From the NCBI GenBank assembly GCA_964565065.1, contig CAZMDD010000046.1, forward strand, positions 5,479 to 69,478: DNA of 64,000 bases, written 5' to 3'. This document shows, one piece after another, positions 1 through 64,000 of the stretch. The DNA comes from an uncultured Caldilineales bacterium. Its GTDB lineage: Bacteria > Chloroflexota > Anaerolineae > J102. The notes below the pieces were generated by a model. That model saw only the letters and a program-made list of their open reading frames with translations. It searched no databases and was not told the origin of the DNA. Both the position numbers and the translations under genes were made by a program. Positions within the stretch are counted from its first letter, which is position 1, and every line of letters begins with the position of its first letter.

Positions 1-1
1 G

Positions 2-259
2 GTGGCCGTGTTAGGCGTGCATACCAGCGCCAGCACCCGCACCAGCGCGGCAGGCTATGCCCGCGCACAACTGGGCGAACCCTACACGCTAACCACCTCT
101 AAAACCAACCAGAGCAAATGGTATTGCAGCAAATTGGTGTGGGCCAGCTACTACTGGCGCTCTGGTCACAGCATCAACCTGGACCCCAATGGCGGCTTTT
201 GGGTAACGCCCGATAATCTGTGGTATACCGGCTGGACTTACGTTCGGGCCATTGGCTAG
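2..259 (+). CDS. 3'-terminal fragment of a gene that starts before the window. It encodes the C-terminal part of an NlpC/P60-like (papain-fold) cell-wall peptidase domain.
   Basis: The ORF runs to the window edge. A G-x-PY motif followed by YCSKLVW resembles the NlpC/P60 catalytic cysteine context. Confidence 0.35.
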   Translation: MAVLGVHTSASTRTSAAGYARAQLGEPYTLTTSKTNQSKWYCSKLVWASYYWRSGHSINLDPNGGFWVTPDNLWYTGWTYVRAIG

Positions 260-300
260 AATTGCAAAAACCTATCATTTAATCACCAATCCGGGGCGGA

Positions 301-1425
301 ATGGCATTTCTGCCCCGGCTTTCTTTCATTTTGCTCATGCGAACTCGATTAGTCCTGTTTTGGCTGGCCCTGGCATTGGCTATTGGCATTGCCGGATGTG
401 AGGCCGCCCCTACGAAAAAGGCGTTTGATCTTTCTTACAAGCACCTGCCCGAACATCCGCTTTTTGCGCTTTCTGTGGCCGATGCCTGTATTGTGGTGCT
501 GGATGCTGACGCCCGGCAGGTGGTGGGAACCATCAAATCGCCACAGTTCAACGCCAGCACCGATATCGAGCTTAACGCCCGGCATGAGCTGGTTGCTACC
601 ATCGATGCCGATGCCGATCACGATTATCGGGAGATTCTTTTTCTTGACCCGGCCAAAGGTGAAGAGCGGGCCCGTGTCACAGTGGCCTGGGCTCCGGTTC
701 GACTGGGCATCTCTGCCGCCGATGCGCTGCTGGTGGGGCACACCCTGGAAAAAAGCAGCAATGGCCACTTTGATCTTAGCTTGCTGGATGGCGAGAAGCA
801 TCAGCTTATCACTGAGCTGGAGATAGATGGTTACGTGGGGGATATGCTTTTTGACGGTAATCGGGCCTATGTGGCACAAGTTGCGGTGCAACCTGATAAA
901 TCGTCGGGCATCCTGGTTTATGATTTGCAAAAAATGCGGCAACTGGCCTTTCACCCGATTCCGCAGTCCCCTGGGCAAGCGCCCCTTTCGCCAGCCAGCC
1001 TGGCGCTGGCAGGGGAGGGAAGTCTTTACATAAACCTATTTCAATTTGACGAGCACTCTCCCTGTCAACAGCGGGGGCAGTTGGTCAGGATGGATTTGGC
1101 CTCGGGCCAGGTTACAAACCTGATGACGCTGGATGATGTAGGGCCGATGGTGCGAACGTCGGGGAGCGACCTGCTGATAGGGGAGTCCTGCGGGGCCCGG
1201 CAGGGTAAACTACTGCGAATTGCACCGGAGCGGGGCGAAATCGTGCAAAGCTGGGAGCTGGGGCCCGGCATTAGCGACATCAGGCCGCTGGCAGAAGACC
1301 GTTTTGCCATCAGTATTTTCGAAGATAGCGCTATCGCCTTCTTTGATGCTCGCACTTGGGAGCTGCAAGAGAAGGTGCGACTCCCCTGCGTTTGGCCAGA
1401 ACAACTTGCCGCATCGCAGTTTTGA
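301..1425 (+). CDS. Hypothetical lipoprotein, probably a beta-propeller repeat protein
   Basis: A 374-aa ORF whose N-terminus has a hydrophobic signal ending in a lipobox (LALAIGIAGC). Short hydrophobic repeats alternate with Asp and Gly in a blade-like pattern. Confidence 0.5.
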   Translation: MAFLPRLSFILLMRTRLVLFWLALALAIGIAGCEAAPTKKAFDLSYKHLPEHPLFALSVADACIVVLDADARQVVGTIKSPQFNASTDIELNARHELVATIDADADHDYREILFLDPAKGEERARVTVAWAPVRLGISAADALLVGHTLEKSSNGHFDLSLLDGEKHQLITELEIDGYVGDMLFDGNRAYVAQVAVQPDKSSGILVYDLQKMRQLAFHPIPQSPGQAPLSPASLALAGEGSLYINLFQFDEHSPCQQRGQLVRMDLASGQVTNLMTLDDVGPMVRTSGSDLLIGESCGARQGKLLRIAPERGEIVQSWELGPGISDIRPLAEDRFAISIFEDSAIAFFDARTWELQEKVRLPCVWPEQLAASQF

Positions 1426-1456
1426 CGCCACGATAACGACCTGTTATCCTTGTAGC

Positions 1457-2215
1457 ATGAGCTTCCAATATCCTCCTAACCCCCCGCAACCCACCGAAGC
1501 CCCGCAGGTACGAATCCAGCTACCCCGGGGCACGCCAGTAATCACTTACACATTGCTGGCACTTACCATCGCGGTGTATCTTTTGCAGATGATTGCGCCC
1601 ATGCTTTTCGACCAGGATGTGGTAGGCATGTGGGGCATGAAGAACAACTACTTTATCACCCACGGGCAATGGTGGCGGCTGATAACGCCCATGTTTCTGC
1701 ATGGCAGCATTTTTCACATTGGCTTCAATATGTATGCCCTTTATGTGCTGGGACCCAGTCTTGAGCGCTTTTTCGGGCGTTGGCCCTTTTTGCTGCTCTA
1801 TTTGGTGGCGGGCGTTGCTGGCAATGTTTTTTCCTTCATCTTTTCCCCTTACAATTCCTTGGGCGCGTCCACTGCCATCTTTGGCCTGCTGGCCGGGCAA
1901 GGGGTGTTTCTTTATCAAAACCGAAAATTGCTTGGCAAAGGGGCGCAGCGTTCACTCAGTAACATCGTTTTTATCGCCATTATCAACTTTGTCATTGGGC
2001 TTTCTCCCGGCATCGATAACTGGGGGCATCTGGGCGGATTTTTTGGCGGAGCGCTGTTCACGTGGTTTGCGGGCCCCAAGATGAAGGTTACCCAGGGATT
2101 TTCCTTCCTGCGTTTGCAAAACACCCGCTCAGCCACTGTGGCGATGATGGTGGCGCTGCTTTGCTTGCTGTTTTTTGTAGGACTTGCATTTGTCTTTCAT
2201 GGCGCAACCCCGTAA
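1457..2215 (+). CDS. Rhomboid family intramembrane serine protease
   Basis: A multi-pass membrane protein with the GASTAIFG (GxSG) serine motif and a downstream WGHLGGFFGG histidine helix. I chose the internal ATG at 1457, because the upstream extension of ORF 1220..2215 overlaps the previous gene. Confidence 0.8.
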   Translation: MSFQYPPNPPQPTEAPQVRIQLPRGTPVITYTLLALTIAVYLLQMIAPMLFDQDVVGMWGMKNNYFITHGQWWRLITPMFLHGSIFHIGFNMYALYVLGPSLERFFGRWPFLLLYLVAGVAGNVFSFIFSPYNSLGASTAIFGLLAGQGVFLYQNRKLLGKGAQRSLSNIVFIAIINFVIGLSPGIDNWGHLGGFFGGALFTWFAGPKMKVTQGFSFLRLQNTRSATVAMMVALLCLLFFVGLAFVFHGATP

Positions 2216-2238
2216 AACACAATCCACCGGAGATTCGC

Positions 2239-3888
2239 ATGAAACGCTCTTTGGCTGTTGCTTTTTTGTTAGCATTGCTGCTCCTTTTGGGCCCGGGAAC
2301 CACCAGTTTTGCCCAGGAACCGGATGAAGATTGGCGCATGATGCGCGTCTATTTTCAGAATCAGGCAGAACTTAATGCCCTGGCCAACCGTATTGATATT
2401 TGGGAAGTAAATCGAGAAGGAGGCTATGTGCTTACGCGGGCGCCTGCACGCGTGGGACGCACCTTGTTGCAGCAGGGATTGCATGTTTCGATGGGGCAGG
2501 GCATGGTGCATCGGCAGTATTTGGGATTGCAACTGGCCCACCCTCGCACCTGGCACGGCATTTCCGGCTACCCTTGCTACCGCACTGTGGAAGAAACCTA
2601 CGACACCTTTGCCCGCTTGGCTGAACGCTATCCCAAATTAGCTCGCTGGCAAGATGTAGGGGATAGCTGGGAAAAGGTCACGCCCGGTGGCCCCGAAGGC
2701 TACGACTTGATGGCCATGGTTCTCACCAATCAGGATGTGCCAGGTCCCAAGCCCAAACTCTTCATCATAGCAGCCATTCACGCCCGAGAATACGTCACCG
2801 CAGAATTAGCCACCCGTTTTGCTGAGCATCTGCTGGCCAACTACGGCGTCGATGCTGACATCACCTGGCTTTTGGATCATTACGAGTGCCATATCATGCC
2901 GCAGGTCAACCCGGATGGCCGTAAAAAAGCAGAAACGGGCGAGCTATGGCGGAAAAACACCGATGATGACGATGGCTGTACTTTGCCTGGCTCGGTGGGC
3001 GTCGATCTCAATCGCAACAGCAGCTTCAAATGGAATCATGGTGGTGCATCCTCAGCCGCCTGCTCCGAAATTTACCTCGGACCCGAGGCTGCGTCTGAGC
3101 CCGAAGTGCAAGCCATTCAGCACTACGCGCGCAGCATCTTTGCCGACCACCGCGGGCCCGGAGATAGCGATGCCGCACCAGATGACACATCTGGCGTTTT
3201 CATCACCCTGCACAGCTACAGCCAGTTGGTGCTTTTCCCCTGGATTTGGACCGACACTCAACCGGCGCCCAATGCCCGGCAATTGCAGACCCTGGGTCGC
3301 AAATTTGGCTACTTTAACCGCTATACCGTGTGCAGCGATTGCCTGTACAGCGCATCGGGAACCACCGATGACTTTGTGTACGGTGATTTGGGGGTGGCCA
3401 GTTACACCTTCGAGCTGGGAACCCAATTCTTCCAGTCCTGCAACTTCTTCGAGCAGGACATCATACCCAAGAACATGCCTGCGCTGCTCTACGCGTTCAA
3501 GGCGGCCCGGCAACCCTATTTGGATGCTCTGGGGCCAGATGTGCTGGATGTGACCCTGAGCGCCCCTGCTGTTGCCGCTGGCACACCTATCACCCTGACA
3601 GCCAGCGCCGATGATACCCGCTACGCCAGCGGCCAACAGGGCGAGGAACCTGTTCAGGTTCTTGCTGCGGCCCGCTACACATTGGATGCGCCCTCCTGGG
3701 AAAATGCCCCCGCGCACATCATGCGCGCCCGCGATGGCGCCTTTGATGCCACCACCGAAATCATTACCGCTCAAATCGATACCACGGGCCTGACTCCGGG
3801 GCGTCATACCCTGTTTATCGAGGCGCAAGATGCCGATGGAAACTGGGGCGTTCCCACCGCCATCTTTCTAACCATCATCGAGCCATAA
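2239..3888 (+). CDS. Secreted M14 family zinc carboxypeptidase (carboxypeptidase T-like) with a C-terminal extra domain
   Basis: A signal peptide (MKRSLAVAFLLALLLLLGP) is followed by the M14 zinc ligand motif IHAREYVTAE (HxxE), NPDGR and NRNS motifs. The start is moved to the ATG at 2239. Confidence 0.8.
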   Translation: MKRSLAVAFLLALLLLLGPGTTSFAQEPDEDWRMMRVYFQNQAELNALANRIDIWEVNREGGYVLTRAPARVGRTLLQQGLHVSMGQGMVHRQYLGLQLAHPRTWHGISGYPCYRTVEETYDTFARLAERYPKLARWQDVGDSWEKVTPGGPEGYDLMAMVLTNQDVPGPKPKLFIIAAIHAREYVTAELATRFAEHLLANYGVDADITWLLDHYECHIMPQVNPDGRKKAETGELWRKNTDDDDGCTLPGSVGVDLNRNSSFKWNHGGASSAACSEIYLGPEAASEPEVQAIQHYARSIFADHRGPGDSDAAPDDTSGVFITLHSYSQLVLFPWIWTDTQPAPNARQLQTLGRKFGYFNRYTVCSDCLYSASGTTDDFVYGDLGVASYTFELGTQFFQSCNFFEQDIIPKNMPALLYAFKAARQPYLDALGPDVLDVTLSAPAVAAGTPITLTASADDTRYASGQQGEEPVQVLAAARYTLDAPSWENAPAHIMRARDGAFDATTEIITAQIDTTGLTPGRHTLFIEAQDADGNWGVPTAIFLTIIEP

Positions 3889-4807
3889 TCAGCACAACAT
3901 CCAGCACCATGGCCGCAATGAGGATGGTGAGATGCAGCATAGAGAATTTGAAAAGCCGGAAAGATTCTTTGCGTTCACCCTGATGATAAACTTGATAAGC
4001 CAATCGCATGAACTGTGCGCCGCTCAGCAGCGCAGCTATAGCATAAAGCCAACCCGAGACTCCAAATACAGTGGGCAACAGGGTAACCACAAAAAATAGC
4101 CACGAGTAGATGAGAATTTGCCGTCGGGCTTCCTCGTCACCCACAGCCACAGGCAGCATGGGCACATCCACGCGGGCATAATCCCGTTTGATGACCAATG
4201 TCAGGGCCCAGGTGTGAGGTGGTGTCCAAAAAAAGACGATGAGGAACAGCAACCAGGCGCCTAATCCCAAACTGCCAACCACCGCGGCCCAGCCCACCAG
4301 CGCCGGAATTGCGCCAGCTACGCCGCCGATGGTCACATTGTGATGCGTACGCCGTTTGAGCAGCATGGTGTAGATGAAAACATAATACAGCGTGCCCGCC
4401 AGCGAAAGCAGCGCCGAAAGCAGATTAAGCTGAGTGGTGAAGACAACAAAGGCCAGGATATTGAGCAGTACGCCAAAAATAACGGCATTGGTTGCAGGAC
4501 GAACATGCCCGGCAGGAACGGGCCGCAGTTTGGTGCGATACATGCGCTCATCGATGTCGCTATCGAGATAATGATTGATGGCATTGGCCCCGCCCGACGC
4601 AGCAATGCCCCCCACCGTGGCCCACAAAAAGGGCATCCATCCCACATGCCCGCCCCCCGCTACCAGCATAGCGCCCCACGTGACTACCAGCAATAACAAA
4701 ATAATTTTTGGCTTCATCAAGGTAAGATAAACTTTGATGAGAGGCGGGCGCTCTTGATGCACTTGTGTAGAGTCTTGCCGAGCTTTCGATGGCGTTTTTG
4801 GGGGCAT
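3875..4807 (-). CDS. ctaB: Protoheme IX farnesyltransferase (heme O synthase, UbiA superfamily)
   Basis: A polytopic membrane protein with UbiA-type Asp-rich motifs (NHYLDSDIDERM, DYARVDVPMLP) and overall CtaB/CyoE-like sequence. The start is set at the internal Met (MPPKTP...), giving about 310 aa. Confidence 0.85.
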   Translation of the reverse strand: MPPKTPSKARQDSTQVHQERPPLIKVYLTLMKPKIILLLLVVTWGAMLVAGGGHVGWMPFLWATVGGIAASGGANAINHYLDSDIDERMYRTKLRPVPAGHVRPATNAVIFGVLLNILAFVVFTTQLNLLSALLSLAGTLYYVFIYTMLLKRRTHHNVTIGGVAGAIPALVGWAAVVGSLGLGAWLLFLIVFFWTPPHTWALTLVIKRDYARVDVPMLPVAVGDEEARRQILIYSWLFFVVTLLPTVFGVSGWLYAIAALLSGAQFMRLAYQVYHQGERKESFRLFKFSMLHLTILIAAMVLDVVLIMAR

Positions 4808-4990
4808 GAGAGCAACTTCCGGTAGGGGAGGGGGTTCGGTGCAAGATGCTGCCATTGTAGTTGAGTGTCCCTGGCTTGTCAACACATGGGACTGATGGGG
4901 ATGTAAGAGATTGTCCATTGCGCTACCCTGTGCTATGATTTGCGCCGGGTAATGATTTATCGCCCCATCAGAAACCAAGAAGGAGAGCTT

Positions 4991-5440
4991 ATGCCCACGG
5001 TGACACTGCTTAGCTACACACAAATGGATGCTGTGCAACTATCAGAAACGCCCCTTCCTGCCGGAGCGGGCACCCTGCAAGAGAACTTGATTGAGTTTGG
5101 TGGCCGTATTTGCTACCGTTCCGATGCCAACATGGGGCAGAGTCCCCGGTTTATCGACTTGCGGGTACGGGAAGGCCATGAAGATATTCTGGAACATGTC
5201 CGCTTCATTTTTCGCGTCGAGGGCCAATTGCTTGATCGCGAGGTCTTGAATCTTGTCAGTTTACCCACGGTAGAATTTACCGATTTAGGCAACGCAAGCT
5301 GGATTTTTAGCATGAATGCCCGCAATGTTCGAGATTATTGGCGTCGCTCCGATTCAACGATGGCCGCAGAATTTGCCCGGCTGGCCAGACCCATTACGCC
5401 CGCAGTCTTCCGTGATTTGCCTGTGGAGGAGGAAGCGTAA
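4991..5440 (+). CDS. ThyX-like paralog (flavin-dependent thymidylate synthase fold) that lacks the RHR substrate-binding motif
   Basis: It carries GHEDILEHVRFIFRVEG (the ThyX HGHE..EH motif) and a C-terminal WIFSMNARNV segment (cf. ThyX WTVNARSL), but it has no RHRxxS..Q.S.RY motif. Confidence 0.55.
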   Translation: MPTVTLLSYTQMDAVQLSETPLPAGAGTLQENLIEFGGRICYRSDANMGQSPRFIDLRVREGHEDILEHVRFIFRVEGQLLDREVLNLVSLPTVEFTDLGNASWIFSMNARNVRDYWRRSDSTMAAEFARLARPITPAVFRDLPVEEEA

Positions 5441-5441
5441 C

Positions 5442-5960
5442 ATGTTAAAAGCCAAAGTAACATTGTTGGGGCACACCCCCATCCAGGGCATTCCCGAGCC
5501 GGAAAAACATGGGGCTGCCAGCTTCCTCATCGAGCACATCTCCCGCACATGCAGCCATCAGATTGTACGACACCGTCTGGCCTCGTTTAGCCAGGAAAGC
5601 CAGCGTTATGTGGATTTGCAAAAAGGTGGCTGGGAGCCGGTGATTCCTCCCGCCATCGCGGCCAAGCCTGAGGCCCGGGTCGTGCTGGATGGCGCCTGGG
5701 ATGATTTGCAGGCAGCTTATCGACAACTTCGGGCCATGGGCATCCGCAAAGAAGACGCTCGTTTTTTGCTGCCCAACGCTGCTGAAACCCGTTTGGTGAT
5801 GAGTCTGCACTATCCGGGCCTGCGTCATTTCTTCTGGCTACGACTGGACAAAGCCGCTCAGTGGGAGGTACAGGATGTAGCGCATCAAATGCTGCGACTC
5901 ATCTATCCCCTGGCCCCTGCAGTATTCCAGGACATTTGGGATGTGTACGGCAATACATAA
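5442..5960 (+). CDS. thyX: Flavin-dependent thymidylate synthase ThyX
   Basis: It contains the canonical ThyX signature VRHRLASFSQESQRYV (RHRxxSxxQxSxRY) and the C-terminal FFWLRLDKAAQWEVQ region. Confidence 0.8.
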   Translation: MLKAKVTLLGHTPIQGIPEPEKHGAASFLIEHISRTCSHQIVRHRLASFSQESQRYVDLQKGGWEPVIPPAIAAKPEARVVLDGAWDDLQAAYRQLRAMGIRKEDARFLLPNAAETRLVMSLHYPGLRHFFWLRLDKAAQWEVQDVAHQMLRLIYPLAPAVFQDIWDVYGNT

Positions 5961-5967
5961 ATTTTGA

Positions 5968-6110
5968 GTTACTACTAAGGTGGCCCGGCTAGAAACCACG
6001 AAGACACGAAGCCACAAAGGCACGAAGAAAAGAAAAAGCTTTGAAATTCTTGGTGTTCTTGGTGTCTTTGCGCCTTTGTGGTGATTGAAGTCGGGTACGT
6101 TAGTAGTTAC
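5968..6110 (-). mobile_element. MITE copy 1 (about 143 bp, inverted orientation) with a perfect 8-bp target-site duplication (TSD) AATTTTGA
   Basis: The terminal inverted repeats are GTTACTACTAA...TTAGTAGTTAC. The interior is near-identical to the seven other copies. AATTTTGA sits directly on both sides (5960-5967 and 6111-6118). Confidence 0.8.
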
Positions 6111-6148
6111 AATTTTGATAGTTATTCAGTTCTTTTGGAGCGTATCTT

Positions 6149-8206
6149 ATGAGACGACCAGCTAGTGGTGATTCAAGAAAAAGTATCCTCCTCTTGGTGA
6201 CATCCGCCCTGTTCGCTTTATTTCTGGCAGGATGTGCTAACGCCGATGTGACCCCTCAGGCCATCCCAACCAATGCCTCTCAACCTGCTACCGCAACACT
6301 GGTACCTCCTGTAGCAACGCCAACGCCTTTGCCCACAGCCACCGCCACACCAACACCAGCACCGCTAACATCAACAGACATCTTTAATGCTGTTTCTCCG
6401 GCAGTGGCTTTCATCGACACGCCCGCAGGTTCAGGCAGCGGCTTTCTTATCGAAGATGGCTACATTGTTACGAATGCGCATGTCGTTTGGCCCTTTACTT
6501 CTGTGCGTGTCACCTTTCCCGACAAAACAGAATTCAAGACTGTTCCTGTCCTTCGTTGGGATTTGATGACGGATATTGCAGTGGTAGGGCCTGTCGATAC
6601 CAACATCACTCCCCTACGCCCGATTGATGGCGAAGACTATGCCATTGGGAGCGATGTTTATCTCATTGGCTATCCGGGTGAGGTGGAGGACTTTCCGCAA
6701 CCGACACTCTCCAGCGGACTCATTTCGCGCAAACGTGAATGGGATTTTATGAAACTAACCTATTTTCAGACCGATGCCGCTGCAGTGGAAGGACAAAGCG
6801 GCGGCGTGTTAGTCACTGAAAATGGAGAAGTCATTGGCATTGCCGGATTCAACGCAGCGAAGAACAAATTCGGGATGATAGCTTCCGCTACGGATTTGAT
6901 GCCGCGCGTCCAGGCAATGATTCAGGGCGAAGATGTGGATGGCATCACCGATCATGCCATGTCCACGGGCGTTACCGCCAGTAATCAGCATCTGGTTTCA
7001 CTGGGCAGCTTCTGGGAGACCGCTGCCTTTGTCGTATGGGAAGAGCCGGGCACCGATGTCCAGGTCGAGATAACCAACAATCGCACGCAGAAGATATATC
7101 TTTCGGTGCTGGATGTCAATGGCGAGCCCGTAAGTTTTGGGCCGCAACATAATCTTGCCGTAACTCAAGGGCGTTTTGTCACGACACTGGACGCCCCCTA
7201 CTTTATCCTTGTTGCCAGCGATGCCGCAGTGGATAGCGGGATCATCTTATCGGATAAACTTTTGACACCTTACAAAGATCACGACGACAACCGCAGCCTT
7301 CACCCAGGCGAAAGCCATATCGGCACGATCGATGAGCCTTCTGATTTTGATGTCTTTAATGTGACATTGCAAAAAGATGAGACAGTTTATTTTAAAGTCG
7401 AGTCCATGATGATTGACGCTGTGCTCATCATTGACTCTGTATTCAACGGGCCCGATGAAATTTATGCCATGTCCGTTGATGCAGATGGCGTTTTTGGAGA
7501 GAATGCAGAGATTACTTTCACAGCGCCACGTAAAGGTGTCTATCATGTATTGGTGGGCGATGTCAATACCAACAAAATCGGCGGTTATCATTTAAGCATG
7601 GATAGACCGAATGAGGATGCACCAACGCCTGTTGTGCCAACGCCTACCCCTACTCCGACACCTACGGCCACACCCATAGTGACCGAAATGGGGGCGATGA
7701 TAATTTTTGATGGTGATGAGCAGAATCCTTACAGCATCCCATACCCCGCCGTCATGCAGGACATGAGAGGCACAAACGTATGTCAAGAATCGATGATTGT
7801 TTGCGCGCGTCATCGCATCTCCCACATTGGTCGTGCTGATTTTGCTATCTTTGATGCCGCCACCTTACTGACAGCCAGCCATGAGCAACTTGTCGAAGTT
7901 CTAAAGAACAGCATTGCAACGCAGGGGCTATCTTTACAAAGCGAAGAGACTTTTACCAATGCCAATGGCCTTGAGGTGACCATTTTTCATGTACTCGGTT
8001 TGCGGACCGATGGCTGGTATATTCTTCATGGTGATAAGGAACACGTTTTCTTTGGTCTCTTGGCGATTGCTTCAGTTAAGGAATTTTCGGAAATGAATAA
8101 CGATGAAAAGGCGTCGTTGGAAAAAGCCCTCAATCATTCCAATCTAAGTGATGTTCCAGCTTTGGTGCGTTATATGGCTGATCATCTTGATGTTATCAAG
8201 GACTAA
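6149..8206 (+). CDS. Secreted lipoprotein with a trypsin-like (S1) serine protease domain and a C-terminal pre-peptidase (PPC)-like domain
   Basis: It has a lipobox (LFLAGC), PT-rich linkers, and His (TNAHVV), Asp (TDIAVVG) and Ser (EGQSGGVLV) triad contexts. GGQSGG replaces the usual GDSGG. The GGYHLSM segment looks PPC-like. Confidence 0.75.
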   Translation: MRRPASGDSRKSILLLVTSALFALFLAGCANADVTPQAIPTNASQPATATLVPPVATPTPLPTATATPTPAPLTSTDIFNAVSPAVAFIDTPAGSGSGFLIEDGYIVTNAHVVWPFTSVRVTFPDKTEFKTVPVLRWDLMTDIAVVGPVDTNITPLRPIDGEDYAIGSDVYLIGYPGEVEDFPQPTLSSGLISRKREWDFMKLTYFQTDAAAVEGQSGGVLVTENGEVIGIAGFNAAKNKFGMIASATDLMPRVQAMIQGEDVDGITDHAMSTGVTASNQHLVSLGSFWETAAFVVWEEPGTDVQVEITNNRTQKIYLSVLDVNGEPVSFGPQHNLAVTQGRFVTTLDAPYFILVASDAAVDSGIILSDKLLTPYKDHDDNRSLHPGESHIGTIDEPSDFDVFNVTLQKDETVYFKVESMMIDAVLIIDSVFNGPDEIYAMSVDADGVFGENAEITFTAPRKGVYHVLVGDVNTNKIGGYHLSMDRPNEDAPTPVVPTPTPTPTPTATPIVTEMGAMIIFDGDEQNPYSIPYPAVMQDMRGTNVCQESMIVCARHRISHIGRADFAIFDAATLLTASHEQLVEVLKNSIATQGLSLQSEETFTNANGLEVTIFHVLGLRTDGWYILHGDKEHVFFGLLAIASVKEFSEMNNDEKASLEKALNHSNLSDVPALVRYMADHLDVIKD

Positions 8207-8212
8207 TTATCG

Positions 8213-10237
8213 ATGAAACAGAACAACCTTCTAAAGCTGATTATTGGCCTTTTAGGCATAGCTCTTTTGATGAGCGCTTGTTCCGCCGCGTCGGAAACGC
8301 CTGCGCCTGCTACAGCTACAGCTACGCCTCTTCCCCCAGCTACCAGCACCCCAGAACCCACGGCGACCCCCGTACCCAGCCCTACGCCAACTCCGGCCCC
8401 ACTGAGTCCTACCCAAATTTTTGACACCGTTTCGCCCGCTGTGGCCTTCATCGATACAATCGTCGGCACGGGCAGTGGGTTCCTCATCAAAGATGGATAT
8501 GTTGTTACCAATGCTCACGTGGTATGGCCCTTTGCTGATGTGCGCATCACCTTTCCCGATGGCAGCGAGTTTATGGATACACCTGTCTTGAGTTGGGATT
8601 TGATGGCCGATATTGCGGTACTCGGGCCCATCGAGACTGAATTGCAGCCTTTGGAGCCTATCGATGGTGAGAAATCGGTTATCGGCAGCGATGTTTACCT
8701 CATTGGTTATCCCGGCGAGGTTGACGACTTCCCGCAACCCTCCATATCGCGTGGGCTCATTTCTCGGCTGAGAGAGTGGAACCGGGAAGCGATTACTTAT
8801 TTCCAATCAGATGCAGCCATTGCAGGTGGGCAGAGCGGAGGCGTTTTGGTTTCAGAATTCGGCCAAGTCATTGGTATTTCGGGATTTAGTTTTGCCGACC
8901 ACGAATTTGGCATCATTGCCTCGGCTGCCGATATTATGCCGCGAGTGCAGCGCCTCATTGATGGCGAAAATCTGGATGGCCTGCGGCGACGACCATTCGT
9001 GCAGAAAGATACGGGAAGCACCGAAGCACCTATCAAGACAGAGCAAGTGCTGGACAATAAAATCTTTGTTTTTTGGCCAGAAGTAGGAGAACGGGTACAC
9101 ATCAAACTGGAAGGAATGCCCAGTCTTATCTTTTGGATTCGTGACGCCGCTAAAAACATGCTATCCCTGGATCCAAAAACCAATCTCCCATTTTCTCGCG
9201 AGATTGAATTCCGCGCCGCCATCAAAGCCCCCTACTTCATAACTGTCCTGGATAATTGGGGGCGATGGGCCGAGGGTACGTTGGTTTCAAACGTTCCGGT
9301 AACAGTCTTCAACGATCCTGATGAAATGCGTCCTGTGCAGTTGATGGGACACACCGTGAGCGCCTGCCTTGATGTACCGGGCGATATTGATGTTTTCCCC
9401 ATCGAGCTCAAAAAGGGACAAACGATTCATGTTCGCACCGAATCGGTAATGATTGACCCACTATTGACCATTGAGCGGGCAGCAGTTTACTCGCAAGATA
9501 AACTGGCACTAGACAATGACTCGGGCGGTGGCATTTTTGGCACAGATGCCGAGTTATCCTTTACTGCACCTGAAGATGATCGCTACATTCTGGTTATCCG
9601 CGACACGAGCAATTGGAACACTGGCGGCTACTATCTGACAGTGGAGGCCTTTGAGAAAGGGCAGCCAACGCCCATTGCTCCTACGCCATTGCCGCCCTCT
9701 GTTTCAACTGATATTGGCGAGATGCGGCGTTACACCAGCGCCTTCAAACCACGATTTTCGATTCAGTATCCTGTCGAGTGGCGTCCAAAGACCGCATCCC
9801 CTCTCTGCAGTTCGCCATCTGTGACATGTTTGGGCAATGAGCTTAATGGTGTAGCAATGATGGTAATTGGTGATTATAAGGTAACTGCAGATCGGTCATT
9901 GGAAGAAGTCGCAAAACTCCTATTTTCCAATTCGATTCAGGATATTGGAGGGAGTGAACAAGAAGTCGTGACCACTTCACGAGGACACGAATTTTTGCTG
10001 ATGCACATCGCACCAGAAGATGTTGCCGTTGACACATGGATAACTCTGACATTCTACAAGAAAAAACCGGTTGTCCTTATTTTTACCAGGGCAGATGTTG
10101 ATAAATATGCTGTTGTGCAAAAACCAGAGGGGCTTGTTACGCCCGCAAATAGAGATCAAGCCTTCGAGGGAGGCGCCGAGGCTTTTGAAATTTTAGTCAG
10201 ACATATTGTCGAAAGTTTTGATCAGCCGAAGGAGTAG
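8213..10237 (+). CDS. Tandem paralog of the upstream secreted S1-like protease lipoprotein
   Basis: The architecture matches the upstream gene: lipobox LLMSAC, PT linker, TNAHVVWPF, ADIAVLG, GGQSGGVLV and GGYYLTVE. A PT linker is followed by a divergent C-terminal domain. Confidence 0.75.
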   Translation: MKQNNLLKLIIGLLGIALLMSACSAASETPAPATATATPLPPATSTPEPTATPVPSPTPTPAPLSPTQIFDTVSPAVAFIDTIVGTGSGFLIKDGYVVTNAHVVWPFADVRITFPDGSEFMDTPVLSWDLMADIAVLGPIETELQPLEPIDGEKSVIGSDVYLIGYPGEVDDFPQPSISRGLISRLREWNREAITYFQSDAAIAGGQSGGVLVSEFGQVIGISGFSFADHEFGIIASAADIMPRVQRLIDGENLDGLRRRPFVQKDTGSTEAPIKTEQVLDNKIFVFWPEVGERVHIKLEGMPSLIFWIRDAAKNMLSLDPKTNLPFSREIEFRAAIKAPYFITVLDNWGRWAEGTLVSNVPVTVFNDPDEMRPVQLMGHTVSACLDVPGDIDVFPIELKKGQTIHVRTESVMIDPLLTIERAAVYSQDKLALDNDSGGGIFGTDAELSFTAPEDDRYILVIRDTSNWNTGGYYLTVEAFEKGQPTPIAPTPLPPSVSTDIGEMRRYTSAFKPRFSIQYPVEWRPKTASPLCSSPSVTCLGNELNGVAMMVIGDYKVTADRSLEEVAKLLFSNSIQDIGGSEQEVVTTSRGHEFLLMHIAPEDVAVDTWITLTFYKKKPVVLIFTRADVDKYAVVQKPEGLVTPANRDQAFEGGAEAFEILVRHIVESFDQPKE

Positions 10238-10352
10238 CAAGAAGCAGTCCGTCAGCATCCTCTCTGCTTTTCATTTCCCTGCCGGAACGTGGTATACTTT
10301 TGCCACGCAAGACCGGCATTACTGCCAAGACCCCATCTCCCCGAAATCTCTT

Positions 10353-10898
10353 ATGAAAGAAAACCGTTATCAACCAAGAAAACGACAGCAGCGCCCGCAA
10401 TCACCCTGGGCGGCTCTGCTTATTCCCTTCCTGGCCATTGTCATCACTGGCGCCCTGTTTTATGTGCTGGCAACCATGCTGGGAGGTGGCGTCGCACCCG
10501 TGCCCACACCTACACAGGCGCAAGCTGTTTCCCAGGCCGAAGCACAGTCCTCGCCCACGCCCACGGCTGCGCCCGACACGCCCACGCCCACGCCCGAGAC
10601 GCCTACGCCCGTGCCCACGCCTACACCCACACCCGCGCCCGCACCCGACGTTTTACAAGTCGGAGGCAAAGCCACGGTCAACGCTGAGGCCGGCCTGCGG
10701 GTGCGCAGCGGGCCCGGAACCAACTATGAACTGGTGATTACTTTGCCTTATGCCATGGTTGTGAAGGTGGTCGATGGCCCCAACCGCGCGGATAGCTACA
10801 CCTGGTGGCAAATCGAATTCTCGACACCTGATGGCGAGAAACAACAAGGCTGGGTTGCTGGCGATTTCCTTGATCCCGGCATTCAAAATTACAATTAG
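10353..10898 (+). CDS. Membrane-anchored bacterial SH3 (SH3b) domain protein
   Basis: It has a TM helix, a PT-rich linker and a C-terminal SH3b-like domain (GLRVRSGPGTNYELVITLPYAMVVKVVDG...WWQIEF...GWVAGDFL). The start is placed at the ATG at 10353. Confidence 0.6.
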   Translation: MKENRYQPRKRQQRPQSPWAALLIPFLAIVITGALFYVLATMLGGGVAPVPTPTQAQAVSQAEAQSSPTPTAAPDTPTPTPETPTPVPTPTPTPAPAPDVLQVGGKATVNAEAGLRVRSGPGTNYELVITLPYAMVVKVVDGPNRADSYTWWQIEFSTPDGEKQQGWVAGDFLDPGIQNYN

Positions 10899-10921
10899 CA
10901 CCCCCCTCAAAATAATTAATT

Positions 10922-11002
10922 GATGTTACGCAAATGACAGCCCTTGACCTTTAATCTTTTGCCACGAAGGCTCGAAGGTGACGAAGAGTTGATGCGTAAC
11001 AT
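10922..11002. repeat. A 10-bp perfect inverted repeat (ATGTTACGCA...TGCGTAACAT) flanks a CGAAG-rich core. It may be a strongly eroded, miniaturised relative of the MITE.
   Basis: Seen in sequence. The ends resemble the MITE terminal inverted repeat (AATGTTACGAC versus ATGTTACGCA), and the interior GCCACGAAGGCTCGAAGGTGACGAAG resembles the MITE core CCACGAAGACACGAAG. Confidence 0.3.
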
Positions 11003-11025
11003 GAGTAATGAAGAACGTCCGGCTG

Positions 11026-12132
11026 TTACAGGCTCGGGCGTTTTTTGTTGCTCGTTCTAATACGTTTGCGCATGTTCACCATGACCAGCACAGACTCGAA
11101 TCCCAGCGCCAGCAAAGCATCGATGGCTGCTTGCTGGTAATCGTGCAGCGTAACATGGATGGGGCGGGCGGGTTGCATTTGCAGATAATGCAGCGCGTGC
11201 ATCAGCAGGGGGGCACTCCATGCCTGACGCAACGCCGGATGCAACAGCAAATCAATGCGATGCCCATTATTCTGCATCACATCCACATCCAGCACGCCCA
11301 TGATTTCTTCGCCAGCAAACACCCCCCATCGCACCTTGTGCCGCAAACTCAGCCAACGGCTCAACGCCCGCTGCCAGCCGGGCGAACTGCCCTCGTGAAA
11401 ATAGCGCGAGCGATGCGGAGCCCACCATCGGGCCTCGGCAGGCACAACACGATTGATGAGATAACGCACAGCGTGCCAGTCATCGTCGCACAGCATGCGC
11501 AGCTCGTAGCCGGTGGGCAACGAAAATGCGGGCAGCTCGGGCACCCTTTCGACACGCAAACGATGTTCTACGACAAGAGGTTCAAAACTCAGACGCTGAT
11601 ACATGCCCAACGCAATAGCATTACTGGCCCGCACCTGCAGCACCGCCCATTGTCCCCCTTGCTCGGCAATATAATCCAGCACCATCTTCATCAACTGGCT
11701 GGCAATGCCTCGCCCTCGCCACGCTTCATCTACCGCCACATTGGCAATAAGATAACGTCCCGGAAAACGGGGCACAGGCTGCGTAGTGACATTGGCCACC
11801 ACTGTCCCTGTCTCCTCCCACACAAACCCGTCCATAATATCCTGAGGCCGACTTCCTGCTGGCAGAAAAAAATTTAGCAGCGGGCCAAATTGTGCTGTCA
11901 GACGTAACTCACGCAGCGCCGCACGCCCGGCATCATCCATCTCGGGCCCGAAAGCCTCGCCGATAATGTTGACGATGGACTTCAGGTCACGCCGAAAATC
12001 CAGGGGACGAGGACCACTTTTGGGGCCTTCGCGTGCTGCGTGAATGCTAATCATGCGTGAAGTTGGGGGGGGCGGTATGACCTCATGGATACCTGAACAT
12101 GAAACGAGGACGATGAAGGAATCACCGTCCAT
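11026..12132 (-). CDS. GNAT family N-acetyltransferase (two-domain)
   Basis: It has an acetyl-CoA binding motif (VDEAWRGRGIASQLMKMVLDYIAEQG) and a second GNAT-like half. The true start may be the internal Met near 12054. Confidence 0.65.
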   Translation of the reverse strand: MDGDSFIVLVSCSGIHEVIPPPPTSRMISIHAAREGPKSGPRPLDFRRDLKSIVNIIGEAFGPEMDDAGRAALRELRLTAQFGPLLNFFLPAGSRPQDIMDGFVWEETGTVVANVTTQPVPRFPGRYLIANVAVDEAWRGRGIASQLMKMVLDYIAEQGGQWAVLQVRASNAIALGMYQRLSFEPLVVEHRLRVERVPELPAFSLPTGYELRMLCDDDWHAVRYLINRVVPAEARWWAPHRSRYFHEGSSPGWQRALSRWLSLRHKVRWGVFAGEEIMGVLDVDVMQNNGHRIDLLLHPALRQAWSAPLLMHALHYLQMQPARPIHVTLHDYQQAAIDALLALGFESVLVMVNMRKRIRTSNKKRPSL

Positions 12133-12141
12133 CGTTATTGC

Positions 12142-13899
12142 TTAATCAATTTGCAGATGCAACTCTTTAAGCTGGCGGGCGTCGATGGGGCTGGGGCTGT
12201 TGAGCAGTAAATCGGTGGCCGATGCCGTCTTGGGGAAAGCAATCACCTCGCGAATACTCTCTTCCTTGGCCAAAATCGCCACCAGACGATCCAGGCCCAG
12301 AGCGATACCACCATGAGGAGGCGCCCCAAAGCTGAAGGCCTCCAGCAAGTGACCGAATTGCGCCTGTGCCTCTTCTTCGGAGATGCCCAGCGCTCGGAAC
12401 AGCGCACTTTGATGTGCCGCATCATGGATACGAATACTGCCACCGCCAATCTCCATGCCATTGCAAACCACGTCATAGGCATTGGCCAGCGCTTCGCCCG
12501 GAGAACTTTCCAGCAAGGGCCAATGCTCCTCTTTGGCGCTGGTAAAGGGATGATGAACGGCTACCCAGCGCTCCTCATCCTCGTTCCACTCCACCAGCGG
12601 AAAATCAACCACCCAGCACAGAGCCAGCGTGTTGGGGTCGGCCAGGCCCAGCTCTGCGCCCAAATGGGTGCGCAGCATACTCAGGGCATCTGCCACCACC
12701 GAAGCTTTATCCGCCACGGCCAAGATGAGATCGCCCTGGTTGGCGCCAGTCAGGCGGATAATCGCCTCTTTTTCATCCTCTGTCAGGAATTTTGTAATAG
12801 AAGAACGCAGGCCATCAGCTTCGACCTTGAGCCAAACCAGCCCTTTGGCCCCGCGCGATTTCACCATCTCGGTCAAACCATCAATCTTTTTGCGCGAGAA
12901 TGATGCCGCGCCCGGCACGCACAACGCCTTGATTTGTCCGCCCGCTTTGGCGGTGCCGGCAAAGACACCAAACTTGCTTTCTCGCACGGTGTCGGTGAGA
13001 TTAATCAATTCCATGCCAAACCGCAGATCGGGGCGGTCGATGCCATAGCGCTCCATCGCTTCGTGATAACTCAGCACCGGGAATGGTTGCTGTTGTATTT
13101 TCATATCGCTATGCTGCTCGATGAGCTGCGTAAGCATGGTTTCGATGAGTTCCTGCACATCCTGACTCTCGACAAAGGACATTTCAAGATCAAGTTGCGT
13201 GAATTCCAATTGCCGGTCTGCACGCAGGTCTTCATCCCTGAAGCAGCGGGCGATTTGATAGTAGCGCTCAAAACCTGCAACCATGAGCAATTGCTTCATC
13301 TGCTGGGGAGATTGCGGCAGGGCAAAAAATTTGCCGGCATGAAGACGGCTGGGCACAACAAAATCGCGGGCGCCTTCCGGTGTGCTTTTGAGCAGGATGG
13401 GCGTTTCGATGTCGATGAAACCGTTGGCATCCATGTAGTTGCGAATAAAGGTAGTGATTTTGTGCCGCAGTATCAAGTTTTTTTGCATGCGCTCGCGGCG
13501 TAAATCAAGGTAGCGATATTTCAGCCTGACCTCATCACGAACATCGGTCGATTCGTTGATGGCAAAGGGCGGTGTGCGAGCGGCATTCAGAATTTTGAGG
13601 TCACTGATGGCCACTTCGATTTCGCCGGTGGCCAAATCAGGATTGATGAGGCCTTCGGGACGGGCCAGAACGTCACCGGTGGCCTGAATCACGTACTCGC
13701 TGCGTACCTCTTCGGCGATTTTGTGGGCCGCTGCCGAGATTTCGGCGCTGAGGACAACTTGCACCAGGCCCGAGCGATCCCGTAAGTCGAAGAAGATGAG
13801 CCCGCCATGATCGCGGCGCCGATGTACCCAGCCAGCCAGGGTAATCGTTTGACCAACATTTTCTTTGCGGAGTTCTCCGCAGTTCATTGATTTGAGCAT
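12142..13899 (-). CDS. aspS: Aspartate--tRNA ligase (bacterial type)
   Basis: It has a canonical AspRS N-terminal OB fold ([39 protein letters not shown]) and class II motifs ([19 protein letters not shown]). The start is the ATG at 13899, preceded by GGAGG. Confidence 0.9.
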
Positions 13900-14049
13900 A
13901 ATAATTCCTCCGAAAAATAAAAACCGCAGGCAGAAACGGCATCCGCGCGGCAACATGACGCATTATAAGTCGAAACTGTTGTGCTGGCAAGCTACCCTAT
14001 AAATAGCGCGGGCGTGGTCTGCAAAACGCTGCCAAATCGGGCCTGCAGA

Positions 14050-14208
14050 GTAACGACTAACGTACCCGACTTCAATCACCACCAAGGCGCAAAGACACTA
14101 AGAACACCAAGCATTTCAAAGCTTTTTCTTTTCTTCGTGCCTTTGTGCCTTTGTGGCTTCGTGTCTTCGTGTCTTCGTGGTTTCTAGCCGGGCTACCTTA
14201 GTCGTAAC
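14050..14208 (+). mobile_element. MITE copy 2 with a near-perfect 8-bp target-site duplication (CCTGCAGA / CCTGCGGA)
   Basis: The terminal inverted repeats are GTAACGACTAA...TTAGTCGTAAC. The interior carries an extra CTTCGTGT unit. The flanks match in 7 of 8 positions. Confidence 0.8.
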
Positions 14209-14221
14209 CCTGCGGACCTCT

Positions 14222-15220
14222 TCATACGGCGGTGCTGGTGTCGCTGTTGGCCCGGGCCTGTGTGATGGCCACAATCTTCTCTTGCAGGGCCATGATCTCT
14301 TGCTCGAGATGAGCCCGGTTCGGGCCCGTTTGCTTGTTGAGACGATGCCGCCGCAGCGCCAGCTCGGCAACGTATTGATACAATCGGTTCTCCCGCCGCT
14401 CCCCGCTATCCAGCCACGGAAAATCGGGGATGAACCGCTCCCGCGGGGGCCAGATTGCGGTCAATCGTTTGCGATCCACCGCATTGAGCACCGCCCCCTC
14501 GGTACTGGCGAGATAAGCCTGAATGATGCGTCGTTCTCGCTGCAAGGCCACCAGAATCAGCGTGAAGAAGGCTAAGGTTCCACCCCAATTTGCTGCCAGG
14601 CTCAGCACCAACAGCAGAGGCTCAGATCCAGCCTGCGTTACAGAAAAATTGTGTATCCCATGAAAAAACATAGCCAGCCCCAAACCGAAGATGAGCACCA
14701 GGCCACGCCCCAGCTTGGCACCGAATCCCATGCTGAGGGCCACGGCGGCCCCAAAAGTCGCTGTGTACAGCAAATGATTCAGGCCGAACACAAAGGCCCG
14801 CAAAAAGATGGTTAAAGCCAGCGCACCAGCACTTTCGGATGACATAAAGTAGAGGAAGTTTTCAGTCATGGCAAATCCAGCTCCCACCAGAGCTCCGTAA
14901 ATGACACCATCCAGCACACCATCAATCTCGTGTCGGGAGAAACGGAGCAGGCCCAAGAGTGCCAAGCCCTTAAACGATTCTTCGACAAATGGGGGAATGA
15001 CCGCAGCCTGCACCAGCGAGTGAGCCGCTTCACCTCCGCCCAGCGGGGCTCCCATGAGCAGCTCGGTCACCAGCGAAAGGAGGATAGCTGGCACTGCGCC
15101 CCACATGAACGCGGCAATAATCAGGGCAGTGGGTTCACGCTCGTAACGATCCAGCCACCACAGCAGCCAGATAAGAAAGAGGGTGGGCAGTAGTGCAGCT
15201 AGTAACGAAAAGAGGCACAT
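14222..15220 (-). CDS. PrsW-family intramembrane metalloprotease
   Basis: A polytopic membrane protein with the PrsW motifs EESFKGLAL, GFAMTENFLY and HGIHNF. Confidence 0.7.
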   Translation of the reverse strand: MCLFSLLAALLPTLFLIWLLWWLDRYEREPTALIIAAFMWGAVPAILLSLVTELLMGAPLGGGEAAHSLVQAAVIPPFVEESFKGLALLGLLRFSRHEIDGVLDGVIYGALVGAGFAMTENFLYFMSSESAGALALTIFLRAFVFGLNHLLYTATFGAAVALSMGFGAKLGRGLVLIFGLGLAMFFHGIHNFSVTQAGSEPLLLVLSLAANWGGTLAFFTLILVALQRERRIIQAYLASTEGAVLNAVDRKRLTAIWPPRERFIPDFPWLDSGERRENRLYQYVAELALRRHRLNKQTGPNRAHLEQEIMALQEKIVAITQARANSDTSTAV

Positions 15221-15225
15221 GAGAG

Positions 15226-15894
15226 TCAGCGGCTAAACTTTTTATAGATTTTGGCCCAGGTGGAGTAAAGTCGCACAAAGCTGTGGCTGCGCCGACCTTG
15301 AATTTGCGCCCGGGCCAGACTGCGCCGAAAGCTGTCGGCATCGTGGAAGGGAGACATGAGTAGGGTGGCTGTACCAATTTCGGTGGGGGAGTGGGCGTCG
15401 CTGCCAGCCGTTTGCAACTTGTCATAACGTTTTGCGAAATCCAAAGCCTGTGCATTGTCCGATTGCCGCAAGCAGCGGGCATTGAGCACTTCCAGCGCAT
15501 CTACCTGTTGGATGATGCGTGAAAGCACACCCGGGCCCACTGCAGAGCCCATGCGCAGCGTGTCGAGAGGGTGGGGGACGCCGATGACTGCGCCCTGGGC
15601 CCGTAAACGCTGCAAGGTTTCATCCATGGAAAGTCCGCGGGGGATGGGGGAGGTCATAAACCAACCCAGCAGCTCCCCTTCGGCTGTTTTAATTTCTTCG
15701 CCGGGGATAACCAGGTCGGGAGCCAGGGCTTGTACTGCGGCAATGCCCGCCATGGTGTTATGATCGGTAATGGCCAGCTTGTCGATGCCGCGTTGGCGAC
15801 AGGCTCGCACAATGGCTTCGGGCGAGGCCAATGAATCATAAGAGGCGCGGGTATGGCAGTGCAATTCCACCCGCCACTGTTTTTTAGTCTCCAT
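15226..15894 (-). CDS. PHP (polymerase/histidinol phosphatase) domain metal-dependent phosphoesterase
   Basis: Its motifs are ELHCHTRASYDSLASP, ITDHNT and GSDAHSP. The start is the ATG at 15894 (METKKQW). Confidence 0.7.
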   Translation of the reverse strand: METKKQWRVELHCHTRASYDSLASPEAIVRACRQRGIDKLAITDHNTMAGIAAVQALAPDLVIPGEEIKTAEGELLGWFMTSPIPRGLSMDETLQRLRAQGAVIGVPHPLDTLRMGSAVGPGVLSRIIQQVDALEVLNARCLRQSDNAQALDFAKRYDKLQTAGSDAHSPTEIGTATLLMSPFHDADSFRRSLARAQIQGRRSHSFVRLYSTWAKIYKKFSR

Positions 15895-16001
15895 GCCCGA
15901 AGTATAGTCGATTGCCAGGTATGCGGCAAAAAAGTCTGGAGGAACAAGTTTCGTGGGCTTCTGCAATTCGTGTTAAAATGAATTCCTAGCCTATTTCATT
16001 C

Positions 16002-16143
16002 GTAACGGCTAACGTACCCGACTTCAATCACCACAAAGGCACAAAGACACTAAGAACACCAAGCATTTCAAAATTTTTTCTTTCTTTGTGCCTTTGTGGC
16101 TTCGTGTCTTCGTGGTTTCTAGCCGGACTACCTTAGTCGTAAC
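16002..16143 (+). mobile_element. MITE copy 3, with GGC replacing GAC in the left terminal inverted repeat
   Basis: GTAACGGCTAACGTACCCGAC...CTTAGTCGTAAC. The interior is highly similar to the other copies. No clean 8-bp target-site duplication is present, although AGCCTATT(T)CATTC recurs on both sides. Confidence 0.75.
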
Positions 16144-16186
16144 ATTTATAGCCTATTCATTCTCTCTCATCCTGGAGTTATTCTTT

Positions 16187-17134
16187 ATGCGATCCCAAGA
16201 AAAATTTCCTACGTTGGCATGGTGGACGCTAGTACTCAATGTTTTTGTATCGCTGTGGGGCGCAGTGGTTCGGGCCTCGGGCTCGGGCGCTGGCTGCGGT
16301 GCACATTGGCCGACCTGCGATGGTGAAATCGTGCCAGGCCTGCAAAGCGCGGCCCAATGGATCGAGTACACCCATCGCCTGAGCAGTGGGTTGGCCTTGC
16401 TGGCGGTGTTGTGGATGCTGGTTTGGGCTTATCGGGCCTATGCGCCCGGACATCCGGTGCGCAAAGGTGTCACCCTGGCCATGGCCTTTATGATTTCGGA
16501 ATCCTTGGTGGGGGCTATGCTGGTACTTTTTGGCTGGGTCGAGGCAGATGATTCGTTACCCCGTGTTTACATCATGGGGGTGCATCTAACCAACACATTG
16601 ATGCTGCTGGGTTATATTTTTCTTACCGCTTATTGGGCCTCTGGGCGCAAGAATTTTGTTTATCGGGGACAAAAGCTGTTGGGATGGCTACATGGAACGG
16701 GCGGCTTGTTGGGGCTGGTGCTGGTGGTTACCGGCGCCATTATTGCCCTGGGCGATAGTTTGATTCACACCATCGGCCTCACGCCTGAGCAATCCCCGGT
16801 GGTGGCTGGCATTTTGACCATGCGCCTGACCCATCCCTACACCTCCATCGCTGTGGGTGTGCTGTGGATGTTTATTGCCCGCTACTCCGTTTTGGCCCGC
16901 CCCGATAACGAACAGGTGCGCAAGGCGGCCTGGGCACTGACCTGGCTCATCGTGGCCACCTGGGCCGCGGGGTATGTCAACAACTGGTTGCACGCGCCCA
17001 CGTGGCTGCAAGTGGTGCATCTACTTTTGGCCGATTTGTTCTGGCTGGGTATTGTGTGGCTCAGCGCAGAGACACTTTCGGAGGATGAGCCGTTGGCCCC
17101 GCAGGTCGCACTGGCCGATGTTTTTCAGCAGTGA
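16187..17134 (+). CDS. ctaA: Heme A synthase (CtaA/COX15 family)
   Basis: A polytopic membrane protein with the CGAHWPTCDG cysteine motif and conserved His-containing helices. The start is the ATG at 16187, after a GGAG. Confidence 0.8.
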   Translation: MRSQEKFPTLAWWTLVLNVFVSLWGAVVRASGSGAGCGAHWPTCDGEIVPGLQSAAQWIEYTHRLSSGLALLAVLWMLVWAYRAYAPGHPVRKGVTLAMAFMISESLVGAMLVLFGWVEADDSLPRVYIMGVHLTNTLMLLGYIFLTAYWASGRKNFVYRGQKLLGWLHGTGGLLGLVLVVTGAIIALGDSLIHTIGLTPEQSPVVAGILTMRLTHPYTSIAVGVLWMFIARYSVLARPDNEQVRKAAWALTWLIVATWAAGYVNNWLHAPTWLQVVHLLLADLFWLGIVWLSAETLSEDEPLAPQVALADVFQQ

Positions 17135-17182
17135 TGGCGGGGAGGGCGGGGGACTCGCAGCATCCCTGCCCTCCCATTGCTT

Positions 17183-17222
17183 GTGTCTTAGTGGTTTCTA
17201 GCCGGGCTATCTTAGTCGTAAC
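17183..17222 (+). mobile_element. Partial MITE copy 4 (right-end fragment only, about 40 bp)
   Basis: GTGTCTTAGTGGTTTCTAGCCGGGCTATCTTAGTCGTAAC matches the 3' terminal 40 bp of the element. It lies just upstream of the avtA stop. Confidence 0.55.
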
Positions 17223-17224
17223 AT

Positions 17225-18478
17225 TTATTCCAAAAACGCGCGACGGGCTTCTTCGGCAATAATCTGAATGCCCGCTCGCACCGCATCTGCTGCGGGCGCG
17301 TAGCTCACACGGATGCACTCGAATTGGTGCTGCCACGGCTCTTGTAGACCGGGGAAGAAGTAGTGACCGGGCACGATGATGACACCGCGGGCCTTGAGAC
17401 GCTGATACAACGCTGCGCTGCCAATGGGTAGGCCTGGAAACCACAGCCACAGGAAGAATGCGCCTTCCGGTTTATGAATGCGATACGGCACATCTCCCAT
17501 GGTTTGAGCAAACCAGGTGAGTGCTTGCTGCGCCTTGGCCTCGTAAAATGGGCGAATCACCTGCTGCCCCAGTTGCAAAATCTCGCCGGAGCGGGCCATA
17601 TCCACCGCAATGCCCGCCCCCATGTTTCCTGGAGCCAGACTGGCCACTGCGTTCATACTGGCAATGGCGCTGGCGACTTCGGCATTAGCAATCACAATGC
17701 CGGTACGCGTGCCTGGTAAACCCAGCTTTGAAAGGCTTAGCAGCAGGATGATGTTGTCATCCCACACAGGCTTCGCCTCGGTAAAGATGATGCTGGGGAA
17801 GGGCGTGCCATAAGCGCCATCGATGATAAAGGGTATGTTCCGGGCCCGGGCCAGTTGTGCCAGTTGGCTGATTTCGTCATCGGTGAGAACATTGCCGGTG
17901 GGATTGGTGGGGCGGGATACACAAATTGCACCAATATCATCGCCGATGTGGAGTTGACTAAAATCGACATGATATTTGTAAAGCACGTCGTCAAGGTATT
18001 CGATGCTGGGGCGGGCCGATACAAAGAGGTTTTGGGCGATGCCGGTGTCGGCATAACCGATGTACTCGGGCGTCAGGGGCAGCAGGATGCGCTTGAACGC
18101 GCCATCGGCTGTTTCGCCGCCGAACATGTTGAAAAGATAAAAGAAAGCGGTCTGGCTGCCATTGGTCAGGGCGATGTTTTCCGGGCCCAGAGCCCAGCCA
18201 TATTGCGCACGCAGCAAATCAGCCAATGCCTGCCGAAAATCCAAATTCCCCTGAGGCGGGCCATAATCGCTGATAATGCGATCGAAGCGCTCTTCATTGC
18301 GCAAAATTTCGTAGGTGTGTTGCCGCAATGTTTGCTGCATTTGCGGAATTTTGGCCGGATTACCACCGCCCAGCATGATCATAGGCTTGTCGCTGCTCAG
18401 TGCTTCGCCCAAATCATCCATCAATTGCAAAATGCCCGATTTGGCGGTGAATTTTTGACCAAGTTTTGATAATTGCAT
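17225..18478 (-). CDS. avtA: Valine--pyruvate (alanine-valine) aminotransferase
   Basis: The 417-aa protein resembles E. coli AvtA. The match is close along the N-terminus ([48 protein letters not shown]) and at the PLP lysine context SLSKLG. Confidence 0.85.
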
Positions 18479-18593
18479 AAATCCTCCTGATTAGATGTCC
18501 TGCCTGTATCGTTACGTTGCGACTGTGACTTGCTATTTTACCCTCTTTGCGTGAATTTGCAGAATTAGCCGCGTATCGATAATAATGTGAACC

Positions 18594-20975
18594 ATGCGGC
18601 GACATCTCCCCAAGATAACTCTGCTTTTTATTGTGCTGCTGGCTGCAGGCCTGCGGCTCTACATGCTTGATGGGCAAAGTTTTTGGGCGGATGAGGGGAA
18701 TTCGGTGGTGTTGGCGCAAAAAAGTGTCAGCGACATCATTACAGCCGCTGCCGCCGACATTCATCCTCCAGCTTATTATCTTTTACTCAAACAGTGGGCC
18801 CGGGTCTTCGGCCTGAGCGAAACAGGGGCTCGCAGCTTATCAGTCCTTTTCGGCATTCTCACCGTGTGGGGGCTTTATTTGCTGGGCACTGCGCTCAAAG
18901 GGCAGCGCGTAGGCTTGCTGGCCGCGTTGCTGGCCGCCATCAATCCCTTCTTCATCCACTACAGCCAAGAGGCCCGCATGTATCAACTGCTGGCCCTGAC
19001 CGCGGTATTAAGTGCTTATGCGCTGGTTTTGTGGTGGCAGCGCGCCCTACAAGCGCAACGTTCTGCACGAGTGGCTGTTTCAGGCCTCTATCTGGTCATG
19101 GCGCTACTGGGGCTCTACACGCACTACGCGTTTCCCATCCATCTTATCGCCCTGAATGTCGCCTGGATGATTTGGCTGTGGGGGCAACGAGACAAAGGCC
19201 CGAAAAAACTGCTACGCGACTATCTGGCGCCGTGGGCTTTGCTGCAAGCGCTGGTGATGATACTTTTTTTGCCCTGGCTCCCCACCGCACTGCACCAAAT
19301 ACGCACCTGGCCACGCCCGCCAACACAGCTCAACGCGCTCATGGCGCTGGCCCACACCCTACAGCTTTTTCTCTGCGGGCCCACGCCTCGTGGTTTCAAC
19401 GTGGTCGTGCTAACAATCATCGGACTGTTAAGCCTGGGCCTGGCAGGGTGGGGGATTTGGCGACAGATGCACACCCGCGCCTTATCGCTGGCCCGCGCGT
19501 TGTTGCCACTGCTGTGGCTGCTGGCGCCGCTGTTGGCCATGTTGGTCGCGGGCGCATTCACACCGACCTTTTTCAAATTCTTGCTGCTGGCACTGCCCGC
19601 CTGGTTGCTGTTGCTGGCCCTGGGCATCGATGCCGTGGGCATTCCCGGCATTCGGCGTCCCAAGCGAGGGGATTTCGATATCGCAACTGTCCGGGCCTAC
19701 CTACTTACGCCCATCCTGCTGTTGATGATTGCGTTACCCGCGAGCGCATCCCTCAATCGCTACTATCACGATCCTGATGCGGCCCGAGATGACTATCGGG
19801 GACTGGCAGCCTGGCTCAAAGCCACGGCCCGCGCTGGCGATGCCATCATCCTCGATGCGCCTGGTCAGAACGACGCGTTCAGTCAATACGATCATGGCCC
19901 GGCGCCCGTTTATCTCCTGCCAGACGCGCGCCCGCCCGAGCCTACGCGCACGCGACGGCAACTGGACGCGATTTTGCAGAACAGCCAGCGCATTTTTGCC
20001 ATCTACTGGGCCACCGAGCAAGCTGATCCCGATAATATCATCGAAAATTACCTGATTGCCCACGCGTTCAAGGCCTGGGATGCGTGGGTGGGACATCTGC
20101 GCTTTGTGGCTTACAGCGCTGCCCCGCCCCCCGAGTTGCTACCCCGCCCGGAGCCTACACATTTTGGCGACACTGTGGTACTGCAAGCCACAGGTCTCAG
20201 CACCGAGCCGCTCCAGCCTGGCGATATTGCCCGGGTACAACTTTCGTGGATGGCCACTGCGCCGCTGGATGTTCGCTACAAAGTGACGCTGCAATTGCTA
20301 GACTTGGCGAATCAGGTGGTAGCACAGGTAGATAGCGAGCCAGCCGGTGGCACGCAACCCACCACCGGCTGGATTCCTGGCAATGCAGTGCTGGATGGCT
20401 ATGGTCTCGCCATTCCCTTGGCCACGCCTCCGGGCGATTACCCGCTCATTGTGGCCCTTTACGATGCCGAAACTGGACAGCGTCCGACCGTCAGCGGGCC
20501 CGGCTCGCAGGGAGATTATCTGGTACTGGGTAAAGTTCAAGTCATAGCACCGCAACAAGTGCCCCCTCGTTCCATTTTGCCCATCCGCTACGATGCTGAG
20601 GTGCGTCGCAACGAGGTGCTTTTCCTGGGCCATAACCGTTTCAAGCAAGGGTACAGCCATGCCCCCGAAACACCGCTGCAACCGGGCGACATCCTGCATT
20701 TGACCACATTCTGGCAGGCCGAAAGGACACCTGCTGAGGATTATTTGTTCGAGATACGGTTGGGCGATGCCCCGCTGGGACGCTATGCGCTGGCCGGGCC
20801 CGGCTATTTGCCCACCCAGTGGCTGCCCGGGTTGCCATGGCGCGGGGAACATGCCATTTTGCTGCCAGCAGATTTAGCTACTGGACATAAACAGCAGCTT
20901 AGCCTGCAAGTACTGACACCAGCAGGAGAAAGCGTGGGTAAACCTATTCTGCTCGGGCCCAAATTGCTCTATTAG
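18594..20975 (+). CDS. GT-C fold glycosyltransferase (GT39/ArnT-like) with a C-terminal periplasmic beta-rich domain
   Basis: The N-terminus is ArnT/PMT-like (SFWADEGNSV) with more than 10 TM helices. The C-terminal domain (about 20150-20900) contains a PTTGW motif shared with CDS 52964..54331. Confidence 0.65.
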   Translation: MRRHLPKITLLFIVLLAAGLRLYMLDGQSFWADEGNSVVLAQKSVSDIITAAAADIHPPAYYLLLKQWARVFGLSETGARSLSVLFGILTVWGLYLLGTALKGQRVGLLAALLAAINPFFIHYSQEARMYQLLALTAVLSAYALVLWWQRALQAQRSARVAVSGLYLVMALLGLYTHYAFPIHLIALNVAWMIWLWGQRDKGPKKLLRDYLAPWALLQALVMILFLPWLPTALHQIRTWPRPPTQLNALMALAHTLQLFLCGPTPRGFNVVVLTIIGLLSLGLAGWGIWRQMHTRALSLARALLPLLWLLAPLLAMLVAGAFTPTFFKFLLLALPAWLLLLALGIDAVGIPGIRRPKRGDFDIATVRAYLLTPILLLMIALPASASLNRYYHDPDAARDDYRGLAAWLKATARAGDAIILDAPGQNDAFSQYDHGPAPVYLLPDARPPEPTRTRRQLDAILQNSQRIFAIYWATEQADPDNIIENYLIAHAFKAWDAWVGHLRFVAYSAAPPPELLPRPEPTHFGDTVVLQATGLSTEPLQPGDIARVQLSWMATAPLDVRYKVTLQLLDLANQVVAQVDSEPAGGTQPTTGWIPGNAVLDGYGLAIPLATPPGDYPLIVALYDAETGQRPTVSGPGSQGDYLVLGKVQVIAPQQVPPRSILPIRYDAEVRRNEVLFLGHNRFKQGYSHAPETPLQPGDILHLTTFWQAERTPAEDYLFEIRLGDAPLGRYALAGPGYLPTQWLPGLPWRGEHAILLPADLATGHKQQLSLQVLTPAGESVGKPILLGPKLLY

Positions 20976-21229
20976 CCCATAGAGTGGCGTGGGGTGGGGG
21001 AGGGGGAAATCGTTTGACATAAACCTGCGCTTTCTGACCGACCACAACAAAGCTAGGCCAGACCCAGTAGCTACTGTGGTAAGTCAAGAACATACTGGCC
21101 AGCCCAGAAGGGAGCAAGGGCTTGCGGATTGTTTTATGTCATGTCTGGTTGCGAGGGCGGTCAACACCCACGACCAGCATCTGCACATCACGCCGGGCCT
21201 GTTTTTCGGGCCAAAGAGGATTTTTACGG

Positions 21230-21420
21230 TAATTTCCCACAAAATCCCGCAATATCCCACAGATTGCAGCGATTATGTAAAACACACCCTTCTTTTAGGC
21301 CGCAAATAAACATAACAATCCTAGTGTTCACCAAAATATCAAAGTTTTAGTCGACATAAACCACAAAATCCCCACCTTTTACGCGATGCTGTGTTGGATA
21401 TTGTGGGATACTGTGGGATA
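21230..21420. promoter_or_regulatory. Cluster of TATCCCACA / TGTGGGATA motifs in an AT-rich gene-free spacer
   Basis: The motif occurs as TTCCCACAAAATCCCGCAATATCCCACAG on the + strand and twice as TGTGGGATA on the opposite strand within 21398-21420. They sit in a 535-bp low-GC spacer between convergent genes. Confidence 0.3.
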
Positions 21421-21510
21421 AAAAAGCATTTTAAGAAACACAAGCTGGGGCATGATGTCAAGCATTTCACTACAATGCACTACTGCTTTATGTGAAGTTC
21501 CCAAGCGCAG

Positions 21511-22821
21511 CTAAATGAGGTAGCGCTCAAATCTTCCCACTAACGATGCCGGTAAACGCCCGCTAAGGCGCACACCCGTTTCTTCGTGAGAACTGGATTC
21601 GACCAGGCCCAAGCTGTGAAACAAATCCACCAAATCTCCCTGGGCATAAGGCAAAAGTACCTGAACCGGGCGCATTCGCCGCACAATTTCAGCTTCGATG
21701 CGTGAAAGCAATGCCTCGAGCCCCAGAGCCTTTTTAGCGGAAACAAGCAAGGCATCTGGATAGTCCTCCGCCAAAACGGGCCAAAGGCGTTGTCCCGGGA
21801 GCAAATCCTGCTTGTTGAAGATGGTAATCACTGGAATATGGCCCGCGCCCAAATCATCCAGCACCTCTTCTACCACACTGGCCTGCTCCAGGGCATTGGC
21901 ATGTGAGGCGTCAACCACGTGCAAAATGATGTCCGCCTCTAAAATTTCTTCCAGCGTAGCGCGAAACGCAGCCACCAGGTCAGTGGGCAACTTCTGAATA
22001 AAGCCCACCGTGTCTGTGAGCAGCACCTCGCGGCCCGAGGGCAACGCCATCTTGCGGGTGGTAGGATCCAGCGTGGCGAATAACTTATCCTCGGCCAGCA
22101 CCCGGGCGGGCGTCAGCGCATTGAGCAAGGTCGATTTCCCGGCGTTGGTGTATCCCACCAGCGCCACCAGGGGCCGGTGAGACTCACGGCGTCGGGCCCG
22201 ATAGCGCTCGCGATGCGCCTGCACCTCAGCCAGTGCTCGTTTGAGCTGCGAAATTTTACGCCCGATTTCCCGACGATCAATCTCTAGCTGGGTCTCACCC
22301 GGGCCGCGCACCCCCACCCCACCCGCGGCTCCACCCGCGCGCCCGCCCGCCTGACGCGCCAGGTGCGTCCACGCCCGCGTGAGACGAGGCAATCGATACA
22401 CATATTGCGCCAGCTCCACCTGCAAGGCCCCCTCACGGGTGTGTGCGTGCTGTGCAAAAATATCCAAAATCAGTGCTGTGCGATCCAGCACCTTGACCCC
22501 ATCCGCATCGATAGCCCGCTCGATGTCGCGTTGCTGCCGTGGACTCAACTCATCATCAAAAATGACGACCTGAATGTCAGCTTCGCGGACAAATTGCACC
22601 AATTCCTCCAGCTTTCCCCTGCCAATCAGCGTGGCAGGATTGGGTGCGTTCAGCATCTGTGTTAAGCGTCCCACCACACGCACCCCCGCTGTCTCAGCCA
22701 GACGCGCCAGCTCGTCCAGGCTGTCGCTCAGTGAAAAAAGTGCTGGTTCCCCCTTGATGCCAACGCCCACCAGCAAACCACGCTCAATGATAGGCTGAAT
22801 TTCGATAAAAGTTTGCTTCAT
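21511..22821 (-). CDS. hflX: GTPase HflX
   Basis: It has the HflX N-terminal domain and a G domain (GYTNAGKSTLLNALT, DTVGF, NKQD). Confidence 0.9.
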   Translation of the reverse strand: MKQTFIEIQPIIERGLLVGVGIKGEPALFSLSDSLDELARLAETAGVRVVGRLTQMLNAPNPATLIGRGKLEELVQFVREADIQVVIFDDELSPRQQRDIERAIDADGVKVLDRTALILDIFAQHAHTREGALQVELAQYVYRLPRLTRAWTHLARQAGGRAGGAAGGVGVRGPGETQLEIDRREIGRKISQLKRALAEVQAHRERYRARRRESHRPLVALVGYTNAGKSTLLNALTPARVLAEDKLFATLDPTTRKMALPSGREVLLTDTVGFIQKLPTDLVAAFRATLEEILEADIILHVVDASHANALEQASVVEEVLDDLGAGHIPVITIFNKQDLLPGQRLWPVLAEDYPDALLVSAKKALGLEALLSRIEAEIVRRMRPVQVLLPYAQGDLVDLFHSLGLVESSSHEETGVRLSGRLPASLVGRFERYLI

Positions 22822-22845
22822 GTATTTTATGTCTACTTTGTCGAA

Positions 22846-23697
22846 TCATTCCCCTGCCAACGACGTGGCAATCGATAGGAAATGATTGTTTTCGAGATAC
22901 GATTCCAGCAGCGTGCCCACAGCTTGCAAGGGGGCTTCTTGCAAAGTATCACACGCATCTGCTGCGCTGGATTGCGTTAGTTTGACCGCGGGAATGCCTG
23001 CCTGCACAAAAACGGTCATGGCATCGTTCTCCGACTGCCCCAGTTCATCCACAAACCAGTCTTCAGAATGCAGACGCCTGGCATCAGACCAAAGATGCCG
23101 CTGCAAAAGTTTGTTAGCGTCCGCTACTTGGCGAATGGGCTCCCCTCCCCCAAGCTGGTTGAGATAGATGACGGCGGCGGGATGCCGCACGGCGATGAAA
23201 TTTGGTGCGCCGGAGGTTTCGGGCCAGTTCGGAGCGGTCTCACCATCCAAAAAGAGTAACCAGACACGATGATCTAGCTTTTTTATGTCGAGAGATCGAG
23301 CCAACTCCAGCAGCAAGGCGGTCTCCCCTGCCCCACCGCCGCGAGAGGAATCGTAATGGGTGGCAATCACCAGCAGTGGGCCCGAATTGCCCGCCATGGC
23401 CACAATGTTGCGTAATTGCAGATTATCCACCGCATAATCCTGCACCGCAATCTTCCAGCCGGCCTGGGTGAGCACTTCGGCAATGGTGTCGCCCAGGGCC
23501 CAGTCGGCAGCGGACCCCGCGGGCCGCGGCCCTGCTTCGCATTGGGCGCGGGCCAGAAGCAGGGCTCGCTCGCCATCGAAACCGACCTGACTGGCACTTT
23601 GACCGGGTAACAGGCCCCAACCCAACCAGGCCAGATAACCCAATGCCACCACCAGCACAGCCAGCGTGGCGATTTGGGAAAATCCTTGTCGCTGCAT
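22846..23697 (-). CDS. M28-family peptidase-like protein (aminopeptidase / glutaminyl-cyclase fold), membrane anchored
   Basis: It has an N-terminal TM helix, followed by an HYDS context and an LFLDGETAP motif typical of M28-like Zn peptidases. Confidence 0.5.
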   Translation of the reverse strand: MQRQGFSQIATLAVLVVALGYLAWLGWGLLPGQSASQVGFDGERALLLARAQCEAGPRPAGSAADWALGDTIAEVLTQAGWKIAVQDYAVDNLQLRNIVAMAGNSGPLLVIATHYDSSRGGGAGETALLLELARSLDIKKLDHRVWLLFLDGETAPNWPETSGAPNFIAVRHPAAVIYLNQLGGGEPIRQVADANKLLQRHLWSDARRLHSEDWFVDELGQSENDAMTVFVQAGIPAVKLTQSSAADACDTLQEAPLQAVGTLLESYLENNHFLSIATSLAGE

Positions 23698-23699
23698 CG

Positions 23700-25082
23700 T
23701 TACTTTCGATCCTTACCGCGCAATTTCAAGCGAATGGGTGTCCCCTCGTAGGGATAGCGCTCACGAATTTTGTTTTCGAGATAACGCATGTAGGTAAAAT
23801 GCACCGCCCGCGGGTCATTGACAAAAAAGACAAAGGTCGGCGGGTCTACCGCGGCCTGGGTGACGTAATAGAACCGGGCCCGACGTCCCTTGAACGTTTT
23901 GGGGGGCGATACCGCAATGGCATCCTGCAACAGCCGATTCAGCTCACCGGTAGAAAGCCGCTGTTCCCGTTCTTCCTTCACACGTAGCGATGTCGGCAGC
24001 ACTTGCGTGACCCGCTGCTTGGTTAGCGCCGAGATGTACAAAACAGGCACATAATCGAGAAATTTCAACTCTTGGCGCAAAGACTTGTTGTATTCCGCCA
24101 TGGTGTGGGTATCTTTGGCAATGGCATCCCATTTGTTCACCACGATGATGAGACTGCGGCCCTCTTCCAGGATGTAGCCGCCAATGTGCGCATCCTGCGC
24201 CGTAACGCCCTCGGTGGCATCCAGCAGCAAAAGCACCACATCAGAGCGCTCGATAGCCCGCAACGAGCGCATGACGCTGTACCGTTCGATGCCGCGCTCG
24301 ATGCGCCCGCGTCGGCGAATGCCCGCGGAATCCACCAGCACCACCTTGCGCCCATCCCAGGTAAGGTGCGTGTCCACAGCATCGCGGGTTGTACCGGCAA
24401 TGGCGCTGACAATGGCCCGATCTTGCCCCAAGAGTGCGTTCAGCAAGGAGGATTTTCCCACATTGGGACGCCCGACAATGGCGATGTGCAATGTTTCATC
24501 ATCAGGCTCTTCATCATGGTCATGCTGCGGCAAATGCTGTACCACTACATCCAGCAAATCGCCCGTGCCCGTGCCATGATACGCAGAAATCGGGTGCGGT
24601 TCCCCCAAGCCCAATGCGTAAAACTCCAACGCATCCAGCCGCCGCGCCGCATTATCGGCCTTGTTGGCCACCAAAATCACCGGTTTATCGGCATTGCGCA
24701 GCAACGAGGCAACATCTTCATCCGCGGCCGAAAGCCCATCCTTGGCATCAACCAGGAACAGAATCACGTCAGCTTCTTCGATGGCCAGCTCTGCCTGCGT
24801 GCGAATTTCGGTAACAAAACCTTTGGAGGCAGAAGCCAGCGGGTCGTCAGGCGTTTTCGAACGCCCATCCCGTTCACGCATGGGCTCGATGCCACCGGTA
24901 TCGACCACCACAAAGGGGACGCCTGTCCATTCGGCATCGCCGTAAAGACGGTCGCGGGTTGTGCCGGGCAGGTCTTCGACAATGGCTTGCCGTTCACCCA
25001 CCAGGCGATTGTAAAGCGTTGATTTTCCTACATTGGGGCGGCCCACCAGGGCCACAATGGGTTTGGGATGCTGTTTGCTCAT
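23700..25082 (-). CDS. der: Ribosome-associated GTPase Der (EngA)
   Basis: It has two tandem G domains (GRPNVGKSTLYN and GRPNVGKSSLLN) plus a C-terminal KH-like domain. Confidence 0.9.
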   Translation of the reverse strand: MSKQHPKPIVALVGRPNVGKSTLYNRLVGERQAIVEDLPGTTRDRLYGDAEWTGVPFVVVDTGGIEPMRERDGRSKTPDDPLASASKGFVTEIRTQAELAIEEADVILFLVDAKDGLSAADEDVASLLRNADKPVILVANKADNAARRLDALEFYALGLGEPHPISAYHGTGTGDLLDVVVQHLPQHDHDEEPDDETLHIAIVGRPNVGKSSLLNALLGQDRAIVSAIAGTTRDAVDTHLTWDGRKVVLVDSAGIRRRGRIERGIERYSVMRSLRAIERSDVVLLLLDATEGVTAQDAHIGGYILEEGRSLIIVVNKWDAIAKDTHTMAEYNKSLRQELKFLDYVPVLYISALTKQRVTQVLPTSLRVKEEREQRLSTGELNRLLQDAIAVSPPKTFKGRRARFYYVTQAAVDPPTFVFFVNDPRAVHFTYMRYLENKIRERYPYEGTPIRLKLRGKDRK

Positions 25083-25099
25083 AACTTATCAAAGGCTCG

Positions 25100-26437
25100 C
25101 TACGGAGTCGGTGTTGGTGTGGGAGTGGGGGTTGGTGTGCGGGTTGCTGAGAATTTCAGTACCGGCTCAGGGGATAAAACAACGGGCGTAGGCTTGGTGA
25201 TGATAGTGACTTGCACGGCCTCGGGCAAAATGGTTTGCACACTGACCCCCTCGGGCAAAACCAGAATCGGGGTGATGGTATGGGCGCCCACATCCAGGCC
25301 CGAAACATCCAGCACCGCCCGCACGTTAACATCGGCAGTCAGGGCTTGCAGCTTGGGAAGCGGCCCTTGCAGGATGACATCGATGGTTTCGGGCGAGACA
25401 TTTTCGATGCTTAGTCCCGGAGTCAGGCCTTGAATCACCGGGCGCAATGTTACGGTCAGGCTGCCCTCGATGGGCTCGATGCGTACATGCACCACCACCG
25501 CCTGCTTGCCCACTGCTGCCACCGATTCAGGCAGCACAATGGGGACGCGCTCCTCGATATCGGCCACGGCGCCCTGAATCTGCACTGGCACAGTCTCGAC
25601 AAAGGGAGGCATGCCATCCAGCGTAGCAGGATCACCCAGCAGCGTGACCGTGGTGGGTGTAACAGTAATGCCTGTGATGCGATAGTTGGCCGCTGGCTGC
25701 CCCTGGATTTTGGGCAACACGGTCTTTTCGGCAAAGCCTTGTTGCTGTTTGATGGGCGTTAGCGCAGAAACAGTGGGTGGATCTGCCTCCAGGCCCGAAA
25801 CCACCATACCATACGCATCCCGCAAACTCACATAATCGGTGATGCTGATATCCTGACGGGCATCGGTAAGGCGGATGGCAATTTCGGCCCGTTCGACGCG
25901 CTCAACAATGGGCTCGGGCCCACGAATGGTGACCGTAGCGGGTGTGATGACAGTAGAGCTGGCCAGCATGAATCCAAAGGGCAGGCTGCCCACATAATTG
26001 GCTCTGACTGGTACTTCTTTCTCAACCTTGCGCACCAAATCCACCACCACCGCTTCGGGATAAACATCCAGCACCTTAACGCCCGCCACATTCGATTGCA
26101 CGCCAATGCGAACCTCCTGCGAACCAGGTGTAACATCTTTGAGATTGATGGAGGCAGTGAAATCGGAGGGGGCCAGGGTGTTGATGATGCCCTGGGGCCC
26201 GCGTACCCGAATATCAATAGCTGAGGGCAAGGCTGGCTGCTGCTCGGCATAAGCCAGATGCTCAGGCAGATTTTGCACCCGCACCGAAACACCAGATAAC
26301 AGCACCGTGACCATGGGATTCTGTTGCTGCATGGCCGCACTCCAGACCACCAGCGCCAGCACAAAGGCCAGGGCCAGCGTACCCAGACGGCTCAGCCATT
26401 TCGAGTAGGCAGATGCGGTAGAATCTTGCTGCATCAT
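25100..26437 (-). CDS. cdaR: CdaR (YbbR-domain) regulator of diadenylate cyclase, with a C-terminal PT-repeat tail
   Basis: It has an N-terminal TM helix and repeated YbbR-like beta domains. It lies immediately downstream of cdaA and overlaps its stop. Confidence 0.7.
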   Translation of the reverse strand: MMQQDSTASAYSKWLSRLGTLALAFVLALVVWSAAMQQQNPMVTVLLSGVSVRVQNLPEHLAYAEQQPALPSAIDIRVRGPQGIINTLAPSDFTASINLKDVTPGSQEVRIGVQSNVAGVKVLDVYPEAVVVDLVRKVEKEVPVRANYVGSLPFGFMLASSTVITPATVTIRGPEPIVERVERAEIAIRLTDARQDISITDYVSLRDAYGMVVSGLEADPPTVSALTPIKQQQGFAEKTVLPKIQGQPAANYRITGITVTPTTVTLLGDPATLDGMPPFVETVPVQIQGAVADIEERVPIVLPESVAAVGKQAVVVHVRIEPIEGSLTVTLRPVIQGLTPGLSIENVSPETIDVILQGPLPKLQALTADVNVRAVLDVSGLDVGAHTITPILVLPEGVSVQTILPEAVQVTIITKPTPVVLSPEPVLKFSATRTPTPTPTPTPTP

Positions 26438-27240
26438 ATTGTTTCTATCCCCTCGAAAAGATCACGTCGGGCCTCGTAAAAGCGTTCAAGAATTCGGCGT
26501 AGTCGTTTTTCATCCAGAGGACGGGCCAACCCTCCATGCCAGGCTGCGGAGATGCTGCCCGTTTCTTCACTAACCACCAACGCCAGCGCATCAGTATCTT
26601 CGGTAATGCCCAGTGCGGCCCGATGCCGTGTGCCAAGCGTTGCATCCGGCAAGATGCGTTGGGTTAAGGGCAACACGCTGGCCGCAGCCACCACCCGATC
26701 CTTGCGGATGAGTACCGCCCCATCGTGCAGCGGCGTGCCCGGATAAAAAATAGTAATCAGCAATTCCCGGTTGATGGCAGCATCGATGATGACACTCTTC
26801 TCAACATACATCTCCAGCCCTACGCGGTCTTCAAACACAATGATGGCGCCGATTTTTTGCGTAGCCATACGCTGACACGCAGCAATCACCTCGCTGACAA
26901 TTACCGAATAGCCGGTGTTGCGCCGCTGACGACCAAACAGAACATCGGTGCGCCCCACACGTTCCAGAGCCCGCCGCAATTCTGGCTGAAAGATGACCGG
27001 CAGCGCAATCAAAATGGCCAGCGACGAGGTGCGCACCAGCCAGCTAAAAGCAATCAGCCCCGAAAAGCTACTGAGCAAGGCAATAATCAAAAAGATGATA
27101 AGCAGCCCGCGCAAAAGCTGCACTGCCTGCGTGCCCGCAAACAAGCGCAATAACGTGTAAAGAACGAGCGTCACCAGCAAAATATCCAGTGCGCTCTGCC
27201 AGGTAAAAAGCTGGCTGGCAAGACCGAGAAAGTTATCCAT
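26434..27240 (-). CDS. cdaA: Diadenylate cyclase CdaA (c-di-AMP synthase)
   Basis: It has three N-terminal TM helices and a DAC domain with the motifs HDGAVLI, RHRAALG and VSEETGSIS. The start is the ATG at 27240. Confidence 0.85.
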   Translation of the reverse strand: MDNFLGLASQLFTWQSALDILLVTLVLYTLLRLFAGTQAVQLLRGLLIIFLIIALLSSFSGLIAFSWLVRTSSLAILIALPVIFQPELRRALERVGRTDVLFGRQRRNTGYSVIVSEVIAACQRMATQKIGAIIVFEDRVGLEMYVEKSVIIDAAINRELLITIFYPGTPLHDGAVLIRKDRVVAAASVLPLTQRILPDATLGTRHRAALGITEDTDALALVVSEETGSISAAWHGGLARPLDEKRLRRILERFYEARRDLFEGIETI

Positions 27241-28174
27241 CGTTGCTATTGTACCCTGCTTTGTCCGGGGATGAAAAAACGTCCATGGCTCTGAGTTGGC
27301 TGGCAATACCGGGCAGCGCTGCTCGCCCGGGCGAAGCAAATGAGCCCTCCTTGATAGCAGTCACCCATTCGTAATCGACCAAAAAGGGACGAATGCTGAT
27401 ATTCTTCATCGAAAGGGCTTTCAGTAATTGAAACACCTGAGAATGCGACCAGGTGCGCCCTGGCAAAAAACGGGATTGCAAGCCGATGCGATTAGTGATG
27501 AACAACAATCCGCCCGGGCGCAGAACTCGCACCAGCTCTGCCAAGGCTGCTTCTGGGTTCGGAAAGAACTCCAGGGCTTCCAGGCAGGTCACCACATCAA
27601 AAAAGGCATCCTCAAAGGGCAACTGCTGTGCGCTGTGCTGAACAAAATGCAGATGTGCGCCGGGCTGCAATCGGGCCCGGGCCTGCTGCAACATTTTCAG
27701 CGACGCATCCAGCAATACCCAGCGGGCCTCGGACAACAAACCGCCAAGCTGCACCGCCAGCGGCAATCGCCCGCTACCCGTGGCAACATCCAAAATGAGC
27801 GGCGGCTCCCGCTTGGCCTCAACCTGCAAAACAAAGGGCTGAGCCAAATAAACCACCTCATCCTCGATGTCCCAATTCTTGATGGCGTCGTAACGCTTGG
27901 CATACAAATCATACAGCCAAATGACCACCCGCTCCCCCAAATACGCGCCCTCAGTCAAAAAAAAGAGCCAATAGAGGAACAATGCGCCAAGAAAAATCAG
28001 GGAAAGAGCAATGAACAAATTCAAGAGCAGCCTTGAGAAAGCCCCAACCCAATCAGGGTGAGACAGAGACGCAGAGGTCACAGAAGAAAAAGCAGCCGTA
28101 TTGTACACAATAAAAGAGCCATGCTGCAACCTTTTCTGGCACTGCAAAGGCGTTTTCTGCGCACGCGGGCGCAT
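27233..28174 (-). CDS. Membrane-anchored class I SAM-dependent methyltransferase
   Basis: It has SAM motif I (LDVATGSGRLPLAV) and motif post-II (LRPGGLLFITN). The start is uncertain: the TTG at 28216 and the ATG at 28174 are both possible. Its 3' end overlaps the cdaA start by 8 nt. Confidence 0.55.
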   Translation of the reverse strand: MRPRAQKTPLQCQKRLQHGSFIVYNTAAFSSVTSASLSHPDWVGAFSRLLLNLFIALSLIFLGALFLYWLFFLTEGAYLGERVVIWLYDLYAKRYDAIKNWDIEDEVVYLAQPFVLQVEAKREPPLILDVATGSGRLPLAVQLGGLLSEARWVLLDASLKMLQQARARLQPGAHLHFVQHSAQQLPFEDAFFDVVTCLEALEFFPNPEAALAELVRVLRPGGLLFITNRIGLQSRFLPGRTWSHSQVFQLLKALSMKNISIRPFLVDYEWVTAIKEGSFASPGRAALPGIASQLRAMDVFSSPDKAGYNSNDG

Positions 28175-28320
28175 GATGCGTGCGGGAACGCCCAACCGCT
28201 GGATAACGGGAACCAATGCCCCCCTTGTACTTCCACATCTGCCCCAAAATAACGTATACTTGAGCCATAAAATTCAGACAATTATCACCAGTGTCGTTAT
28301 TATCGATGAGGATAAACCGA

Positions 28321-29628
28321 ATGCGAGCAGTAGACATTATCATCAAAAAACGAGATGGCCTCGAACTTTCCAGCGAGGAAATTGATTTCTTCATTCAGGG
28401 CTACACCCAAGGCGATATTCCCGACTACCAGGCCTCGGCGTGGGCCATGGCTGTAATGCTGCAAGGCATGAGCGATCGCGAGGTGACCGATTTAACGCTA
28501 AGCATGGCCCGCTCTGGCGACATGCTGGATATGAGCGATGTGGAAAAACCGGTGGCCGACAAGCACTCAACTGGTGGCGTGGGCGATAAAGTTACCCTGG
28601 CGCTGGCCCCCCTGGTGGCAGCAGCCGGGCAGCCCATTGGCAAAATGTCGGGCCGGGGACTGGGATTTTCCGGTGGCACGCTAGACAAGCTGGAATCGAT
28701 TCCCGGTTGGAGTCCTGATGTCAGCGAAGCCGACTTCAAAAAGCAATTAGCCGAAATCGGCATTGTTGTTGCCGGACAAACCGCCGACCTGGCTCCTGCC
28801 GATAAAAAACTTTATGCGTTGCGAGATGTAACAGGCACCGTACCCAGCATGGCCCTCATTGCCGCGTCCATCATGTCCAAAAAACTGGCTGCTGGTGCCG
28901 ATGTCATCCTGCTGGATGTGAAGCAAGGCAACGGCGCATTCATGCAAACCCTGGATGAAGCCATCGAGCTGGCACGGCTGATGGTGGCAATTGGCAACTT
29001 GGCCGGGCGCCAGGTAGCGGCCCGCGTCACCGACATGAGTCAGCCTCTGGGCCTGGCCGTGGGCAACAGTCTCGAAGTCAAAGAGGCCATTGCCACGCTC
29101 AAAGGACAGGGGCCCCCTGATTTCACCGAGCTCATCCTGGCCGAATCTGCGCATCTGCTGCACATGTGTGGTCGTGTAGCCACCGTGCCCGAGGGACGTG
29201 CGCAAGTGCAGGCAGCCCTGGAAAGTGGCGCGGCGCTGGAAAAATTCCGGGCCTTCGTCACTGCACAAGGGGGGGATGGCCGCGTGGTCGATACCCCTGA
29301 CACCATTCTGCCCCAGGCTCCCGTCATCCTGCCCCTGACATCTCCGCAAGCTGGCTACCTGCAGCAAGTACGCGCCCGCACCTTTGGCGAAGTTGCGGTC
29401 AAATTGGGCGGCGGTCGGGCCAAAAAGAGCGACACCATCGATCCCAGCGTGGGCATGATTTTACACGCTAAGGTGGGCGATGTCGTGCAAGTGGGCGACC
29501 TCCTGTGCGAGATTCACGCCCGCACCCAGGCCCAAGCTGAAGCCGCAGCCCAAGAACTTCTAACTGCCTACGCCTGGCATTCTGCCCCCGTCCCCGCTCC
29601 CGAACTCATCAAAACCACCATCACCTAA
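28321..29628 (+). CDS. pdp: Pyrimidine-nucleoside (thymidine) phosphorylase
   Basis: It has the signature [10 protein letters not shown] and a conserved N-terminal alpha domain. The start is the ATG at 28321. Confidence 0.85.
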
Positions 29629-29665
29629 CACCACCCATCATGCCCCACTCACCAGGAGATTTGAA

Positions 29666-30853
29666 ATGACCCATTCTATCTTTCCGGTAATCCTTGCAGC
29701 AGCACGCACCCCAGGCGGACGCATGGGCGGCGCACTGAGTGGCACGCCCGCAGTCCAACTGGGCGCACACATCATTCGGGCCGTTGTTCAGCGCGCTGGC
29801 ATCGAACCCAGCCACATCGAAGAAGTATACATGGGTCAGGTGATTCCCGCAGGCGCGGGCCAGGCCCCCGCGCGTCAGGCGGCCATCCACGCAGGCCTGC
29901 CCGCGAGCGTAGGCGCTGTGACCATGAACAAAGTCTGCGGCTCGGGGCTGCGCGCAGTCATGTTTGCCGCCAGCAACATCAAGGCTGGGGATGGCGAACT
30001 GTACGTGGCCGGCGGCATGGAGAACATGAGCCTCGGGCCCTTCATGCTGCCCAAAGCCCGCTTTGGCTACCGTCTGGGCAATGGCGAAATTCTCGACGCC
30101 ACAGTCAACGATGGCCTCATCGATCCCTTCCACAACATCCACATGGGCAACGAGGCAGAATGGATTGCCCGCACCTTTAACATCAGCCGAGAGATGCAAG
30201 ACGCATTTGCTTATCAAAGCCACATGCGAGCTGCCGAAGCCACGGCTGCTGGCCGCTTCCAGGACGAAATTGTGCCCATCACGGTGCGTCAAAAACGAAA
30301 GGAGATTTTGATAACGCAAGATGAACCCATCCGCCCGGATACCACCCTGGAAGCTCTGGCCCGCTTACGTCCCGCCTTCGAGACGGGAGGCACAGTAACC
30401 GCAGGCAATGCCCCACCCATCAGCGATGGCGCCTCGGCAGTGGTGGTGGCCCACCCCGATTACGCTGTCCAAAACAATCTCAAACCTCTGGCCCGTATCA
30501 TCGGCTACACCTACGCCGCGGTCGAGCCCATGGAAGTCTTCACCGCGCCCCCCTTTGCCATTCGTCGCCTGCTGGGCAAAATCGGCTGGAGCCTGGAAGA
30601 TGTTGACCTTTTTGAACTCAACGAAGCCTTTGCCGCCCAATCCCTGCAAAATATCATCGAGCTGGGATTAGATCAGGCCAAGGTCAATGTGAATGGTGGC
30701 GCCATTGCCCTGGGACATCCCCTGGGAGCCAGCGGTGCCCGCGTTCTCACCACACTCATCTATGCCTTGCGTCAACGCAATGCCCGCCGCGGTGTCACGG
30801 CCTTGTGCCTGGGTGGCGGCGAGGCGGTCGCCATGGCCATCGAACTCGCATAG
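29666..30853 (+). CDS. Acetyl-CoA C-acetyltransferase (thiolase II)
   Basis: It has the thiolase active-site contexts VCGSGLRAV, NGGAIALGHPLGASGAR and CLGGGEAVAM. Confidence 0.9.
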   Translation: MTHSIFPVILAAARTPGGRMGGALSGTPAVQLGAHIIRAVVQRAGIEPSHIEEVYMGQVIPAGAGQAPARQAAIHAGLPASVGAVTMNKVCGSGLRAVMFAASNIKAGDGELYVAGGMENMSLGPFMLPKARFGYRLGNGEILDATVNDGLIDPFHNIHMGNEAEWIARTFNISREMQDAFAYQSHMRAAEATAAGRFQDEIVPITVRQKRKEILITQDEPIRPDTTLEALARLRPAFETGGTVTAGNAPPISDGASAVVVAHPDYAVQNNLKPLARIIGYTYAAVEPMEVFTAPPFAIRRLLGKIGWSLEDVDLFELNEAFAAQSLQNIIELGLDQAKVNVNGGAIALGHPLGASGARVLTTLIYALRQRNARRGVTALCLGGGEAVAMAIELA

Positions 30854-30869
30854 AACAACCAACTTACCC

Positions 30870-31712
30870 ATGCCCATCAACAAACTTCCCATCGCCATCA
30901 TCCTGCCCCATGCCTCGCTGGCTGTGCCTTCCGAACTGGAGGAGCGATTGGCTCTGACCGAGGCCGATATTTTCAACGAAGCAGACGTTTATACCGATTT
31001 ACTTTTCGATTTCCGCGATCGTGTTGCTCAGTGGCACTGCTTCCCCTACGCCCGCGGCATCATCGATGTCAACCGCCCCGAAGACCCGCGACTGCTCAAG
31101 CGCGCAGGCGATGGCGTGGTCAAGGAGCTCACCAGCTACGGGCGCGCGGTCTACAAACCTGGCATGCGACCCACCCCGGAAGAGGAAGCAGCCCTCATCG
31201 ACCGTTACTGGCGGCCCTGGCACGCCATGCTGGAGGAAATCGCATCGGATCCCAACATCAAATTGGTGATTGATGGACACAGCATGGCGGCCCGCGGCCC
31301 GAACAAGTATGACCCGCACGAAAAACTGCGTCCGCGGGCCTGCGCCTCTAATCTGGGCGATGCCAGGGGTGCGCCCCGCCCTGGGCTGCCCGGAACCACC
31401 ATGGCCGCAGAGACTCTGACCTTTTTGGCCCGGGCCATTGCCCGTAACTTCGAAACACTGCCAGCGCTGTGCCCCGAGGCCACGCCGGGCCCGGTGCAGC
31501 TCAACGCTCCCTACGCGGGCGGCTGGGATCTCAAGGCACACGGCATCAACAGTCAACAACCCTGGGCCATGATTGAAGTGAGCCGGGCGCTGTACATTGG
31601 GCCGCAACTGGCCAATAGCCCGGTGCAACCACCGCAGCCTCAACAAATCGGCGACCTGCAAGAAGCACTGTGGGAGGCGATTCTGGCCCTGTATCACCAT
31701 CTGCAACAATGA
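30870..31712 (+). CDS. N-formylglutamate amidohydrolase family protein (FGase fold)
   Basis: The family assignment rests on overall similarity to FGase-type zinc hydrolases (HAS..VP, DGHSM motifs) and is not certain. Confidence 0.5.
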   Translation: MPINKLPIAIILPHASLAVPSELEERLALTEADIFNEADVYTDLLFDFRDRVAQWHCFPYARGIIDVNRPEDPRLLKRAGDGVVKELTSYGRAVYKPGMRPTPEEEAALIDRYWRPWHAMLEEIASDPNIKLVIDGHSMAARGPNKYDPHEKLRPRACASNLGDARGAPRPGLPGTTMAAETLTFLARAIARNFETLPALCPEATPGPVQLNAPYAGGWDLKAHGINSQQPWAMIEVSRALYIGPQLANSPVQPPQPQQIGDLQEALWEAILALYHHLQQ

Positions 31713-32425
31713 CACTTTCCCTGCTCATTGCAGGCATCATCTTCATCGCTTCCCTGCAACAATCGCTCTCCGGTTTTGGATTTGCCCTCATCTCCATGCC
31801 TATCCTGGTGCATGTGGCGAGCATTCAGGTAGCCGCACCGCTGGTGGCCATTTTGGCGCTGCTGCTCAACATCATCAATGGCTACCGCTGGCGCGATGCC
31901 TTTGATCTCAGCGAACTCAAGCGCGTGGGCGTTTGGATGCTATTGGGCGTTCCTGTGGGCATTTGGGGCATCCTTGCCCTGGACTCACACGTGGTCAACT
32001 GGGGATTGGGCATCCTGCTGGTGGCTTATGCACTCTTTGCTCTGCTGCGCCCCGATGTGCTGCCGATGGTGTCATCGCGTTGGGCCTATCCTGCCGGCTT
32101 TGTGGCCGGTGTTTTGGGGGGCGCTTACAACACCGCGGGCCCGCCGCTAATTTTGTATGGCAGCCTGCGATCCTGGGCCAACCAGAAATTCCGGGCGGTT
32201 TTGCAATCGCTGTTTGCCGTTTCGGCCAGCGTTGTGGTACTGGGACATCTTTTGGCGGGGCACTACACCAGGCCCGAGCTAACACGCATCACCTATGCCA
32301 CGCCCGCCCTGCTCCTGGGTATTTTTCTGGGAGCCCGGCTGGAACGACATCTCAAACCTACCTGGCTCAAAAAATGGATGACGCTTATCACGTTATTCTT
32401 GGGCCTCTCCCTGCTGCTGCGCTAA
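31709..32425 (+). CDS. TSUP / TauE-SafE family sulfite/anion exporter
   Basis: The membrane protein has seven or eight TM helices. It has the conserved GFGFALISMPILV and GGAYNTAGPPLILYG 4-TM repeat motifs. Its start overlaps the previous gene's stop (ATGA). Confidence 0.75.
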   Translation: MTLSLLIAGIIFIASLQQSLSGFGFALISMPILVHVASIQVAAPLVAILALLLNIINGYRWRDAFDLSELKRVGVWMLLGVPVGIWGILALDSHVVNWGLGILLVAYALFALLRPDVLPMVSSRWAYPAGFVAGVLGGAYNTAGPPLILYGSLRSWANQKFRAVLQSLFAVSASVVVLGHLLAGHYTRPELTRITYATPALLLGIFLGARLERHLKPTWLKKWMTLITLFLGLSLLLR

Positions 32426-32427
32426 TC

Positions 32428-33471
32428 ATGGCCTCACAACATGAAATCACCCAGACAGGCAAGTTGCTACAAGATGACGGCACGCTGACACAAAGGGGTT
32501 GGGCGCGACAGCCCCTGTTGGATTGCAACCTGGAAGCAGCACACTTTTATCCGACCCTGCTGCGCCCGTGGCAGCGAATGCGCCTCAAAAAGTGGGATTA
32601 TTACGGCGTCACCACGCCCAACCTCTTCTTCTCCGCCACCATCGCCCACCTGGGCTACGCAGGCAGCATCTTCATCTATCTGGTGGACTTTCAGCGCAAA
32701 AGTTGGCACGAAGCCACCAAAACCATCCCTCTGGGACATGGCATTACCCTGCCCCGCAACAGCACCACCGGCGAAAGCACCTTTGCCGATAAAAGTACCA
32801 AGCTACGCTTTTGGGTTGAAGAGGACGCCCGTCATGTGCAAGTGAGCTGGCAGCATTTTGCGGATGCGTCTCTGCATGCAGAGATCACGCTGGCCCACAC
32901 ACCCGCGCACGAAAGCACCGTGACCATCACCCCCATGGCCAAAAAGCGATTTTATTACAATCGCAAAATCAATGCCATGCCTGCCACAGGCCACATCAGC
33001 ATCGGCCAGCACACCATCAACCTTGACCCGCAAACAGCACTGGGCAATCTGGACTGGGGCCGTGGTGTATGGCCGTATGATTCCTTTTGGGTTTGGGCCA
33101 GCGCATCGGGCCGCCTGCCTGATGGCCGCCTGTTGGGGTTGAACATGGGACACGGCTTTGGTGATACCAGCGCAGCCACCGAAAACACCCTGCTACTGGC
33201 CGGGCGCATCCACAAACTGAACGAGATTGAAATCCGCTACAACCCGCGCCAATTTATGAGCCCCTGGTGGATGGTTTCGGCAGAAGGTCGAGTAAATTTG
33301 CACTTTCATCCCCTGCTGGAGCGCGTGGCCCGAACGCCATTGCTCATCATCGATTCAGAGGTGCATCAGCTTTTTGGGCGCTATTCGGGCCAGATTGTGG
33401 CTGATGATGGCGAAATCCTCATCATCGACGGCCTTTTGGGCTGGGCCGAAGAACATCGGGCGAGGTGGTGA
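32428..33471 (+). CDS. DUF2804-like hypothetical protein
   Basis: A 347-aa soluble protein with no recognisable catalytic motif. The family call is from memory of the DUF2804 sequence pattern and is tentative. Confidence 0.45.
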   Translation: MASQHEITQTGKLLQDDGTLTQRGWARQPLLDCNLEAAHFYPTLLRPWQRMRLKKWDYYGVTTPNLFFSATIAHLGYAGSIFIYLVDFQRKSWHEATKTIPLGHGITLPRNSTTGESTFADKSTKLRFWVEEDARHVQVSWQHFADASLHAEITLAHTPAHESTVTITPMAKKRFYYNRKINAMPATGHISIGQHTINLDPQTALGNLDWGRGVWPYDSFWVWASASGRLPDGRLLGLNMGHGFGDTSAATENTLLLAGRIHKLNEIEIRYNPRQFMSPWWMVSAEGRVNLHFHPLLERVARTPLLIIDSEVHQLFGRYSGQIVADDGEILIIDGLLGWAEEHRARW

Positions 33472-33544
33472 GGGCTGCTCGGGCCAGATTGTTCAACTAT
33501 CGCAATTGGGGCTATAATGAGGGTTGCCGAAAAGTCACTGCAAG

Positions 33545-33598
33545 AGAACAAAGATGAGGGATTGAGTGCTACTCTGCTGAATCCCTGATCTTTGTTCT
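33545..33598 (+). promoter_or_regulatory. Long hairpin (19-bp stem, one mismatch, 16-nt loop) in the recJ leader
   Basis: AGAACAAAGATGAGGGATT ... AATCCCTGATCTTTGTTCT. It lies downstream of a TATAAT box at 33523-33528 and 30 nt upstream of the recJ start. Confidence 0.45.
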
Positions 33599-33627
33599 TT
33601 AATCACAATTCACCAAGGAAGTCTCCA

Positions 33628-35364
33628 TTGACTACAATCCCCACAAAATGGGAACTGCCTAGCCCAGTTCCCCGCGAGATACGCGCCCGGCTTGATTATC
33701 TGCACCCAGTTATCCTCCAAACCCTCTTTAATCGTGGCATCACCTCGCCTGAGGATGTTGCCGAATTCTTCGGTCAAACCATCCGTCCCGATGACCCCTT
33801 TCGCCTGATTGGCGTGCCCGAGGCTGTGACCCGGCTGCGAGATGCCATCAAACATGGCCGCAAAATTGCCATTTACGGCGATTTTGACGCGGATGGCGTA
33901 ACCTCCACCGCCGTGCTGGTGCAAACCCTCCGCGCTTTGGGCGGCGATGTCATCCCCTACATTCCGCATCGGGTAGATGAGGGCTATGGCCTGAACACTG
34001 GCGCGCTGGAAGCCTTGAAAGCAGATGGTGTCAGCACCGTTGTTACTGTAGATTGCGGCATTCGTGCCGTGGAGGAAGTGGCCTTCGCCAAAAGCATCGG
34101 CCTGGAAATCATCATCACCGACCATCATTCCATCGGCCCGGATGTGCCGGCCGCGGATGTGCTGGTCAATCCCAAACTGCCTGAATCAACCTACCCCTTC
34201 CGTGATTTTGCGGGCGTGGGGGTAGCCTACAAGCTATCGCAAGCACTGCTGCGGGTAGAGCAACAAAGCCCCATTGCTCCGCAGCCAGTGACACTGCGCG
34301 AAGAAGCGTTGTTGGATTTGGTGGCCCTGGGAACCGTGGCCGACATCATGCCGCTAATGGGCGAAAATCGGGTGCTGGTACAGCGGGGCCTGCTAAAATT
34401 GCAGGCAGCTCAACGCCCGGGCATCCGCGCCCTGGCCCAACGCTCCGGCGTGAATCCCCGCGAAATCGATGCAACAGCCATTGGTTTTCGCCTGGCTCCA
34501 CGGCTCAATGCAGCCGGGCGGCTAGAAAGCGCCAAATTGGCCTATGACTTGCTGGTGGCTCCCGATGATGCCACTGCCGAGGATGTTGCTTATCGTCTGG
34601 ATCTCATCAATCGCCAGCGCCAGCAACTCACTGCCGAAGCAGTTGAATGGGCCGTGGGCGAATTGGGCAGCCGTCCCCCGGAAGATGTGCTGTTTGTGGC
34701 CAGCACAAAACTCAATCCCGGCATTGCCGGACTCATCGCCAGCCGACTCAAGGAATACTACTTCCGTCCTGCCATGGTGGCGCACCTGGATGGGGATGAA
34801 GCCCGCGGCTCCGCCCGTAGCATACCGCAGTTCCACATCACTGCTGCCCTGGATCGCTGCTCGCATCTGCTGATTCGTTATGGCGGGCACGCGGCCGCGG
34901 CAGGTTTTACCGTAAAAATCGACAAATTGCCGCAATTGCGCCGCTGCCTGAACGAGATTGCCGCCGAACAAATCAAGCCGGAAGATTTGGTCAAAACGCT
35001 GGCGATTGACGCCATTGCCCCCCTGCGGGAGCTGGATTATGCACTGCTGGCCAAGTTAAAAACCTTAGAACCCACTGGGGCAGCCAATCCTACCCCTGTA
35101 CTGGCGATTCCCAATTTGCTAGTCAAGGGGCAGTATTTGGTGGGCGCCGAAGGCAAGCATCTCAAGCTGCGCCTGACCGATGGCTATGTTACGTTTGATG
35201 CCATTGCTTTCGGGCAAGGAGTACGCTCTGAGCCACTGCCCATGCGCATCGATGTTGCCGCTTATCTCAATGAAAATGTGTGGCGCGATCGCCGCTCGCT
35301 GCAATTGATGATTCAGGATATTCAACCTGCGGGCAAAGGTGTTCCCGCTGAGCTTCGGCCTTAG
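33628..35364 (+). CDS. recJ: Single-stranded-DNA-specific exonuclease RecJ
   Basis: It has a DHH domain (AIYGDFDADGVTS, VDCGI, IITDHH) and a DHHA1 domain (GGHAAAAGF). I called a TTG start at 33628 after AAGGAAG. The in-frame ATG at 33592 is the alternative. Confidence 0.8.
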   Translation: MTTIPTKWELPSPVPREIRARLDYLHPVILQTLFNRGITSPEDVAEFFGQTIRPDDPFRLIGVPEAVTRLRDAIKHGRKIAIYGDFDADGVTSTAVLVQTLRALGGDVIPYIPHRVDEGYGLNTGALEALKADGVSTVVTVDCGIRAVEEVAFAKSIGLEIIITDHHSIGPDVPAADVLVNPKLPESTYPFRDFAGVGVAYKLSQALLRVEQQSPIAPQPVTLREEALLDLVALGTVADIMPLMGENRVLVQRGLLKLQAAQRPGIRALAQRSGVNPREIDATAIGFRLAPRLNAAGRLESAKLAYDLLVAPDDATAEDVAYRLDLINRQRQQLTAEAVEWAVGELGSRPPEDVLFVASTKLNPGIAGLIASRLKEYYFRPAMVAHLDGDEARGSARSIPQFHITAALDRCSHLLIRYGGHAAAAGFTVKIDKLPQLRRCLNEIAAEQIKPEDLVKTLAIDAIAPLRELDYALLAKLKTLEPTGAANPTPVLAIPNLLVKGQYLVGAEGKHLKLRLTDGYVTFDAIAFGQGVRSEPLPMRIDVAAYLNENVWRDRRSLQLMIQDIQPAGKGVPAELRP

Positions 35365-35403
35365 GCTGGCTGAAGCGCGCCCATGCAAAGGAAAAGCGAG
35401 AAG

Positions 35404-35643
35404 ATGAAACGATTCCAACAACTTTCCGGGCCAATAAAGATTGGTCTGGCCGCGGCGGCTTTGGCCATTGCGCTGGTACTCATCGGTATCGCCAAAGGGA
35501 CAGTGCCTGCCAATCCGCTGAGCGTACTGCTGGCACTGCTGATTGGCGGCGTGAGCTGGTTCAGTGTGGTTTGGGCCATTGCTACTGCTGCCCGCGATGT
35601 CGAAGAGGATTTGGCCAGCGTACCACCTGCCGAAAACGACTAA
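35404..35643 (+). CDS. Small two-TM membrane protein whose stop codon lies inside the MITE terminal inverted repeat
   Basis: AAGGAAAAG lies 7 nt upstream of the ATG at 35404. It has two hydrophobic helices. Its TAA stop is the TAA of the MITE left repeat (ACGACTAA). Confidence 0.4.
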   Translation: MKRFQQLSGPIKIGLAAAALAIALVLIGIAKGTVPANPLSVLLALLIGGVSWFSVVWAIATAARDVEEDLASVPPAEND

Positions 35644-35775
35644 CGTACCCGACTTCAATCACCACAAAGGCGCAAAGACACTAAGAACACCAAGCATTTC
35701 AAAGCTTTTTCTTTTCTTCGTGCCTTTGTGGCTTCGTGTCTTCGTGGTTTCTAGCCGGGCTACCTTAGTCGTAAC
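35633..35775 (+). mobile_element. MITE copy 5 (left terminal inverted repeat AAAACGACTAA, right intact)
   Basis: The interior and the right terminal repeat are near-identical to the other copies. No target-site duplication is present. Confidence 0.75.
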
Positions 35776-35783
35776 GGGAGATG

Positions 35784-36437
35784 TCAATCGTTACTATCTT
35801 TTTTACGTTTTGAGTTGCGTTCTGGTTCCATGGCCGCGGTTATGCGGGCCCGGGCTTGGATGGCCAGTTGTTGCAGGATGGGGTCGGCGTGGGGACTCAG
35901 GGCCTGCAGCACAGTTTCGCCTGCGGGGGCGCACAGGCCCGCAAGGATGCCTCGTTGCACTGCCGGTTGTTCCGTTTTCAGGGCCGCGGCCAGTTGTGGC
36001 ACATCGGCATCATGGCCCAAGGCGGCCAGGGCCCTGAATGCGGCGGCGCGCAGATGCAGGTTGTCGGCATCCAGCCAGGGCGTGATGACTGCGCGGTTTT
36101 CGGCAGCGGGCAGTTGTGCCAACAGGTTCAGCAGACTCGTGGCCTGGTGGATGGATGGCTGCTGGTGTAAAGCCTGACGTGCAGGAGCCAGTACCATGTC
36201 CGGGCCCCACGAGACCAACACATCCACCACGGCTTCGCGGTTTAGCGCGTCTTCGTGGGGTAGACGGGCCAGCAAGGGGGCCAGCAGTGCAGGCTGCGGA
36301 CGCTGATGCAGGGCGCGAATCGCGCGCCAGCGGGTGCTGGCTTCGGGCGCGCTCAGGTGCGCAGGCATGATGCGCGGGCCTGTCAGCGCATGCACACGGG
36401 CACGCATCTGCTGCCACCAGCGTTCAAGACCGGACAT
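35784..36437 (-). CDS. HEAT-repeat (PBS-lyase-like) protein
   Basis: It has repeated helical HEAT motifs of about 30 aa ([23 protein letters not shown]). It overlaps the proA 3' end by 14 nt on the same strand. Confidence 0.55.
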
Positions 36438-37686
36438 GCCCTTCTCCCAGGATAATCCACTTGTAAGTGGTAAGCTCTTGCAGTCCCATGGGCCCGCGGG
36501 CGTGCAGTTTTTGTGTGCTGATGGCTACTTCGGCTCCCAACCCAAATTGTGCGCCATCGGTGAAGCGGGTAGAGGCATTGACATAAACTGCGGCGCTATC
36601 CACTTCATCCAAAAAACGCTGCGCATGGGCCCAGGTGTCGGTGAGAATGCTGTCGGAATGATGGGTGGCGTGTCGGGCGATGTGTTCCAGTGCTTCATCC
36701 AGGCCCGAGACGACCTTGAGTCCCAGCACCAATGAAAGCCATTCGGTATCAAAATCTTGCGGGCCTGCGGGACTCACAGCTTCGTGTTGGCCGATGATGG
36801 CCGCAGCCTTGGGCTCAGCCCGGAAGGTTACGCCATCTTTGCTCAGATTTTCGACCACTTGGGGCAGGAGCGCATCTGCCACAGCTTCATGCACCAGCAG
36901 GGTATCCAGCGCATTGCACACGCTGGGGCGCTGTGTTTTGGCGTTATGGATGATGGGGATTGCCTGGGCCAGGTTGGCGCTGGCATCCACAAAGATGTGG
37001 TTGATGCCGATACCGCCGGTGATGACGGGGATGGTGCTGTTTTGGCGGCACAACTCGTGCAGGCCCGCGCCCCCGCGAGGGATGATCATATCCACGTAAG
37101 CATCCAGCGTAAGCAGATGCTTGACCAGCGCCCTATCGGTATCTTCGATGTATTGCACCGCATCCTGGGGCAGGTTGTGGGCGGCCAGGGCTTCGTGCAG
37201 CACCTGCATGATTGCCATGTTGCTGCGTCGAATTTCGCTACTGCCCCGCATGATGGCCCCGTTGCCAGTCTTTAGGCTGAGTGCGGCAATATCTACGGTG
37301 ACATTGGGGCGGGCCTCGTAGATGAGTCCGATGACGCCCAGCGGGGTGCGGCGTTTGTGCAGGCGCAGGCCATTGGGCAGGATGCGGCCATCGAATTCTT
37401 CGCCCACCGGGTCGGGCAGTGCGGCCACATTGCGGGTATCGGCAGCCATGCCTTGCAGCCGTGCCGGCGAGAGTGTCATCCGATCGATGAGATTGGCTCG
37501 CAGGCCCGCTGCCCGGGCCGCGGCTAAATCCTGGGCATTGGCGGCTAAAATCGCATCCTGATGCGTTTTAAGACCGTCGGCAATGCTGTGCAGCAGGGCA
37601 TTCTTGGTTTCGGTAGAGGTTCGGGCCAGGATGCGGGCCGCTGCTTTGGCCCGTTGCCCCATAGCAGTAAGTGGATTTTGTGACAT
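36424..37686 (-). CDS. proA: Gamma-glutamyl phosphate reductase
   Basis: The 420-aa protein belongs to the aldehyde-dehydrogenase-like ProA family (catalytic Cys context [14 protein letters not shown]). Confidence 0.9.
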
Positions 37687-37761
37687 GATTTTCGATTGGG
37701 GAGTAGAGGGTGGATGATGCTGGAAGAGGTGCGGTTTTTTTGTCCGGGAGTCATGTTCTGC

Positions 37762-38871
37762 TTACAACATGACCAAATCGTTGCGATGGATGACGGTGGG
37801 GCCGTAGGTGTAGCCAAGGATGGAGGCGATGTCATCGGAGTGGTGGCCCAGAATGTGATGGATGTCGGCGGCGGGATAGCGCACCAGCCCGCGGGCAATC
37901 TCTCGGCCCGCAGGTGTAAAGATGCTGACTGTATCGCCACGCTGGAAGCTGCCTGCAACCTGGGCCACACCAATGGGTAACAGGCTGCTGCCTCGTTGTC
38001 GCAGCGCCTGCACCGCGCCCGCATCCACCACCAAATGCCCCGATTTGGTGTATCCGGCCAAAAGCCAGCGTTGACGACTTTCCACCATCGAGGCTCGGGG
38101 CAAAAAGCGGGTTCCCAGGGTCTCGCCCCGGGCCAAACGCAACAGTGCATCCGGTTCATCGCCCGAGGCAATGACCACGGTGGCGCCGCTACGGGTGGCA
38201 GTTTCGGCTGCTTGCAGTTTGGTGGCCATGCCCCCTGTGCCCAACAGCGTGCCCGAATCACCAGCGCTGGCCCAAATGCGCTCATCGATTTCCGTTACTT
38301 CGGGAATAAGACGAGCGGTGGGGTCGGTGCGCGGGTCGGCGGTAAACAGGCCTGGCTGGTCTGTGAGCAGGATGAGTAAATCGGCCTCGGCAGTGGCTGC
38401 CATCATGGCGGAGAGGTTATCGTTATCGCCGACGCGGATTTCTTCTGCGGTGACGGTATCATTTTCGTTGATGATGGGAATGGCGCGGTGTCGCAGCAGT
38501 GCGTTCAGGGTTTGTCGGGCGTTAAGATAGCGCCGTCGCCCCTGCAAATCTTCGCGAGTGAGCAGCATTTGCGCCACGGGGATGCCATAAATTTCGAAGT
38601 ATTGCTGATAAAGACTCATCAGACGTGGTTGGCCCACGGCGCTGAGCATTTGCTTGGCTGGCACTTCGGGGGGCAAGTCAGGAAAGCCCATCTGCTCTTT
38701 GCCCGCGGCCATGGCTCCGGAGCTGACCAGGATAATTTCGGCGCCCGACTGATGCAGCAGCGCGCATTGTCGTACCAGCTCGATGAGGCGGGGCCGGTTG
38801 AGATGTGGTGTGCCCGCGGTGAGGACGCTGGTTCCCAGTTTGATGATGATGCGACGAAATTGCAGGGGCAT
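37762..38871 (-). CDS. proB: Glutamate 5-kinase with a C-terminal PUA domain
   Basis: It has the amino-acid kinase fold (IIKLGTSVL, VSSGAMAAG) and a PUA domain. The start is the ATG at 38871. Confidence 0.9.
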   Translation of the reverse strand: MPLQFRRIIIKLGTSVLTAGTPHLNRPRLIELVRQCALLHQSGAEIILVSSGAMAAGKEQMGFPDLPPEVPAKQMLSAVGQPRLMSLYQQYFEIYGIPVAQMLLTREDLQGRRRYLNARQTLNALLRHRAIPIINENDTVTAEEIRVGDNDNLSAMMAATAEADLLILLTDQPGLFTADPRTDPTARLIPEVTEIDERIWASAGDSGTLLGTGGMATKLQAAETATRSGATVVIASGDEPDALLRLARGETLGTRFLPRASMVESRQRWLLAGYTKSGHLVVDAGAVQALRQRGSSLLPIGVAQVAGSFQRGDTVSIFTPAGREIARGLVRYPAADIHHILGHHSDDIASILGYTYGPTVIHRNDLVML

Positions 38872-38876
38872 GGCGT

Positions 38877-39644
38877 TTAGTTGCCTTTCTCGAACAGCTC
38901 GGCGATAGCCTGGCCGCGCAAGGTTTCCAAATCGTTGTGCCACGATTCCATGAGTTTTTCCAGCGTGGCCAGCAAATCTGCATCCGCGGGAATATCGCCC
39001 GGCAGATAGCGTTGCAGCAGGGCGTAAACCTGCTCTTGCCACAAATCTCCCTGCATGAGCACCTCTTGCAACTGAAATGCAAGAATTTCCAAATCATCTT
39101 TGTGATCTTTACGGGTGGGAAGTTTGGGCTTGCCCGCTGCGGGCCATTGCAAATAGCGCTGGGGGTTGGTGTAGCCGTACCAGCCATCTGTCTTGCTGTA
39201 AGGTTTGATGCGCATACCAAAGTGCAGGTGCGGGCCTGTGCTATTGCCGGTATTGCCCGAAAGTGCAATCACATCCCCCTGGCTCACAGGCTGATGCAGT
39301 ACGACTTTGAATTCGCTGAGATGGGCGTAGAGGCTTTGGCCCCATGCGTGCTGGATTTTGACATAGCGCCCAAAACCCTGAGGGCGCTCTTCGATGCTCA
39401 TAACAAATCCTTCATCCACAGCCAAAATTTCCTGGCCCTCAGGCATGCCCCAATCCAGACCATTGTGGCCCGGCAGCTTGAAGCGGCGATACATGCTGGG
39501 GTTTTCGCCAAAAGCCTGGGTAAGATGAAATTTGCCATCGAAGGGCAGGGGGGTTAGCACGCGGCCCGGTGGTGCGGGGACTTTTTCATCGTTGTCGCCA
39601 TCGTTGATGATTTTGTCGATGAATCGTTTTTTGAGCTCTAGCAT
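38877..39644 (-). CDS. M23 family (LytM-type) metallopeptidase
   Basis: It has HxxxD (LPGHNGLDWG) and HxH (STGPHLHFGMRI) zinc motifs. Confidence 0.7.
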   Translation of the reverse strand: MLELKKRFIDKIINDGDNDEKVPAPPGRVLTPLPFDGKFHLTQAFGENPSMYRRFKLPGHNGLDWGMPEGQEILAVDEGFVMSIEERPQGFGRYVKIQHAWGQSLYAHLSEFKVVLHQPVSQGDVIALSGNTGNSTGPHLHFGMRIKPYSKTDGWYGYTNPQRYLQWPAAGKPKLPTRKDHKDDLEILAFQLQEVLMQGDLWQEQVYALLQRYLPGDIPADADLLATLEKLMESWHNDLETLRGQAIAELFEKGN

Positions 39645-39668
39645 GATTTTTTGGGGGAATGTGGGGGG

Positions 39669-40001
39669 TTAGCGGGCCTCGGGGCACAACGGGCGCAAGA
39701 TGTTCCAGGAGTAGAGGCCCGCGTTGTGGCCATCTTTCCAAAAGAACTGAATGCCGTAGTTGCCCACCAATTGCACGTCGGCCAGCTCGGTGGAAACGCC
39801 GGGCGCAGGGGTTTTGAAAATATCTTCGGGAGGAATGGGCTTGCCCATGTGCTCGTGGCCGCCGCGGCATTCGGCGCAGGGACAAATGTAACGGATGCCG
39901 GGCAGTGGGTACTCGCAGTGGGCACCATCTTCCCAGTCGATAATCAGAAGCTGGTGCGGGCGGTCAACGGTGATGCTGCGGGGTGTGGGGGTTTGGGGCA
40001 T
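39669..40001 (-). CDS. DUF971 (gamma-butyrobetaine hydroxylase-like N-terminal domain) small protein
   Basis: The conserved CPCAECRG.HEH cysteine/histidine cluster is typical of DUF971. The start is the ATG at 40001. Confidence 0.5.
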   Translation of the reverse strand: MPQTPTPRSITVDRPHQLLIIDWEDGAHCEYPLPGIRYICPCAECRGGHEHMGKPIPPEDIFKTPAPGVSTELADVQLVGNYGIQFFWKDGHNAGLYSWNILRPLCPEAR

Positions 40002-40264
40002 GGTTTTTGCAGGGTGAGAAGGCATTACAATCAAAGAACAATGGCAAAATGGTTTTGTTACCGTAAGTATACGCAAAAGCATGGGGTTATGACAAGACCG
40101 CTGCGAGACGTATGGGTTACGGGGGATTATGCTTGGGGTGTGGCATCGAGTCAGCATGCAGGCCAAGAATTTGTGCGGGTGCAGGTTTTTATTTTTTGCC
40201 GCTTTCCAGTAAACTTCTGCTGCTGCGTTTGTTGCGTTATACTTTTGACGCAGCCCCTCAAGCT

Positions 40265-42307
40265 ATGGTTACTTCCAGCATGTTTTCTCCCGGCGACACT
40301 TTCGGCCTGTACCGCATTCAGCGGGAATTGGGTCGTGGTGGCATGGCCATCGTTTATCTGGCTCATCATCAGAGGCTGGATCGTCTGGTCGCGCTTAAAG
40401 TTTTGCACCCGCACTTGCAGCAGGATGCCGAGGTGGTGGCTCGCTTTTTGGGCGAAGCCCGGGCCGCGGCCCGTCTGGAGCATCCCAACATTGTGGCGGT
40501 GTATGATGCCGGTGTCATCGATGGGGTGCATTACATTGCCATGGAGTACGTAGAAGGGGATACCCTGGCCGGGGTGTTGGCTCGGGCCGCGGGCCCGTTG
40601 CCCTTTGATTTTGTGGTGAGTGTGGTCAATCAGGTGGCCGCGGCGTTGGATTATGCACATCGCCGCGGGGTTGTGCATCGCGATATCAAGCCCAGCAACA
40701 TTTTGGTGCAGGAAAGTGGCAAGGTGCGCTTGACCGATTTTGGCATTGCCCAGGCTGTGGGCGCTCCCTCGTCGGGGCATTCTCGCGCGGTGCTGGGTAC
40801 GCCTGAGTATATGTCGCCCGAGCAGGCCATGGGCCAGCAGGTGGATGGCCGCAGTGATGTTTATAGTTTGGGGATTGTCATTTTTCATATGCTCACCGGG
40901 CAAACGCCATTCAGGGGCGATAGCTATCAGAAGATTTTGCGGGCCCACGTGGAGCAGAATTTGCCCGACCCTCGTCTGCTGAATCCTGAGCTGCCTTCGA
41001 CGGTGGTGGATGTGCTATTGCGGGCCACGGCCAAGCATCCTGAACATCGTTATGCCACTGTGGGCGCTTTGGCGCAGGCGCTGGCGCATGTGCTGCAACC
41101 ACCTGCATCTACCGCTGCATCATCCAAAAAGACACCAGCCTGGGTGTTTTTGGCCCTGGGCATTGTGCTGGGATTGGCGGCGCTTGCGCTGGTTGGTTGG
41201 TTGTTGCTACGGGCCCGGGCTGCTGGTGAGCCCACTGCCATACCACCCACAGCCACGCATCCCATAATGGCCACAGCCACGCCCACGGCAACGCCTACAC
41301 CACTGGCCACGCAAACGCCTACCAGCACCGCCACAGTTACATCCACAGCAACACCTACTGCGACGTCTACCACCACACCCACACCCACGCCTACGCCCAA
41401 CTATCCCCCTCGCATTGCCTATGTTTCCGATCGCACCGGCTCGCCGCAGATTTATCTCATTGGCAGCGATGGTGCTAATGATACGCAGTTGACCCACGAT
41501 GGGCGCAACGAGCATCCTTTTTGGGCGGCCAACGGCAGTTTCATCTACTATATCAGCGACCGCGGTCATGGCCCGGCCCTGTGGGTCATGCAGCCCGATG
41601 GTGGCGATAATCACGAAATTCTGAGTGTGCCGGGTAGCGTGGGCTATGCTCTGAGTCCTAATGGCGAGCATGTCACCTATTTGCAGCAGGGCCAGGGCAG
41701 TATTCGTCTCTTTTTGGATGGTTTGGTGTGGGCTGAGCTGCCCGGTGAGCATCTTAGCTATCAGTGGTCGCCCGATAGCCAGCATGTGGTGCTGGAAATC
41801 GATGCCACCAAGATGGTAGGGGTGTTGGATATTGCCAGCTCGGAGATGATGCAAATCACCGAGCCCAGCTATGCGGCCTGGAATCCCAGTTGGGCGCCCG
41901 ATGGACAATCGGTGGTTTTTGCTGCAACCAAAGATGGCAATGCCGGCATTTACATCGCCAACATCTTTACCCGCGAGATGCGCCGTTTGACACCGCTGGA
42001 TACCTGGTCGCAGGCTCCTACCTGGTCGCCCGACGGCAGTTTGGTCACCTACATCACTGGCGAAGGCCAGCACGATGGTTCATGGAGCCTGTTTGGGACG
42101 GATGTGGCCTCGGGACAGCGTGGCAGTCTTTATCATCCTGTTTTTCCGGGTGCAGCCGGTAGTTGGTCCACAGATGGCGAGCATCTGGCTTTTTTGGTGT
42201 ATGATGGCGATGAAGAGGTGATGGTTATCGGGCGGGATGGCTCAGGCCCGTTGCAGCTCACCAATAATAATGCCCGAGACTGGGATCCTGCCTGGGAACC
42301 ACGGTAA
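40265..42307 (+). CDS. Hanks-type Ser/Thr protein kinase with a TM helix, PT linker and a C-terminal TolB/PD40-like beta-propeller
   Basis: Its kinase motifs are GRGGMAIVY, HRDIKPSNILV, DFGIA and SPEQ. PD40-like repeats follow (IAYVSDRTGSPQIYLIGSDG, WSPDGSLVTY). Confidence 0.8.
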   Translation: MVTSSMFSPGDTFGLYRIQRELGRGGMAIVYLAHHQRLDRLVALKVLHPHLQQDAEVVARFLGEARAAARLEHPNIVAVYDAGVIDGVHYIAMEYVEGDTLAGVLARAAGPLPFDFVVSVVNQVAAALDYAHRRGVVHRDIKPSNILVQESGKVRLTDFGIAQAVGAPSSGHSRAVLGTPEYMSPEQAMGQQVDGRSDVYSLGIVIFHMLTGQTPFRGDSYQKILRAHVEQNLPDPRLLNPELPSTVVDVLLRATAKHPEHRYATVGALAQALAHVLQPPASTAASSKKTPAWVFLALGIVLGLAALALVGWLLLRARAAGEPTAIPPTATHPIMATATPTATPTPLATQTPTSTATVTSTATPTATSTTTPTPTPTPNYPPRIAYVSDRTGSPQIYLIGSDGANDTQLTHDGRNEHPFWAANGSFIYYISDRGHGPALWVMQPDGGDNHEILSVPGSVGYALSPNGEHVTYLQQGQGSIRLFLDGLVWAELPGEHLSYQWSPDSQHVVLEIDATKMVGVLDIASSEMMQITEPSYAAWNPSWAPDGQSVVFAATKDGNAGIYIANIFTREMRRLTPLDTWSQAPTWSPDGSLVTYITGEGQHDGSWSLFGTDVASGQRGSLYHPVFPGAAGSWSTDGEHLAFLVYDGDEEVMVIGRDGSGPLQLTNNNARDWDPAWEPR

Positions 42308-42351
42308 AGGTTGAAGAGCGGGTCATTGGAATAGTCTTTGTGAATTTCAAC

Positions 42352-42494
42352 GTAACGACTAACGTACCCGACTTCAATCACCACAAAGGCGCAAAGACAC
42401 GAAGAACACCAAGCATTTCAAAGCTTTTTCTTTTCTTCGTGCCTTTGTGGCTTCGTGTCTTCGTGGTTTCTAGCCGGGCTACCTTAGTCGTAAC
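42352..42494 (+). mobile_element. MITE copy 6 with a perfect 8-bp target-site duplication (ATTTCAAC)
   Basis: The terminal inverted repeats are GTAACGACTAA...TTAGTCGTAAC. ATTTCAAC sits at 42344-42351 and 42495-42502. Confidence 0.8.
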
Positions 42495-42606
42495 ATTTCA
42501 ACTAAGTAAGCGCGAAGAAGTTATTAAGGCACCAAGACACGAAGAAAAATCTGTGGCATCTGTGGTTGCCATCTTCGCCATTGGTGGAGATACGCAGCTA
42601 CTTAAT

Positions 42607-43596
42607 CTACTCGAAGCCGTGGGGATGGCTGCTGTGCCATTGCCAATCGGTTTCGATGATTTCGCGCAGGCCGTATTGCGGTTGCCAGCCCAAAATATCT
42701 CGGGCCCGCGAGTTGTCGGCCCAGATGCGCACCGGGTCGCCCGCGCGGCGCGGGCCCATCTCAATCTCAAAGTCCAGACCTGAAACGTCACGCACCATGT
42801 TGATGATTTCCAGCACACTGGTTCCTGTACCCGTTCCCAGATTAAAGGGCATGCTTTCGCCTCCCTGCCACAGGTAGTTCAGGGCCGCGATATGCGCGGT
42901 GGCCAGGTCATCCACATGAATGTAGTCACGGATGACGGTTCCGTCGGGCGTGGGATAATCATCGCCATTGACAAAGAAACGCTCACGCTGTCCCAACAAA
43001 AATTCCATAAGGATGGGAATCAGGCGGCTGGCAGGCTTGTATGCGTCGCCGATACGGGCATCGAAGCTGGAGCCAGATGCGTTGAAATAGCGCAGCGGTG
43101 TGAATTTGATGCCTTTGCTTTGTTCATACCAGGCCATGACCTGCTCGGCCAGATGCTTGGATGCGCCATAGATGCTTTCTGGCTTGTAGCTTTCGTTTTC
43201 GGTCACGGGCACATTTTCGGGCGTGCCATAAACTGCGCAGGTAGATGAAAAGACCAGTGATTGTACGCCCGCCTTGCTCATGGCCTCCAGCAGGTTGACA
43301 CTGCCCTGGATGTTGTTATGGAAGTATTTGCCCGGATGGCTCATGCTCTCTCCGACTTCTACGTACGCGGCAAAATGAATCACGCCGGCGATGTCAGGGT
43401 GCTGATGAAAAACAGCTTCGATTTCGGCTGGATGGAGCAAATCACCCACGATGAGAGGGGCATTTTCGATAGCCTGGGCGTGGCCTTTGCTGAGATTATC
43501 AAAAACCACGACCTGGTAGCCCTGGCGTTGAAGTTCGCGAACGGTGTGGCTGCCAATGTAGCCAGCGCCACCGGCCACAAGAATTTTCTGGGGCAT
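42607..43596 (-). CDS. galE: UDP-glucose 4-epimerase
   Basis: Its N-terminus is MPQKILVAGGAGYIGSHTV, and it has the YxxxK active site and GalE-like length (329 aa). Confidence 0.9.
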   Translation of the reverse strand: MPQKILVAGGAGYIGSHTVRELQRQGYQVVVFDNLSKGHAQAIENAPLIVGDLLHPAEIEAVFHQHPDIAGVIHFAAYVEVGESMSHPGKYFHNNIQGSVNLLEAMSKAGVQSLVFSSTCAVYGTPENVPVTENESYKPESIYGASKHLAEQVMAWYEQSKGIKFTPLRYFNASGSSFDARIGDAYKPASRLIPILMEFLLGQRERFFVNGDDYPTPDGTVIRDYIHVDDLATAHIAALNYLWQGGESMPFNLGTGTGTSVLEIINMVRDVSGLDFEIEMGPRRAGDPVRIWADNSRARDILGWQPQYGLREIIETDWQWHSSHPHGFE

Positions 43597-43721
43597 TAGA
43601 AACTCCTCTTTTGAGAATGGGATACGGTTAGATGCTCACTGCGCGACTTTTATGGCGTATCAGCGGGCTTATGGATGATGGTATGCTGCTCATGCGGGCG
43701 CATGATGTGCGGGCGGGCGAA

Positions 43722-45062
43722 TCAGGGGCCGGCTACCTGCCCCACCAAATCATAGTCCAGGGCATCCACAATGTTAACTTCCAGCATCTGGCCCAGGGGC
43801 AAGCGCCCGGGCAGGATGACGTAACCATCTACTTCCGGGGCATCGCGATAGGTGCGGGCCAGGGTGCTGTTCTGCTGGTGCGATTCTGTCAGGGCCATCA
43901 GCTTGCGCCCAATCTGCGCTTGATTACGGGCCAACGAGATGGATTGCTGCAAGGCCATGACCTGATGCCAACGTTCTTCCTGAAGTTCGGGAGGAATTTG
44001 GTGGGGCAGCGCTGCCGCGGGCGTGCCCGGTTCTGGACTGAATTTAAAAACGCCCACTTTGTCGAAGTTGATTTCAGCAATAAAATCCAGCAGGCTTTGG
44101 AATTCGGTCTCGGTTTCGCCGGGGTAGCCCACGATGAAGGTGGAGCGCAAGGCGATGTCGGGCATGGCCGCGCGCAGTTTGGCGATGGTTTGCAACACTT
44201 TTTGGATGTTGCTGGGGCGTTTCATGCGGCGCAGCGTGGCAGGATGCCCATGTTGCAAGGGAATATCCAGGTAGTGCAAAAGTTGCGGTGTTTCTGCCAT
44301 CACCTGGATGAGTTCATCGGTGATGCGCCCGGGATAGGCGTACATAAGCCGCAGCCAGGCTAATCCGGGGGTGCGGCGGGCCACGGCGTTGAGCAGGCGA
44401 GCCAGGCTGTTGGTTTCGCCACGGTCGCGGCCGTAGTCGGTGGTGTCTTGGGCAACCACGACCAATTCCCGGGCACCAGCTTTGACCAGATGTTCCGCCT
44501 CGACCAAAATGTTTTCAAAGGTATGAGAACGCAGTTTGCCCTTGAAGCTGGGAATGGTGCAAAAGGCGCAAGAGGCATTGCAGCCATCGCTGATTTTCAG
44601 GTAGGCCGATGCAAAGAGCTGGGGCGGGCGGGGTGTGGGCGCATGCCTGAGCTGTTCAGGTTCGCCCAGCAGTTTCATTTTTTGGAGCGGGCGCTGTTTT
44701 TTGCCGTGGCGCAAGGTTTCGGTCAGTGGAATTATCTCGGGCCAGCGCAATGTGCCCAGCAGCGCATCTACCTGCGGCACTGCCGCCAGAATTTTTTGCC
44801 CGTCACGTTCAGCCATGCACCCCGCAGCCACTAGGATTTGTCGTTTTTTCTTGTGCGAAGCCAGTTCTTGCAGCACAGCCACACTCTCTTGTTGTGCTGC
44901 CTGCAAAAAACCGCAGGTGTTTACTACCAGCACATCGGCCTGGCGGGCGTCAGTCACTGCCCGATAGCCTTTTTGCATGAGCAGCGTGGCCATGGCTTCG
45001 CTATCTACCTGGTTTTTGGGACACCCCAGGGTCAAAATGTAATAAGCAGGTGCTTTTTTCAT
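43722..45062 (-). CDS. rimO: Ribosomal protein S12 methylthiotransferase (radical SAM, MiaB-like)
   Basis: It has an MTTase N-terminal domain (YILTLGCPKNQVDSE), a radical SAM CxxxCxxC motif (CNASCAFC) and a TRAM domain. The assignment to RimO rather than MiaB is by length and domain pattern. Confidence 0.75.
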   Translation of the reverse strand: MKKAPAYYILTLGCPKNQVDSEAMATLLMQKGYRAVTDARQADVLVVNTCGFLQAAQQESVAVLQELASHKKKRQILVAAGCMAERDGQKILAAVPQVDALLGTLRWPEIIPLTETLRHGKKQRPLQKMKLLGEPEQLRHAPTPRPPQLFASAYLKISDGCNASCAFCTIPSFKGKLRSHTFENILVEAEHLVKAGARELVVVAQDTTDYGRDRGETNSLARLLNAVARRTPGLAWLRLMYAYPGRITDELIQVMAETPQLLHYLDIPLQHGHPATLRRMKRPSNIQKVLQTIAKLRAAMPDIALRSTFIVGYPGETETEFQSLLDFIAEINFDKVGVFKFSPEPGTPAAALPHQIPPELQEERWHQVMALQQSISLARNQAQIGRKLMALTESHQQNSTLARTYRDAPEVDGYVILPGRLPLGQMLEVNIVDALDYDLVGQVAGP

Positions 45063-46006
45063 CAGCCGGGGATGGGCGTGGCTGTTGGTTCCGGGGTAGG
45101 CGTGGCGGTAGGTAGGGGGGTGGGTGTGATTTCGATAATTTCTTTATCCTTGATTGTCCAGACAAAGACCGAGATTTCGCCAACCTCGCCCAATTTGGGC
45201 AAAACCTCGCCATTAAGTTCCAATTGCATGCCCCCTGCGTTACCGGTCAGGAATTCCATTCGCTTTTTGGCAGAAAAATGCTGCTCATAGCCCGGGTCTT
45301 GCAACGATTCCACCAGGACTTCGCCATCGGCCACCACCCGCACCCAGGCGGTTTGTGTTGCACGCACCGTTAGCTGGATGATGTTGGTGCTGGCGGGCGT
45401 GGGGCTGGGCTGCGTGGTTGGCGTGGGTGTTGGTGTGGCTGTTGGCTCGGGCGCTGATGTCGAGGTTTGGGTCGGCAAAGCTGGCACGGCGGTATTGGTG
45501 GCTGCGATAACAGGTGCTTTGGCCTTGCCTTCCGGGGGCAGCTCAACGGCAACAGTGGCAGTGATGATGTCTTTTTCGATGAGGGCCGTTTGCAAATAGG
45601 GCAGCCCATATTGATAGAACAGGTAGCCCGCCACGAGCAAAGGGATGAGGATGAGCGCCAGGCGCAGGGCCCGTTTTTGCCACCGGGAACGCTTGGCTGA
45701 GCCATAATAAATATCTAAATTGATGGGACGATAGTCGGAATTGGGTGTTGCTGATGGACTGGTGCCAGCATTGTCGTTTAGAACTTCCTGGGTTTTGGCA
45801 GCAATCTCGTCGCTATCCAGTCCCAAAAAGGTGGCGTAAGTGCGCAAAAAACCGCGCGCGGCCACCGGGCTTGGCAGATCGTCCCAATCGCCAGACTCCA
45901 ACGCACTAAGATAACGTTGGCGGATGCGGGTTTTGGCCTCGACATCTTCCAGCGACAGCTCTTTGGCTTCGCGGGCCTGACGCAGGAGTTGTCCTGTTTC
46001 TACCAT
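45062..46006 (-). CDS. RodZ-like cytoskeletal protein (HTH_25 + TM + PT linker + DUF4115)
   Basis: It has an N-terminal XRE-type helix-turn-helix (LSLEDVEAKTRIRQRYLSALESGDW), a TM helix and a C-terminal DUF4115-like domain. The start is the ATG at 46006. Confidence 0.65.
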   Translation of the reverse strand: MVETGQLLRQAREAKELSLEDVEAKTRIRQRYLSALESGDWDDLPSPVAARGFLRTYATFLGLDSDEIAAKTQEVLNDNAGTSPSATPNSDYRPINLDIYYGSAKRSRWQKRALRLALILIPLLVAGYLFYQYGLPYLQTALIEKDIITATVAVELPPEGKAKAPVIAATNTAVPALPTQTSTSAPEPTATPTPTPTTQPSPTPASTNIIQLTVRATQTAWVRVVADGEVLVESLQDPGYEQHFSAKKRMEFLTGNAGGMQLELNGEVLPKLGEVGEISVFVWTIKDKEIIEITPTPLPTATPTPEPTATPIPG

Positions 46007-46288
46007 GGTTATTGTGATCCTGTTTTTGTAAATAGAGGGCCTCACGCAAAATAGCAAAGCGCGAGGAGTGTTTTTGTGCTATTGTGTCTTCGTTTTCTTC
46101 GAGGCTAATCAGGGAACGTGAATCGTTACGAAAAATGCTCCTTTTTGGCCTATAACCCTTTGATTATGCTGTGCAAGTGGAAAATTGTCAAAGTTGCAGA
46201 AGATGCCAAGGGGTAAAATCACCTATTTTCATCGTAGCGTAGGGGAAACATTTGGCAAACGTCAGGTTTTCGTGGAAAATAGAATCTA

Positions 46289-47004
46289 TGACGACGCAAC
46301 GCCTGAAAAAGCTTCATTTATGGATCAAACGCCTGTTGCTGGTGGTGCTGGTGGCGTGGCTGGCGTTGCTGGTAGTGTATCTTTATCAGGGAGGCTGGGA
46401 AAGACTGCACACATCTCGCACACTGGCCCGCTTCTTCCCTTCCGACTACTTCCAGGGCCCGCAGGTCGCGATCATTTCGGGCCACCGGGGATTTGATTCG
46501 GGCGCGGTGTGCGAAGATGGCTTGATGGAGGTGGTCATCAATGAAGCTATCGCCACCCGGGTGGTTCAGCGCTTGCAGGATGAAGGGGTGGCCGCGGCAC
46601 TATTCGATGAATATGATGTGCGCCTGGAAGGACTTCATGCCCGGGCCTTGCTTTCTATTCATGCCGATTCCTGCATTGCGCACAGCGGCTATAAAATTGC
46701 CAGCGCCCAACAAAGCATCATCCCCGAGCTGGATAAACAATTGGTAACGTGCTTGCGGCAATCGTATGGCGAGGCCACAGGTCTGGTTTTTCAGGCCAGC
46801 GCCATTACCACCGATATGACGCAATATCATGCTTTTCAGCGGGTCGCCGATGACACGCCCGGCGCTATCATCGAAACAGGTTATTTGGGCGGCGATAAAG
46901 ACTTGCTGCAACAGGAGCCCGATAAATTGGCAGATGCCATTGCTGCGGGTATCATCTGCTTTCTCGATCAGACCGCACCACAGGATGCCGTCGACTCGCG
47001 TTGA
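46289..47004 (+). CDS. N-acetylmuramoyl-L-alanine amidase (Amidase_3 family), membrane anchored
   Basis: It has a TM helix followed by GHRGFDSGAV and SIHAD motifs. Confidence 0.7.
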
Positions 47005-47114
47005 CAGTTGGGGATTGGGCGCATGATGCCAACGCACACGGGGGCATCATGCGCGGGCGTAGCGTGGCGCGCCTGACTCGTGCATTTTTCTTGCTGCTCT
47101 GGCTCTGTGCTACA

Positions 47115-48245
47115 ATGAACACCCTTGATTTTTGTAACGGTTCACGTTCAGCATTTTTATTACCGGATTTTATCGTGACTTATCTTTCAGCCATCGGAGC
47201 GTTTCTCCGGCGCAATGTTGTCAAAAAGCTACTCATCTGGCTCGGAGTCGGCGTAAGCGCACTTTTTCTTTACTCGGCCCTGAGCGGCTTGCAGCTTCCC
47301 ATGGTTTGGGAGGCAATCAAGCAGGCGAATTATTGGTGGGTGTTGCCAGGGGTGGCCATCTATTTTGTGGGTGTATGGATTCGCACCTGGCGTTGGCATT
47401 ACATGCTGCGGCAATTCAAACCTGTGCCGGTGGGCCGTTTGTTTCCGGTGGTGTGCATTGGCTACGCCGGCAATAACATCTATCCGGCTCGGGCGGGTGA
47501 GGTCATACGCTCTTATGTCCTCAAAAAAAAGGAAGCCATTCCCATCAGCGGGAGTTTGGCCACCGTGCTCATCGAGCGCATTTTCGATGGCTTGGTTATG
47601 TTGCTCTTTGTCTTTTTGGCCCTACCCTTCACCTCGGGCATTCCACAGCAATATCGCAGCTTTGTGGTGATGCTCAGCGCTGTTTTTGGCGTGGCACTGA
47701 TTCTTTTCATTGCTATTGCCATTCGTCCGCAGTGGGTGACTCGGCTTTACACGCCCGTGGCCAACAAACTTATTCCCGCCCGTTTTCGCGCCAAAACCGA
47801 TGATATTGTTGAGCGCTTTTTATTTGGATTGGCCTCGTTACAAAGTCCCAAAGATGTGTTGATGATGTTCTTCACCACCATCCTCATCTGGCTGGCCGAG
47901 ACCATGAAATACTGGTTTGTGATGCACGCTTTCGATTTCAGCGTCTCATTCATCACCCTCATGCTTATGAATGGCATTGTGAATCTGTTTACCACGCTCC
48001 CATCAGCGCCAGGCTATATTGGCACGTTTGATGCGCCCGGCATCAAGGTGCTGGTAGATGTGGGAGCTGTGGGGGCAACCCTGGCCGCAGCCTACACGCT
48101 GGTGCTTCATGCTGCGTTGTGGCTGCCTATCACCCTTTTAGGCATCTACTACTTCTTCCACGAGCGTCTGCGCTGGTCCGATTTTGAAAAAGCCACCGCG
48201 GCCGTCCAACAAGAAAAGAAAAACGAGAGGTTTGAAAACGTATGA
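47115..48245 (+). CDS. Lysylphosphatidylglycerol-synthase-TM-region / flippase-like (UPF0104) membrane protein
   Basis: An eight-TM protein with an N-terminal [17 protein letters not shown] pattern. The start is uncertain (ATG at 47115 or further downstream). It is translationally coupled to ugd through an ATGA overlap. Confidence 0.5.
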
Positions 48246-49555
48246 AAAACATCACTGTCATTGGTGCGGGCTATGTGGGCCTGGTCACCGGCTCCAGCTT
48301 TGCAGACTTGGGCAACAATGTCACCCTGCTGGACATCATCGAGGAAAAAATTCAACGCCTGCGCCAGGGAGACATTCCCATCTACGAGCCGGGCCTTTCG
48401 GAGATGGTGGTGCGCAACGTGGCCAAAGGAAGGCTGCATTTTACCACCAGCTACGCTGAGGCGCTCAAAGATGCAGAGTTCGTGTTTGTGGCGGTGGGAA
48501 CCCCCTCGGGCGTGGATGGCGAGGCTGATTTGCGTTATGTGCGCATGGCCGCAGAAAGTATCGCCGAACACATGCACCAACCTCTCATCATCATCAACAA
48601 ATCGACTGTTCCTGTGGGCACGGGCGATTGGGTGGCCGATATCATCACCAAAAAACAACAGGAACCTATCCCCTTTTGGGTGGTTTCCAACCCCGAATTC
48701 CTGCGCGAAGGCTCTGCTATCAGCGATTTTATGAACCCTGACCGGGTGGTGCTGGGCTCGCAGCATGCCGAGGCTGCGCAAAAAGTGGCAGCTTTGCATC
48801 GCCCGCTGAATACCACGGTGCTTATCACCGACTTGCGCACCGCCGAGATGATCAAATACGCGTCCAATGCCTTTCTGGCGACCCGCATCAGCTTTATCAA
48901 CGAAATCGCTACCATCTGCGAAGAGTTGGGGGCAGATGTGAACATGGTGGCCAAAGGCATGGGCTACGACAAGCGCATCGGGCCCCACTTTCTCAACGCG
49001 GGCCTCGGTTTTGGCGGCTCCTGCTTCCCCAAGGATGTGCAGGCACTGGAGCACATGGCTCTGATTCATGGCGCACATCCGCAATTGCTGCGCGCGGTGC
49101 TGGATATCAATCAGCACATGCGGCGGCAGGTGGTAGTCAAGCTGCGCAATGCGCTGGATGGTCTGGGCGAACGCACAATCGGATTGTTGGGCCTGGCTTT
49201 CAAGCCCAATACCGATGATTTACGAGAAGCGCCTTCGCTGGACATCGCTCGTCAGATTTTACGTGAAGGTGGCCATGTGCAGGCTTATGATCCTGTGGCC
49301 ATGAACGAAGCCTGCAAACTGGTCGATGGGCTGCATCTGGTTGAAGACCCATACGAAGTCGCACAGGGGGCCGATGCTCTGGTGATGGTCACAGAATGGA
49401 ACGAATTCCGGCAATTGGACATGGTTCGTATTCGTGAGGCCATGCGCGGCTCGGTGCTGCTGGATGGCCGCAATGTGTGGAATCCTGATGAAATGCGAGA
49501 GCTTGGTTTTCGGTATTTTGGCGTCGGGCGTGGCGTCAAGAAGAATGGCTGGTAA
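48242..49555 (+). CDS. ugd: UDP-glucose 6-dehydrogenase
   Basis: It has an N-terminal Rossmann fold ([14 protein letters not shown]), the catalytic Cys context [10 protein letters not shown] and the UDPG/GDP-mannose dehydrogenase C-terminal domain. Confidence 0.85.
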
Positions 49556-49558
49556 AAC

Positions 49559-49655
49559 GTAACGACTAACGTACCCGACTTCAATCACCACAAAGGTACA
49601 ACGACACTAAGAACAGCAAGCATTTCAAAAACTTTTTCTTTCTTGGTGCCTTTGT
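49559..49655 (+). mobile_element. MITE copy 7 (5' two-thirds only, degenerate and truncated at the right end)
   Basis: The left end GTAACGACTAACGTACCCGACTTCAATCACCACAAAGG is intact, starting 3 nt after the ugd stop. The similarity decays after about 95 bp. Confidence 0.55.
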
Positions 49656-49731
49656 GCGCTTGGTGGTACACTCTGGATAACGATGAATTGTTATATTTCA
49701 ATTTTCATAGCATCACCTACTAAAGCTGCTG

Positions 49732-51006
49732 ATGCTAACCGATAAGCTGCGCACGCATACTTTGGACAATGGCCTGACTCTGCTGTTGAAGGAGTCACAT
49801 GCCGCGCCTGTGACCAGTTTTTGGTTGTGGTATCGGGTCGGCAGTCGCAATGAACAGCCGGGATTGACCGGAATTTCGCATTGGGTGGAACATATGCTGT
49901 TCAAGGGTACCACTCGCCGGCCGCAAGGCAACTTCGATCGACTCATCCAGCGCGAAGGGGGGCATTTTAACGGCATGACTTGGATCGATTTGACCACCTT
50001 TTATGCCACGCTGCCCGCTGAGCGCATCGCTTTGGCGCTGGATATTGAAGCGGATCGCATGCAAAATGCGCTGTTCGATGTCGATGAGGTGGAAAGTGAA
50101 CGCACGGTGGTCATCTCGGAACGGGAGGGCAGCGAAAATCAGCCCGGCTTCTGGCTGCGAGAGCAGATTCAGGCGGCCAGTTTTGTGGCGCATCCTTACC
50201 GGCACATGGTTATCGGCTGGAAGGAGGATTTGCGGCGCATCACCCGGGATGATTTGTATGCGCACTATCGCACTTTTTACACGCCTAATAACGCTGTTGC
50301 GGTGGTGGTGGGCGATTTCGAGACCGAGGCCATGATTCAACAGGTAGAGACAGCTTTTGGCAACATCCCGCGCGGGCCTGAGCCTCCGGCCATGCGCGTG
50401 GTCGAGCCCCAGGCCCGCTCTCGACGTTCTGTCGAATTGCACGGGCCTGGCGGCGCGCACTATTATGCGCTCTGCTATCGTGTGCCCCCGGCCCGCGACC
50501 CCGATTTCTTTCCCCTGACCCTGCTGGGTGCGGTGCTGGATGGTGCGCGGGGCCTGCCACCCTTTGGCGGCGGCGGTCTGGGACGTTCCGCCCGGTTGTA
50601 TCGGGCCTTGGTCAACACCGGTCTGGCCATGGGGGTTAGCGGCGCGATGACTGCCTCTAAAGATGGCTATCTTTTCAGCATCAGCGCTACCGTCAGCAAA
50701 GAGACGAATCGTGAACAAGTCGAGCAGACCATCCAGCAGGAATTAGAGCGCCTGAAAACAGAGGCTGTGGGCCCGGAGGAATTGGCCCGGGCCATCAAAG
50801 GCACTCGCGCCCTGTTTGCCTATGGCAGCGAAAGTGTTACCAGTCAAGCTATGTTGTTGGGGTTGGCCAGCATCATTGCCGATATCGATTGGCTGGCCCA
50901 TTTTTTGGATAACATGGCCCGCGTCACCTCGGATGACATCCTGCGCGTCGCACGTCGTTACTTTGTGCCTGAAAACGAAGTTAGCGGCTGGTACATCAGC
51001 GATTGA
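49732..51006 (+). CDS. M16 family zinc peptidase (active subunit, HxxEH)
   Basis: It has the inverted zinc motif HWVEHMLFKGT. Confidence 0.8.
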   Translation: MLTDKLRTHTLDNGLTLLLKESHAAPVTSFWLWYRVGSRNEQPGLTGISHWVEHMLFKGTTRRPQGNFDRLIQREGGHFNGMTWIDLTTFYATLPAERIALALDIEADRMQNALFDVDEVESERTVVISEREGSENQPGFWLREQIQAASFVAHPYRHMVIGWKEDLRRITRDDLYAHYRTFYTPNNAVAVVVGDFETEAMIQQVETAFGNIPRGPEPPAMRVVEPQARSRRSVELHGPGGAHYYALCYRVPPARDPDFFPLTLLGAVLDGARGLPPFGGGGLGRSARLYRALVNTGLAMGVSGAMTASKDGYLFSISATVSKETNREQVEQTIQQELERLKTEAVGPEELARAIKGTRALFAYGSESVTSQAMLLGLASIIADIDWLAHFLDNMARVTSDDILRVARRYFVPENEVSGWYISD

Positions 51007-51025
51007 TGGGTGACTTCGGCGCTTG

Positions 51026-52348
51026 ATGCTTTTTTATCCGCCAACTCTGCATGAGACAAGTGTTATGATGAACCCTGCCATTCCCGGCCCGCACAACATC
51101 ATCATCGATGAGCTTAGCAATGGCTTGCGCGTCTGGGTTTATGAAAATTTCGAGTCCCAAACCATCTCGCTACAAGGTTATGTGCCGGGCGGAAGTATTA
51201 ACGAATCGCCGCAACAAACAGGCCTGGCAAATCTAACAGCACTCATGCTGCGACGGGGTGCAGGTGGGCGCAGCTACGATATGTTGAACGAAATCATCGA
51301 AGCGGTGGGCGCTTCATTTGATTTTGACACTGGACGACATACCCTGGGTTTTGATACTTATTCACTGGCAGAAGATTTTGATCTGCCCCTCTCGTTGCTG
51401 GCCCAAAGCCTGAAAACGCCCGATTTTCCTGAAACCGAGCTGGAAAAGAGCCGCAAGCAGCTTTTGGCCCGGCTGGAAGAACGGAAGCACAGCACCAACA
51501 TGCAAGCGCTGCTGGCCTTTCGGCAGCATCTGTACGCACCTGGTCATCCCTATCGCAGCTCCTTTCTGGGCGAAGAAGCCACGCTGCAACAGTTCACCCG
51601 TAAGCAACTCATCACCTTTTATCACAACAACATCACGCCTGCAGGAGGCATTGTGGTTGTGGTAGGTGCTTTGCCCGCCACCGAAATCATGGCCCGGCTG
51701 GAGCAAGCGCTGGGAGATTGGCGACATCCTCACGCCCGCCCCGATGACACCATCCCTCCCACCCCGCGCCTGACGGGCAAAATCGAGGTGAGCCTCCCCA
51801 TTCCCGGCAAAAGCCAAAGCACCCTTTTGCTGGGCTGGCCCAGCATTCCTGTCAATCATCCCGACTACTTCTCCCTGCTGCTTTGTAACAGCATTTTGGG
51901 ACAATTTGGCCTGGGCGGGCGCTTGGGGCAGCGGGTGCGCGAGACTCTGGGGCTGGCGTACAGCATCAACAGCAGCTTTACTGTGAATCGTGGTGCAGGA
52001 ACCATTCGAATCAGCGCTGGCGTGAATCCGGCCAACATCGGGCGCGCGCTAGAAGCTATTTTCCATGAACTCGGGCGCATTCGTAACCACCTGGTAACGC
52101 CGCAAGAGCTGGAAGATGTGCAACGTCATGCCAGCGGCTCATTGCCCTTGCGCCTGGAAACCAACAATGGCATTGGCAGCAGTTTGATCAACATGGCTTG
52201 GTACAACAGCGAACTCGATTATCTGCTGACCTATGCCGAGAAGATTTGGGCCGTGACGCGTGAGGATGTGCTGCGTGTAGCCCGGAAGTATTTTGATCTT
52301 GAAAATTATGTGCTTGTCACAGCAGGTCCGCCCCCGGAGGAAGCTTGA
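51026..52348 (+). CDS. M16 family peptidase-like partner subunit (non-catalytic, no HxxEH)
   Basis: It has the M16 fold but lacks the zinc motif. It is paired with the upstream active subunit. The start may instead be at 51065. Confidence 0.7.
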   Translation: MLFYPPTLHETSVMMNPAIPGPHNIIIDELSNGLRVWVYENFESQTISLQGYVPGGSINESPQQTGLANLTALMLRRGAGGRSYDMLNEIIEAVGASFDFDTGRHTLGFDTYSLAEDFDLPLSLLAQSLKTPDFPETELEKSRKQLLARLEERKHSTNMQALLAFRQHLYAPGHPYRSSFLGEEATLQQFTRKQLITFYHNNITPAGGIVVVVGALPATEIMARLEQALGDWRHPHARPDDTIPPTPRLTGKIEVSLPIPGKSQSTLLLGWPSIPVNHPDYFSLLLCNSILGQFGLGGRLGQRVRETLGLAYSINSSFTVNRGAGTIRISAGVNPANIGRALEAIFHELGRIRNHLVTPQELEDVQRHASGSLPLRLETNNGIGSSLINMAWYNSELDYLLTYAEKIWAVTREDVLRVARKYFDLENYVLVTAGPPPEEA

Positions 52349-52710
52349 TGCTAAGAACAGGTGTCGATATTATTGACATTGGCCGGGTGGAGCGTGCCCT
52401 GGCCCGACACGGCCATGCCTTTTTGCAGCGTGTTTACACGCCTGCTGAAATCGAGCTTTATAAACAGCGCACACAATCGTTAGCTGCGCGTTGGGCGGCC
52501 AAAGAGGCGGTGGCCAAAGCCCTGGGCACAGGCATCGGACCAGTGGGCTGGCAAGAGATTGAAGTGTTGGAAGATGCCTTGCGGGCGCCCACCTTACGCC
52601 TGAGCGGGCGCGCAGCCGCGCGGGCGCAAGCGTTGGGGCTAACACAGTGGGCCATCAGTCTTTCGCACACCCAAGAGCTGGCCACAGCCTTTGTCGTGGC
52701 ATCGGGATGA
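52345..52710 (+). CDS. acpS: Holo-[acyl-carrier-protein] synthase
   Basis: A 121-aa protein with the motifs GVDIIDIGR and WAAKEAVAKALG. Confidence 0.85.
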   Translation: MMLRTGVDIIDIGRVERALARHGHAFLQRVYTPAEIELYKQRTQSLAARWAAKEAVAKALGTGIGPVGWQEIEVLEDALRAPTLRLSGRAAARAQALGLTQWAISLSHTQELATAFVVASG

Positions 52711-52963
52711 TTTTCTGCCCGGAATCGCCAGATTTGGCAGGAAATTACTGGTCGTGATTATTTTGGGCTGATGGTCGCTGTATCCGCTATCCAGAAAGAA
52801 CTGCCAAGGCACAAAGACACGACGAAAAAGGGACTGAAAAAGAAGGGGCCTCACCGAGGGCGGAGCTGGTGGTTTTGCGTAAGACTCCTCACTCCCGTTC
52901 ACAGAACGTTTCATCCCTCTGCGCCCGTGGCCGAACTGCGCCCCGCGTGCTATAATCGCAATC

Positions 52964-54331
52964 ATGCAACGAACTCGCAAAGCTGGCGCGGTGTTTCTTT
53001 TGCTGATGCTGGCGATTTTTCCTGTTTGGGCTCCGCTCACTCGCCCGGGGCTGCCCGCGTGGCGCGCGGGCGTTCTGCCTGTGCTGGGCCTGCGCACCAA
53101 CGCGTTAGGCGCGCTTATGCCCGCGTCGCTGCCCGCAGCCGCGCTGTTGCCCGCCCGCGGCCTGCATGCGTTGGGGCTGAGCAATCTGGTGGCATTCAAG
53201 CTCAGCATCATCCTGGCGATGCTTATGCTGGCTGTAACGCTCTTTCTTTGGGCCCGGGTTGTGGCAGGTGTGCAAGCGGGCGTGCTGGCCGCATTGCTTA
53301 CCCTTTACGCGCCTCTTTTTCTCAGCGCCATCTATCAGCAAAGTGCATTGGCGGGCCTGTGGGTGATGTTGGGCGTGGCCATCAGTGGTTGGGGCATTAG
53401 TCTGAGCATGGTGTCTCGCTTGAAGGTTTTGCGGCAAACTGGCAAAATTCCATCGGAGCAGCCGCTGCATTGGCGGAAAACTTCGTTGTGGCTGCTGGCC
53501 ATGGGCGCTGTTTTGATTTTTGCCAATGCGTTGCCCGCGCAATGGCGGCAGCCGCCCAACGCTCTGCGCCCTCAGCTTTATCAGCTTGTGGAGCCTGGCT
53601 GGTTCTGGCAGACCAGCTCTCTGACCCTGCAAACCCCTGTGGCCTGGAGCCTGGGGCTGGGGCTTATCGCCATGTTGCTCATCACATTGTGGTTGGCTCA
53701 GGGCCCGGTGGGCAAATGGGTCTATCGGTTGACACTCATGGGTAGCTTGCTGCTAAGCATTGCTTTTTTTGTGCCCGAGCCCATCATCCCGCTGATGGCA
53801 GCATTGCCCATGCTTTCGGTGGCAGCAGCAGGGATTATGGCCCTGTTGCCGCAGCTCAAGCAACCTGCACTGTGGGCAGCGCTATTGCTGATGCCCCTGT
53901 TGGCCGCGGGGCCGGGCCTCTCGCCCCAATTCACCGACGTGCGTATCCCGTCAACGCCCGCAGCCATTTTTGGCGATAATCAGATCTTGCTGGTGGATGT
54001 TCAGGTGATTGGCGATTTGGCTCCAGGGCAGACCATCCAGGTGCAAACAACGTGGCAGGCGCTCAAAACGCCCGATTTTGATTACAATCTTTTCTTGCAT
54101 CTCACCGATGATGCCGGCAACCTCATCGCACAATTGGATACGCAACCCCGCGCGGGCGACACGCCCATGACCGGGTGGACGCGCGGGGCCATTATCCCCA
54201 ACAGTTACCAACTTGCCATTCCGGCAGATGCACCTGAAAAGCTGCATTTGCGCCTGGGGCTTTACAACTGGCAAACGCTCCAGCGCCTCCCTCTTACCTC
54301 CGGCCCCGATGCCTTGAGCATTGGCCATTAG
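52964..54331 (+). CDS. Polytopic membrane protein, putative GT-C-like glycosyltransferase, paralog 1
   Basis: It has more than 10 TM helices. Its C-terminal domain (GQTIQVQTTWQAL...PMTGW...YQLAIP) is homologous to the C-terminus of CDS 18594..20975. A TATAAT box lies 7 nt upstream of the ATG, suggesting a leaderless transcript. Confidence 0.5.
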   Translation: MQRTRKAGAVFLLLMLAIFPVWAPLTRPGLPAWRAGVLPVLGLRTNALGALMPASLPAAALLPARGLHALGLSNLVAFKLSIILAMLMLAVTLFLWARVVAGVQAGVLAALLTLYAPLFLSAIYQQSALAGLWVMLGVAISGWGISLSMVSRLKVLRQTGKIPSEQPLHWRKTSLWLLAMGAVLIFANALPAQWRQPPNALRPQLYQLVEPGWFWQTSSLTLQTPVAWSLGLGLIAMLLITLWLAQGPVGKWVYRLTLMGSLLLSIAFFVPEPIIPLMAALPMLSVAAAGIMALLPQLKQPALWAALLLMPLLAAGPGLSPQFTDVRIPSTPAAIFGDNQILLVDVQVIGDLAPGQTIQVQTTWQALKTPDFDYNLFLHLTDDAGNLIAQLDTQPRAGDTPMTGWTRGAIIPNSYQLAIPADAPEKLHLRLGLYNWQTLQRLPLTSGPDALSIGH

Positions 54332-54334
54332 GCA

Positions 54335-56152
54335 TTGACCCTTATGAAAGCCCTCCGCTCTGCCTCTTTTTGGACAGCCATCTTGCTGAGCTTCTTTGCC
54401 ATCGCCCCCTTGCTGCGGCCTGGCTACTTTTGGGCTGCGCACGATGCCCGGCACGATGTTTTCTTCATTTTGCAATACAACATCACCTGGGAACAGGGCA
54501 TCCTCTTTCCGCGCTGGTCGCCCGATTGGGCCTTTGGCTATGGCTATCCATTTTTCAACATCTATGCGCCCGGTGCGACCTTTTTGGGCACGCTCCTTTA
54601 TCGACTATTGCCCCTGACGCTGGAAAACGCGGTCAAAGCAACCTTTGGCGTTACCCTGCTTATCAGCGCAGCCAGCATGTGGCTTTTTGTGCGGGATTGG
54701 CTGGGCGAGCGGGCCGCATTGGTGGCCGCAGTGGCCTTTGTTTATGCGCCTTATCATCTGTTGGATGTGTATGTGCGGGCTGCCATGGCCGAAAGTTTGG
54801 CCCTGGCCCTGCTACCCCTGGCCCTGTGGGCGCTGCGACGCACTGTCAGGGAGCCCAGTGCGCGCCACATGGTACTCACCGCCCTGACCTACGCGGCCAT
54901 TCATCTTAGTTCCAATTTGGTGGCCCTACTGTTTACGCCGGTACTGGGGCTTTATCTGCTGCTGCTGGTCTGCCAACGGGCGCGAGCAGAGCAAGATTCT
55001 TCTTTGTTTTCCCTTGCCTCTTTATCTCTTTGCGTAAGATATATCTTTGCACCCGCCGCGGGCCTGCTTCTGGGCGTCATGCTGGCCGCGTTCTTCATCC
55101 TACCTGCACTGGCTGAAAAGAATTTTGTCAATCTGGGGCAATGGTATAGCGGCTACTATGATTTTCACGAGCATTTTGTTTATTTTGCCCAACTTTTCGA
55201 TCCTCGTTGGGGGTTCGGCATTAGCACGCCCGGGCCTCATGATCCCCTCAGCTATCAACTGGGCCTGGCACTCTTCTTACTGGCGGCATTGGCAGCCTGG
55301 GCCTTTTTGCGTCGTCCGGGCCAAGAGCGGGCCGAAATCGGCTTCTGGCTGCTCATCTTGCTGGGAAGCGTGTGGTTGACTACCGCTGCTTCGACCCTGG
55401 CCTGGGATTTTGTACCCATGGTAGCCATGGCGCAATTTCCGTGGCGTTATCTGACGCTGGCTGTGCTTGCGTTGGCGCTGCTGGCCCCGGTTATCCTTAC
55501 CATTGGCAGCTACAAGATGAGCGAATCGACGCATGTGCGCCATTCATGGCTTATTCCCTTGCTGCTTTCGGGTCTGATTATCTTTGCCAGCAGCCATTAT
55601 CTGCGCATTCAGGCCATCACGCCTCCGCCCGGCGGTGCTACCCTGGCCGGCCTGATGGAATTCGAACGCAGCTCCGATGAAATGACAGGCATGACCGCTA
55701 CGGCGCAGGATGTGGCACATTGGTCACCTCTGGCCGATTTGCACATGGCGGGGCAACCTGTCACGACTCAGGTGGATTATGGCCTGGTGCAGGCCAATGA
55801 GCATCTGGCTGTGGATTCGCTGGAACACAGTGTCATGGCCGAAACTGTGTGGGTGCAAGCTGATGCGCCCGGACAAAGCGTTCCCTTTTTACGGCAATGG
55901 TATCCTGGTTGGACGGCCACCCTGCTGGACCCTGACACACGCGCGGTCCTCCAGCGCGTTGCCCTCACCCCCAACAACGTTCGCGATCCCTACGGACTCA
56001 TCACCGTGCCTGTGCCCCAGGGACGCTACTTGTTGCGCCTGAGCTTCGAGGATACCCCCATCCGCAAAATTGGCAACACCCTCTCAATCCTCACGCTGTT
56101 TATTTTGGCTGCTCTGCTGCTGCCCTGGCGTAAAAATGTGAGGATGCACTGA
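54335..56152 (+). CDS. Polytopic membrane protein, putative GT-C-like glycosyltransferase, paralog 2
   Basis: Its N-terminus (LLRPGYFWAAHDARHDVFF...RWSPDWAFGYGYPFFNIYAP) is shared with paralog 3. It has more than 10 TM helices. Confidence 0.5.
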   Translation: MTLMKALRSASFWTAILLSFFAIAPLLRPGYFWAAHDARHDVFFILQYNITWEQGILFPRWSPDWAFGYGYPFFNIYAPGATFLGTLLYRLLPLTLENAVKATFGVTLLISAASMWLFVRDWLGERAALVAAVAFVYAPYHLLDVYVRAAMAESLALALLPLALWALRRTVREPSARHMVLTALTYAAIHLSSNLVALLFTPVLGLYLLLLVCQRARAEQDSSLFSLASLSLCVRYIFAPAAGLLLGVMLAAFFILPALAEKNFVNLGQWYSGYYDFHEHFVYFAQLFDPRWGFGISTPGPHDPLSYQLGLALFLLAALAAWAFLRRPGQERAEIGFWLLILLGSVWLTTAASTLAWDFVPMVAMAQFPWRYLTLAVLALALLAPVILTIGSYKMSESTHVRHSWLIPLLLSGLIIFASSHYLRIQAITPPPGGATLAGLMEFERSSDEMTGMTATAQDVAHWSPLADLHMAGQPVTTQVDYGLVQANEHLAVDSLEHSVMAETVWVQADAPGQSVPFLRQWYPGWTATLLDPDTRAVLQRVALTPNNVRDPYGLITVPVPQGRYLLRLSFEDTPIRKIGNTLSILTLFILAALLLPWRKNVRMH

Positions 56153-56181
56153 ATCATCGATTCCCAATCTTTTCTTCTCCC

Positions 56182-57909
56182 ATGCCCCGGTCCCGCTCCC
56201 CTCTCATCCTGCTCATTCTTTTGAGCCTTCTGGTTTTGGCCCCATTACTGGCCTCCGGCTACTTTTTGCGCGCCCACGATGCCCGGCATAGCCTCATCTG
56301 GCTGGTGGAGTATGATCAGGGCATTCGTAGCGGCTTTTTGTGGCCTCGTTGGGCTCCAGATCATTCGCAGGGCTTTGGGTATCCGTTGTTTACTTTTTAT
56401 GCGCCCTTTGCCTTTATCATCGCCGAAGGCTTTCATTTGCTGGGAGCCAGTATTGTGGGGGCAGTCAAGCTAACCTGGGCGCTGGCGACCCTTTTAGCAG
56501 GTGTAAGTATGTACCATCTGGCCCGACGCTTGTGGGGTATTGGGCCTGCGTTCATTGCCGGTTTGCTTTACATGGTCGCGCCTTATCATCTGGTCAATAG
56601 CTATGTGCGCGGTTCTCTGGCCGAATTTGTGGCCCTGGCTCTTTATCCGTGGGTTATCGACAGTTTTTTGTTGCTGTTGCGACGCAAGACCATGCGTAGC
56701 ATCGTGCCTGCTGCACTTAGTCTGGGCTTGCTGATTATGACTCACAGCGTTACCTTGATGTTGTTGCCGCCGCTGCTGGCCTTGTTCATTCTTTATTGGC
56801 TGCTGCTGGATTGGCGGCAGCGTGGGCGGTGGCCATGGCGGACGACATACTATGCTTTAGCTGCGGGGCTGCTGGGCGGTTTGCTGGCTGCCATCTTTTT
56901 GCTGCCCGTGCTGGCCGAAACTCGATACATCGTTGTTGATCAGTGGCTTCCCGCTGAAAGCTACAATTATCCTCAGCAATTTCTTTACCTTTTTCAACTG
57001 TTTGATTTTGCTTGGGATTACGGTTTTGCTTTGCCCGGGCCCGATGATGGCATGAATCTTTCTATTGGCTTGTGGCTGGTTATTCTGGGACTGGCTGCGC
57101 TGCCGTTGGGCATCAAGTCATTATCCCGCCACCGCGCCCTTTTCTGGTCCTTTTTCATCCTGGCGTTACTTTCACTCTTTGCCACCCAGGCCCCCAGCAA
57201 AATTTTCTGGGATGCGATTCCCATGATCAAATTGGTGCAGTTCCCTTTCCGATTCCTGGCCCCCAGCACGCTCTTTCTTTCGTTGGTGGCTGCCGGAATT
57301 GTGACTGCGCTGTTGCCCGAATCGCAAGAAGCTTTTCATCCCTTGCTGTTGGTGCTGGCTCTGGCAATTTTGTTGGGCTCCTGGCACTATGCTCAGCCGC
57401 AGCACACGCCCGCGCCTCCATCTGCGCAAACGCCTGTCGCCGATATTCAGTTCGAGCTGGATTATCCCGATATGCGGGGCAGCACTGCGTTTGCGGGTGA
57501 CAAACCGGTGACATCGCCCAAGGTGGAGGCTTATCTGGCGGGCCAGCCGCTGCCCCTGGCCGAGATTATCCAGGGAACTGGCAGTGTGGCGAGTATTGAT
57601 CATGGAGCGGGTGTTGAGCAGGTGGCTGTGCTGGCTGATGTGCCCATCACGCTGCAATTTTACACCTATTGGTATCCTGGCTGGCGGGCGTGGGTCGATG
57701 ATCAGGAGGTGGCGGCACGGGCCTCGGGCCCGGATGCCCTCATCACGCTGGATGTGCCCGCGGGCGAGCATCATGTGCGCATCCGCTTTACCAACACGCC
57801 TTTGCGCACCCTGGCCGCCATCATCAGCCTGCTAACAGCGCTCATTTTGATCATCATCCACTTTTGGGATACAATCCGCCTCTCCCTGCCCTTCAACAGC
57901 AATCATTAG
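56182..57909 (+). CDS. Polytopic membrane protein, putative GT-C-like glycosyltransferase, paralog 3
   Basis: Its N-terminus is LLASGYFLRAHDARHSL...RWAPDHSQGFGYPLFTFYAP, homologous to paralog 2. Confidence 0.5.
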   Translation: MPRSRSPLILLILLSLLVLAPLLASGYFLRAHDARHSLIWLVEYDQGIRSGFLWPRWAPDHSQGFGYPLFTFYAPFAFIIAEGFHLLGASIVGAVKLTWALATLLAGVSMYHLARRLWGIGPAFIAGLLYMVAPYHLVNSYVRGSLAEFVALALYPWVIDSFLLLLRRKTMRSIVPAALSLGLLIMTHSVTLMLLPPLLALFILYWLLLDWRQRGRWPWRTTYYALAAGLLGGLLAAIFLLPVLAETRYIVVDQWLPAESYNYPQQFLYLFQLFDFAWDYGFALPGPDDGMNLSIGLWLVILGLAALPLGIKSLSRHRALFWSFFILALLSLFATQAPSKIFWDAIPMIKLVQFPFRFLAPSTLFLSLVAAGIVTALLPESQEAFHPLLLVLALAILLGSWHYAQPQHTPAPPSAQTPVADIQFELDYPDMRGSTAFAGDKPVTSPKVEAYLAGQPLPLAEIIQGTGSVASIDHGAGVEQVAVLADVPITLQFYTYWYPGWRAWVDDQEVAARASGPDALITLDVPAGEHHVRIRFTNTPLRTLAAIISLLTALILIIIHFWDTIRLSLPFNSNH

Positions 57910-57917
57910 CCATTCCC

Positions 57918-58937
57918 ATGTCTATCCGTCAATGTCCCAATTGCGGGGCACAAGTCAGTCACAAAGCAGATGAATGCTTCATGTGCGGCTATCAATTTCA
58001 TCAGCCGCAACGTGTGCGCGTGCGCGTGCCCTGGGCCGACATCATTCTGGTGCTGTTCATTGCGGCGTTGGTGGCCATCTGGTGGCGCTGGGATGATGAG
58101 CGGCAGGTTTTGGCCCAAACTCCCTCTGCTACCCCCACGTACACGGTCACGCCCACGCAAACGCCTACCATCACGCCCACGCCTACGATTACGCCCACGC
58201 CCACCATCACACCGACACCCACGCCTGTTGTGCATACTGTGCGGCCAGGTGATACGTATCTGGGCATTGCTAATCTTTATGGCATCAAGCTGGATGATTT
58301 GCTGGCCGCCAACAATTTGAAAGTTGATGACATCATTCAGCCGGGGCAAGTCTTGCGTGTTCCGGCAGCCAGCGGCGATGTGGCCTATCCTACGCCCGAG
58401 CCTCTGAGCGGGCGTTTCAACTACGCTGTAGAATTGGGGGACACCGTAGAGGCCATTGCCATTCGTTTGCAAGTCGATCCGACAGTCATTCTTGAAAACA
58501 ACGATATTTCCGATCCAGATCATCTGCAACCGGGCCAGGTGCTCATCATTCCCATGGGATCTGAAATGGCTGATGTCGAGCCAACTATTGTGCCGACACC
58601 GCAGGGGCGACCACAGCCGCCGGTGCTCATCGGGCCCGCCAATGGCAGTGTTCACGCGGGGCCGACCGGGCCATTGCTGCGTTGGGTCTCGGCCCATTTG
58701 TTACCGGATGATATTTGTTATCAGATTAACCTGCGTTACGCAGACCCGCACTTGCCCGAAATTTCTCCCATTTGCACCAAAGCGGGCAGCTTGCGTTTGG
58801 ATAATGCCTTGCGCCCGCCCGCGGATGCCGCGTCCGCGGAAATTCGTTGGTGGCTTCGCCTGGTGCGTTTGACCCGGGATGGTGATGTTTATCCTGTCAG
58901 TCTACCCAGCGCTGTGCGACGTTTTGAGTGGCATTAA
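57918..58937 (+). CDS. Zinc-ribbon / TM / PT-linker / double LysM domain protein
   Basis: It has an N-terminal CPNCG...CFMCG zinc ribbon and a TM helix. The linker is TPTITPTPTITPTP. Two LysM motifs are present (HTVRPGDTYLGIANLYGIKLDDLLAANNL and YAVELGDTVEAIAIRLQVDPTVILENN). Confidence 0.7.
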   Translation: MSIRQCPNCGAQVSHKADECFMCGYQFHQPQRVRVRVPWADIILVLFIAALVAIWWRWDDERQVLAQTPSATPTYTVTPTQTPTITPTPTITPTPTITPTPTPVVHTVRPGDTYLGIANLYGIKLDDLLAANNLKVDDIIQPGQVLRVPAASGDVAYPTPEPLSGRFNYAVELGDTVEAIAIRLQVDPTVILENNDISDPDHLQPGQVLIIPMGSEMADVEPTIVPTPQGRPQPPVLIGPANGSVHAGPTGPLLRWVSAHLLPDDICYQINLRYADPHLPEISPICTKAGSLRLDNALRPPADAASAEIRWWLRLVRLTRDGDVYPVSLPSAVRRFEWH

Positions 58938-59242
58938 ACTTTGGCAGTGGGTATTTTGTCTGAGGGGAATTGTTCGCAGTTGGGGGGGCGGGCGTAGACG
59001 CCGGGAAGCATTTACATAAACGTTCAGTGGGCAGCTATGAAGCTTTTTCGCACAGCGAGTCATTCTGGTTCTTTCGGATTTCAGGGGGTCTGGCGCTGTC
59101 AAGCCGCCGGATCACGGATCCGGCTCAAGAGCGGGGGCTCCCAGGGCGGATTCGCAATCCGCCCGGCCTATCACTCCTGAAACCCAGTTGAGCCAAAAAG
59201 CACTCAAATGACCGGGATTGGGCAAGAGCAGCAAAATTCAAT

Positions 59243-59296
59243 AGATTTCTCCATAACTTCTCCACAATTTCTCCCGAATTCCTCCAAGATTCTCCT
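59243..59296 (+). repeat. Five direct repeats of (A)TTTCTCC / TTCCTCC at a regular 11-bp spacing
   Basis: TTCTCC occurs at 59247, 59258, 59269, 59279 (as TTCCTCC) and 59290. The array lies 83 bp upstream of the DUF2202 gene start. Confidence 0.5.
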
Positions 59297-59378
59297 TTAT
59301 ACTAAAGGCAGCGTTAAGGATGACCTTAGCGATTCGCAATCCAACCATTTACGCCTACGATTTACGGAGGATCCTATA

Positions 59379-60290
59379 ATGAAACCTTTTAAAACTTTTA
59401 TCGCCACACTTTCAGTTGGGGCATTGACACTCATCCTGGCAGCCTGCGGAACGCCCGTTTCGGCTGACGATGTTACATCGATGGTCAATTCGGCGCCCGT
59501 TGCACAACCTACGGTTAAGGCCAATGTCAGCAATACGCCGGCAGCGTTGCCATCGGGCAGTGGTTATGGCCAGCAGGGCAATGGCCGCGGGGCCGCACAG
59601 CAGGCTCAGGGCGGGCAGTTGCCCTTGGGCACCAATCTGCCGGCAGCAGGAACGGTCGATGATCAGGAAATCGCCGACTTGCTGCAAATGCGTGAGGAAG
59701 AAAAACTGGCCCGGGATGTTTATATCACTCTGGGCGAACAGTGGAATCTTGCCGTTCATACCAACATTAGCCGCTCTGAGCAGCAACACATGGATGCCAT
59801 CGGTTTTTTGCTGGAACGCTACGGCATTGCCGATCCGGTGGGTGATAACCCGGTGGGGGTTTTTACCAATTCCGATTTGCAAGCGCTTTACGACCAGCTC
59901 GTAGCGCAAGGTCGTCAATCCATGGCAGAATCGCTGAAAGTGGGCGCGACGATCGAGGATGTTGATATTTATGACTTGCAGAAGGCGCTCGCGAACACCG
60001 ACAACGCAGATATTCAAGAGGTTTATCGCAGCTTGATGGCTGGTTCTGAGAATCACATGCGAGCCTTTGCGGGGACGCTGATTCAACAGACCGGCGAAAC
60101 CTATACACCACAATACATTGAGCAATCTACTTTTGATGCCATCATGGCAGCCAGCAATAGTCACGGTCATGGTGGCTATGGCCAGGGCCGCCAAGGTCAG
60201 GGGGGGCAGGGCCAGGGTGGCTATGGTCAGGGCAAAGGTGGACGTGGCGGTCAGCGCGGTCAATCCTATAATCTTGCTCCCAACAGCTAA
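59379..60290 (+). CDS. DUF2202 (ferritin-like superfamily) lipoprotein with a Gly/Gln-rich C-terminal tail
   Basis: It has a lipobox (LILAACG), a DUF2202 signature (LLQMREEEKLARDVYITL...SEQQHMDA) and a tail GHGGYGQGRQGQGGQGQGGYGQGKGGRGG. Its RBS is GGAGGA. Confidence 0.6.
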   Translation: MKPFKTFIATLSVGALTLILAACGTPVSADDVTSMVNSAPVAQPTVKANVSNTPAALPSGSGYGQQGNGRGAAQQAQGGQLPLGTNLPAAGTVDDQEIADLLQMREEEKLARDVYITLGEQWNLAVHTNISRSEQQHMDAIGFLLERYGIADPVGDNPVGVFTNSDLQALYDQLVAQGRQSMAESLKVGATIEDVDIYDLQKALANTDNADIQEVYRSLMAGSENHMRAFAGTLIQQTGETYTPQYIEQSTFDAIMAASNSHGHGGYGQGRQGQGGQGQGGYGQGKGGRGGQRGQSYNLAPNS

Positions 60291-60428
60291 CGCTCATCTT
60301 TTCATTCAGTATCACCCATGATCCATCGGGCCGGAAAGCTAATTTTCGACCCGATGGTTTTATCTGAACGAAGCCTCTCTTCCTTTTCTCCGGACCTTGA
60401 GGGCATAAGATTGGAAGGAGATTGTATT

Positions 60429-60571
60429 GGTTACTACTAAGGTCGCCCGGCTAGAAACCACGAAGACACGAAGCCACAAAGGCACGAAGAAAAGAAAAAG
60501 CTTTGAAATGCTTGATGTTCTTGGTGTCTTTGCGCCTTTGTGGTGATTGAAGTCGGGGACGTTAGTCGTTA
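60429..60571 (-). mobile_element. MITE copy 8 (inverted orientation) with a perfect 8-bp target-site duplication (TTGTATTG)
   Basis: GTTACTACTAAGG...GTTAGTCGTTAC. TTGTATTG sits at 60421-60428 and 60572-60579. Confidence 0.8.
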
Positions 60572-60596
60572 CTTGTATTGCACAAAGGAGCAAGCC

Positions 60597-61937
60597 ATGA
60601 CTCGAATGGATTCAAAACCTCAATCAAGAACATCGCCGACAGTTTCTCGACAGGTTGAGCGCAATCGCATGAAGGCGGTGATGAATAATAGCATCTTGCA
60701 TTTGCATCCCACCCGCGTGCCCGCCTCGGCCCTTGCTTTCACCTACACCTGGGGCTTGGGAGGTCTTTCGGCTCTGCTGGTGATGATTCTTGGCAGCACC
60801 GGCATCTTGCTCATGTTTCGCTACGATGCCAGCATCGAACGGGCCTATACCAGTATTCAGTATTTAGAAACCCAGGTGATGTTCGGTTCGATGCTGCGTT
60901 CGGCGCATCATTGGTCTGGCAATCTTCTTGTTATCACTGTCTTTTTGCACATGCTGCGGGTGTTTCTGACAGGTAGCTATAAAAAGGGACGCACCACTAA
61001 TTGGATTGTCGGTATTTTGTTGCTGCTTATGGTCATTGGCTTTAATTTTACAGGTTATCTGCTGCCATGGGATCAACTGGCTTATTGGGCTGTTACGGTG
61101 GCCACCAGTTTGCTGGGATATGTTCCTGTGCTGGGGCGTATGATCAGTAATTTTTTGCTGGGCGGGCCAGAGGTTGGGCAGGCGACGTTGCGTAATTTTT
61201 ATGCCATTCACGTTTCGGTGTTGCCTGCAGTGCTGTTGTTTTTGATGGCGTATCATTTTTGGCGTATTCGCAAGGATGGTGATATTTCGCAGCCCGAGCG
61301 TGTTGATAAAACGCCCAAACTTACAACAATCCCTTATCTGGTGCAGATGGAGCTGGCCGCGGCGGTCATTCTTGTTGCGGTGGTTTGTTTTTGGGCGATG
61401 GCTGTGCCCGCACCTTTGGAGGCGCTTGCTAATCCGGCACATCCGCCCAACCCGGCCAAGGCTGCCTGGTATTTTTTGGGATTGCAGGAGCTTTTGTTGC
61501 ATATGCACCCGCTGGCTGCGCTTATGCTGCCTACTTTTATTCTGTTGGCTCTGGCGTCGATTCCTTTTTGGGATAACCAGTCGGACAGTGATATTGGCTT
61601 GTATTTTCGCTCGGAGGTGGGGAAGCAGGTTGCAGGCCTTGCGGTGTTGCTAGGGCTTTTGTTGCCTCCGATTCTGGTCTTGTTGGATGAGTTTTGGATT
61701 GATTTGCCCGCCTGGTTGCCCATGTTGTCTACCATCATCTCTAACGGGATTATTCCGGTACTGTTTACGCTGGGAGGACTGGCGCTCATTTATGTGGTTT
61801 TTCGTCGTCGGTATAAGGCCAATCGCAGCGAGGCAACGTTGGGATTGTTTCTCTTTTTGTTCATCAGCCTTGTTGTCCTTACGTTCACCGGGATATATTT
61901 TCGTGGCCCCAATATGGCTTTGATTTGGCCATTTTAA
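60597..61937 (+). CDS. Cytochrome b of a cytochrome bc-type complex (fused b6 / subunit IV-like)
   Basis: It has heme-ligand His in HHWSGNLLVITVFLHMLRVF, the PWDQ quinol-site motif (GYLLPWDQLAYWA) and 8 or more TM helices. The start is the ATG at 60597 after AAAGGAG. Confidence 0.85.
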   Translation: MTRMDSKPQSRTSPTVSRQVERNRMKAVMNNSILHLHPTRVPASALAFTYTWGLGGLSALLVMILGSTGILLMFRYDASIERAYTSIQYLETQVMFGSMLRSAHHWSGNLLVITVFLHMLRVFLTGSYKKGRTTNWIVGILLLLMVIGFNFTGYLLPWDQLAYWAVTVATSLLGYVPVLGRMISNFLLGGPEVGQATLRNFYAIHVSVLPAVLLFLMAYHFWRIRKDGDISQPERVDKTPKLTTIPYLVQMELAAAVILVAVVCFWAMAVPAPLEALANPAHPPNPAKAAWYFLGLQELLLHMHPLAALMLPTFILLALASIPFWDNQSDSDIGLYFRSEVGKQVAGLAVLLGLLLPPILVLLDEFWIDLPAWLPMLSTIISNGIIPVLFTLGGLALIYVVFRRRYKANRSEATLGLFLFLFISLVVLTFTGIYFRGPNMALIWPF

Positions 61938-61957
61938 TCATTGCCTGGAGTTTTATC

Positions 61958-62465
61958 AATGTCGCAATTTATGATTCAGGATTCTTCGAATAGCGCTAAA
62001 ATGAGTCGTCGTAATTTTCTCAAACTAGGAGCTGCTGCTCTAGGAGCATTGGCTGTGCTCGAGATAACTGCGGCCGGGGTGGTTTTTCTGGAGCCACGCA
62101 GTCTGGAGGGTGAATTCGGTGGTGTGGTCACTGCGGGCCCGACCGAAAGTTTTCCTCCTGCCAGCATTACCGAGTTTCCGGCAGGGCGGTTCTTTCTTAT
62201 CCGGGCTGAAGATGGCGGTTTTTTGGCGGTTTACCGGCGTTGTACCCATCTGGGATGTTCGGTGAGCTGGGAGCCGAGTCAGAATCAGTTTGTATGTCCT
62301 TGTCACGGTTCTCACTTTGATGATGTTGGCAATGTGGTCAATCCTCCAGCTCCGCGGGCGCTGGATACGTTCAATATCACTATCGCTGAAGGTGTGGTTC
62401 GTGTCGACACAGCCAAACCCCGCACGCGAGATGAGTTTGAAGCTTCTCAATTAGTTTACGCATAA
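61958..62465 (+). CDS. Rieske [2Fe-2S] iron-sulfur protein with a twin-arginine signal
   Basis: It has a Tat motif (SRRNFLKLGAAALGA) and Rieske boxes CTHLGC and CPCHGS. Confidence 0.8.
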
Positions 62466-62474
62466 GGAATCATC

Positions 62475-63947
62475 ATGGACAAAAAGTATCTTTTAATGAT
62501 TTTTGTCGGCTTGCTGTTTTTGGTGGTGGCATTGCCTGTCTATGCTTTGCATGAGCCTGAGCGCATGGCCGCGGCCCAGCAGTCATTGCGCGAGACCTTT
62601 GTTGCAGATGGTGCGGTCATGTATGTTGATAATTGTTCGCTGTGTCATGGTGTGGATGGTTCGGGCATTGGGGCTTATCCTGCGTTGGATGCCGAGGCGA
62701 TTCGCAATGCTGAGTATGATTTTTTGTATAAAACGATTGCCCGCGGGCGCTATAATACAGCCATGGCCGCTTGGCACGAGGAGGATAACGGGCCATTCAA
62801 CAGCTATCAGGTGCAAGAGATGGTGGCCTTTTTGCGCTATGTGGATTGGGGGCAGGTGGCAGAGTTGGCTGCTCAGCAGGGGGTGATTCCACCAGCCATG
62901 CCTGTGCCCGATGTGCCCGAGGCTTTATTGGCGCAAGTGGCCGCGCTCGGGCCCGATGGCAATGTCTGGGCCAGCGGCATGGTTACCTATGCCAAAAATT
63001 GCACCACTTGTCATGGTGTCAATGGCGAGGGCACTGATTTGGCGCCACCCTTGGCAACTGATGCCATTCGGGCAACCCAGGCCGGGGAACTGCGCCGCGT
63101 TATCAGCGAGGGTGTGCCTGGAACGATGATGCCTTCCTGGAATGCCAAGTTGGATGAAAGTGCCATCGATGAGCTGGTCTTGTTCATCAGTAATTGGGAT
63201 AAAATTGCCGAGGCAGGCATCGAATTGACGCATCCTGCCCCCATTCATATCGATCCCCGTAATCCCCAAGAGATGTGGGCGTTGGGTAAGAGTCTTTATG
63301 CCAATGCCTGCGCTGCCTGTCATGGCACCGAAGGCGAAGGTGGAAGCGGTCCTGCTCTGAATAGCTTGCAAATTCTCAGCCGCCATGATGATGCCACCCT
63401 GGCCCAAACAATCATCTACGGCCCGCGCCGTCCTTCCAGCATCATGCCCCCCTTTGGCGACCGTTTGACTTCGGTAGAAGTAGATGCACTGGTGCGGTTT
63501 GTGCGTTCGTGGGAAGCCACAGCTACCTGGGTCGAGAATCCGCGCGGCACTGAACAAGGTGGTGGCGGGCCTCCCTGGCTGCGAGCCACGCCCGACCCCA
63601 AAAATCCCATTCAGCCTGGTGAAGGTGGTGGCCCGCCCGCGGGTATGGGCCCCGAAGCAGATTGGCAACGTCCCACAGGTCCCACCCTGCACTTCAGCGG
63701 ACAGGTTATCGATGTGATGGAAAATCAACTTGTTTTCAGTGACCGGCAGGGCACAAAGCACAAAGCCATGCTGGGCCCATCCTGGTGGTGGGCCGAAAAC
63801 GGCATCGAGTTGCAAGTAGGTGATGCCATCGAGCTGGAAGGATTTGAGGGCGTTGACCAGATGGAAGTCGTCTGGATCAGAAATTTGCGCACCAACGCCC
63901 GCATCGACCTGCGCACGCCCAGCGGCATGCCCGTGTGGACAGGTTAG
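62475..63947 (+). CDS. Membrane-anchored c-type cytochrome with three class-I heme-binding domains plus a C-terminal non-heme domain
   Basis: It has three CxxCH sites (CSLCHG, CTTCHG, CAACHG), each followed by a Met-containing segment, and an N-terminal TM anchor. Confidence 0.8.
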   Translation: MDKKYLLMIFVGLLFLVVALPVYALHEPERMAAAQQSLRETFVADGAVMYVDNCSLCHGVDGSGIGAYPALDAEAIRNAEYDFLYKTIARGRYNTAMAAWHEEDNGPFNSYQVQEMVAFLRYVDWGQVAELAAQQGVIPPAMPVPDVPEALLAQVAALGPDGNVWASGMVTYAKNCTTCHGVNGEGTDLAPPLATDAIRATQAGELRRVISEGVPGTMMPSWNAKLDESAIDELVLFISNWDKIAEAGIELTHPAPIHIDPRNPQEMWALGKSLYANACAACHGTEGEGGSGPALNSLQILSRHDDATLAQTIIYGPRRPSSIMPPFGDRLTSVEVDALVRFVRSWEATATWVENPRGTEQGGGGPPWLRATPDPKNPIQPGEGGGPPAGMGPEADWQRPTGPTLHFSGQVIDVMENQLVFSDRQGTKHKAMLGPSWWWAENGIELQVGDAIELEGFEGVDQMEVVWIRNLRTNARIDLRTPSGMPVWTG

Positions 63948-64000
63948 TCTCGTCAACTCCTCATCCACGAGGCATGTTGGCGTGTTGTATCGCTCAACCT

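Follow-up and report, generated by a model that had tools for sequence, protein, structure and literature searches.

Two adjacent ThyX-like genes of an uncultured Caldilineales bacterium appear to hold complementary halves of one flavin-dependent thymidylate synthase active site

We analyzed a 64-kb stretch of DNA from an uncultured Caldilineales bacterium, referred to here as the window, which contains two adjacent open reading frames, ORF1 and ORF2. The genes and the signals around them were located as follows.

4991-5440, + strand: ORF1, 149 aa, with ATG at 4991 and TAA at 5438-5440.
5442-5960, + strand: ORF2, 172 aa, with ATG at 5442 and TAA at 5958-5960.
4980-4985, + strand: ribosome-binding site of ORF1, AAGGAG, 5 nt 5' of its ATG, read directly from the sequence.
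5425-5432, + strand: ribosome-binding site of ORF2, GGAGGAGG, within the 3' end of ORF1.
4911-4939, + strand: promoter-like site 5' of ORF1, TTGTCC-17-TATGAT with a TG extension, from a consensus scan; a pattern match only.
4882-4854, - strand: promoter-like site of a UbiA-family gene, stronger than the site of ORF1 and divergent to it; a pattern match only.
6012-6081, + strand: long imperfect hairpin 3' of ORF2, with arms of 26 nt that are 77% complementary; a pattern match only.
6061-6074, + strand: terminator-like stem within this hairpin, followed by TTTGTGG; a pattern match only.

A single base, c5441, lies between the TAA of ORF1 and the ATG of ORF2, one fewer than the 2 nt reported in the initial annotation, and the two genes are read in different frames. 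The 1-nt spacing indicates that ORF1 and ORF2 are translationally coupled, in line with the co-translation that had been proposed. With a promoter-like site on the 5' side and a long hairpin on the 3' side, the pair looks like a self-contained two-gene operon, of which the hairpin is likely the end. Its neighbors are the divergent UbiA-family gene, an M14 peptidase and trypsin-like proteases. No thyA and no second thyX were found within the 64-kb window, to which this search was confined.

Both ORFs are homologues of the flavin-dependent thymidylate synthase ThyX, as the initial annotation had recognized at these coordinates, and both exceeded the gathering cutoff of the Pfam Thy1 profile (PF02511, 24.8 bits), over different stretches of it. 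Residues 30-78 of ORF1 matched profile positions 9-65 of 191 with 31.9 bits (E 1.4e-7), so that the profile check suggested for the upstream ORF returned a significant, though partial, match. Residues 16-159 of ORF2 matched positions 49-190 with 149 bits, and profile positions ~10-48 are missing from this protein. The equivalog model TIGR02170 of NCBIfam, whose cutoff of 87.9 bits applies to the whole protein, gave 29.8 bits for ORF1, below the cutoff, and 123.4 bits for ORF2, above it. ORF1 has the ThyX alpha/beta core fold, and each of the two chains is 50-70 residues shorter than canonical ThyX. The motifs to which we refer below were placed as follows.

5102-5122, + strand: ORF1 G38-S44, GRICYRS; all residues but I40 are invariant across the ORF1 family.
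5171-5197, + strand: ORF1 E61-H69, EGHEDILEH, equivalent to G68-H75 (GHFSVLEH) of M. tuberculosis (Mtb) ThyX, in an alignment that spans Mtb residues 34-87.
5309-5335, + strand: ORF1 S107-D115, SMNARNVRD; N109 and R111 are equivalent to Mtb N188 and R190, and N and R are present in 71/71 N-domains.
5568-5609, + strand: ORF2 R43-Y56, RHRLASFSQESQRY, the ThyX signature, equivalent to Mtb R95-H96-R97, Q103, S105, R107 and Y108.
5808-5816, + strand: ORF2 H123-Y124-P125, at the canonical N-x-R (Mtb N188, R190), with proline in place of the FAD-contacting arginine.

We aligned the pair with four canonical single-chain proteins from related Chloroflexota (P0075, P0112, P0139 and P0166; 217-241 aa) and found that the deletions in ORF1 and ORF2 are reciprocal. 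Both ORFs open with the strand-1 block. ORF1 continues through the N-terminal helices, GRICYRS, EGHEDILEH and strand 2, and then shows a gap of ~58 residues that has removed RHR, the dUMP loop and the helices of the central segment; it picks up again at WIFSMNARNVRD, with the C-terminal strand and helices. ORF2 shows a gap of ~56 residues directly after strand 1, where helices 1-2 and the GH..E motif (GHEDII) of the canonical relatives lie, restarts at the histidine that precedes strand 2, and lacks nothing beyond that point, RHRLASFSQESQRY included; it aligns to Mtb residues 74-230. The signature RHRxxSxxQxSxRY is thus found in ORF2 and not in ORF1, while the GH..EH helix and the N-x-R arginine are both found in ORF1, ORF2 having no GH..E and H-Y-P for N-x-R. 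Judging by the position of the motif, GRICYRS would match, at the level of residues, the loop after helix 1 that is called the folate loop in T. maritima ThyX. The EGHEDILEH motif, which is invariant in 43/43 ORF1-family members and in 71/71 N-domains, holds the histidine equivalent to T. maritima H53.

The initial annotation had described the locus as an intact ThyX preceded by a degenerate paralog. The motifs that it quoted are all present (GHEDILEH and WIFSMNARNV in ORF1, VRHRLASFSQESQRYV in ORF2), and the alignment bears out the absence of the RHR and dUMP segment from ORF1. The two ThyX homologues, one of them without RHR, therefore stand; what does not stand is the contrast between a whole copy and a broken one, for both copies are incomplete, in complementary ways. 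Since ORF2 is without profile positions ~10-48, and so without the folate loop and the GH..E helix segment, and has a proline for the N-x-R arginine, it is, from its sequence, not an intact ThyX.

It could be argued that ORF1 is the decaying relic of a tandem duplication, or that a single gene was split by a frameshift or by faulty assembly, given that ORF1 scores only 31.9 bits on Thy1, falls under the TIGR02170 cutoff, and that the two halves form one ORF in relatives. However, an identical ORF1, followed by a 172-aa ORF2, was assembled independently from four sources (NCBI GCA_054029655.1, one Logan assembly and two ENA assemblies), and the split recurs in 23 other species-level genomes with proper ribosome-binding sites and ATGA overlaps, which rules out an assembly artifact. 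A canonical ThyX broken by a frameshift is ruled out as well: the ORF2 frame 5' of position 5442 encodes nothing ThyX-like, and both ORFs have a strand-1 block of their own. Frames and alignment agree with the earlier argument, made from motif order, against a frameshift in one canonical ThyX. Decay is contradicted by the conservation of ORF1. Nearly all of its 75 homologues keep a length of ~150 aa (ORF2 has hundreds of homologues), and 35 columns are invariant across 43 of them, clustered in GRxCYRS, EGHEDIxEH and W..S.NARN.RD. Pairwise dN/dS, from pairs with unsaturated dS, was 0.04-0.16 for ORF1 and 0.05-0.09 for ORF2; by this measure both genes are under purifying selection. We regard a relic or an error as hardly credible and, within the reach of sequence data, as already refuted.

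To describe the distribution of the arrangement we searched a single genome for each species, retained the 80 best loci and classified them by script. The split arrangement accounted for 23 of these 80 loci, or 24 split loci with the window pair, so that the conservation of the two-gene order in relatives, proposed earlier as a check, holds in 23 other species-level genomes. In 52 of the best 80 loci both halves were fused in one ORF of ~350 aa; these loci belong to Caldilineaceae, Caldilinea, Litorilinea and Ca. Fredericiella, and one more, L005, came from a separate search, for 53 fused loci. Four of the 80 were canonical single-domain genes and one was incomplete. The halves were adjacent in 24/24 split loci, and in 20/24 the stop and start overlapped, as ATGA in 16/24 and as ATGGCTAA in 4/24. 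A spacer of 1-4 nt was present in 3/24 and a 401-nt insertion in 1/24. Most split loci had a GGAGG-like sequence 5' of the second start.

Fused proteins are very common; at E <= 1e-3 we found 7182 clusters, annotated only as 'FAD-dependent thymidylate synthase'. A profile of the ORF1 family, searched against 1.84 billion representatives, matched 630 clusters, and among the top 147 of these we counted 55 two-domain proteins in which a single GH..EH precedes a single RHR. One database entry, P0127, proved to be an N-terminally truncated gene call of a 352-aa fused ORF. In another, P0329, a thymidylate kinase (Tmk) is fused to a two-domain ThyX.

An AF2 model of one fused member (pLDDT 90.5, pTM 0.90) was compared with known structures by Foldseek and matched single-domain ThyX chains only. 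PDB sequence and fold searches found no two-domain or heteromeric ThyX structure, all matching chains being of <=258 residues. A weak match of ORF1 to a designed ankyrin, 2xeh, was set aside as chance similarity to 'REGHEDI'. In a phage collection we found no stand-alone ORF1-like gene; the sole match there was that of the N-half to a canonical Gordonia phage ThyX.

We tabulated the positions equivalent to named Mtb ThyX residues in 24 split and 47 fused loci (71 in all), with the numbering checked by alignment. The equivalents of Mtb G68, H69, E74, N188 and R190 were present in 71/71 N-halves, that is, in the ORF1-like partners. In the C-halves, or ORF2-like partners, H69 was replaced by I, L, V or P, E74 by K or H, and R190 by P or A. 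At R190 the C-half had P, A or another residue in 22/24 split and 47/47 fused loci. N188 of the C-half was H or D in most split loci and was retained in 45/47 fused ones. Conversely, the equivalents of Mtb R87, R95, H96, R97, S100, Q103, S105, R107, Y108, R172 and R199 were present in 71/71 C-halves, and in the N-halves this conserved set was deleted or substituted as a set, R95 being still there in 12/24 split N-halves. The position of Mtb S71 is Asp in ORF1, as it is in the canonical relatives of the clade.

In the published account of Mtb ThyX, active site 1 takes RHR 95-97 and R199 from subunit A, S71 and R190 from subunit B, and R87, Q103, S105, R107 and Y108 from subunit C (PMC6514825). 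R190, the contribution of 'subunit B', contacts the phosphate and ribityl of FAD (PMC6514825). In T. maritima ThyX, H53 belongs to helix H3 of 'monomer-3', where it stacks against either the flavin or the pterin of folate (PMC11940539, 2025), and the 'folate loop' comprises residues 27-37 (PMC11940539). Both H53 and the folate-loop elements fall in the segment that ORF1 has and ORF2 has lost. Taken together, the residue table and the published subunit assignments indicate that ORF1 has kept only the role of subunit B, and ORF2 only those of subunits A and C. Because ORF1 invariantly has the active-site residues that ORF2 has lost, and because these come from a different subunit in Mtb ThyX, the pair is best described, on present alignments, as one active site split into complementary halves and not as an enzyme with a dead copy. 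The earlier view of ORF1 as degenerate, non-catalytic or regulatory is at odds with this, since exactly the residues missing from ORF2 are those that it keeps.

These data bear directly on the possibility that ORF2 is a self-sufficient, minimized ThyX homotetramer and that ORF1 is an accessory, regulatory or scaffolding paralog outside catalysis. The ThyX signature is indeed complete in ORF2, whose TIGR02170 score exceeds the equivalog cutoff, and ORF1 has neither RHR nor the dUMP loop. However, ORF2 has neither the N-x-R arginine nor the segment with the folate loop and GH..E, published structures put these missing parts in the active site, where a neighboring subunit supplies them, and it is exactly those residues that are invariant in the ORF1-like halves (71/71), which a purely regulatory role would not call for. 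We consider this explanation unlikely, as it leaves unexplained why ORF1 has exactly the missing active-site residues. ORF2 alone might nonetheless retain some activity, as the arginine is still present in 2/24 split C-domains.

Our preferred reading, which we think probable, is that ORF1 and ORF2 are two subunits of one flavin-dependent thymidylate synthase, assembled as an obligate ORF1(2)ORF2(2) hetero-oligomer with two composite active sites in place of four. A ThyX gene would have come to exist in two copies, each of which lost what the other kept. ORF2 would provide RHR for flavin binding, together with the arginines and the loop (Q, S, R, Y) that bind dUMP. ORF1 would provide the parts that a third, neighboring subunit supplies in the homotetramer, namely the GH..E helix, whose histidine stacks on folate and flavin, the N-x-R arginine for the FAD phosphate and ribityl, and the loop that follows helix 1. 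Co-transcription and translational coupling would favor roughly equal amounts of the two subunits. The suggestion of a heteromer had already been made in the initial annotation, and the fused orthologues and the conserved pair back it strongly.

The number of sites was obtained by symmetry reasoning, for which the subunit roles were assigned from a review covering the M. tuberculosis and H. pylori structures. In a tetramer of 222 symmetry, RHR, clamp and dUMP loop would be supplied, in that order, by subunits A, B and C at site 1, by B, A and D at site 2, by C, D and A at site 3, and by D, C and B at site 4. If ORF2 occupied A and C, and ORF1 the remaining two positions, sites 1 and 3 would be complete, each made from one ORF1 and two ORF2 chains, and sites 2 and 4 would be dismantled, having lost everything essential. 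The other two placements of two ORF1 and two ORF2 chains would give zero complete sites. If the functional enzyme is the assembly with ORF2 at A/C and ORF1 at B/D, a strictly complementary conservation such as the one observed would be expected. In the fused relatives, a dimer would reproduce this assembly. Physical association, 2:2 stoichiometry and the presence of two active sites are what we infer from these considerations.

Thymidylate synthase activity is suggested by three observations: the dUMP-contact residues are all conserved, ordinary ThyX proteins stand at 60-69% identity, and in P0329 the two-domain protein is fused to Tmk, which ties this architecture to dTMP/dTTP synthesis. The same observations weigh against the idea that the pair, or the whole two-domain family, performs a different flavin-dependent methylation (for example of UMP or another nucleotide, in the manner of PolB). 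Enzymes of the ThyX fold with other substrates are known, a PolB structure (4p5a) was among the fold matches, and the architecture is unusual. Still, ORF2 has every dUMP-contacting residue listed for Mtb ThyX, the nearest canonical relatives, at the identities just given, are ordinary ThyX, the Tmk fusion occurs within the family, and there is no biosynthetic-cluster context around the pair, whose neighbors are UbiA, a peptidase and proteases. A different substrate therefore seems to us quite improbable.

Canonical ThyX/FDTS (PF02511, TIGR02170; M. tuberculosis 2AF6, T. maritima TM0449 1O26) is a homotetramer with four sites and four FAD that converts dUMP to dTMP with CH2H4folate and NADPH, whereas the window pair is predicted to form a heterotetramer with two complete sites and two FAD, in which no single chain has the full residue set. 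A domain-duplicated ThyX in Chloroflexi was remarked upon in 2009 as 'not characterized' (Valas & Bourne, PMC3224940), in a remark that came without residue analysis. We take that class to be represented here by the ~350-aa Caldilineaceae proteins, their kinship to the Chloroflexus and Roseiflexus proteins of Valas & Bourne being assumed. The two-domain proteins and the window pair are alike in the order of the halves and in the division of residues (GH..E and N-x-R in the N-half, RHR and the dUMP loop in the C-half); the fused N-half is 35-43% identical to ORF1 and the fused C-half 55-60% identical to ORF2. They differ in that the halves of the window pair are two coupled genes, separated by a stop codon and a 1-nt spacer, and the two-domain ThyX is one polypeptide. 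The window pair is, in short, a two-gene version of the two-domain ThyX class. Our literature search returned nothing on duplicated ThyX after the 2009 remark (PMC3224940), no account of a residue-level division of the active site, and none of a split form.

The closest parallels in principle are enzymes with an impaired paralog, such as the trypanosomatid deoxyhypusine synthase heterotetramer (PMC3663545) and AdoMetDC/prozyme (PMC5201418), in which a duplicated gene gave rise to a hetero-oligomer. There, as proposed for the window pair, neither paralog is sufficient and the active sites are formed between subunits. These enzymes share neither fold nor pathway with ThyX, so the likeness is one of principle only, and unlike these enzymes the window pair shows large reciprocal deletions and disjoint subsets of active-site residues.

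ThyX is essential in many bacteria and is a drug target, and its active site is unusual in being built from three identical subunits. Since the subunits of the homotetramer are identical, the contribution of each to the site cannot be altered independently. If the proposed assembly is correct, the 'third-subunit' role, that of the folate and flavin clamp, resides on a polypeptide of its own, so that the roles could be mutated or labelled separately; two sites per assembly would suffice; and the pair would be a clean case of duplicated subunits sharing out one active site. What was already known is the enzyme family itself and, from 2009, the existence of the fused form (PMC3224940). The appeal of the system is that it offers a natural dissection of a three-subunit site that is widespread in one bacterial class and directly testable. 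There are consequences for annotation as well: thousands of ~350-aa proteins, and pairs of ~150- and ~170-aa proteins, are labelled 'FAD-dependent thymidylate synthase' or 'hypothetical', and a lone ~170-aa gene should not be counted as a complete ThyX.

We also compared the architectures with one another. Each split or two-domain lineage had a canonical relative that was closer to it, in both halves, than were the other two-domain lineages. The L035/L061 pair was 78% and 68% identical in its halves to canonical P0166, versus 52-60% to other two-domain proteins, and the window pair was 61-65% and 65-69% identical to P0075, P0112 and P0139, again versus 52-60% to other two-domain proteins. Neighbor-joining trees, which carry no support values, differed with the root: when rooted on Mtb ThyX, the canonical proteins were nested inside the two-domain radiation, and when rooted on the canonical proteins, the split forms were basal, with fused L024 and L025 nested among them. 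From the identities to canonical relatives and the differing trees we infer that the architecture changed state several times. Tentatively, and with more doubt than confidence, we suggest that ThyX in this group moves repeatedly among three architectures (a canonical chain, two complementary genes and a fused chain), in which case the window pair would be a natural hetero-oligomeric ThyX with half the usual number of active sites.

Three candidate routes can be named. The first is repeated, independent duplication followed by the same complementary loss, which would amount to a predictable ratchet set by the three-subunit site. The second is repeated reversion to the canonical form by a single deletion that fuses one copy's N-half with the other's C-half, and the third is fission and fusion. 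The second halves of the N-domains were 30-32% identical to each other, and were no closer to one another than to the canonical C-terminal parts.

Modelled alone, ORF1, the RHR-less ThyX half of the thyX pair, had pLDDT values of only 61-71 at residues 41-70 (window 5111-5200), which begin in the C-terminal portion of the GRICYRS loop and run through EGHEDILEH, whereas the equivalent stretch in the fused two-domain model reached 94-95. The segment may be ordered only against its partner domain, or the pLDDT gap may be just an effect of the differing alignments behind the two models.

Particular split pairs, in which the two halves are adjoining genes, have lineage-specific features in common with the canonical, single-domain ThyX of related Chloroflexota, such as an N-terminal SDVRYLVAQG insertion. 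We compared canonical P0166 with loci L035 and L061, and P0075 and P0112-P0114 (L046, L057) with the window clade. The canonical proteins were nearer to their respective split pairs than other two-domain proteins were to those pairs, and this closeness, together with the common features, implies that ThyX architecture has been altered repeatedly.

In one database protein of 566 aa, P0329, a thymidylate kinase domain (residues 9-199) lies N-terminal to a two-domain ThyX in a single chain. By sequence inspection, its N-half is RHR-less with the motifs SGHESVIEH and GNARMWRNY, while its C-half carries RHRPVAISQESQRY. The composition of P0329 suggests a source lineage distant from Caldilineae, and for that reason the two-domain architecture may reach outside Chloroflexota.

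Some two-domain ThyX genes contain an insertion of ~290 aa with a LAGLIDADG-like domain:

L033, L037, L041 and L076: fused ORFs, 525-658 aa, insertion-bearing two-domain ThyX
P0346, P0212 and P0336: database proteins, insertion-bearing two-domain ThyX

In P0346 and P0212 the ThyX signature ends in its RY and the insertion begins immediately afterwards; inspection of these two revealed no obvious intein splice-junction residues. That in P0336 is intein-like and ends just N-terminal of the RHR motif. Inteins and domesticated endonuclease domains are both candidate identities for these insertions.

At one split locus, L013, 401 nt (2069-2469) are inserted between the ORF1-like and ORF2-like genes and include inverted repeats, GTATTGCGTATTCCGTATTCCG ... 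CGCAATACGCAATACGGAATACG. The insertion has the appearance of a small mobile element or repeat, one that has broken translational coupling of the gene pair.

At the fused locus L005 of GCA_041391105.1 (3160-4095 and 3839-4897), two gene calls overlap:

Upstream ORF: 311 aa, without a Pfam match
P0127: deposited call for the fused ThyX, 298 aa, with a start 54 codons too late

The complete ORF, of 352 aa, is identical to P0348 of another MAG.

Divergent to the thyX pair in the window are:

3875-4918 (-): UbiA-family (protoheme IX farnesyltransferase-like) gene
4854-4882 (-): promoter-like site for this gene, TTGACA-17-TACAAT, near-consensus (11/12)

In the mechanical ORF list the UbiA-family gene reaches as far as a TTG at 5038 and would then run into ORF1; the gene callers' start is equivalent to 4918. 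Downstream of ORF2, in the region 5990-6081, CACGAAG occurs three times within ~35 nt (window 5997-6028), overlapping the left arm of an imperfect 26-nt inverted repeat (6012-6037 / 6056-6081).

Follow-up and report, generated by a model that had tools for sequence, protein, structure and literature searches.

The 64-kb window (the whole 64,000-nucleotide stretch of DNA analysed) was found to contain a near-palindromic element of ~143 bp in six full copies, together with one 3' fragment and one chimera, and it is highly likely that these copies make up a non-autonomous DNA transposon family (MITE). The element is short and non-coding, carries terminal inverted repeats (TIRs), is flanked by target site duplications (TSDs) of fixed length and is present in many dispersed copies, as is characteristic of MITEs. 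It represents a recent, large MITE expansion in an uncultured lineage, occupying well over a hundred intergenic sites. MITEs are a known kind of genome parasite, and this family is not known to have been described previously.

At about 8 copies per 64 kb, the element accounts for ~1.8% of the window, and the sequence of its left end, GTAACGACTAA, occurs there 11 times with no more than one mismatch, compared with 0.10 occurrences expected by chance. A BLASTN search using the consensus proposed in a first-pass annotation of this DNA recovered all eight sites claimed there, and the copies, which were extracted with their flanks, were 88.7–100% identical to the consensus. The copies and their TSDs are located as follows.

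5958–5960 and 6149: stop codon of a thyX-like gene and start of a protease gene, the neighbours of the 5968 copy
5960–5967: TSD AATTTTGA, left copy, sharing the final base of the upstream stop codon
5968–6110, minus strand: full family-A copy, 143 bp, 96.5% identical to the consensus (BLASTN)
6111–6118: TSD AATTTTGA, right copy, perfect match to the left
14042–14049: TSD CCTGCAGA, left copy, 7/8 match to the right copy
14050–14208, plus strand: full copy, 159 bp, with two additional octamer units in the right arm, between PrsW-like and aspS genes
14209–14216: TSD CCTGCGGA, right copy, 7/8 match to CCTGCAGA on the left
16002–16143, plus strand: full copy of a 142-bp subfamily, with divergent genes either side and no clean TSD
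17179–17222, plus strand: right-end fragment, 44 bp, 2 nt from the stop codon of an aminotransferase gene
35633–35775, plus strand: full-length copy, beginning AA rather than GT but matching the consensus at every base from 35635 on, with no TSD
42344–42351: TSD ATTTCAAC, left copy, perfect match to the right
42352–42494, plus strand: full copy, 143 bp, 99.3% identical to the consensus, with convergent genes either side
42495–42502: TSD ATTTCAAC, right copy, perfect match to the left
49559–49724, plus strand: chimeric variant, ~166 bp, with no TSD
60422–60429: TSD TTGTATTG, left copy, perfect match to the right
60430–60572, minus strand: full copy, 143 bp, ending 24 nt before the start codon of cytochrome b (60597)
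60573–60580: TSD TTGTATTG, right copy, perfect match to the left

Five of the full copies lie exactly where they had been placed and the last, at 60430–60572, had been placed one base off. The fragment reported at 17183–17222 is genuine but extends to 17179, whereas the supposed partial copy at 49559 belongs to a recurrent chimera of ~166 bp, of which it forms the left part. Family A provides the left 107 bp of this chimera (49559–49665) and a different repeat module the right ~60 bp. The same junction was found at L102, L078, L055 and L010. The duplications claimed for the window were recovered, those of AATTTTGA, ATTTCAAC and TTGTATTG being perfect and the CCTGCAGA/CCTGCGGA pair matching at 7/8 positions.

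A metagenome scan matched at least 117 loci, in agreement with the hundreds of copies per genome extrapolated earlier from the window, and the matches listed, in ~1.07 Mb of loci belonging to the same organism, yielded 109 distinct full-length copies. In this set, L010 and L061 are 99.85% identical to each other, and L128, L131, L133 and L134 are 99.7–99.95% identical to the window. Mean identity of the copies to the consensus was 96.1%, and their majority consensus departs from the one first proposed at two positions, 138 and 40, the latter being evenly split.

Both ends of the element read GTAAC/GTTAC in almost all 109 copies. The 11-bp ends had been described as exact reverse complements, but the left end, GTAACGACTAA, matches the right end read as its reverse complement, GTTACGACTAA, at 10/11 positions. 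The imperfect TIR reaches about 19 bp (GTWACGACTAASGTASCC) and is conserved across the 109 copies. Four octamers in tandem (NCACRAAG and its complement) make up each arm, and the centre is AT-rich. Copy lengths range from 101 to 159 bp with clusters at 143/142, 135/134 and 127/126, deletion runs among the copies are of 8 nt (21 times), 9, 16 and 24 nt, and the 14050 copy in the independent assembly L128 falls 24 bp (three octamers) short of that in the window, indicating that the octamer arrays gain and lose units in 8-bp steps after insertion. The element has no coding capacity, as its sole open frame is a 47-codon read-through with homologues only in other copies. The artefactual peptide previously seen to recur at the copies is the product of this plus frame, which is open throughout.

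The proposal that the copies arose by transposase-mediated insertion with 8-bp duplications was borne out by the larger set. Perfect 8-bp TSDs flank 79/109 copies and a further 14 have TSDs matching at 7/8 positions, together 93/109 (85%), and two or more mismatches were seen in 16/109, including the window copies at 16002 and 35633. Exact matches were found at k=8 only, and when the flanks were moved by 1–15 nt as a control no pair had fewer than two mismatches. The target pattern is N-W6-N, with the six central positions AT-rich, and the TSDs are 71% A+T compared with 56% in the outer flanks. A 75-bp element with ends GTAAC...GTTAC was found nested inside a family-A copy (L124:397–471) with AAACTTTT on both sides; as AAACTTTT is single in other family-A copies, this is a precise filled versus empty site for the 75-bp element. 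The family-A copy at L083:841–983 has no counterpart at the orthologous intergenic position of a related species (L117), where the flanking genes are 90–94% identical at the amino acid (aa) level. For the window copies, the empty-site check suggested earlier gave no precise empty allele, the same insertions being present in all four independent assemblies compared (NCBI MAG, JGI 3300039273, JGI 3300028908 and ENA ERZ27262694). The exact 8-bp TSDs, together with a nested insertion with filled and empty sites, identify the element as a MITE.

Like the element found here, Correia/CREE (Neisseria), MITEPsy1 (Pseudomonas syringae), RUP, ERIC and Nezha (cyanobacterial) are short, non-coding, multi-copy and largely intergenic, but slippage-prone arms of tandem octamers set this family apart from classical bacterial MITEs. 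Correia elements use a TA target, whereas the TSD here is 8 bp at N-W6-N. The TSD of MITEPsy1, which shares with the other classical bacterial MITEs and with the element found here TIRs, a TSD of fixed length, hairpin potential and dependence on a transposase acting in trans, is also different, being 4 nt at CTAG/YTAA (PMC3189936). Sequence similarity to these MITEs was not found in the searches made. When plasmids were searched with the consensus, the only match, in two plasmids of Rhizobium rhizogenes, was one of 31 bp that covered the octamer region, and a scan of viral contigs with the element returned nothing. Literature searches found no paper containing the end or core sequences of the element and none tying MITEs to IS66. 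A T-box leader, a sortase gene and a PASTA-type Ser/Thr kinase were also seen in the DNA examined and may hint at a lineage of monoderm type, such as Chloroflexota.

The ends are common to at least three families, as elements that share them and have perfect 8-bp TSDs were found at L116:8714–8887 (174 bp) and L126:9568–9782 (215 bp). A DDE-type transposase supplied in trans would bind these shared ends and cut AT-rich DNA with an 8-bp stagger, with gap repair then producing the duplication, and the one enzyme may also move at least two other families whose interiors are unrelated (174/75 bp; 215 bp).

The mobilising enzyme may belong to the IS66 family, a tentative assignment made because GTAA-type termini with 8-bp duplications are the IS66 signature. 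To our knowledge, this combination has been described only for IS66 and its ISBst12 group, and we know of no octamer arrays described in the arms of IS66 elements. IS66 inverted repeats are 20–30 bp long and begin GTAAGCG, with 8-bp direct repeats (PMC11946415), and the members ISPsy43 and ISPa97 have ends GTAACCGTCC... (PMC12888890), which begin GTAAC as does the MITE. In place of the canonical GTAAGCG, some members start GTAACCG (PMC11946415, PMC12888890). ISCro1, ISPsy43, ISPa97 and IS66 resemble the MITE in the GTAA start, the 8-bp TSD and imperfect inverted repeats of ~20 bp. However, IS66 elements are 2.5–3 kb in size and carry tnpA, tnpB and tnpC, whereas the MITE is 143 bp and lacks these genes. 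The likeness of the inverted repeats stops after 4–5 nt and is lost beyond GTAA(C), with 9/16 positions matching, by eye, the ends of ISCro1 (GTAAGCGTCAACGG, read from its sequence).

There is close to an even chance that the MITE was instead moved by another family that makes 8-bp TSDs (ISL3, IS256, IS1, IS6 or IS1595) or by an undescribed one. A TSD of 8 bp is a property of several IS families (ISfinder family tables), the target duplications of IS1 and IS256 being 8–9 bp. However, the termini of ISL3, IS256, IS1 and IS6 typically begin GG or GA rather than GTAA. ISL3, IS256 and IS1 had been put forward as possible sources and the 8-bp TSD fits all three, but the GTAAC ends do not fit the typical GG.../GA... 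termini, making these families a poorer fit than IS66, for which GTAA ends and 8-bp repeats are both recorded (PMC11946415, PMC12888890). Two further points favour a source other than IS66, namely that the TIR likeness to IS66 is weak past GTAA (PMC12888890) and that a tblastn search of ~1.1 Mb of DNA from the lineage found no IS66 transposase.

The earlier statement that no cognate transposase gene lies in the window was correct, and no autonomous element with the MITE ends was found either there or in about 1.1 Mb of lineage loci. The proposed search for a full-length IS with the same terminal repeats (GTAACNNCTNASGT) likewise yielded none in the window and the ~1.1 Mb of lineage DNA. When inverted pairs of the TIR up to 6 kb apart were screened for a TSD, only MITEs came up. 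Query proteins for IS66 (ISCro1 TnpA/B/C), IS3, IS5 and IS110, taken from E. coli plasmids, returned nothing when used in tblastn against the ~1.1 Mb, the sole match to ISCro1 TnpA/B/C, L024, being an unrelated chance locus. Neither pRi1724 nor pO157 contained an IS66 reference. Stubs at contig ends beginning with the TIR all belonged to family A or the 174-bp family. No parent IS was found between MITE halves split 0.2–8 kb apart, where the one case of 2 kb, L078, has within it a gene that does not encode a transposase, nor among TIR matches outside known copies, multi-copy ORFs in the lineage loci or the 10 kb past each window end. A degenerate TIR pattern, searched against the contigs of species-representative genomes, gave six chance matches among those listed with no element behind them. 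IS copies are collapsed in short-read assemblies, so that failure to find an element in these loci is weak evidence either way.

The copies show no sign of a selected host function, and it is improbable that the host has additionally recruited the MITE as a terminator, an insulator or an outward promoter. On the side of the stop codon the distance is ≤20 nt in 21/77 cases, a long hairpin is predicted, and a -35-like hexamer, TTGAAG, lies 17 nt from the terminal TAC and, with the AT-rich flank, forms a promoter-like site at 6085–6113 that faces the protease gene. However, nearness to stop codons is expected in any case because the targets are AT-rich, a -10 match of at least 4/6 was present in only 37/109 copies, and promoter-like and terminator-like sites in the scanned region were not in excess of the shuffled expectation. 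The suggestion of a terminator or insulator role also gains no support from the placement of the copies, as their context (tandem 48, divergent 21, convergent 9) nearly matches the proportions of intergenic length, and the two orientations relative to genes occur at 25:23. All copies are intergenic, as first noted, when six cases recorded as inside an ORF are read as artefacts of the open frame of the element, the ORFs concerned being short (about 90–115 aa) and spanning the copy.

That the copies are structured-RNA genes or cis-elements, conserved by selection on a long hairpin, is very improbable. The hairpin proposed earlier for both RNA and DNA is strongly predicted, with RNA folds of -50.2 kcal/mol (z -6.3) on one strand and -59.6 kcal/mol (z -6.5) on the other and a DNA fold of -24.1 kcal/mol (z -4.0). 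However, Rfam 15 had no family reaching the gathering score over the copies, either in the window or across another 143 kb, the copies are not biased in their orientation relative to genes, and exact 8-bp TSDs and a nested insertion are the marks of transposition. Covariation, which had been named as evidence that would overturn the MITE assignment, was limited to one pair with double changes in many copies, which is unpaired in 43/102 distinct sequences and marks subfamilies, in a test whose power is low, the copies being about 96% alike. That the element can form a hairpin follows from its palindromic build and provides no evidence that it is an RNA gene. High-copy, intergenic palindromes are also expected of REP/BIME-like elements spread by an HUH/Y1 enzyme (RAYT or IS200/IS605-type), and several other palindromic repeat families occur in the genome, but elements moved by Y1 transposases make no target duplications, so this reading is refuted by the 8-bp TSDs with at most one mismatch in 93/109 copies and is further opposed by the presence of TIRs.

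For the MITE family, a broader proposal, which is rather unlikely as a whole, is that family A is the most abundant of at least three unrelated non-autonomous elements served by one IS66-type or undescribed transposase, with the octamers acting as subterminal binding sites for the transposase or an accessory protein. The octamers are NCACRAAG in family A, and GACGAAG/GACGTAT and CACAGATG in the sister repeats. A TSD of 8 bp is likewise seen in eukaryotic hAT-type MITEs and Ac/Ds-like elements, both arms of which carry short subterminal repeats, and in Ac/Ds these repeats are transposase-binding sites. The element described here differs in its bacterial host and its termini, with no evidence of a hAT transposase, and the resemblance serves only as an analogy for how the octamers might act. 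If the proposal is true, the octamer arrays would be a bacterial counterpart of Ac/Ds-type subterminal repeats.

The finding is of practical value for annotation and assembly. Five JGI 'hypothetical proteins' (P0001–P0005) are read-throughs of the element and hence false genes, and the ORF from 60540 begins in a copy, giving a false N-terminal extension of cytochrome b, for which the start is 60597 in the L131 gene call. Contig ends often lie inside copies, short-read assemblies being broken by the element, and it is the main site of differences between assemblies that are otherwise 99.7–99.95% identical. If the enzyme is of the IS66 type, this would be the first high-copy MITE burst known to us that is attributable to the IS66 family, and the mechanism of IS66 and the roles of TnpA and TnpB are poorly understood. 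The clean N-W6-N rule and the several families with the same ends provide a good natural data set for identifying the transposase and, if the enzyme is IS66-like, these elements would be simple substrates with which to study this IS family.

The ~143-bp near-palindromic, non-coding repeat read as a MITE (family A), which has GTWACNNCTNASGT-type inverted repeats at its ends, was searched for in the window by BLASTN using the 143-bp consensus of the first-pass annotation, and six full-length copies, a right-end fragment and a left part were found at coordinates agreeing to within one base with those first proposed. The list also includes a chimeric variant and its counterparts in loci recovered from metagenomes and assemblies of the same or a related lineage (L-numbers).

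5968-6110, minus strand: full-length family-A copy (BLASTN)
14050-14208, plus strand: full-length family-A copy of 159 bp with two extra octamers (BLASTN)
16002-16143, plus strand: full-length family-A copy (BLASTN)
35633-35775, plus strand: full-length family-A copy (BLASTN)
42352-42494, plus strand: full-length family-A copy (BLASTN)
60430-60572, minus strand: full-length family-A copy (BLASTN)
17179-17222: family-A right-end fragment, 44 bp (BLASTN)
49559-49665: family-A left part, 107 bp (BLASTN)
49559-49724: chimeric variant of ~166 bp, the left 107 bp of family A plus another repeat module
L102:4871-5035, L078:9193-9352, L055:1048-1201 and L010:10049-10210: the same chimera

The 11-mer GTAACGACTAA occurs 11 times in the window with at most one mismatch, against 0.10 expected. 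The 11-bp ends had been described as exact reverse complements, but the left end reads GTAACGACTAA and the right end, once reverse-complemented, reads GTTACGACTAA, and the inverted repeat is an imperfect one extending over ~19 bp. Each arm is made up of four tandem 8-bp units (octamers), NCACRAAG in the left arm and its complement in the right. The density of ~8 copies per 64 kb is notable, yet not exceptional for bacterial MITEs. The sequence at 49559, first listed as a partial copy, does begin with family A but is a recurrent chimera, joined at the same point each time to the module GGATARCGATGAAnnGTTAC-ATTTCAnnTTTCATAGCATCACC, which has at least 20 matches of its own; no 8-bp target-site duplication (TSD) was found at any simple chimera boundary.

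The loci examined contain 180 or more repeated segments that are not family A. A ~70-bp family with CACGAAG-type octamers (window 10917-10988), near which the independent Logan contig L008 breaks, has copies of 92-94% identity at L046:12950-13021, L131:8469-8536 and L030:7660-7726. Solo runs of family-A-type octamers lie at 42526-42575 and 52806-52830 (GGCACCAAGACACGAAG; GGCACAAAGACACGACG), and about 20 solo arrays were present in the lineage loci. The run at 42526-42575 adjoins a palindromic repeat of the CACAGATG type (AAAATCTGTGGCATCTGTGGTT), also present in L109, L090 and L072. A tandem repeat unrelated to the MITE, with about six GC-rich units of ~100 bp and palindromes in each (GGCGGGTCTGTGACCCGCC; CCGAGTCGCAGACTCGG), was found at L029:5799-6432 and also in L088.

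The window sequence is part of a 93 kb contig (JBPNTL010000107.1) of the MAG GCA_054029655.1. A metagenome scan with an 18-mer of the left arm recovered at least 117 loci, the majority from IMG sample 3300028908. JGI and ENA assembly loci share 99.7-99.95% identity with the window, and L010 (3300039273) and L061 (3300028908) are 99.85% identical across 10 kb; judged by sequence identity, the scan loci are from the same organism as the window. A few scan loci from other projects were rejected as chance 18-mer matches. Diverged family-A copies (71-87% identity) were found in samples Ga0256835 and Ga0256913, and the Ga0256835 loci represent a related species, with ~78% nucleotide identity between orthologous genes. 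With diverged copies in these two samples and chance matches in other projects, family A looks to be restricted to a narrow lineage. No similarity to Rfam or viral contigs was detectable, two plasmids match over only 31 bp of the octamer region, and no relevant paper carrying the family-A sequence was found. About 1 kb before the window begins, on the same contig, a T-box leader (L133:8580-8870; 108 bits, gathering score 93) precedes a PALP-family gene. This leader, a sortase gene and a PASTA-type kinase are hints of a monoderm-type lineage, for instance Chloroflexota.

Among the matches listed, 79 of 109 distinct full-length copies are flanked by identical 8-mers and 14 more by 8-mers with one mismatch. 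Exact flank identity was seen across the 109 copies at a length of 8 and essentially no other, and when the right flank was shifted by 1-15 nt no pair had fewer than two mismatches. The duplicated 8-mers are 71% A+T, compared with 56% in the outer flanks, and the bias is located in the six central positions, giving a target of N-W6-N. The 8-bp duplications reported for the window copies proved perfect in three and matched at 7/8 in a fourth, while the remaining two copies have none.

At L124:397-471, a 75-bp element with GTAAC...GTTAC ends is nested in a family-A copy and flanked on both sides by AAACTTTT, which is present once at the corresponding position in other family-A copies, providing a filled and an empty site. 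It is an internal deletion of the first of two longer sister elements with unrelated interiors.

L116:8714-8887: sister element, 174 bp, same kind of ends, perfect 8-bp duplication
L126:9568-9782: sister element, 215 bp, same kind of ends, perfect 8-bp duplication

A further copy at L083:8595-8902, with its ends and TSD (GATAAAAC) intact, is split by a ~160-bp element of another family that lacks GTAAC ends, has GACGAAG-type repeats and has similar copies in at least 17 other places in the fetched loci. In the related species, the orthologous intergenic site in L117, bounded by genes of 90-94% aa identity, has no counterpart of the copy seen at L083:841-983, and the spacer is too diverged for a clean empty site. 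No empty alleles of the window copies were found in four independent assemblies, all of which carry the window's insertions.

Observed, then, are 8-bp duplications at AT-rich sites, ends common to families with unrelated interiors, either orientation, nesting and octamer slippage, and family A behaves as classical bacterial MITEs do. Correia elements and MITEPsy1 (PMC3189936) behave similarly, but their TSD length and target are unlike those of family A. A DDE transposase acting in trans would recognise the family-A ends and cut with a stagger of 8 bp, and repair would then duplicate the target. More speculatively, the octamer arrays may be extra binding sites; the arms of sister repeats in the same genome are likewise built from 8-bp periodic motifs.

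Mean identity of copies to the majority consensus is 96.1% (at least 97% in 52 of 109). Copy lengths are quantised in clusters at 143/142, 135/134 and 127/126 bp, with deletion runs of 8 nt (21 times), 9, 16 and 24 nt. The 14050-14208 copy differs from L128:1900-2042 by an indel of exactly 24 bp (three octamers) and four substitutions, in assemblies otherwise 99.67% identical over 14 kb, where the differences are concentrated in MITE copies and include indels in the 16002 copy. Either the copies are truly hypervariable or the assemblies are chimeric between them, and misassembly of repeats could account for part of the 24-bp difference. Positions 6 and 138, paired in the inverted repeat, are G..C in 33 copies, G..A in 34, T..A in 33 and rarely T..C (5), suggesting successive master copies.

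As the first-pass annotation had noted, the window holds no cognate transposase, and none was found in the 10 kb past either end. Split MITE halves, stray TIRs (terminal inverted repeats), multi-copy ORFs, contig-end stubs and tblastn with IS66 TnpA/B/C, IS3, IS5 and IS110 proteins revealed no transposase or parent IS in ~1.1 Mb of lineage loci, nor did a search of these loci and the window for TSD-flanked TIR pairs at spacings of up to 6 kb. This absence is weak evidence, as short-read assemblies collapse IS copies. An ISL3, IS256 or IS1-type transposase had been suggested. The ends of those elements typically start with GG or GA, and the combination of GTAAC/GTTAC ends and an 8-bp duplication suits IS66 better. 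IS66-family inverted repeats are 20-30 bp, start with GTAAGCG and accompany 8-bp direct repeats (PMC11946415), the ends are GTAACCGTCC... in some members (PMC12888890), and the ends of ISCro1, read directly, are GTAAGCGTCAACGG. The GTAA start and 8-bp duplication are common to IS66 and the MITE, but the likeness stops after GTAA(C), for which reason a link to IS66 is rated low, as a tentative connection somewhat short of an even chance.

The copies are intergenic throughout, as first described, and the six cases 'inside' an ORF are short ORFs (~90-115 aa) spanning a copy, which we take to be products of the element's open frame. A proposed terminator or insulator role is not borne out: the numbers of copies in tandem (48), divergent (21) and convergent (9) settings track the shares of intergenic length, and the two orientations relative to transcription are split 25:23. 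On the stop-codon side, the distance is at most 20 nt in about a quarter of cases, and a few ORFs terminate within the element, as AT-rich target preference would yield. A -35-like TTGAAG 17 nt from the terminal TAC makes a promoter-like site possible with an AT-rich flank, as in one case:

6085-6113, plus strand: promoter-like site, 9/12 match, toward the protease gene at 6149 (-35-like TTGAAG; -10 TACAAT, formed by the terminal TAC and the AT-rich TSD)

Such sites are no more frequent than expected from shuffling, and a -10 match of at least 4/6 is given by only 37 of the 109 copies. We find no evidence that the element has been selected for a role in the host. The unit does fold as a long imperfect hairpin, as predicted for both DNA (-24.1 kcal/mol; z -4.0) and RNA (-50.2 and -59.6 kcal/mol on the two strands; z ~-6.3 and -6.5), because of its palindromic build. 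A covariation-supported RNA gene is not indicated: neither the window nor 143 kb of other lineage DNA has an Rfam match that reaches the gathering score and, in 102 distinct sequences (low power at this identity level), only pair 6/138 has double changes in many copies. This pair is unpaired in 43 of the sequences, and column shuffles already attain 95% pairing.

Near the 5968 copy, a thyX-like gene (4940-5960) comprises in every assembly two adjacent ORFs, one of ~149-166 aa and one of 172 aa, each with Thy1 matches; the gene may be split or frameshifted, or these may be two genes side by side. Tandem paralogous genes at 6149-8206 and 8213-10237 encode products of ~680 aa each, in both of which a trypsin-like (HtrA/MarP-type) protease domain at the N-terminus is followed by a long C-terminal region that is uncharacterised.

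The mechanical ORF of cytochrome b (60540-61937) begins with a GTG that lies within the MITE, whereas the L131 gene call places the start at 60597, at an ATG after an AAGGAG motif. Five JGI 'hypothetical proteins' (P0001-P0005) came up in a protein search with the fully open frame of the element, and all are read-throughs of it. The element thus gives rise to annotation artefacts, and family A is a source of false genes and false start calls.

Follow-up and report, generated by a model that had tools for sequence, protein, structure and literature searches.

A conserved Chloroflexota operon encoding two intact PF10131 GT-C proteins, a divergent Asp-less relative and a LysM protein: a putative envelope-glycosylation module

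Are three consecutive membrane-protein genes of an uncultured Caldilineales bacterium glycosyltransferases of one kind, to which pathway do they belong, and what could they modify? The genes were found in a stretch of 64,000 nucleotides (hereafter, the window, which was analysed as a whole) as adjacent ORFs of the + strand encoding proteins of 455, 605 and 575 aa: gene 1 (P1, positions 52964-54331), gene 2 (P2, 54335-56152) and gene 3 (P3, 56182-57909). In this respect the preliminary description of the locus was correct.

Together with the following LysM gene, genes 1, 2 and 3 form a self-contained operon, the gaps between the four successive genes being 3, 29, and 8 nt. An extended -10 box, TGCTATAAT, was read from the sequence of the + strand at positions 52948..52956. 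As it ends 7 nt 5' of the gene 1 ATG, the transcript is likely to be leaderless and the operon to start at gene 1. The same arrangement, TG(C/T)TATAAT-N7-ATG, occurs 5' of gene 1 orthologs in 13 other genomes, with protein identity of just 40-47%. A generic promoter and terminator scan did no better than on shuffled sequence; the real -10 box went undetected for want of a -35 match. No Rfam match was found in the region 52300-59400 at E<=0.1. The order of gene 1 and gene 2, in part followed by gene 3 and the Zn-ribbon/LysM gene, is kept in dozens of Chloroflexota genomes (Anaerolineae/Caldilineae): gene 2 lies directly 3' of gene 1 in 36 of 44 loci, genes 2 and 3 follow gene 1 in 20 of 35, and genes 2, 3 and the LysM gene follow it in 17 of the 32 loci with sufficient flanking sequence.

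The paralogy of genes 2 and 3 extends over their full length, with 33% identity across 555 aa (E=1e-71). Both are assigned to PF10131 (PTPS_related), with 44.9 and 62.4 bits, respectively, against the Pfam gathering threshold of 26.4 bits; this family belongs to the Pfam GT-C clan CL0111 (PMC7801869). The GT-C fold and the relation to PTPS_related proteins, both suggested earlier, thus hold for these two genes, but the YfhO score stays below threshold: with PF09586 gene 3 scored 25.2 bits, below the threshold of 28.5 bits and over model positions 787-834 only, and gene 2 gave no match. NCBIfam models matched none of genes 1-3, and searches of PDB sequences with genes 1 and 3, the GT39-like gene and the domain profile described below yielded nothing meaningful. 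Both P2 and P3 are polytopic membrane proteins with the N-terminal module of GT-C(A) enzymes, i.e., TM1-7 and two juxtamembrane (JM) helices. The HDARH motif is intact in gene 2 (nt 54440-54454) and gene 3 (nt 56275-56289), and its Asp (Asp37 and Asp33, respectively, placed from sequence and secondary structure) lies at the tip of JM helix 1, Asp33 directly preceding the model helix 34-49. An Asp at this tip is catalytically essential in GT-C(A) enzymes (PMC12041299). In our set the HDARH Asp is invariant, being present in 31/31 sequences of alignment A2 and in every ortholog listed; among the listed gene 2 orthologs the whole motif is unchanged. The C-terminus of gene 3 consists of an extracytoplasmic beta-sandwich (residues 460-536) and a TM anchor (540-568). 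Judged by their sequences, genes 2 and 3 look like working sugar-transferring enzymes.

Gene 1 encodes a divergent GT-C-fold membrane protein with a C-terminal extracytoplasmic beta-sandwich. The three proteins had been described as paralogs with a common N-terminal signature; genes 2 and 3 indeed carry it, but gene 1 has APLTRPGLPAWRAG at the site of PGYFxxAHDARH and lacks the PRWxPD…GYGYP loop. BLASTP of gene 1 against genes 2 and 3 gave nothing significant. No Pfam or NCBIfam match was found for gene 1, and PF10131 did not match it even at E<=1; by that test, therefore, gene 1 is not a member of the family and is a relative at the profile level only. At this level the relation to genes 2 and 3 is clear (hhalign probability 99.5%, E=3e-22, 356 columns; E=5e-14 in the HMM-to-sequence comparison). 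On alignment evidence, the set is best described as two close paralogs and one divergent, motif-less relative. A frameshift or truncation of gene 1 was considered as the cause of the missing motif and rejected, because the conserved promoter and ATG fix the start, and all orthologs have the same N-terminus.

The best-conserved part of the gene 1 protein is its discrete, Wzt_C-like C-terminal beta-sandwich (53960..54322, + strand, residues 333-453). Its proposed homology to a domain of a distant GT39/PMT_2-like GT-C gene (18594..20975, + strand, 793 aa) is borne out by the alignment of gene 1 residues 336-448 with residues 524-636 of the GT39-like protein (BLASTP, 39% identity, E=2e-16) and by the domain HMM (E=1e-20). 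The GT39-like gene scores 42.6 bits with PF13231 (PMT_2, threshold 26.1 bits) over residues 57-229, has an ADEG (Asp-Glu) motif after TM1, as read from the sequence, and encodes two tandem copies of the sandwich on the + strand, at nt 20160-20519 (residues 523-642) and nt 20631-20933 (residues 680-780), detected by profile A3 with E=3e-41 and 1.6e-22, respectively. The domain profile matches 29,244 cluster representatives in the protein library, in several GT-C families, so the objection that the similarity might be only compositional fails. The domain has no Pfam model and resembles Wzt_C (PF14524) distantly, below the family thresholds. Wzt_C itself is cytoplasmic and fused to the ABC ATPase of O-antigen ABC transporters, whereas the domain described here is extracytoplasmic, resides on GT-C proteins and often occurs in tandem. 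A comparison with the C-terminal sandwich found in genes 2 and 3 showed that the latter is a different module (hhalign probability 0.9%).

The last gene of the operon, gene 4 (57918..58937, + strand), encodes a zinc ribbon, a TM helix, a Thr/Pro-rich linker, two LysM domains (E=3.4e-26; zinc-ribbon models also matched) and a conserved C-terminal domain. Its probable start is the ATG at 57918, while the longest ORF begins with a TTG at 57864, within gene 3. Most LysM orthologs keep the linker: the fraction of Thr, Ser and Pro in a 30-aa segment is at least 0.60 in 16 of 18 LysM orthologs and at least 0.70 in 12 of the 18. Similar Thr/Pro-rich linkers occur elsewhere in the window, in RodZ, a PknB-like kinase, CdaR/YbbR and proteases. 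Since such linkers are common in the organism, the one in the LysM protein carries little weight as an argument for an acceptor. In streptococci, glycosylation of Ser/Thr-rich regions of PknB, RodZ and CdaR by YfhO-family GT-C enzymes has been reported (bioRxiv 10.1101/2024.05.05.592596).

We infer that the operon is an envelope-glycosylation module. The best explanation, in which we have moderate confidence, is that it encodes two catalytic GT-C enzymes (genes 2 and 3) and an Asp-less recognition partner (gene 1) acting in extracytoplasmic glycosylation. Genes 2 and 3, presumed ancient duplicates, would be non-redundant GT-C(A) glycosyltransferases of PF10131 that, by analogy with all GT-C enzymes, take the sugar from a polyprenyl-phosphate carrier, the invariant HDARH Asp at the tip of JM helix 1 being the putative catalytic residue. 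Gene 1, a third and far more divergent paralog, keeps the GT-C scaffold with Gly for Asp and a degenerate first outer loop; it would most likely assist gene 2 as a partner that recognises the acceptor or the glycan without catalysis, in the manner of PIG-U. In eukaryotes, PIG-U/GAB1 of the GPI transamidase complex has the GT-C fold but does not act as a transferase, and it lacks a beta-sandwich; its likeness to gene 1 concerns the proposed role only. The favoured acceptors would be Thr/Pro-rich extracytoplasmic linkers of membrane-anchored wall proteins, the co-transcribed LysM protein being the first candidate; a protein linker would match the YfhO-type PgtC2/PgfM enzymes of streptococci. A more specific version is put forward very tentatively: a heteromeric GT-C machine, in which gene 1, a pseudo-glycosyltransferase, would read the glycan or acceptor via its Wzt-like sandwich and hand it to the two PF10131 enzymes, which would O-glycosylate Thr/Pro-rich linkers on membrane proteins associated with peptidoglycan in Chloroflexota. 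Protein O-glycosylation could just as naturally be ascribed to the GT39-like gene at 18594.

As an acceptor, a wall-bound polysaccharide would be nearly as likely as a protein linker. The corresponding explanation, possible though on balance improbable, is that genes 2 and 3 decorate or extend a cell-wall glycopolymer (e.g., a peptidoglycan-linked polysaccharide of filamentous Chloroflexota) outside the membrane, as YfhO does with teichoic acids and Emb/Aft enzymes with arabinan; recognition of the polymer end would then fall to the sandwich of gene 1, and anchoring of the machine on peptidoglycan to the LysM protein. However, the top structural neighbours of gene 3, namely Pmt4, STT3B and AglB, are protein-glycosylating enzymes, and polymer-synthesis genes are unlinked in the related loci.

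In the hhalign alignment Gly36 of gene 1 stands opposite Asp33 of gene 3, so that the Asp is absent from the tip of JM helix 1, which begins at residue 38 in the structure model of gene 1. Among 33 members of the gene 1 family, loop 1 contains no conserved acidic residue, and in the clade of the window part of it is deleted; Arg143 and Glu148, both invariant in genes 2 and 3, are missing as well. From these alignments the catalytic Asp appears to be lost, and a relocated catalytic residue could serve instead. All three proteins would then be active glycosyltransferases that build or lengthen a single glycan in turn, like the mycobacterial Aft/Emb cascade, with, for instance, Glu210 as the catalytic residue of gene 1. 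This is rather unlikely in our opinion, although several observations agree with it: the predicted GT-C scaffold of gene 1 is well packed (pLDDT 91); Lys79 and the YAP motif, which genes 2 and 3 also have, are preserved in gene 1; the YQLxEPxW loop of the gene 1 family contains the invariant Glu210; in more distant gene 1-like proteins an acidic residue (Glu or Asp) lies close to the JM1 position, as in the PGYWQALEGF type; and the position of the catalytic Asp varies among arabinosyltransferases (PMC12041299). Yet hhalign places Glu210 opposite a variable stretch just before the invariant Trp278 of genes 2 and 3, where the consensus has no conserved residue, and the changes in loop 1 and the missing Arg and Glu also argue against activity.

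Finally, genes 1-3 had been joined with upstream genes into a dedicated, arn-like UDP-glucuronate pathway for the envelope or lipids; this is highly improbable and largely refuted by synteny. Genes encoding a flippase-like LPG_synthase_TM protein (47001-48245), Ugd (48242-49555) and AcpS (52345-52710) are indeed present upstream on the same strand, and the LysM gene lies downstream of gene 3. However, two M16 peptidase genes intervene between ugd and the operon, gene 1 is preceded by a promoter of its own that recurs across genomes, and no homolog of ugd, the flippase-like gene, acpS or the M16 peptidases was found in the flanks of 70 related loci (up to 8-10 kb per side, shorter at contig ends; 64 from different genomes, 5 duplicates). 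As ugd, the flippase-like gene and acpS are unlinked in these loci, the UDP-glucuronate idea is unsupported. Among the context genes the LysM gene alone is a conserved neighbour; the co-occurrence across Chloroflexota extends to genes 1-3 and the LysM gene, but not to the other three. ArnA/B/C/D-like genes are absent from the 64-kb window, and the operon thus has neither the ArnA-D-type genes nor the ugd association of an arn-type pathway. Nor does it resemble a three-component Gtr/Csb-type system, in which a GT2 synthase and a GtrA/GtcA flippase are encoded beside the GT-C protein: the operon and the 64-kb window contain neither a GtrB/DPM1-like GT2 that would make a polyprenyl-phosphate sugar nor a small GtrA/GtcA flippase, both of which may be encoded elsewhere in the genome.

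Among known systems, the YfhO family (B. subtilis YfhO, streptococcal PgtC2, S. mutans PgfM1/PgfM2) shares with gene 3 a GT-C domain, an extracytoplasmic domain and a C-terminal TM anchor, and the last 48 positions of the YfhO model match the gene 3 C-terminus. The family acts outside the membrane, as proposed for genes 2 and 3, and in the Pgf cluster two GT-C paralogs are encoded beside their own Ser/Thr-rich substrates (bioRxiv 10.1101/2024.05.05.592596), comparable to the arrangement proposed for the operon. However, YfhO proteins belong to PF09586, whereas genes 2 and 3 belong to PF10131, the YfhO score being below the threshold; a linked GtrB/PgfS-type GT2 or GtcA flippase is absent here; the YfhO family has no counterpart of an Asp-less paralog with a Wzt_C-like domain; and the lineage of the operon is Chloroflexota. 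In the Pmt1-Pmt2 protein O-mannosyltransferase heterodimer (GT39) both subunits keep the DE motif, unlike gene 1, and PMTs have a luminal MIR domain in place of the beta-sandwiches, with sequence identity of 10-14% only. Mycobacterial EmbA/B/C and AftD are GT-C enzymes with C-terminal carbohydrate-binding modules, which have no sequence relation to the domain found here, and all of them keep the catalytic Asp, unlike gene 1. A literature search for pseudo-GT-C precedents gave nothing useful.

The large GT-C family PF10131 still awaits a function assigned by experiment; a full-text literature search found no functional study of PF10131 or PTPS_related proteins. How Chloroflexota construct and modify their envelope is poorly understood. 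With two intact enzymes, an Asp-less paralog and a peptidoglycan-binding protein that has a Thr/Pro-rich linker, the tightly conserved operon is a concrete, testable unit for assigning a function to PF10131. The shared beta-sandwich is carried by tens of thousands of GT-C proteins, and defining it as a module for recognition of acceptors or glycans would improve the annotation of many genomes. If the heteromeric machine proved true, PF10131 and the beta-sandwich domain would each receive their first function, and Chloroflexota their first protein-glycosylation system. Current ideas would not be overturned; known GT-C biology would be extended to a new lineage and a new architecture.

Three consecutive forward-strand ORFs encoding membrane proteins were confirmed at the positions assigned to them in the preliminary description: gene 1 (52964-54331, 455 aa), gene 2 (54335-56152, 605 aa) and gene 3 (56182-57909, 575 aa). 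The paralogy of genes 2 and 3 is unmistakable from their sequences (33% identity over 555 residues, E=1e-71). Both contain the signature PGYFxxAHDARH … PRW(S/A)PD … GYGYP … YAP, and both score above the Pfam cutoff of 26.4 bits for PF10131 (PTPS_related; 44.9 and 62.4 bits, respectively), a family of the GT-C clan CL0111 (PMC7801869). They are typical members of PF10131, an uncharacterised GT-C family on which a literature search found no functional work. The signature had been thought common to all three genes, which is wrong: gene 1 has the N-terminus VWAPLTRPGLPAWRAG in place of HDARH. Gene 1 gave no significant BLASTP match to genes 2 and 3, and none in Pfam or NCBIfam, even at E<=1. Comparison of a 33-sequence alignment of the gene 1 family with a 31-sequence alignment of the gene 2/3 family by hhalign yielded a probability of 99.5% (E=3e-22) over 356 columns spanning the entire membrane domain, in agreement with plain HMM-to-sequence searches (E=5e-14 and 8e-14). 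Judged by these profile comparisons, gene 1 is a distant relative of the other two.

The gene order was analyzed in 70 related loci, 64 taken from species-representative genomes and six added through protein look-ups; five of the 70 are duplicate contigs. The labels of the 64 all belong to Chloroflexota (Anaerolineae, Caldilineales/Caldilineae, Litorilinea, Roseilinea and Thermoflexales, plus one Ktedonobacterales and two Chloroflexia). A gene 1-like gene is present in 49 loci after removal of duplicate contigs. The synteny counts are lower bounds, as an ORF-parsing artefact caused one locus to be overlooked: a gene 2 ortholog lies immediately 3' of gene 1 in at least 36 of the 44 loci whose downstream flank is 600 bp or longer, genes 2 and 3 both follow in at least 20 of 35 with enough flank, and genes 2 and 3 and a LysM gene in at least 17 of 32. 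The corresponding intergenic gaps in the window are 3, 29 and about 8 nt. The last value depends on the start of the LysM gene, whose longest ORF, from TTG 57864, shares 46 nt with gene 3; the more likely start is ATG 57918, which lies 8 nt past the gene 3 stop and just 5' of the zinc-ribbon CPNC motif. Calls of LysM orthologs in two loci (L001, L005) begin within the zinc ribbon and appear truncated. Gene 1 is preceded by a 253-nt spacer ending in TGCTATAAT-N7-ATG (52948-52966), with an extended -10 box, TG(C/T)TATAAT, exactly 7 nt before the ATG. The same box at the same spacing was found in 13 further genomes 5' of the gene 1 ortholog (L001, L002, L004-L010, L013, L015, L016, L023), although the proteins share only 40-47% identity; outside the box, the spacer is not conserved. 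Conservation of the box at a fixed spacing implies a conserved promoter and a putative leaderless operon mRNA starting at the gene 1 start codon. Given the conserved gene order and a promoter of its own, the functional unit comprises genes 1-3 and the LysM gene.

In every GT-C(A) enzyme, the tip of juxtamembrane helix 1 (JM1) bears an Asp essential for catalysis (PMC12041299). In gene 3, Asp33 of HDARH directly precedes helix 34-49, and all retrieved orthologs of genes 2 and 3 keep (H/N)DA at this position. The 31-sequence alignment has the following invariant residues (gene 3 numbering): Asp33, D60, E148, E246, D289, E425, H32, H36, K96, H136, R143 and R357. In gene 1, Gly36 is aligned by hhalign opposite Asp33 and followed by helix 38-48; no conserved acidic residue occurs in the first outer loop among the 33 family members, and Glu210 is the sole invariant acid of the membrane part. 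In the clade of the window the loop segment equivalent to PRWxPD…GYGYP is deleted. Mean identity within the family is 56% for the C-terminal sandwich versus 41% for the membrane domain. Taken together, these features give gene 1 the look of a GT-C scaffold whose canonical catalytic machinery has been lost and whose outer domain remains under strong constraint; we infer that it would be catalytically inactive. Among distant gene 1-like proteins, two motif types can be told apart. One, PGYWQALEGF (L029, L037, L043, L046, L047), keeps a Glu near JM1 and has gene 2 alone downstream; the other, PGYLQVH(S/Q)GF (L030-L036, L040, L049, L054), is acid-free at that site, with genes 2 and 3 and the LysM gene usually downstream. 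This distribution suggests that the acidic residue may have been lost stepwise alongside operon growth.

The proposed C-terminal homology between gene 1 and the distant GT39/PMT_2-like gene (18594-20975, 793 aa) holds: residues 336-448 of the former match residues 524-636 of the latter with 39% identity (E=2e-16; domain HMM, E=1e-20), and the domain HMM detects a second, more diverged copy in tandem in the GT39-like protein. The GT39-like gene, whose product retains an Asp-Glu (ADEG) motif after TM1, stands alone, flanked by an aminotransferase gene and, on the opposite strand, an unannotated 436-aa ORF (21511-22821), whose translation is GTPase-like by appearance. Genes 2 and 3 lack this domain; their own C-terminal sandwich is unrelated to it (hhalign probability 0.9%). 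A 21-copy profile of the domain, searched against 1.84 billion representative proteins of clusters at 50% identity, matched 29,244 of them at E<=1e-3, of which 5,635 reached E<=1e-30. The top-scoring matches (P0185-P0334) are mostly proteins of 900-1100 aa with three to four tandem C-terminal copies, some being only 400-700 aa long. In seven of ten sampled matches the N-terminal domain is PMT_2, TMEM260-like or PTPS_related, and in none of the ten does a Pfam model cover the sandwich repeats. These matches show that the similarity is real homology and not compositional. By its profile matches, the beta-sandwich is a common, uncurated module of GT-C proteins and, lying outside every Pfam model, a candidate new domain family.

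The fold and the domain homology of the preliminary description thus stand, while the signature in gene 1 and the suggested UDP-glucuronate pathway do not. Homologs of ugd, the flippase-like gene, acpS and M16 peptidases were found in none of the 70 loci within the flanks examined, and the remainder of the window contains no GtrB/ArnC-type GT2 or arn genes; the supposed tie of genes 1-3 to UDP-glucuronate, to acpS and to the flippase-like gene is a coincidence of this locus. The M16 peptidases of the window (424 and 441 aa) form a tandem paralogous pair at 49732-52348. A further cluster predicted from translations (60540-63947) encodes a cytochrome b-like membrane protein (465 aa), a Rieske-type protein (174 aa) with the motif CTHLGC…CPCHGS, and a multi-haem c-type cytochrome (490 aa) with several CxxCH motifs.

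The LysM protein (57918-58937, +) consists of a zinc ribbon, one TM helix, a Thr/Pro-rich linker (TPTQTPTITPTPTITPTPTITPTPT), two LysM domains and a conserved C-terminal domain. Among 18 distinct orthologs, 16 have a T+S+P fraction of at least 0.60 in 30 residues and 12 reach at least 0.70; the linker is a compositional feature common to most of them. Similar low-complexity linkers were found in two trypsin-like serine proteases (6149-8206 and 8213-10237), an unannotated 230-aa ORF (10206-10898), a CdaR/YbbR protein (25100-26437, -), a PknB-like kinase with PD40 repeats (40112-42307) and RodZ (45062-46057, -); the linker-bearing proteins of the window are predicted to be exported or membrane-anchored. 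The proteases (685 and 674 aa) are a tandem paralogous pair (6149-10237), and the YbbR-domain gene adjoins a DAC-domain diadenylate cyclase gene (25100-27339, -), the usual cdaA-cdaR pair of c-di-AMP synthesis.

Extracytoplasmic Ser/Thr-rich regions of streptococcal PknB, RodZ and CdaR are reportedly O-glycosylated by GT-C enzymes of the YfhO family, namely PgtC2, or PgfM1 in the Pgf cluster, where two GT-C paralogs are encoded beside their substrates (bioRxiv 10.1101/2024.05.05.592596). Gene 3 resembles YfhO in having a GT-C domain, an outer sandwich and a C-terminal TM anchor, and matches the YfhO C-terminus weakly in a Pfam search. Because of these parallels in linkers and layout, O-glycosylation of protein linkers is, on circumstantial evidence, slightly favoured over wall-polymer decoration as the putative role of the operon. 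The GT39-like gene at 18594 is an alternative candidate for such linker glycosylation.

As far as we could find, three features are new: a conserved operon in which a LysM protein accompanies three diverged GT-C paralogs, a first paralog that is devoid of the JM1 Asp and bears a Wzt-like sandwich, and the spread of this sandwich across GT-C families outside any curated model. The operon, in principle unsurprising, is of moderate interest to specialists in the cell envelope and glycosylation.

Follow-up and report, generated by a model that had tools for sequence, protein, structure and literature searches.

What kind of element is a five-fold run of CT-rich hexamers, spaced by about one turn of the DNA helix, in front of a DUF2202 lipoprotein gene of an uncultured Caldilineales bacterium, and which protein would read it? 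Promoter and regulon structure is almost unexplored in the Chloroflexi, and the array supplies a precise operator, with its units, its register and a putative -10 hexamer, as well as a candidate regulator family and a first candidate regulon that comprises DUF2202, MacAB-type efflux and self-regulation. It also offers a way into the function of DUF2202, a widespread but uncharacterised domain, for which we found no experimental characterisation in the literature searched, the sole mention being that of a ferritin-like protein in ferrosome gene clusters.

An earlier note on this DNA had compared the repeats with iterons and with the binding arrays of multimeric response regulators, and had also raised the possibility of a translational control element that pairs with the ribosome-binding site. 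In this study, we report an analysis of the array in the window (the whole 64-kb stretch of DNA that was analysed), of the orthologous loci in related genomes, and of other genes that are preceded by the same element.

Structure and rarity of the repeat array

The array and the gene downstream of it comprise the following features.

59246 to 59256, plus strand: unit 1, TTTCTCCATAA, which fits the published BaeR box TCTNCANAA exactly and is found as the identical 11-mer in the E. coli spy site
59257 to 59267, plus strand: unit 2, CTTCTCCACAA, likewise an exact match to TCTNCANAA
59268 to 59278, plus strand: unit 3, TTTCTCCCGAA, a weaker unit, predicted to lie at about -42 to -32, resembling the E. 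coli mdtA unit TTTCTCCCTTA
59279 to 59289, plus strand: unit 4, TTCCTCCAAGA, the promoter-proximal unit, predicted to lie at about -31 to -21, resembling the E. coli mdtA unit TTCCTCCATTT
59290 to 59297, plus strand: the so-called fifth unit, TTCTCCTT, whose CT-rich copy (59290-59295) lies in the promoter spacer at a 10-bp offset
59298 to 59303, plus strand: putative -10 hexamer, TATACT, at the same offset as in the other array promoters
59312 to 59331, plus strand: small stem-loop at the predicted 5' end of the mRNA, CGUUAAGG-AUGA-CCUUAGCG, contained in the minimum-energy fold
59366 to 59371, plus strand: Shine-Dalgarno sequence GGAGGA, its GGAG invariant in six orthologues at 7-8 nt before the ATG
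59379 to 60290, plus strand: DUF2202 (ferritin-like) lipoprotein gene with G/Q-rich tails (Pfam PF09968, 1.3e-56)

Read directly from the sequence, the CTCC cores begin at 59249, 59260, 59271, 59282 and 59292, at successive spacings of 11, 11, 11 and 10 bp, with exact TTCTCC hexamers at 59247, 59258, 59269 and 59290 and a TCCTCC hexamer at 59280. The letters of 59243-59296 agree with those quoted earlier, and Tandem Repeats Finder reports a period of 11 over 59245-59286. Four head-to-tail 11-bp units, spanning 59246-59289, share the consensus nTyCTCCAyAA and fit the format of direct-repeat operators, with a conserved core of 6-7 bp, an A/T-rich spacer and a period of 10-11 bp. Units 1 and 2 together form a high-scoring distal box, with a matrix pair score of 33.1.

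This arrangement is without parallel in the window. The pattern TTCTCCN5TTCTCC, with at most one mismatch allowed, has three overlapping matches in the 64 kb, all inside the array, against 0.23 expected. The CTCC chain is the sole 4-mer chain with at least four copies at 10-11 bp spacing, and Markov simulations (n=200) yielded a mean of 0.1 chains of at least four copies and none of at least five. Paired units were likewise found by the unit matrix only in the array, at a null rate of 0.1 per 64 kb. The coordinates, the spacing and the simulations confirm the earlier observation of five CT-rich copies at 10-11 bp upstream of DUF2202.

Conservation upstream of DUF2202 orthologues

A scan of the DUF2202 protein against one genome per species identified seven close relatives, all in Anaerolineae and Caldilineales metagenome-assembled genomes, at 59-72% identity. 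The array is present upstream of DUF2202 in six of the seven (loci L001-L004, L006 and L007), with different genes further upstream, and three further array-bearing DUF2202 loci (L147, L197 and L206) came from metagenome and context look-ups. Loss of the array from orthologous upstream regions, which the earlier note had named as an outcome that would count against it, was looked for; the array is kept in nine of the ten related Chloroflexi loci, whose upstream neighbours differ. L005, the sole orthologue that lacks a proper array, is also the sole one flanked by a differing regulator, with the recognition helix RTIDVHIRNLRAKI.

In the information profile, unit 1 is conserved in 11 aligned promoters and marks where conservation starts, and the highest information falls on the columns of the CTCCA cores rather than on those of the A/T-rich spacers. 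Four units are kept in the relatives and the fifth copy is lineage-specific, being retained only in the closest relatives (L001, L002, L147 and partly L191) and replaced by unrelated sequence in L004, L006, L007, L100, L159 and L206. The claim of five units thus stands as far as the number of copies is concerned, but not as a conserved number of units, and the fifth copy is probably not a core binding unit. The array is a real, conserved and non-random element.

Several of these loci have peculiarities of their own. In L005 (232-2377), the DUF2202 protein has a long His/Gly-rich tail, and its gene is followed by that of an LTQEQAD-repeat protein with a weak DUF2680 match and by the different OmpR-type regulator. 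L147 contains three tandem DUF2202 genes, with the array only at the last one. Two convergent genes of L001 are separated by a long, imperfect inverted structure (4600-4690), in which a run of four GACGAA copies precedes one of four TTCGTC copies, the period being 10 bp; the TTCGTC run, considered as a second array, is one half of this structure and was set aside as unrelated.

A fixed promoter register

A TAnACT hexamer stands exactly 12 nt beyond the proximal CTCC in each of the 12 array promoters. A search with the unit matrix alone, in which the hexamer was not used, found five more promoters.

L205, L206 and L208: one promoter each, upstream of DUF2202
L208 and L209: one promoter each, upstream of the regulator gene

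All five have a TAnnnT hexamer at the identical offset (TACAGT, TAGAAT, TATTCT, TAAGCT and TATCCT), and the CTCC-12 nt-TAnnnT register holds in 17 of 17 promoters examined, the chance of a TAnnnT at any one position being about 1/64. On the strength of this fixed register we read TATACT at 59298-59303, 2 nt beyond the end of the array, as the putative -10 element and place the transcription start near 59310. Units 3-4 would then lie at about -42 to -21 and units 1-2 at about -64 to -43, with unit 4 in the place of a -35 element. No TTGACA-like -35 hexamer was found at the DUF2202 promoter, and a scan of 58800-59500 for consensus sigma-70 promoters and terminators returned nothing, as is expected for an activator-dependent promoter. 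By analogy with known systems, the best reading of this layout is a class-II, activator-dependent promoter of the pho-box-like kind.

Downstream of the predicted start, the GGAGGA ribosome-binding site described earlier is present, but the distance to the ATG at 59379 is 13 nt from its start and 7 nt from its end, instead of 15 nt. The small stem-loop at 59312-59331 may serve as an mRNA-stabilising 5' hairpin; an equivalent hairpin (GGATGA...TCATCC) occurs in the orthologues, with a few compensatory changes and weak comparative support. The leader as a whole has a fold z-score of -0.9, and folding it with and without the array gave no significant structure. The encoded protein begins with what reads, by eye, as a lipoprotein signal peptide (MKPF...LILAAC/G), and its tails are rich in G, Q and H.

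Reuse of the array at other genes

An exact-pattern scan of metagenome contigs returned 120 matches, mostly eukaryote-like satellites or members of a GC-rich soil class. Among the matches, the same array with the same -10 register precedes genes other than DUF2202 at three loci. In L100 and L159 it stands before the gene of an HlyD-family adaptor followed by that of a MacB-type ATPase, and in L191 before genes for a small membrane protein, an HlyD adaptor, an ABC ATPase and a MacB/FtsX permease. Two-unit boxes in the standard register are found upstream of the regulator's own gene, clearly in L208 and more weakly in L209, and two-unit versions also occur upstream of DUF2202 genes in relatives. 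The recurrence of the same array and -10 hexamer at other genes therefore marks the array as the site of a trans-acting factor with a regulon, rather than a peculiarity of one gene. In our proposal, MacAB-type efflux operons are further targets of this circuit, as are its own regulator genes in some genomes. The boxes in L208 and L209 suggest such autoregulation; across all eight regulator genes examined, no clear autoregulatory box was found beyond that of L208, the one in L209 being weak.

The GC-rich class from soil metagenomes consists of four-fold GGTCTCCA(C/T) arrays at 11-bp spacing (GGTCTCCAC/T, four copies) with varied downstream genes, and is represented by L085, L089, L090, L103, L104, L106, L131, L139, L142-L144, L162, L163 and L196. 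These arrays have no -10 hexamer in the Chloroflexi register and were set aside as a distinct, possibly related class; they may serve related regulators of another phylum as operators.

The candidate regulator and its kinase

No OmpR-type regulator was found by tblastn in the 64-kb window, nor in the 10 kb past its right end, as covered by another assembly of the same organism. The regulator would thus be encoded elsewhere in the source genome, and its predicted link to the array comes from the relatives. In L007, two genes on the strand of the array immediately precede it, one for an OmpR-family regulator and one for a HAMP-HisKA kinase; the order there is regulator-kinase-array-DUF2202, and in L205 it is DUF2202-regulator-kinase. 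Such a regulator-kinase pair is located within 4 kb of DUF2202 in four of the eight contexts examined (L007, L205, L206 and L208). The other four (L201, L203/L204, L207 and L209) have no DUF2202 gene and, apart from the weak box in L209, no box either.

Homologues of the L007 regulator, more than 100 in a protein search, were found at 66-100% identity in Anaerolineae, Caldilineales and other Chloroflexota, and 115 of 120 family members share the recognition helix RT[IV]DSH[IV]KNLR[KR]K[LI]. In an alignment to solved structures, the helix of the regulator, RTIDSHIKNLRKKL, is near-identical to that of E. coli BaeR (4b09), RTIDSHIKNLRRKL, with 13 of 14 residues the same and 14 of 14 in some family members. 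The corresponding helices of MtrA (RLVNVHVQRLRAKV) and RegX3 (KTLDVHVKRLRSKI) both differ from that of the family; the whole DNA-binding domain is about as close to RegX3 as to BaeR. The best NCBIfam models for the L007 kinase are BaeS_SmeS and BaeS (3.9e-77), matched over the full length. Both partners score under the NCBIfam cut-offs (210 against 380 for BaeR, and 260 against 500 for BaeS_SmeS), as the regulator does for every NCBIfam equivalog, so that we describe the pair as BaeSR-like rather than as orthologous to BaeSR. Taken together, the gene contexts and the helix point to the Chloroflexi regulator-kinase pair exemplified by L007 80-2160 as most likely the one that acts on the array.

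The 'PhoP' labels that JGI attaches to this regulator family are generic. Phosphoesterase genes are found near the regulator in L203 and L209, and these neighbourhoods may reflect a phosphate-related signal. A Pho-regulon identity of the regulator was considered and rejected: there are no pst genes nearby, and both the box and the helix match BaeR, not PhoB.

Comparison with BaeR boxes

Two consensus sequences with a CTNCA core, TTTTTCTCCATDATTGGC and TCTNCANAA, have been published for BaeR (PMC3799227). Units 1 and 2 of the window (TCTCCATAA and TCTCCACAA) fit TCTNCANAA exactly and units 3-4 fit it in part. Conversely, a unit matrix built from Chloroflexi sequences only has its top matches in the E. 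coli spy and mdtA promoters at the BaeR sites. In E. coli K-12, the spy promoter carries ACTCTCCATCA and TTTCTCCATAA, the latter being the sequence of window unit 1, at a distance of 22 bp, and the mdtA promoter carries TTCCTCCATTT and TTTCTCCCTTA, 10 bp apart.

The likeness to the BaeR boxes of the E. coli and Salmonella BaeSR systems (mdtA, spy and acrD) accordingly covers the core sequence and the arrangement as direct repeats with a 10-11 bp period upstream of TAnAnT. The proximal CTCC lies 13 nt before TACACT at mdtA, and at spy the corresponding distance is 23 nt, one turn more. The likeness extends to the near-identical recognition helix of the linked regulator and to targets that include efflux-pump adaptor genes and an extracytoplasmic protein. 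The systems differ in that BaeSR occurs in Proteobacteria and the window array in Chloroflexi, in that BaeR boxes consist of two or three units and the Chloroflexi array of four in register, and in that BaeSR acts on Spy and RND pumps whereas the array precedes DUF2202 and MacAB-type ABC efflux genes. Judged by these comparisons, the array should work in the manner of a BaeR box and, as far as shared specificity goes, is probably a BaeR box itself, which suggests that BaeR-type DNA specificity is conserved across phyla.

Proposed mechanism and alternative explanations

The comparative evidence supports the earlier suggestion of a multimeric response-regulator array on one face of the helix. 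We consider it likely that the array is an operator of the OmpR/PhoB response-regulator family, of the class-II, pho-box-like activator type, and that its regulator is most likely BaeR-like. So understood, it is a known kind of control element, an OmpR/PhoB direct-repeat operator of BaeR-box type, in a little-studied phylum. The pho boxes bound by PhoB at promoters of the E. coli pstS type consist of tandem 11-bp units, in each of which 7 bp form the conserved core and 4 bp an A/T-rich spacer; a pair of boxes amounts to four units, the proximal box replaces the -35 element and ends about 10 bp upstream of the -10 element, and PhoB activates through contact with sigma region 4. The array has the same architecture, but its core is TCTCCAy as against the CTGTCAT of the pho box, and no pst or pho genes are near it. 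Operators of ArcA and OmpR have two to five direct repeats at 11 bp centre to centre, and their graded strong and weak units make occupancy cooperative and concentration-dependent. Repeated units at 11 bp and graded strength are what the array shares with them, whereas the core sequences and physiological roles differ, and ArcA and OmpR often act as repressors.

In the proposed mechanism, the phosphorylated winged-helix regulator would bind head-to-tail, with two dimers on one face of the DNA occupying the four units. The distal pair (units 1-2), which fits the consensus best, would probably fill first and nucleate binding, and the weaker proximal pair (units 3-4) would then fill cooperatively, covering about -42 to -21 and replacing the -35 element. 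Placed there, the regulator would behave like PhoB on a pho box, bringing RNA polymerase to the TATACT promoter and so switching on the DUF2202 lipoprotein gene. The steps after binding are modelled on PhoB and OmpR, and both physical binding and activation, as opposed to repression, are predictions of the model. The signal, by analogy with BaeSR, would be envelope, metal or toxic-compound stress. BaeSR-like systems are described as responding to envelope-damaging compounds and metals (PMC3160322), and efflux and extracytoplasmic ferritin-like targets would fit an envelope or metal signal.

Other readings of the array have to be weighed against an activator operator. A regulator of the same kind could act as a repressor that, bound over the -35 region and the spacer (units 3-5, down to about -15), blocks RNA polymerase, so that the gene is derepressed when the protein is unphosphorylated. 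The array does abut the -10 hexamer, and the fifth copy in the window (59290-59295) falls inside the promoter spacer, reaching about -15. However, half of the promoters do not keep this spacer copy, a -35-like hexamer that would permit initiation independently of the regulator is missing, and units 3-4, predicted at about -42 to -21, occupy the classical position of a pho-box activator. At E. coli mdtA, the BaeR sites lie at a near-equal offset, 13 nt before TACACT, and are reported to be positively regulated (PMC3799227), and on balance we regard repression as unlikely. It is very unlikely that the array is an intrinsically curved promoter-upstream element, in which A/T tracts every 11 bp bend the DNA with no dedicated protein. 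The spacers (AAAA, AATT) are indeed all A/T-rich and recur about once per helical turn, but the conserved columns are the CTCCA cores and not these spacers, the core matches a known protein-recognition sequence, and two-unit versions, too short for an appreciable bend, are used elsewhere in the same register. Curvature may nevertheless contribute alongside the binding of a regulator.

The earlier proposal that the array is transcribed, and that its UUCUCC/CCUCC units act as anti-Shine-Dalgarno sequences sequestering the GGAGGA site, draws on the complementarity of CTCC to GGAG and on the minimum-energy fold of 59240-59400, in which unit 1 pairs with the ribosome-binding site. This fold is no better than those of shuffled sequences (z -1.31, with 21 of 200 shuffles as good) and accounts for 1% of the ensemble. 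Since it ends 2 nt before the conserved -10 hexamer, upstream of the predicted start, the array should not be in the mRNA. Its distance to the ribosome-binding site varies, with an insertion of about 230 bp between the two in L007, whereas that to the -10 hexamer is invariant, and the same array precedes unrelated genes as well as a regulator gene, all of which makes this form of control highly improbable. The iteron geometry also suggested earlier fares worst, together with its variant of a DnaA-box cluster that serves replication or titrates DnaA. Low-affinity DnaA sites in oriC are arrayed at 11 bp, and some units resemble a DnaA box (TTCTCCACA compared with TTATCCACA). Every unit, however, departs from TTWTNCACA at one position at least, with units 3-4 lacking the CACA end, and the 11-bp units contrast with typical iteron lengths of 17-22 bp, which in plasmids accompany a rep gene and an A/T-rich unwinding element. 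The neighbours are genes for LysM, DUF2202 and cytochrome b/Rieske proteins, none of them a replication gene, and the array goes along with a chromosomal gene and is locked to the -10 hexamer at several unrelated genes; a role in replication is thus hardly credible.

DUF2202 neighbourhoods and a wider circuit

Returning to the activator operator, a broader scenario, which we put forward tentatively and hold to be possible rather than probable, is that a BaeSR-type circuit has kept its recognition helix and its box from Proteobacteria to Chloroflexi, there controlling DUF2202 and MacAB-type efflux, and that DUF2202, governed by two-component systems, is a widespread effector in envelope, metal or redox stress. 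If this is true, the function of DUF2202 becomes directly testable.

DUF2202 is syntenic with a cluster of cytochrome b, Rieske and c-type cytochrome genes both in the window (59379-63947) and in the distant relative L208 (12154-17566), which gives a hint that DUF2202 is connected with a bc-type respiratory complex. In L208, the BaeR-like regulator-kinase pair adjoins this DUF2202/cytochrome cluster.

Outside the Chloroflexi, DUF2202 genes of Thiobacillus, Chromatiaceae, Thiothrix and Bacteroidales are located within 3 kb of OmpR-family regulators of other subtypes, in 15 of 80 DUF2202 loci. Short direct repeats of different sequence are found nearby in those loci (TGACAC in three copies and GAAAC in three copies at 10 bp; L031 2737-2766, and about 2232-2335 in L060, L062, L063 and L070). 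Two-component control of DUF2202 may, to judge from these gene neighbourhoods, be general.

Neighbouring structured elements

The two GC hairpins that the earlier note had placed in the same spacer (59107-59123 and 59144-59164) are present, but they are part of a separate element. This is a strongly folding multi-hairpin element at 59066-59195, with a minimum free energy of -67 kcal/mol and a z-score of -3.95. Its ends resemble inverted repeats (GGATTTCAGGGGG ... CCTGAAAyCC ... GTTGAGCC) and its core, GGATTCGCAATCC, is palindromic; the closing stem and the palindromic core recur upstream of the L003 orthologue (L003 2566-2715, z -5.8). An Rfam scan of 58800-59500 at a permissive E-value gave chance-level matches only. 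Candidates for its identity are a small mobile or repetitive element and an uncharacterised RNA.

The duplicated 12-mer reported earlier, GATTCGCAATCC, does occur twice, but it lies outside the array and belongs to this different element, with one copy at 59149-59160 within the structured element and the other at 59331-59342 in the DUF2202 leader. The leader copy is specific to the window and not conserved in the orthologues.

The insertion of about 230 bp in L007 (2684-2917) separates the -10 hexamer of DUF2202 from its ribosome-binding site and ends in 18-nt inverted repeats (TAGAGCCTGTTATGAACT and AGTGCATAACAGCTTCTA); it looks like a MITE. A similar end, GAGTCTGTTATGAACTT, is found upstream of the L207 regulator gene.
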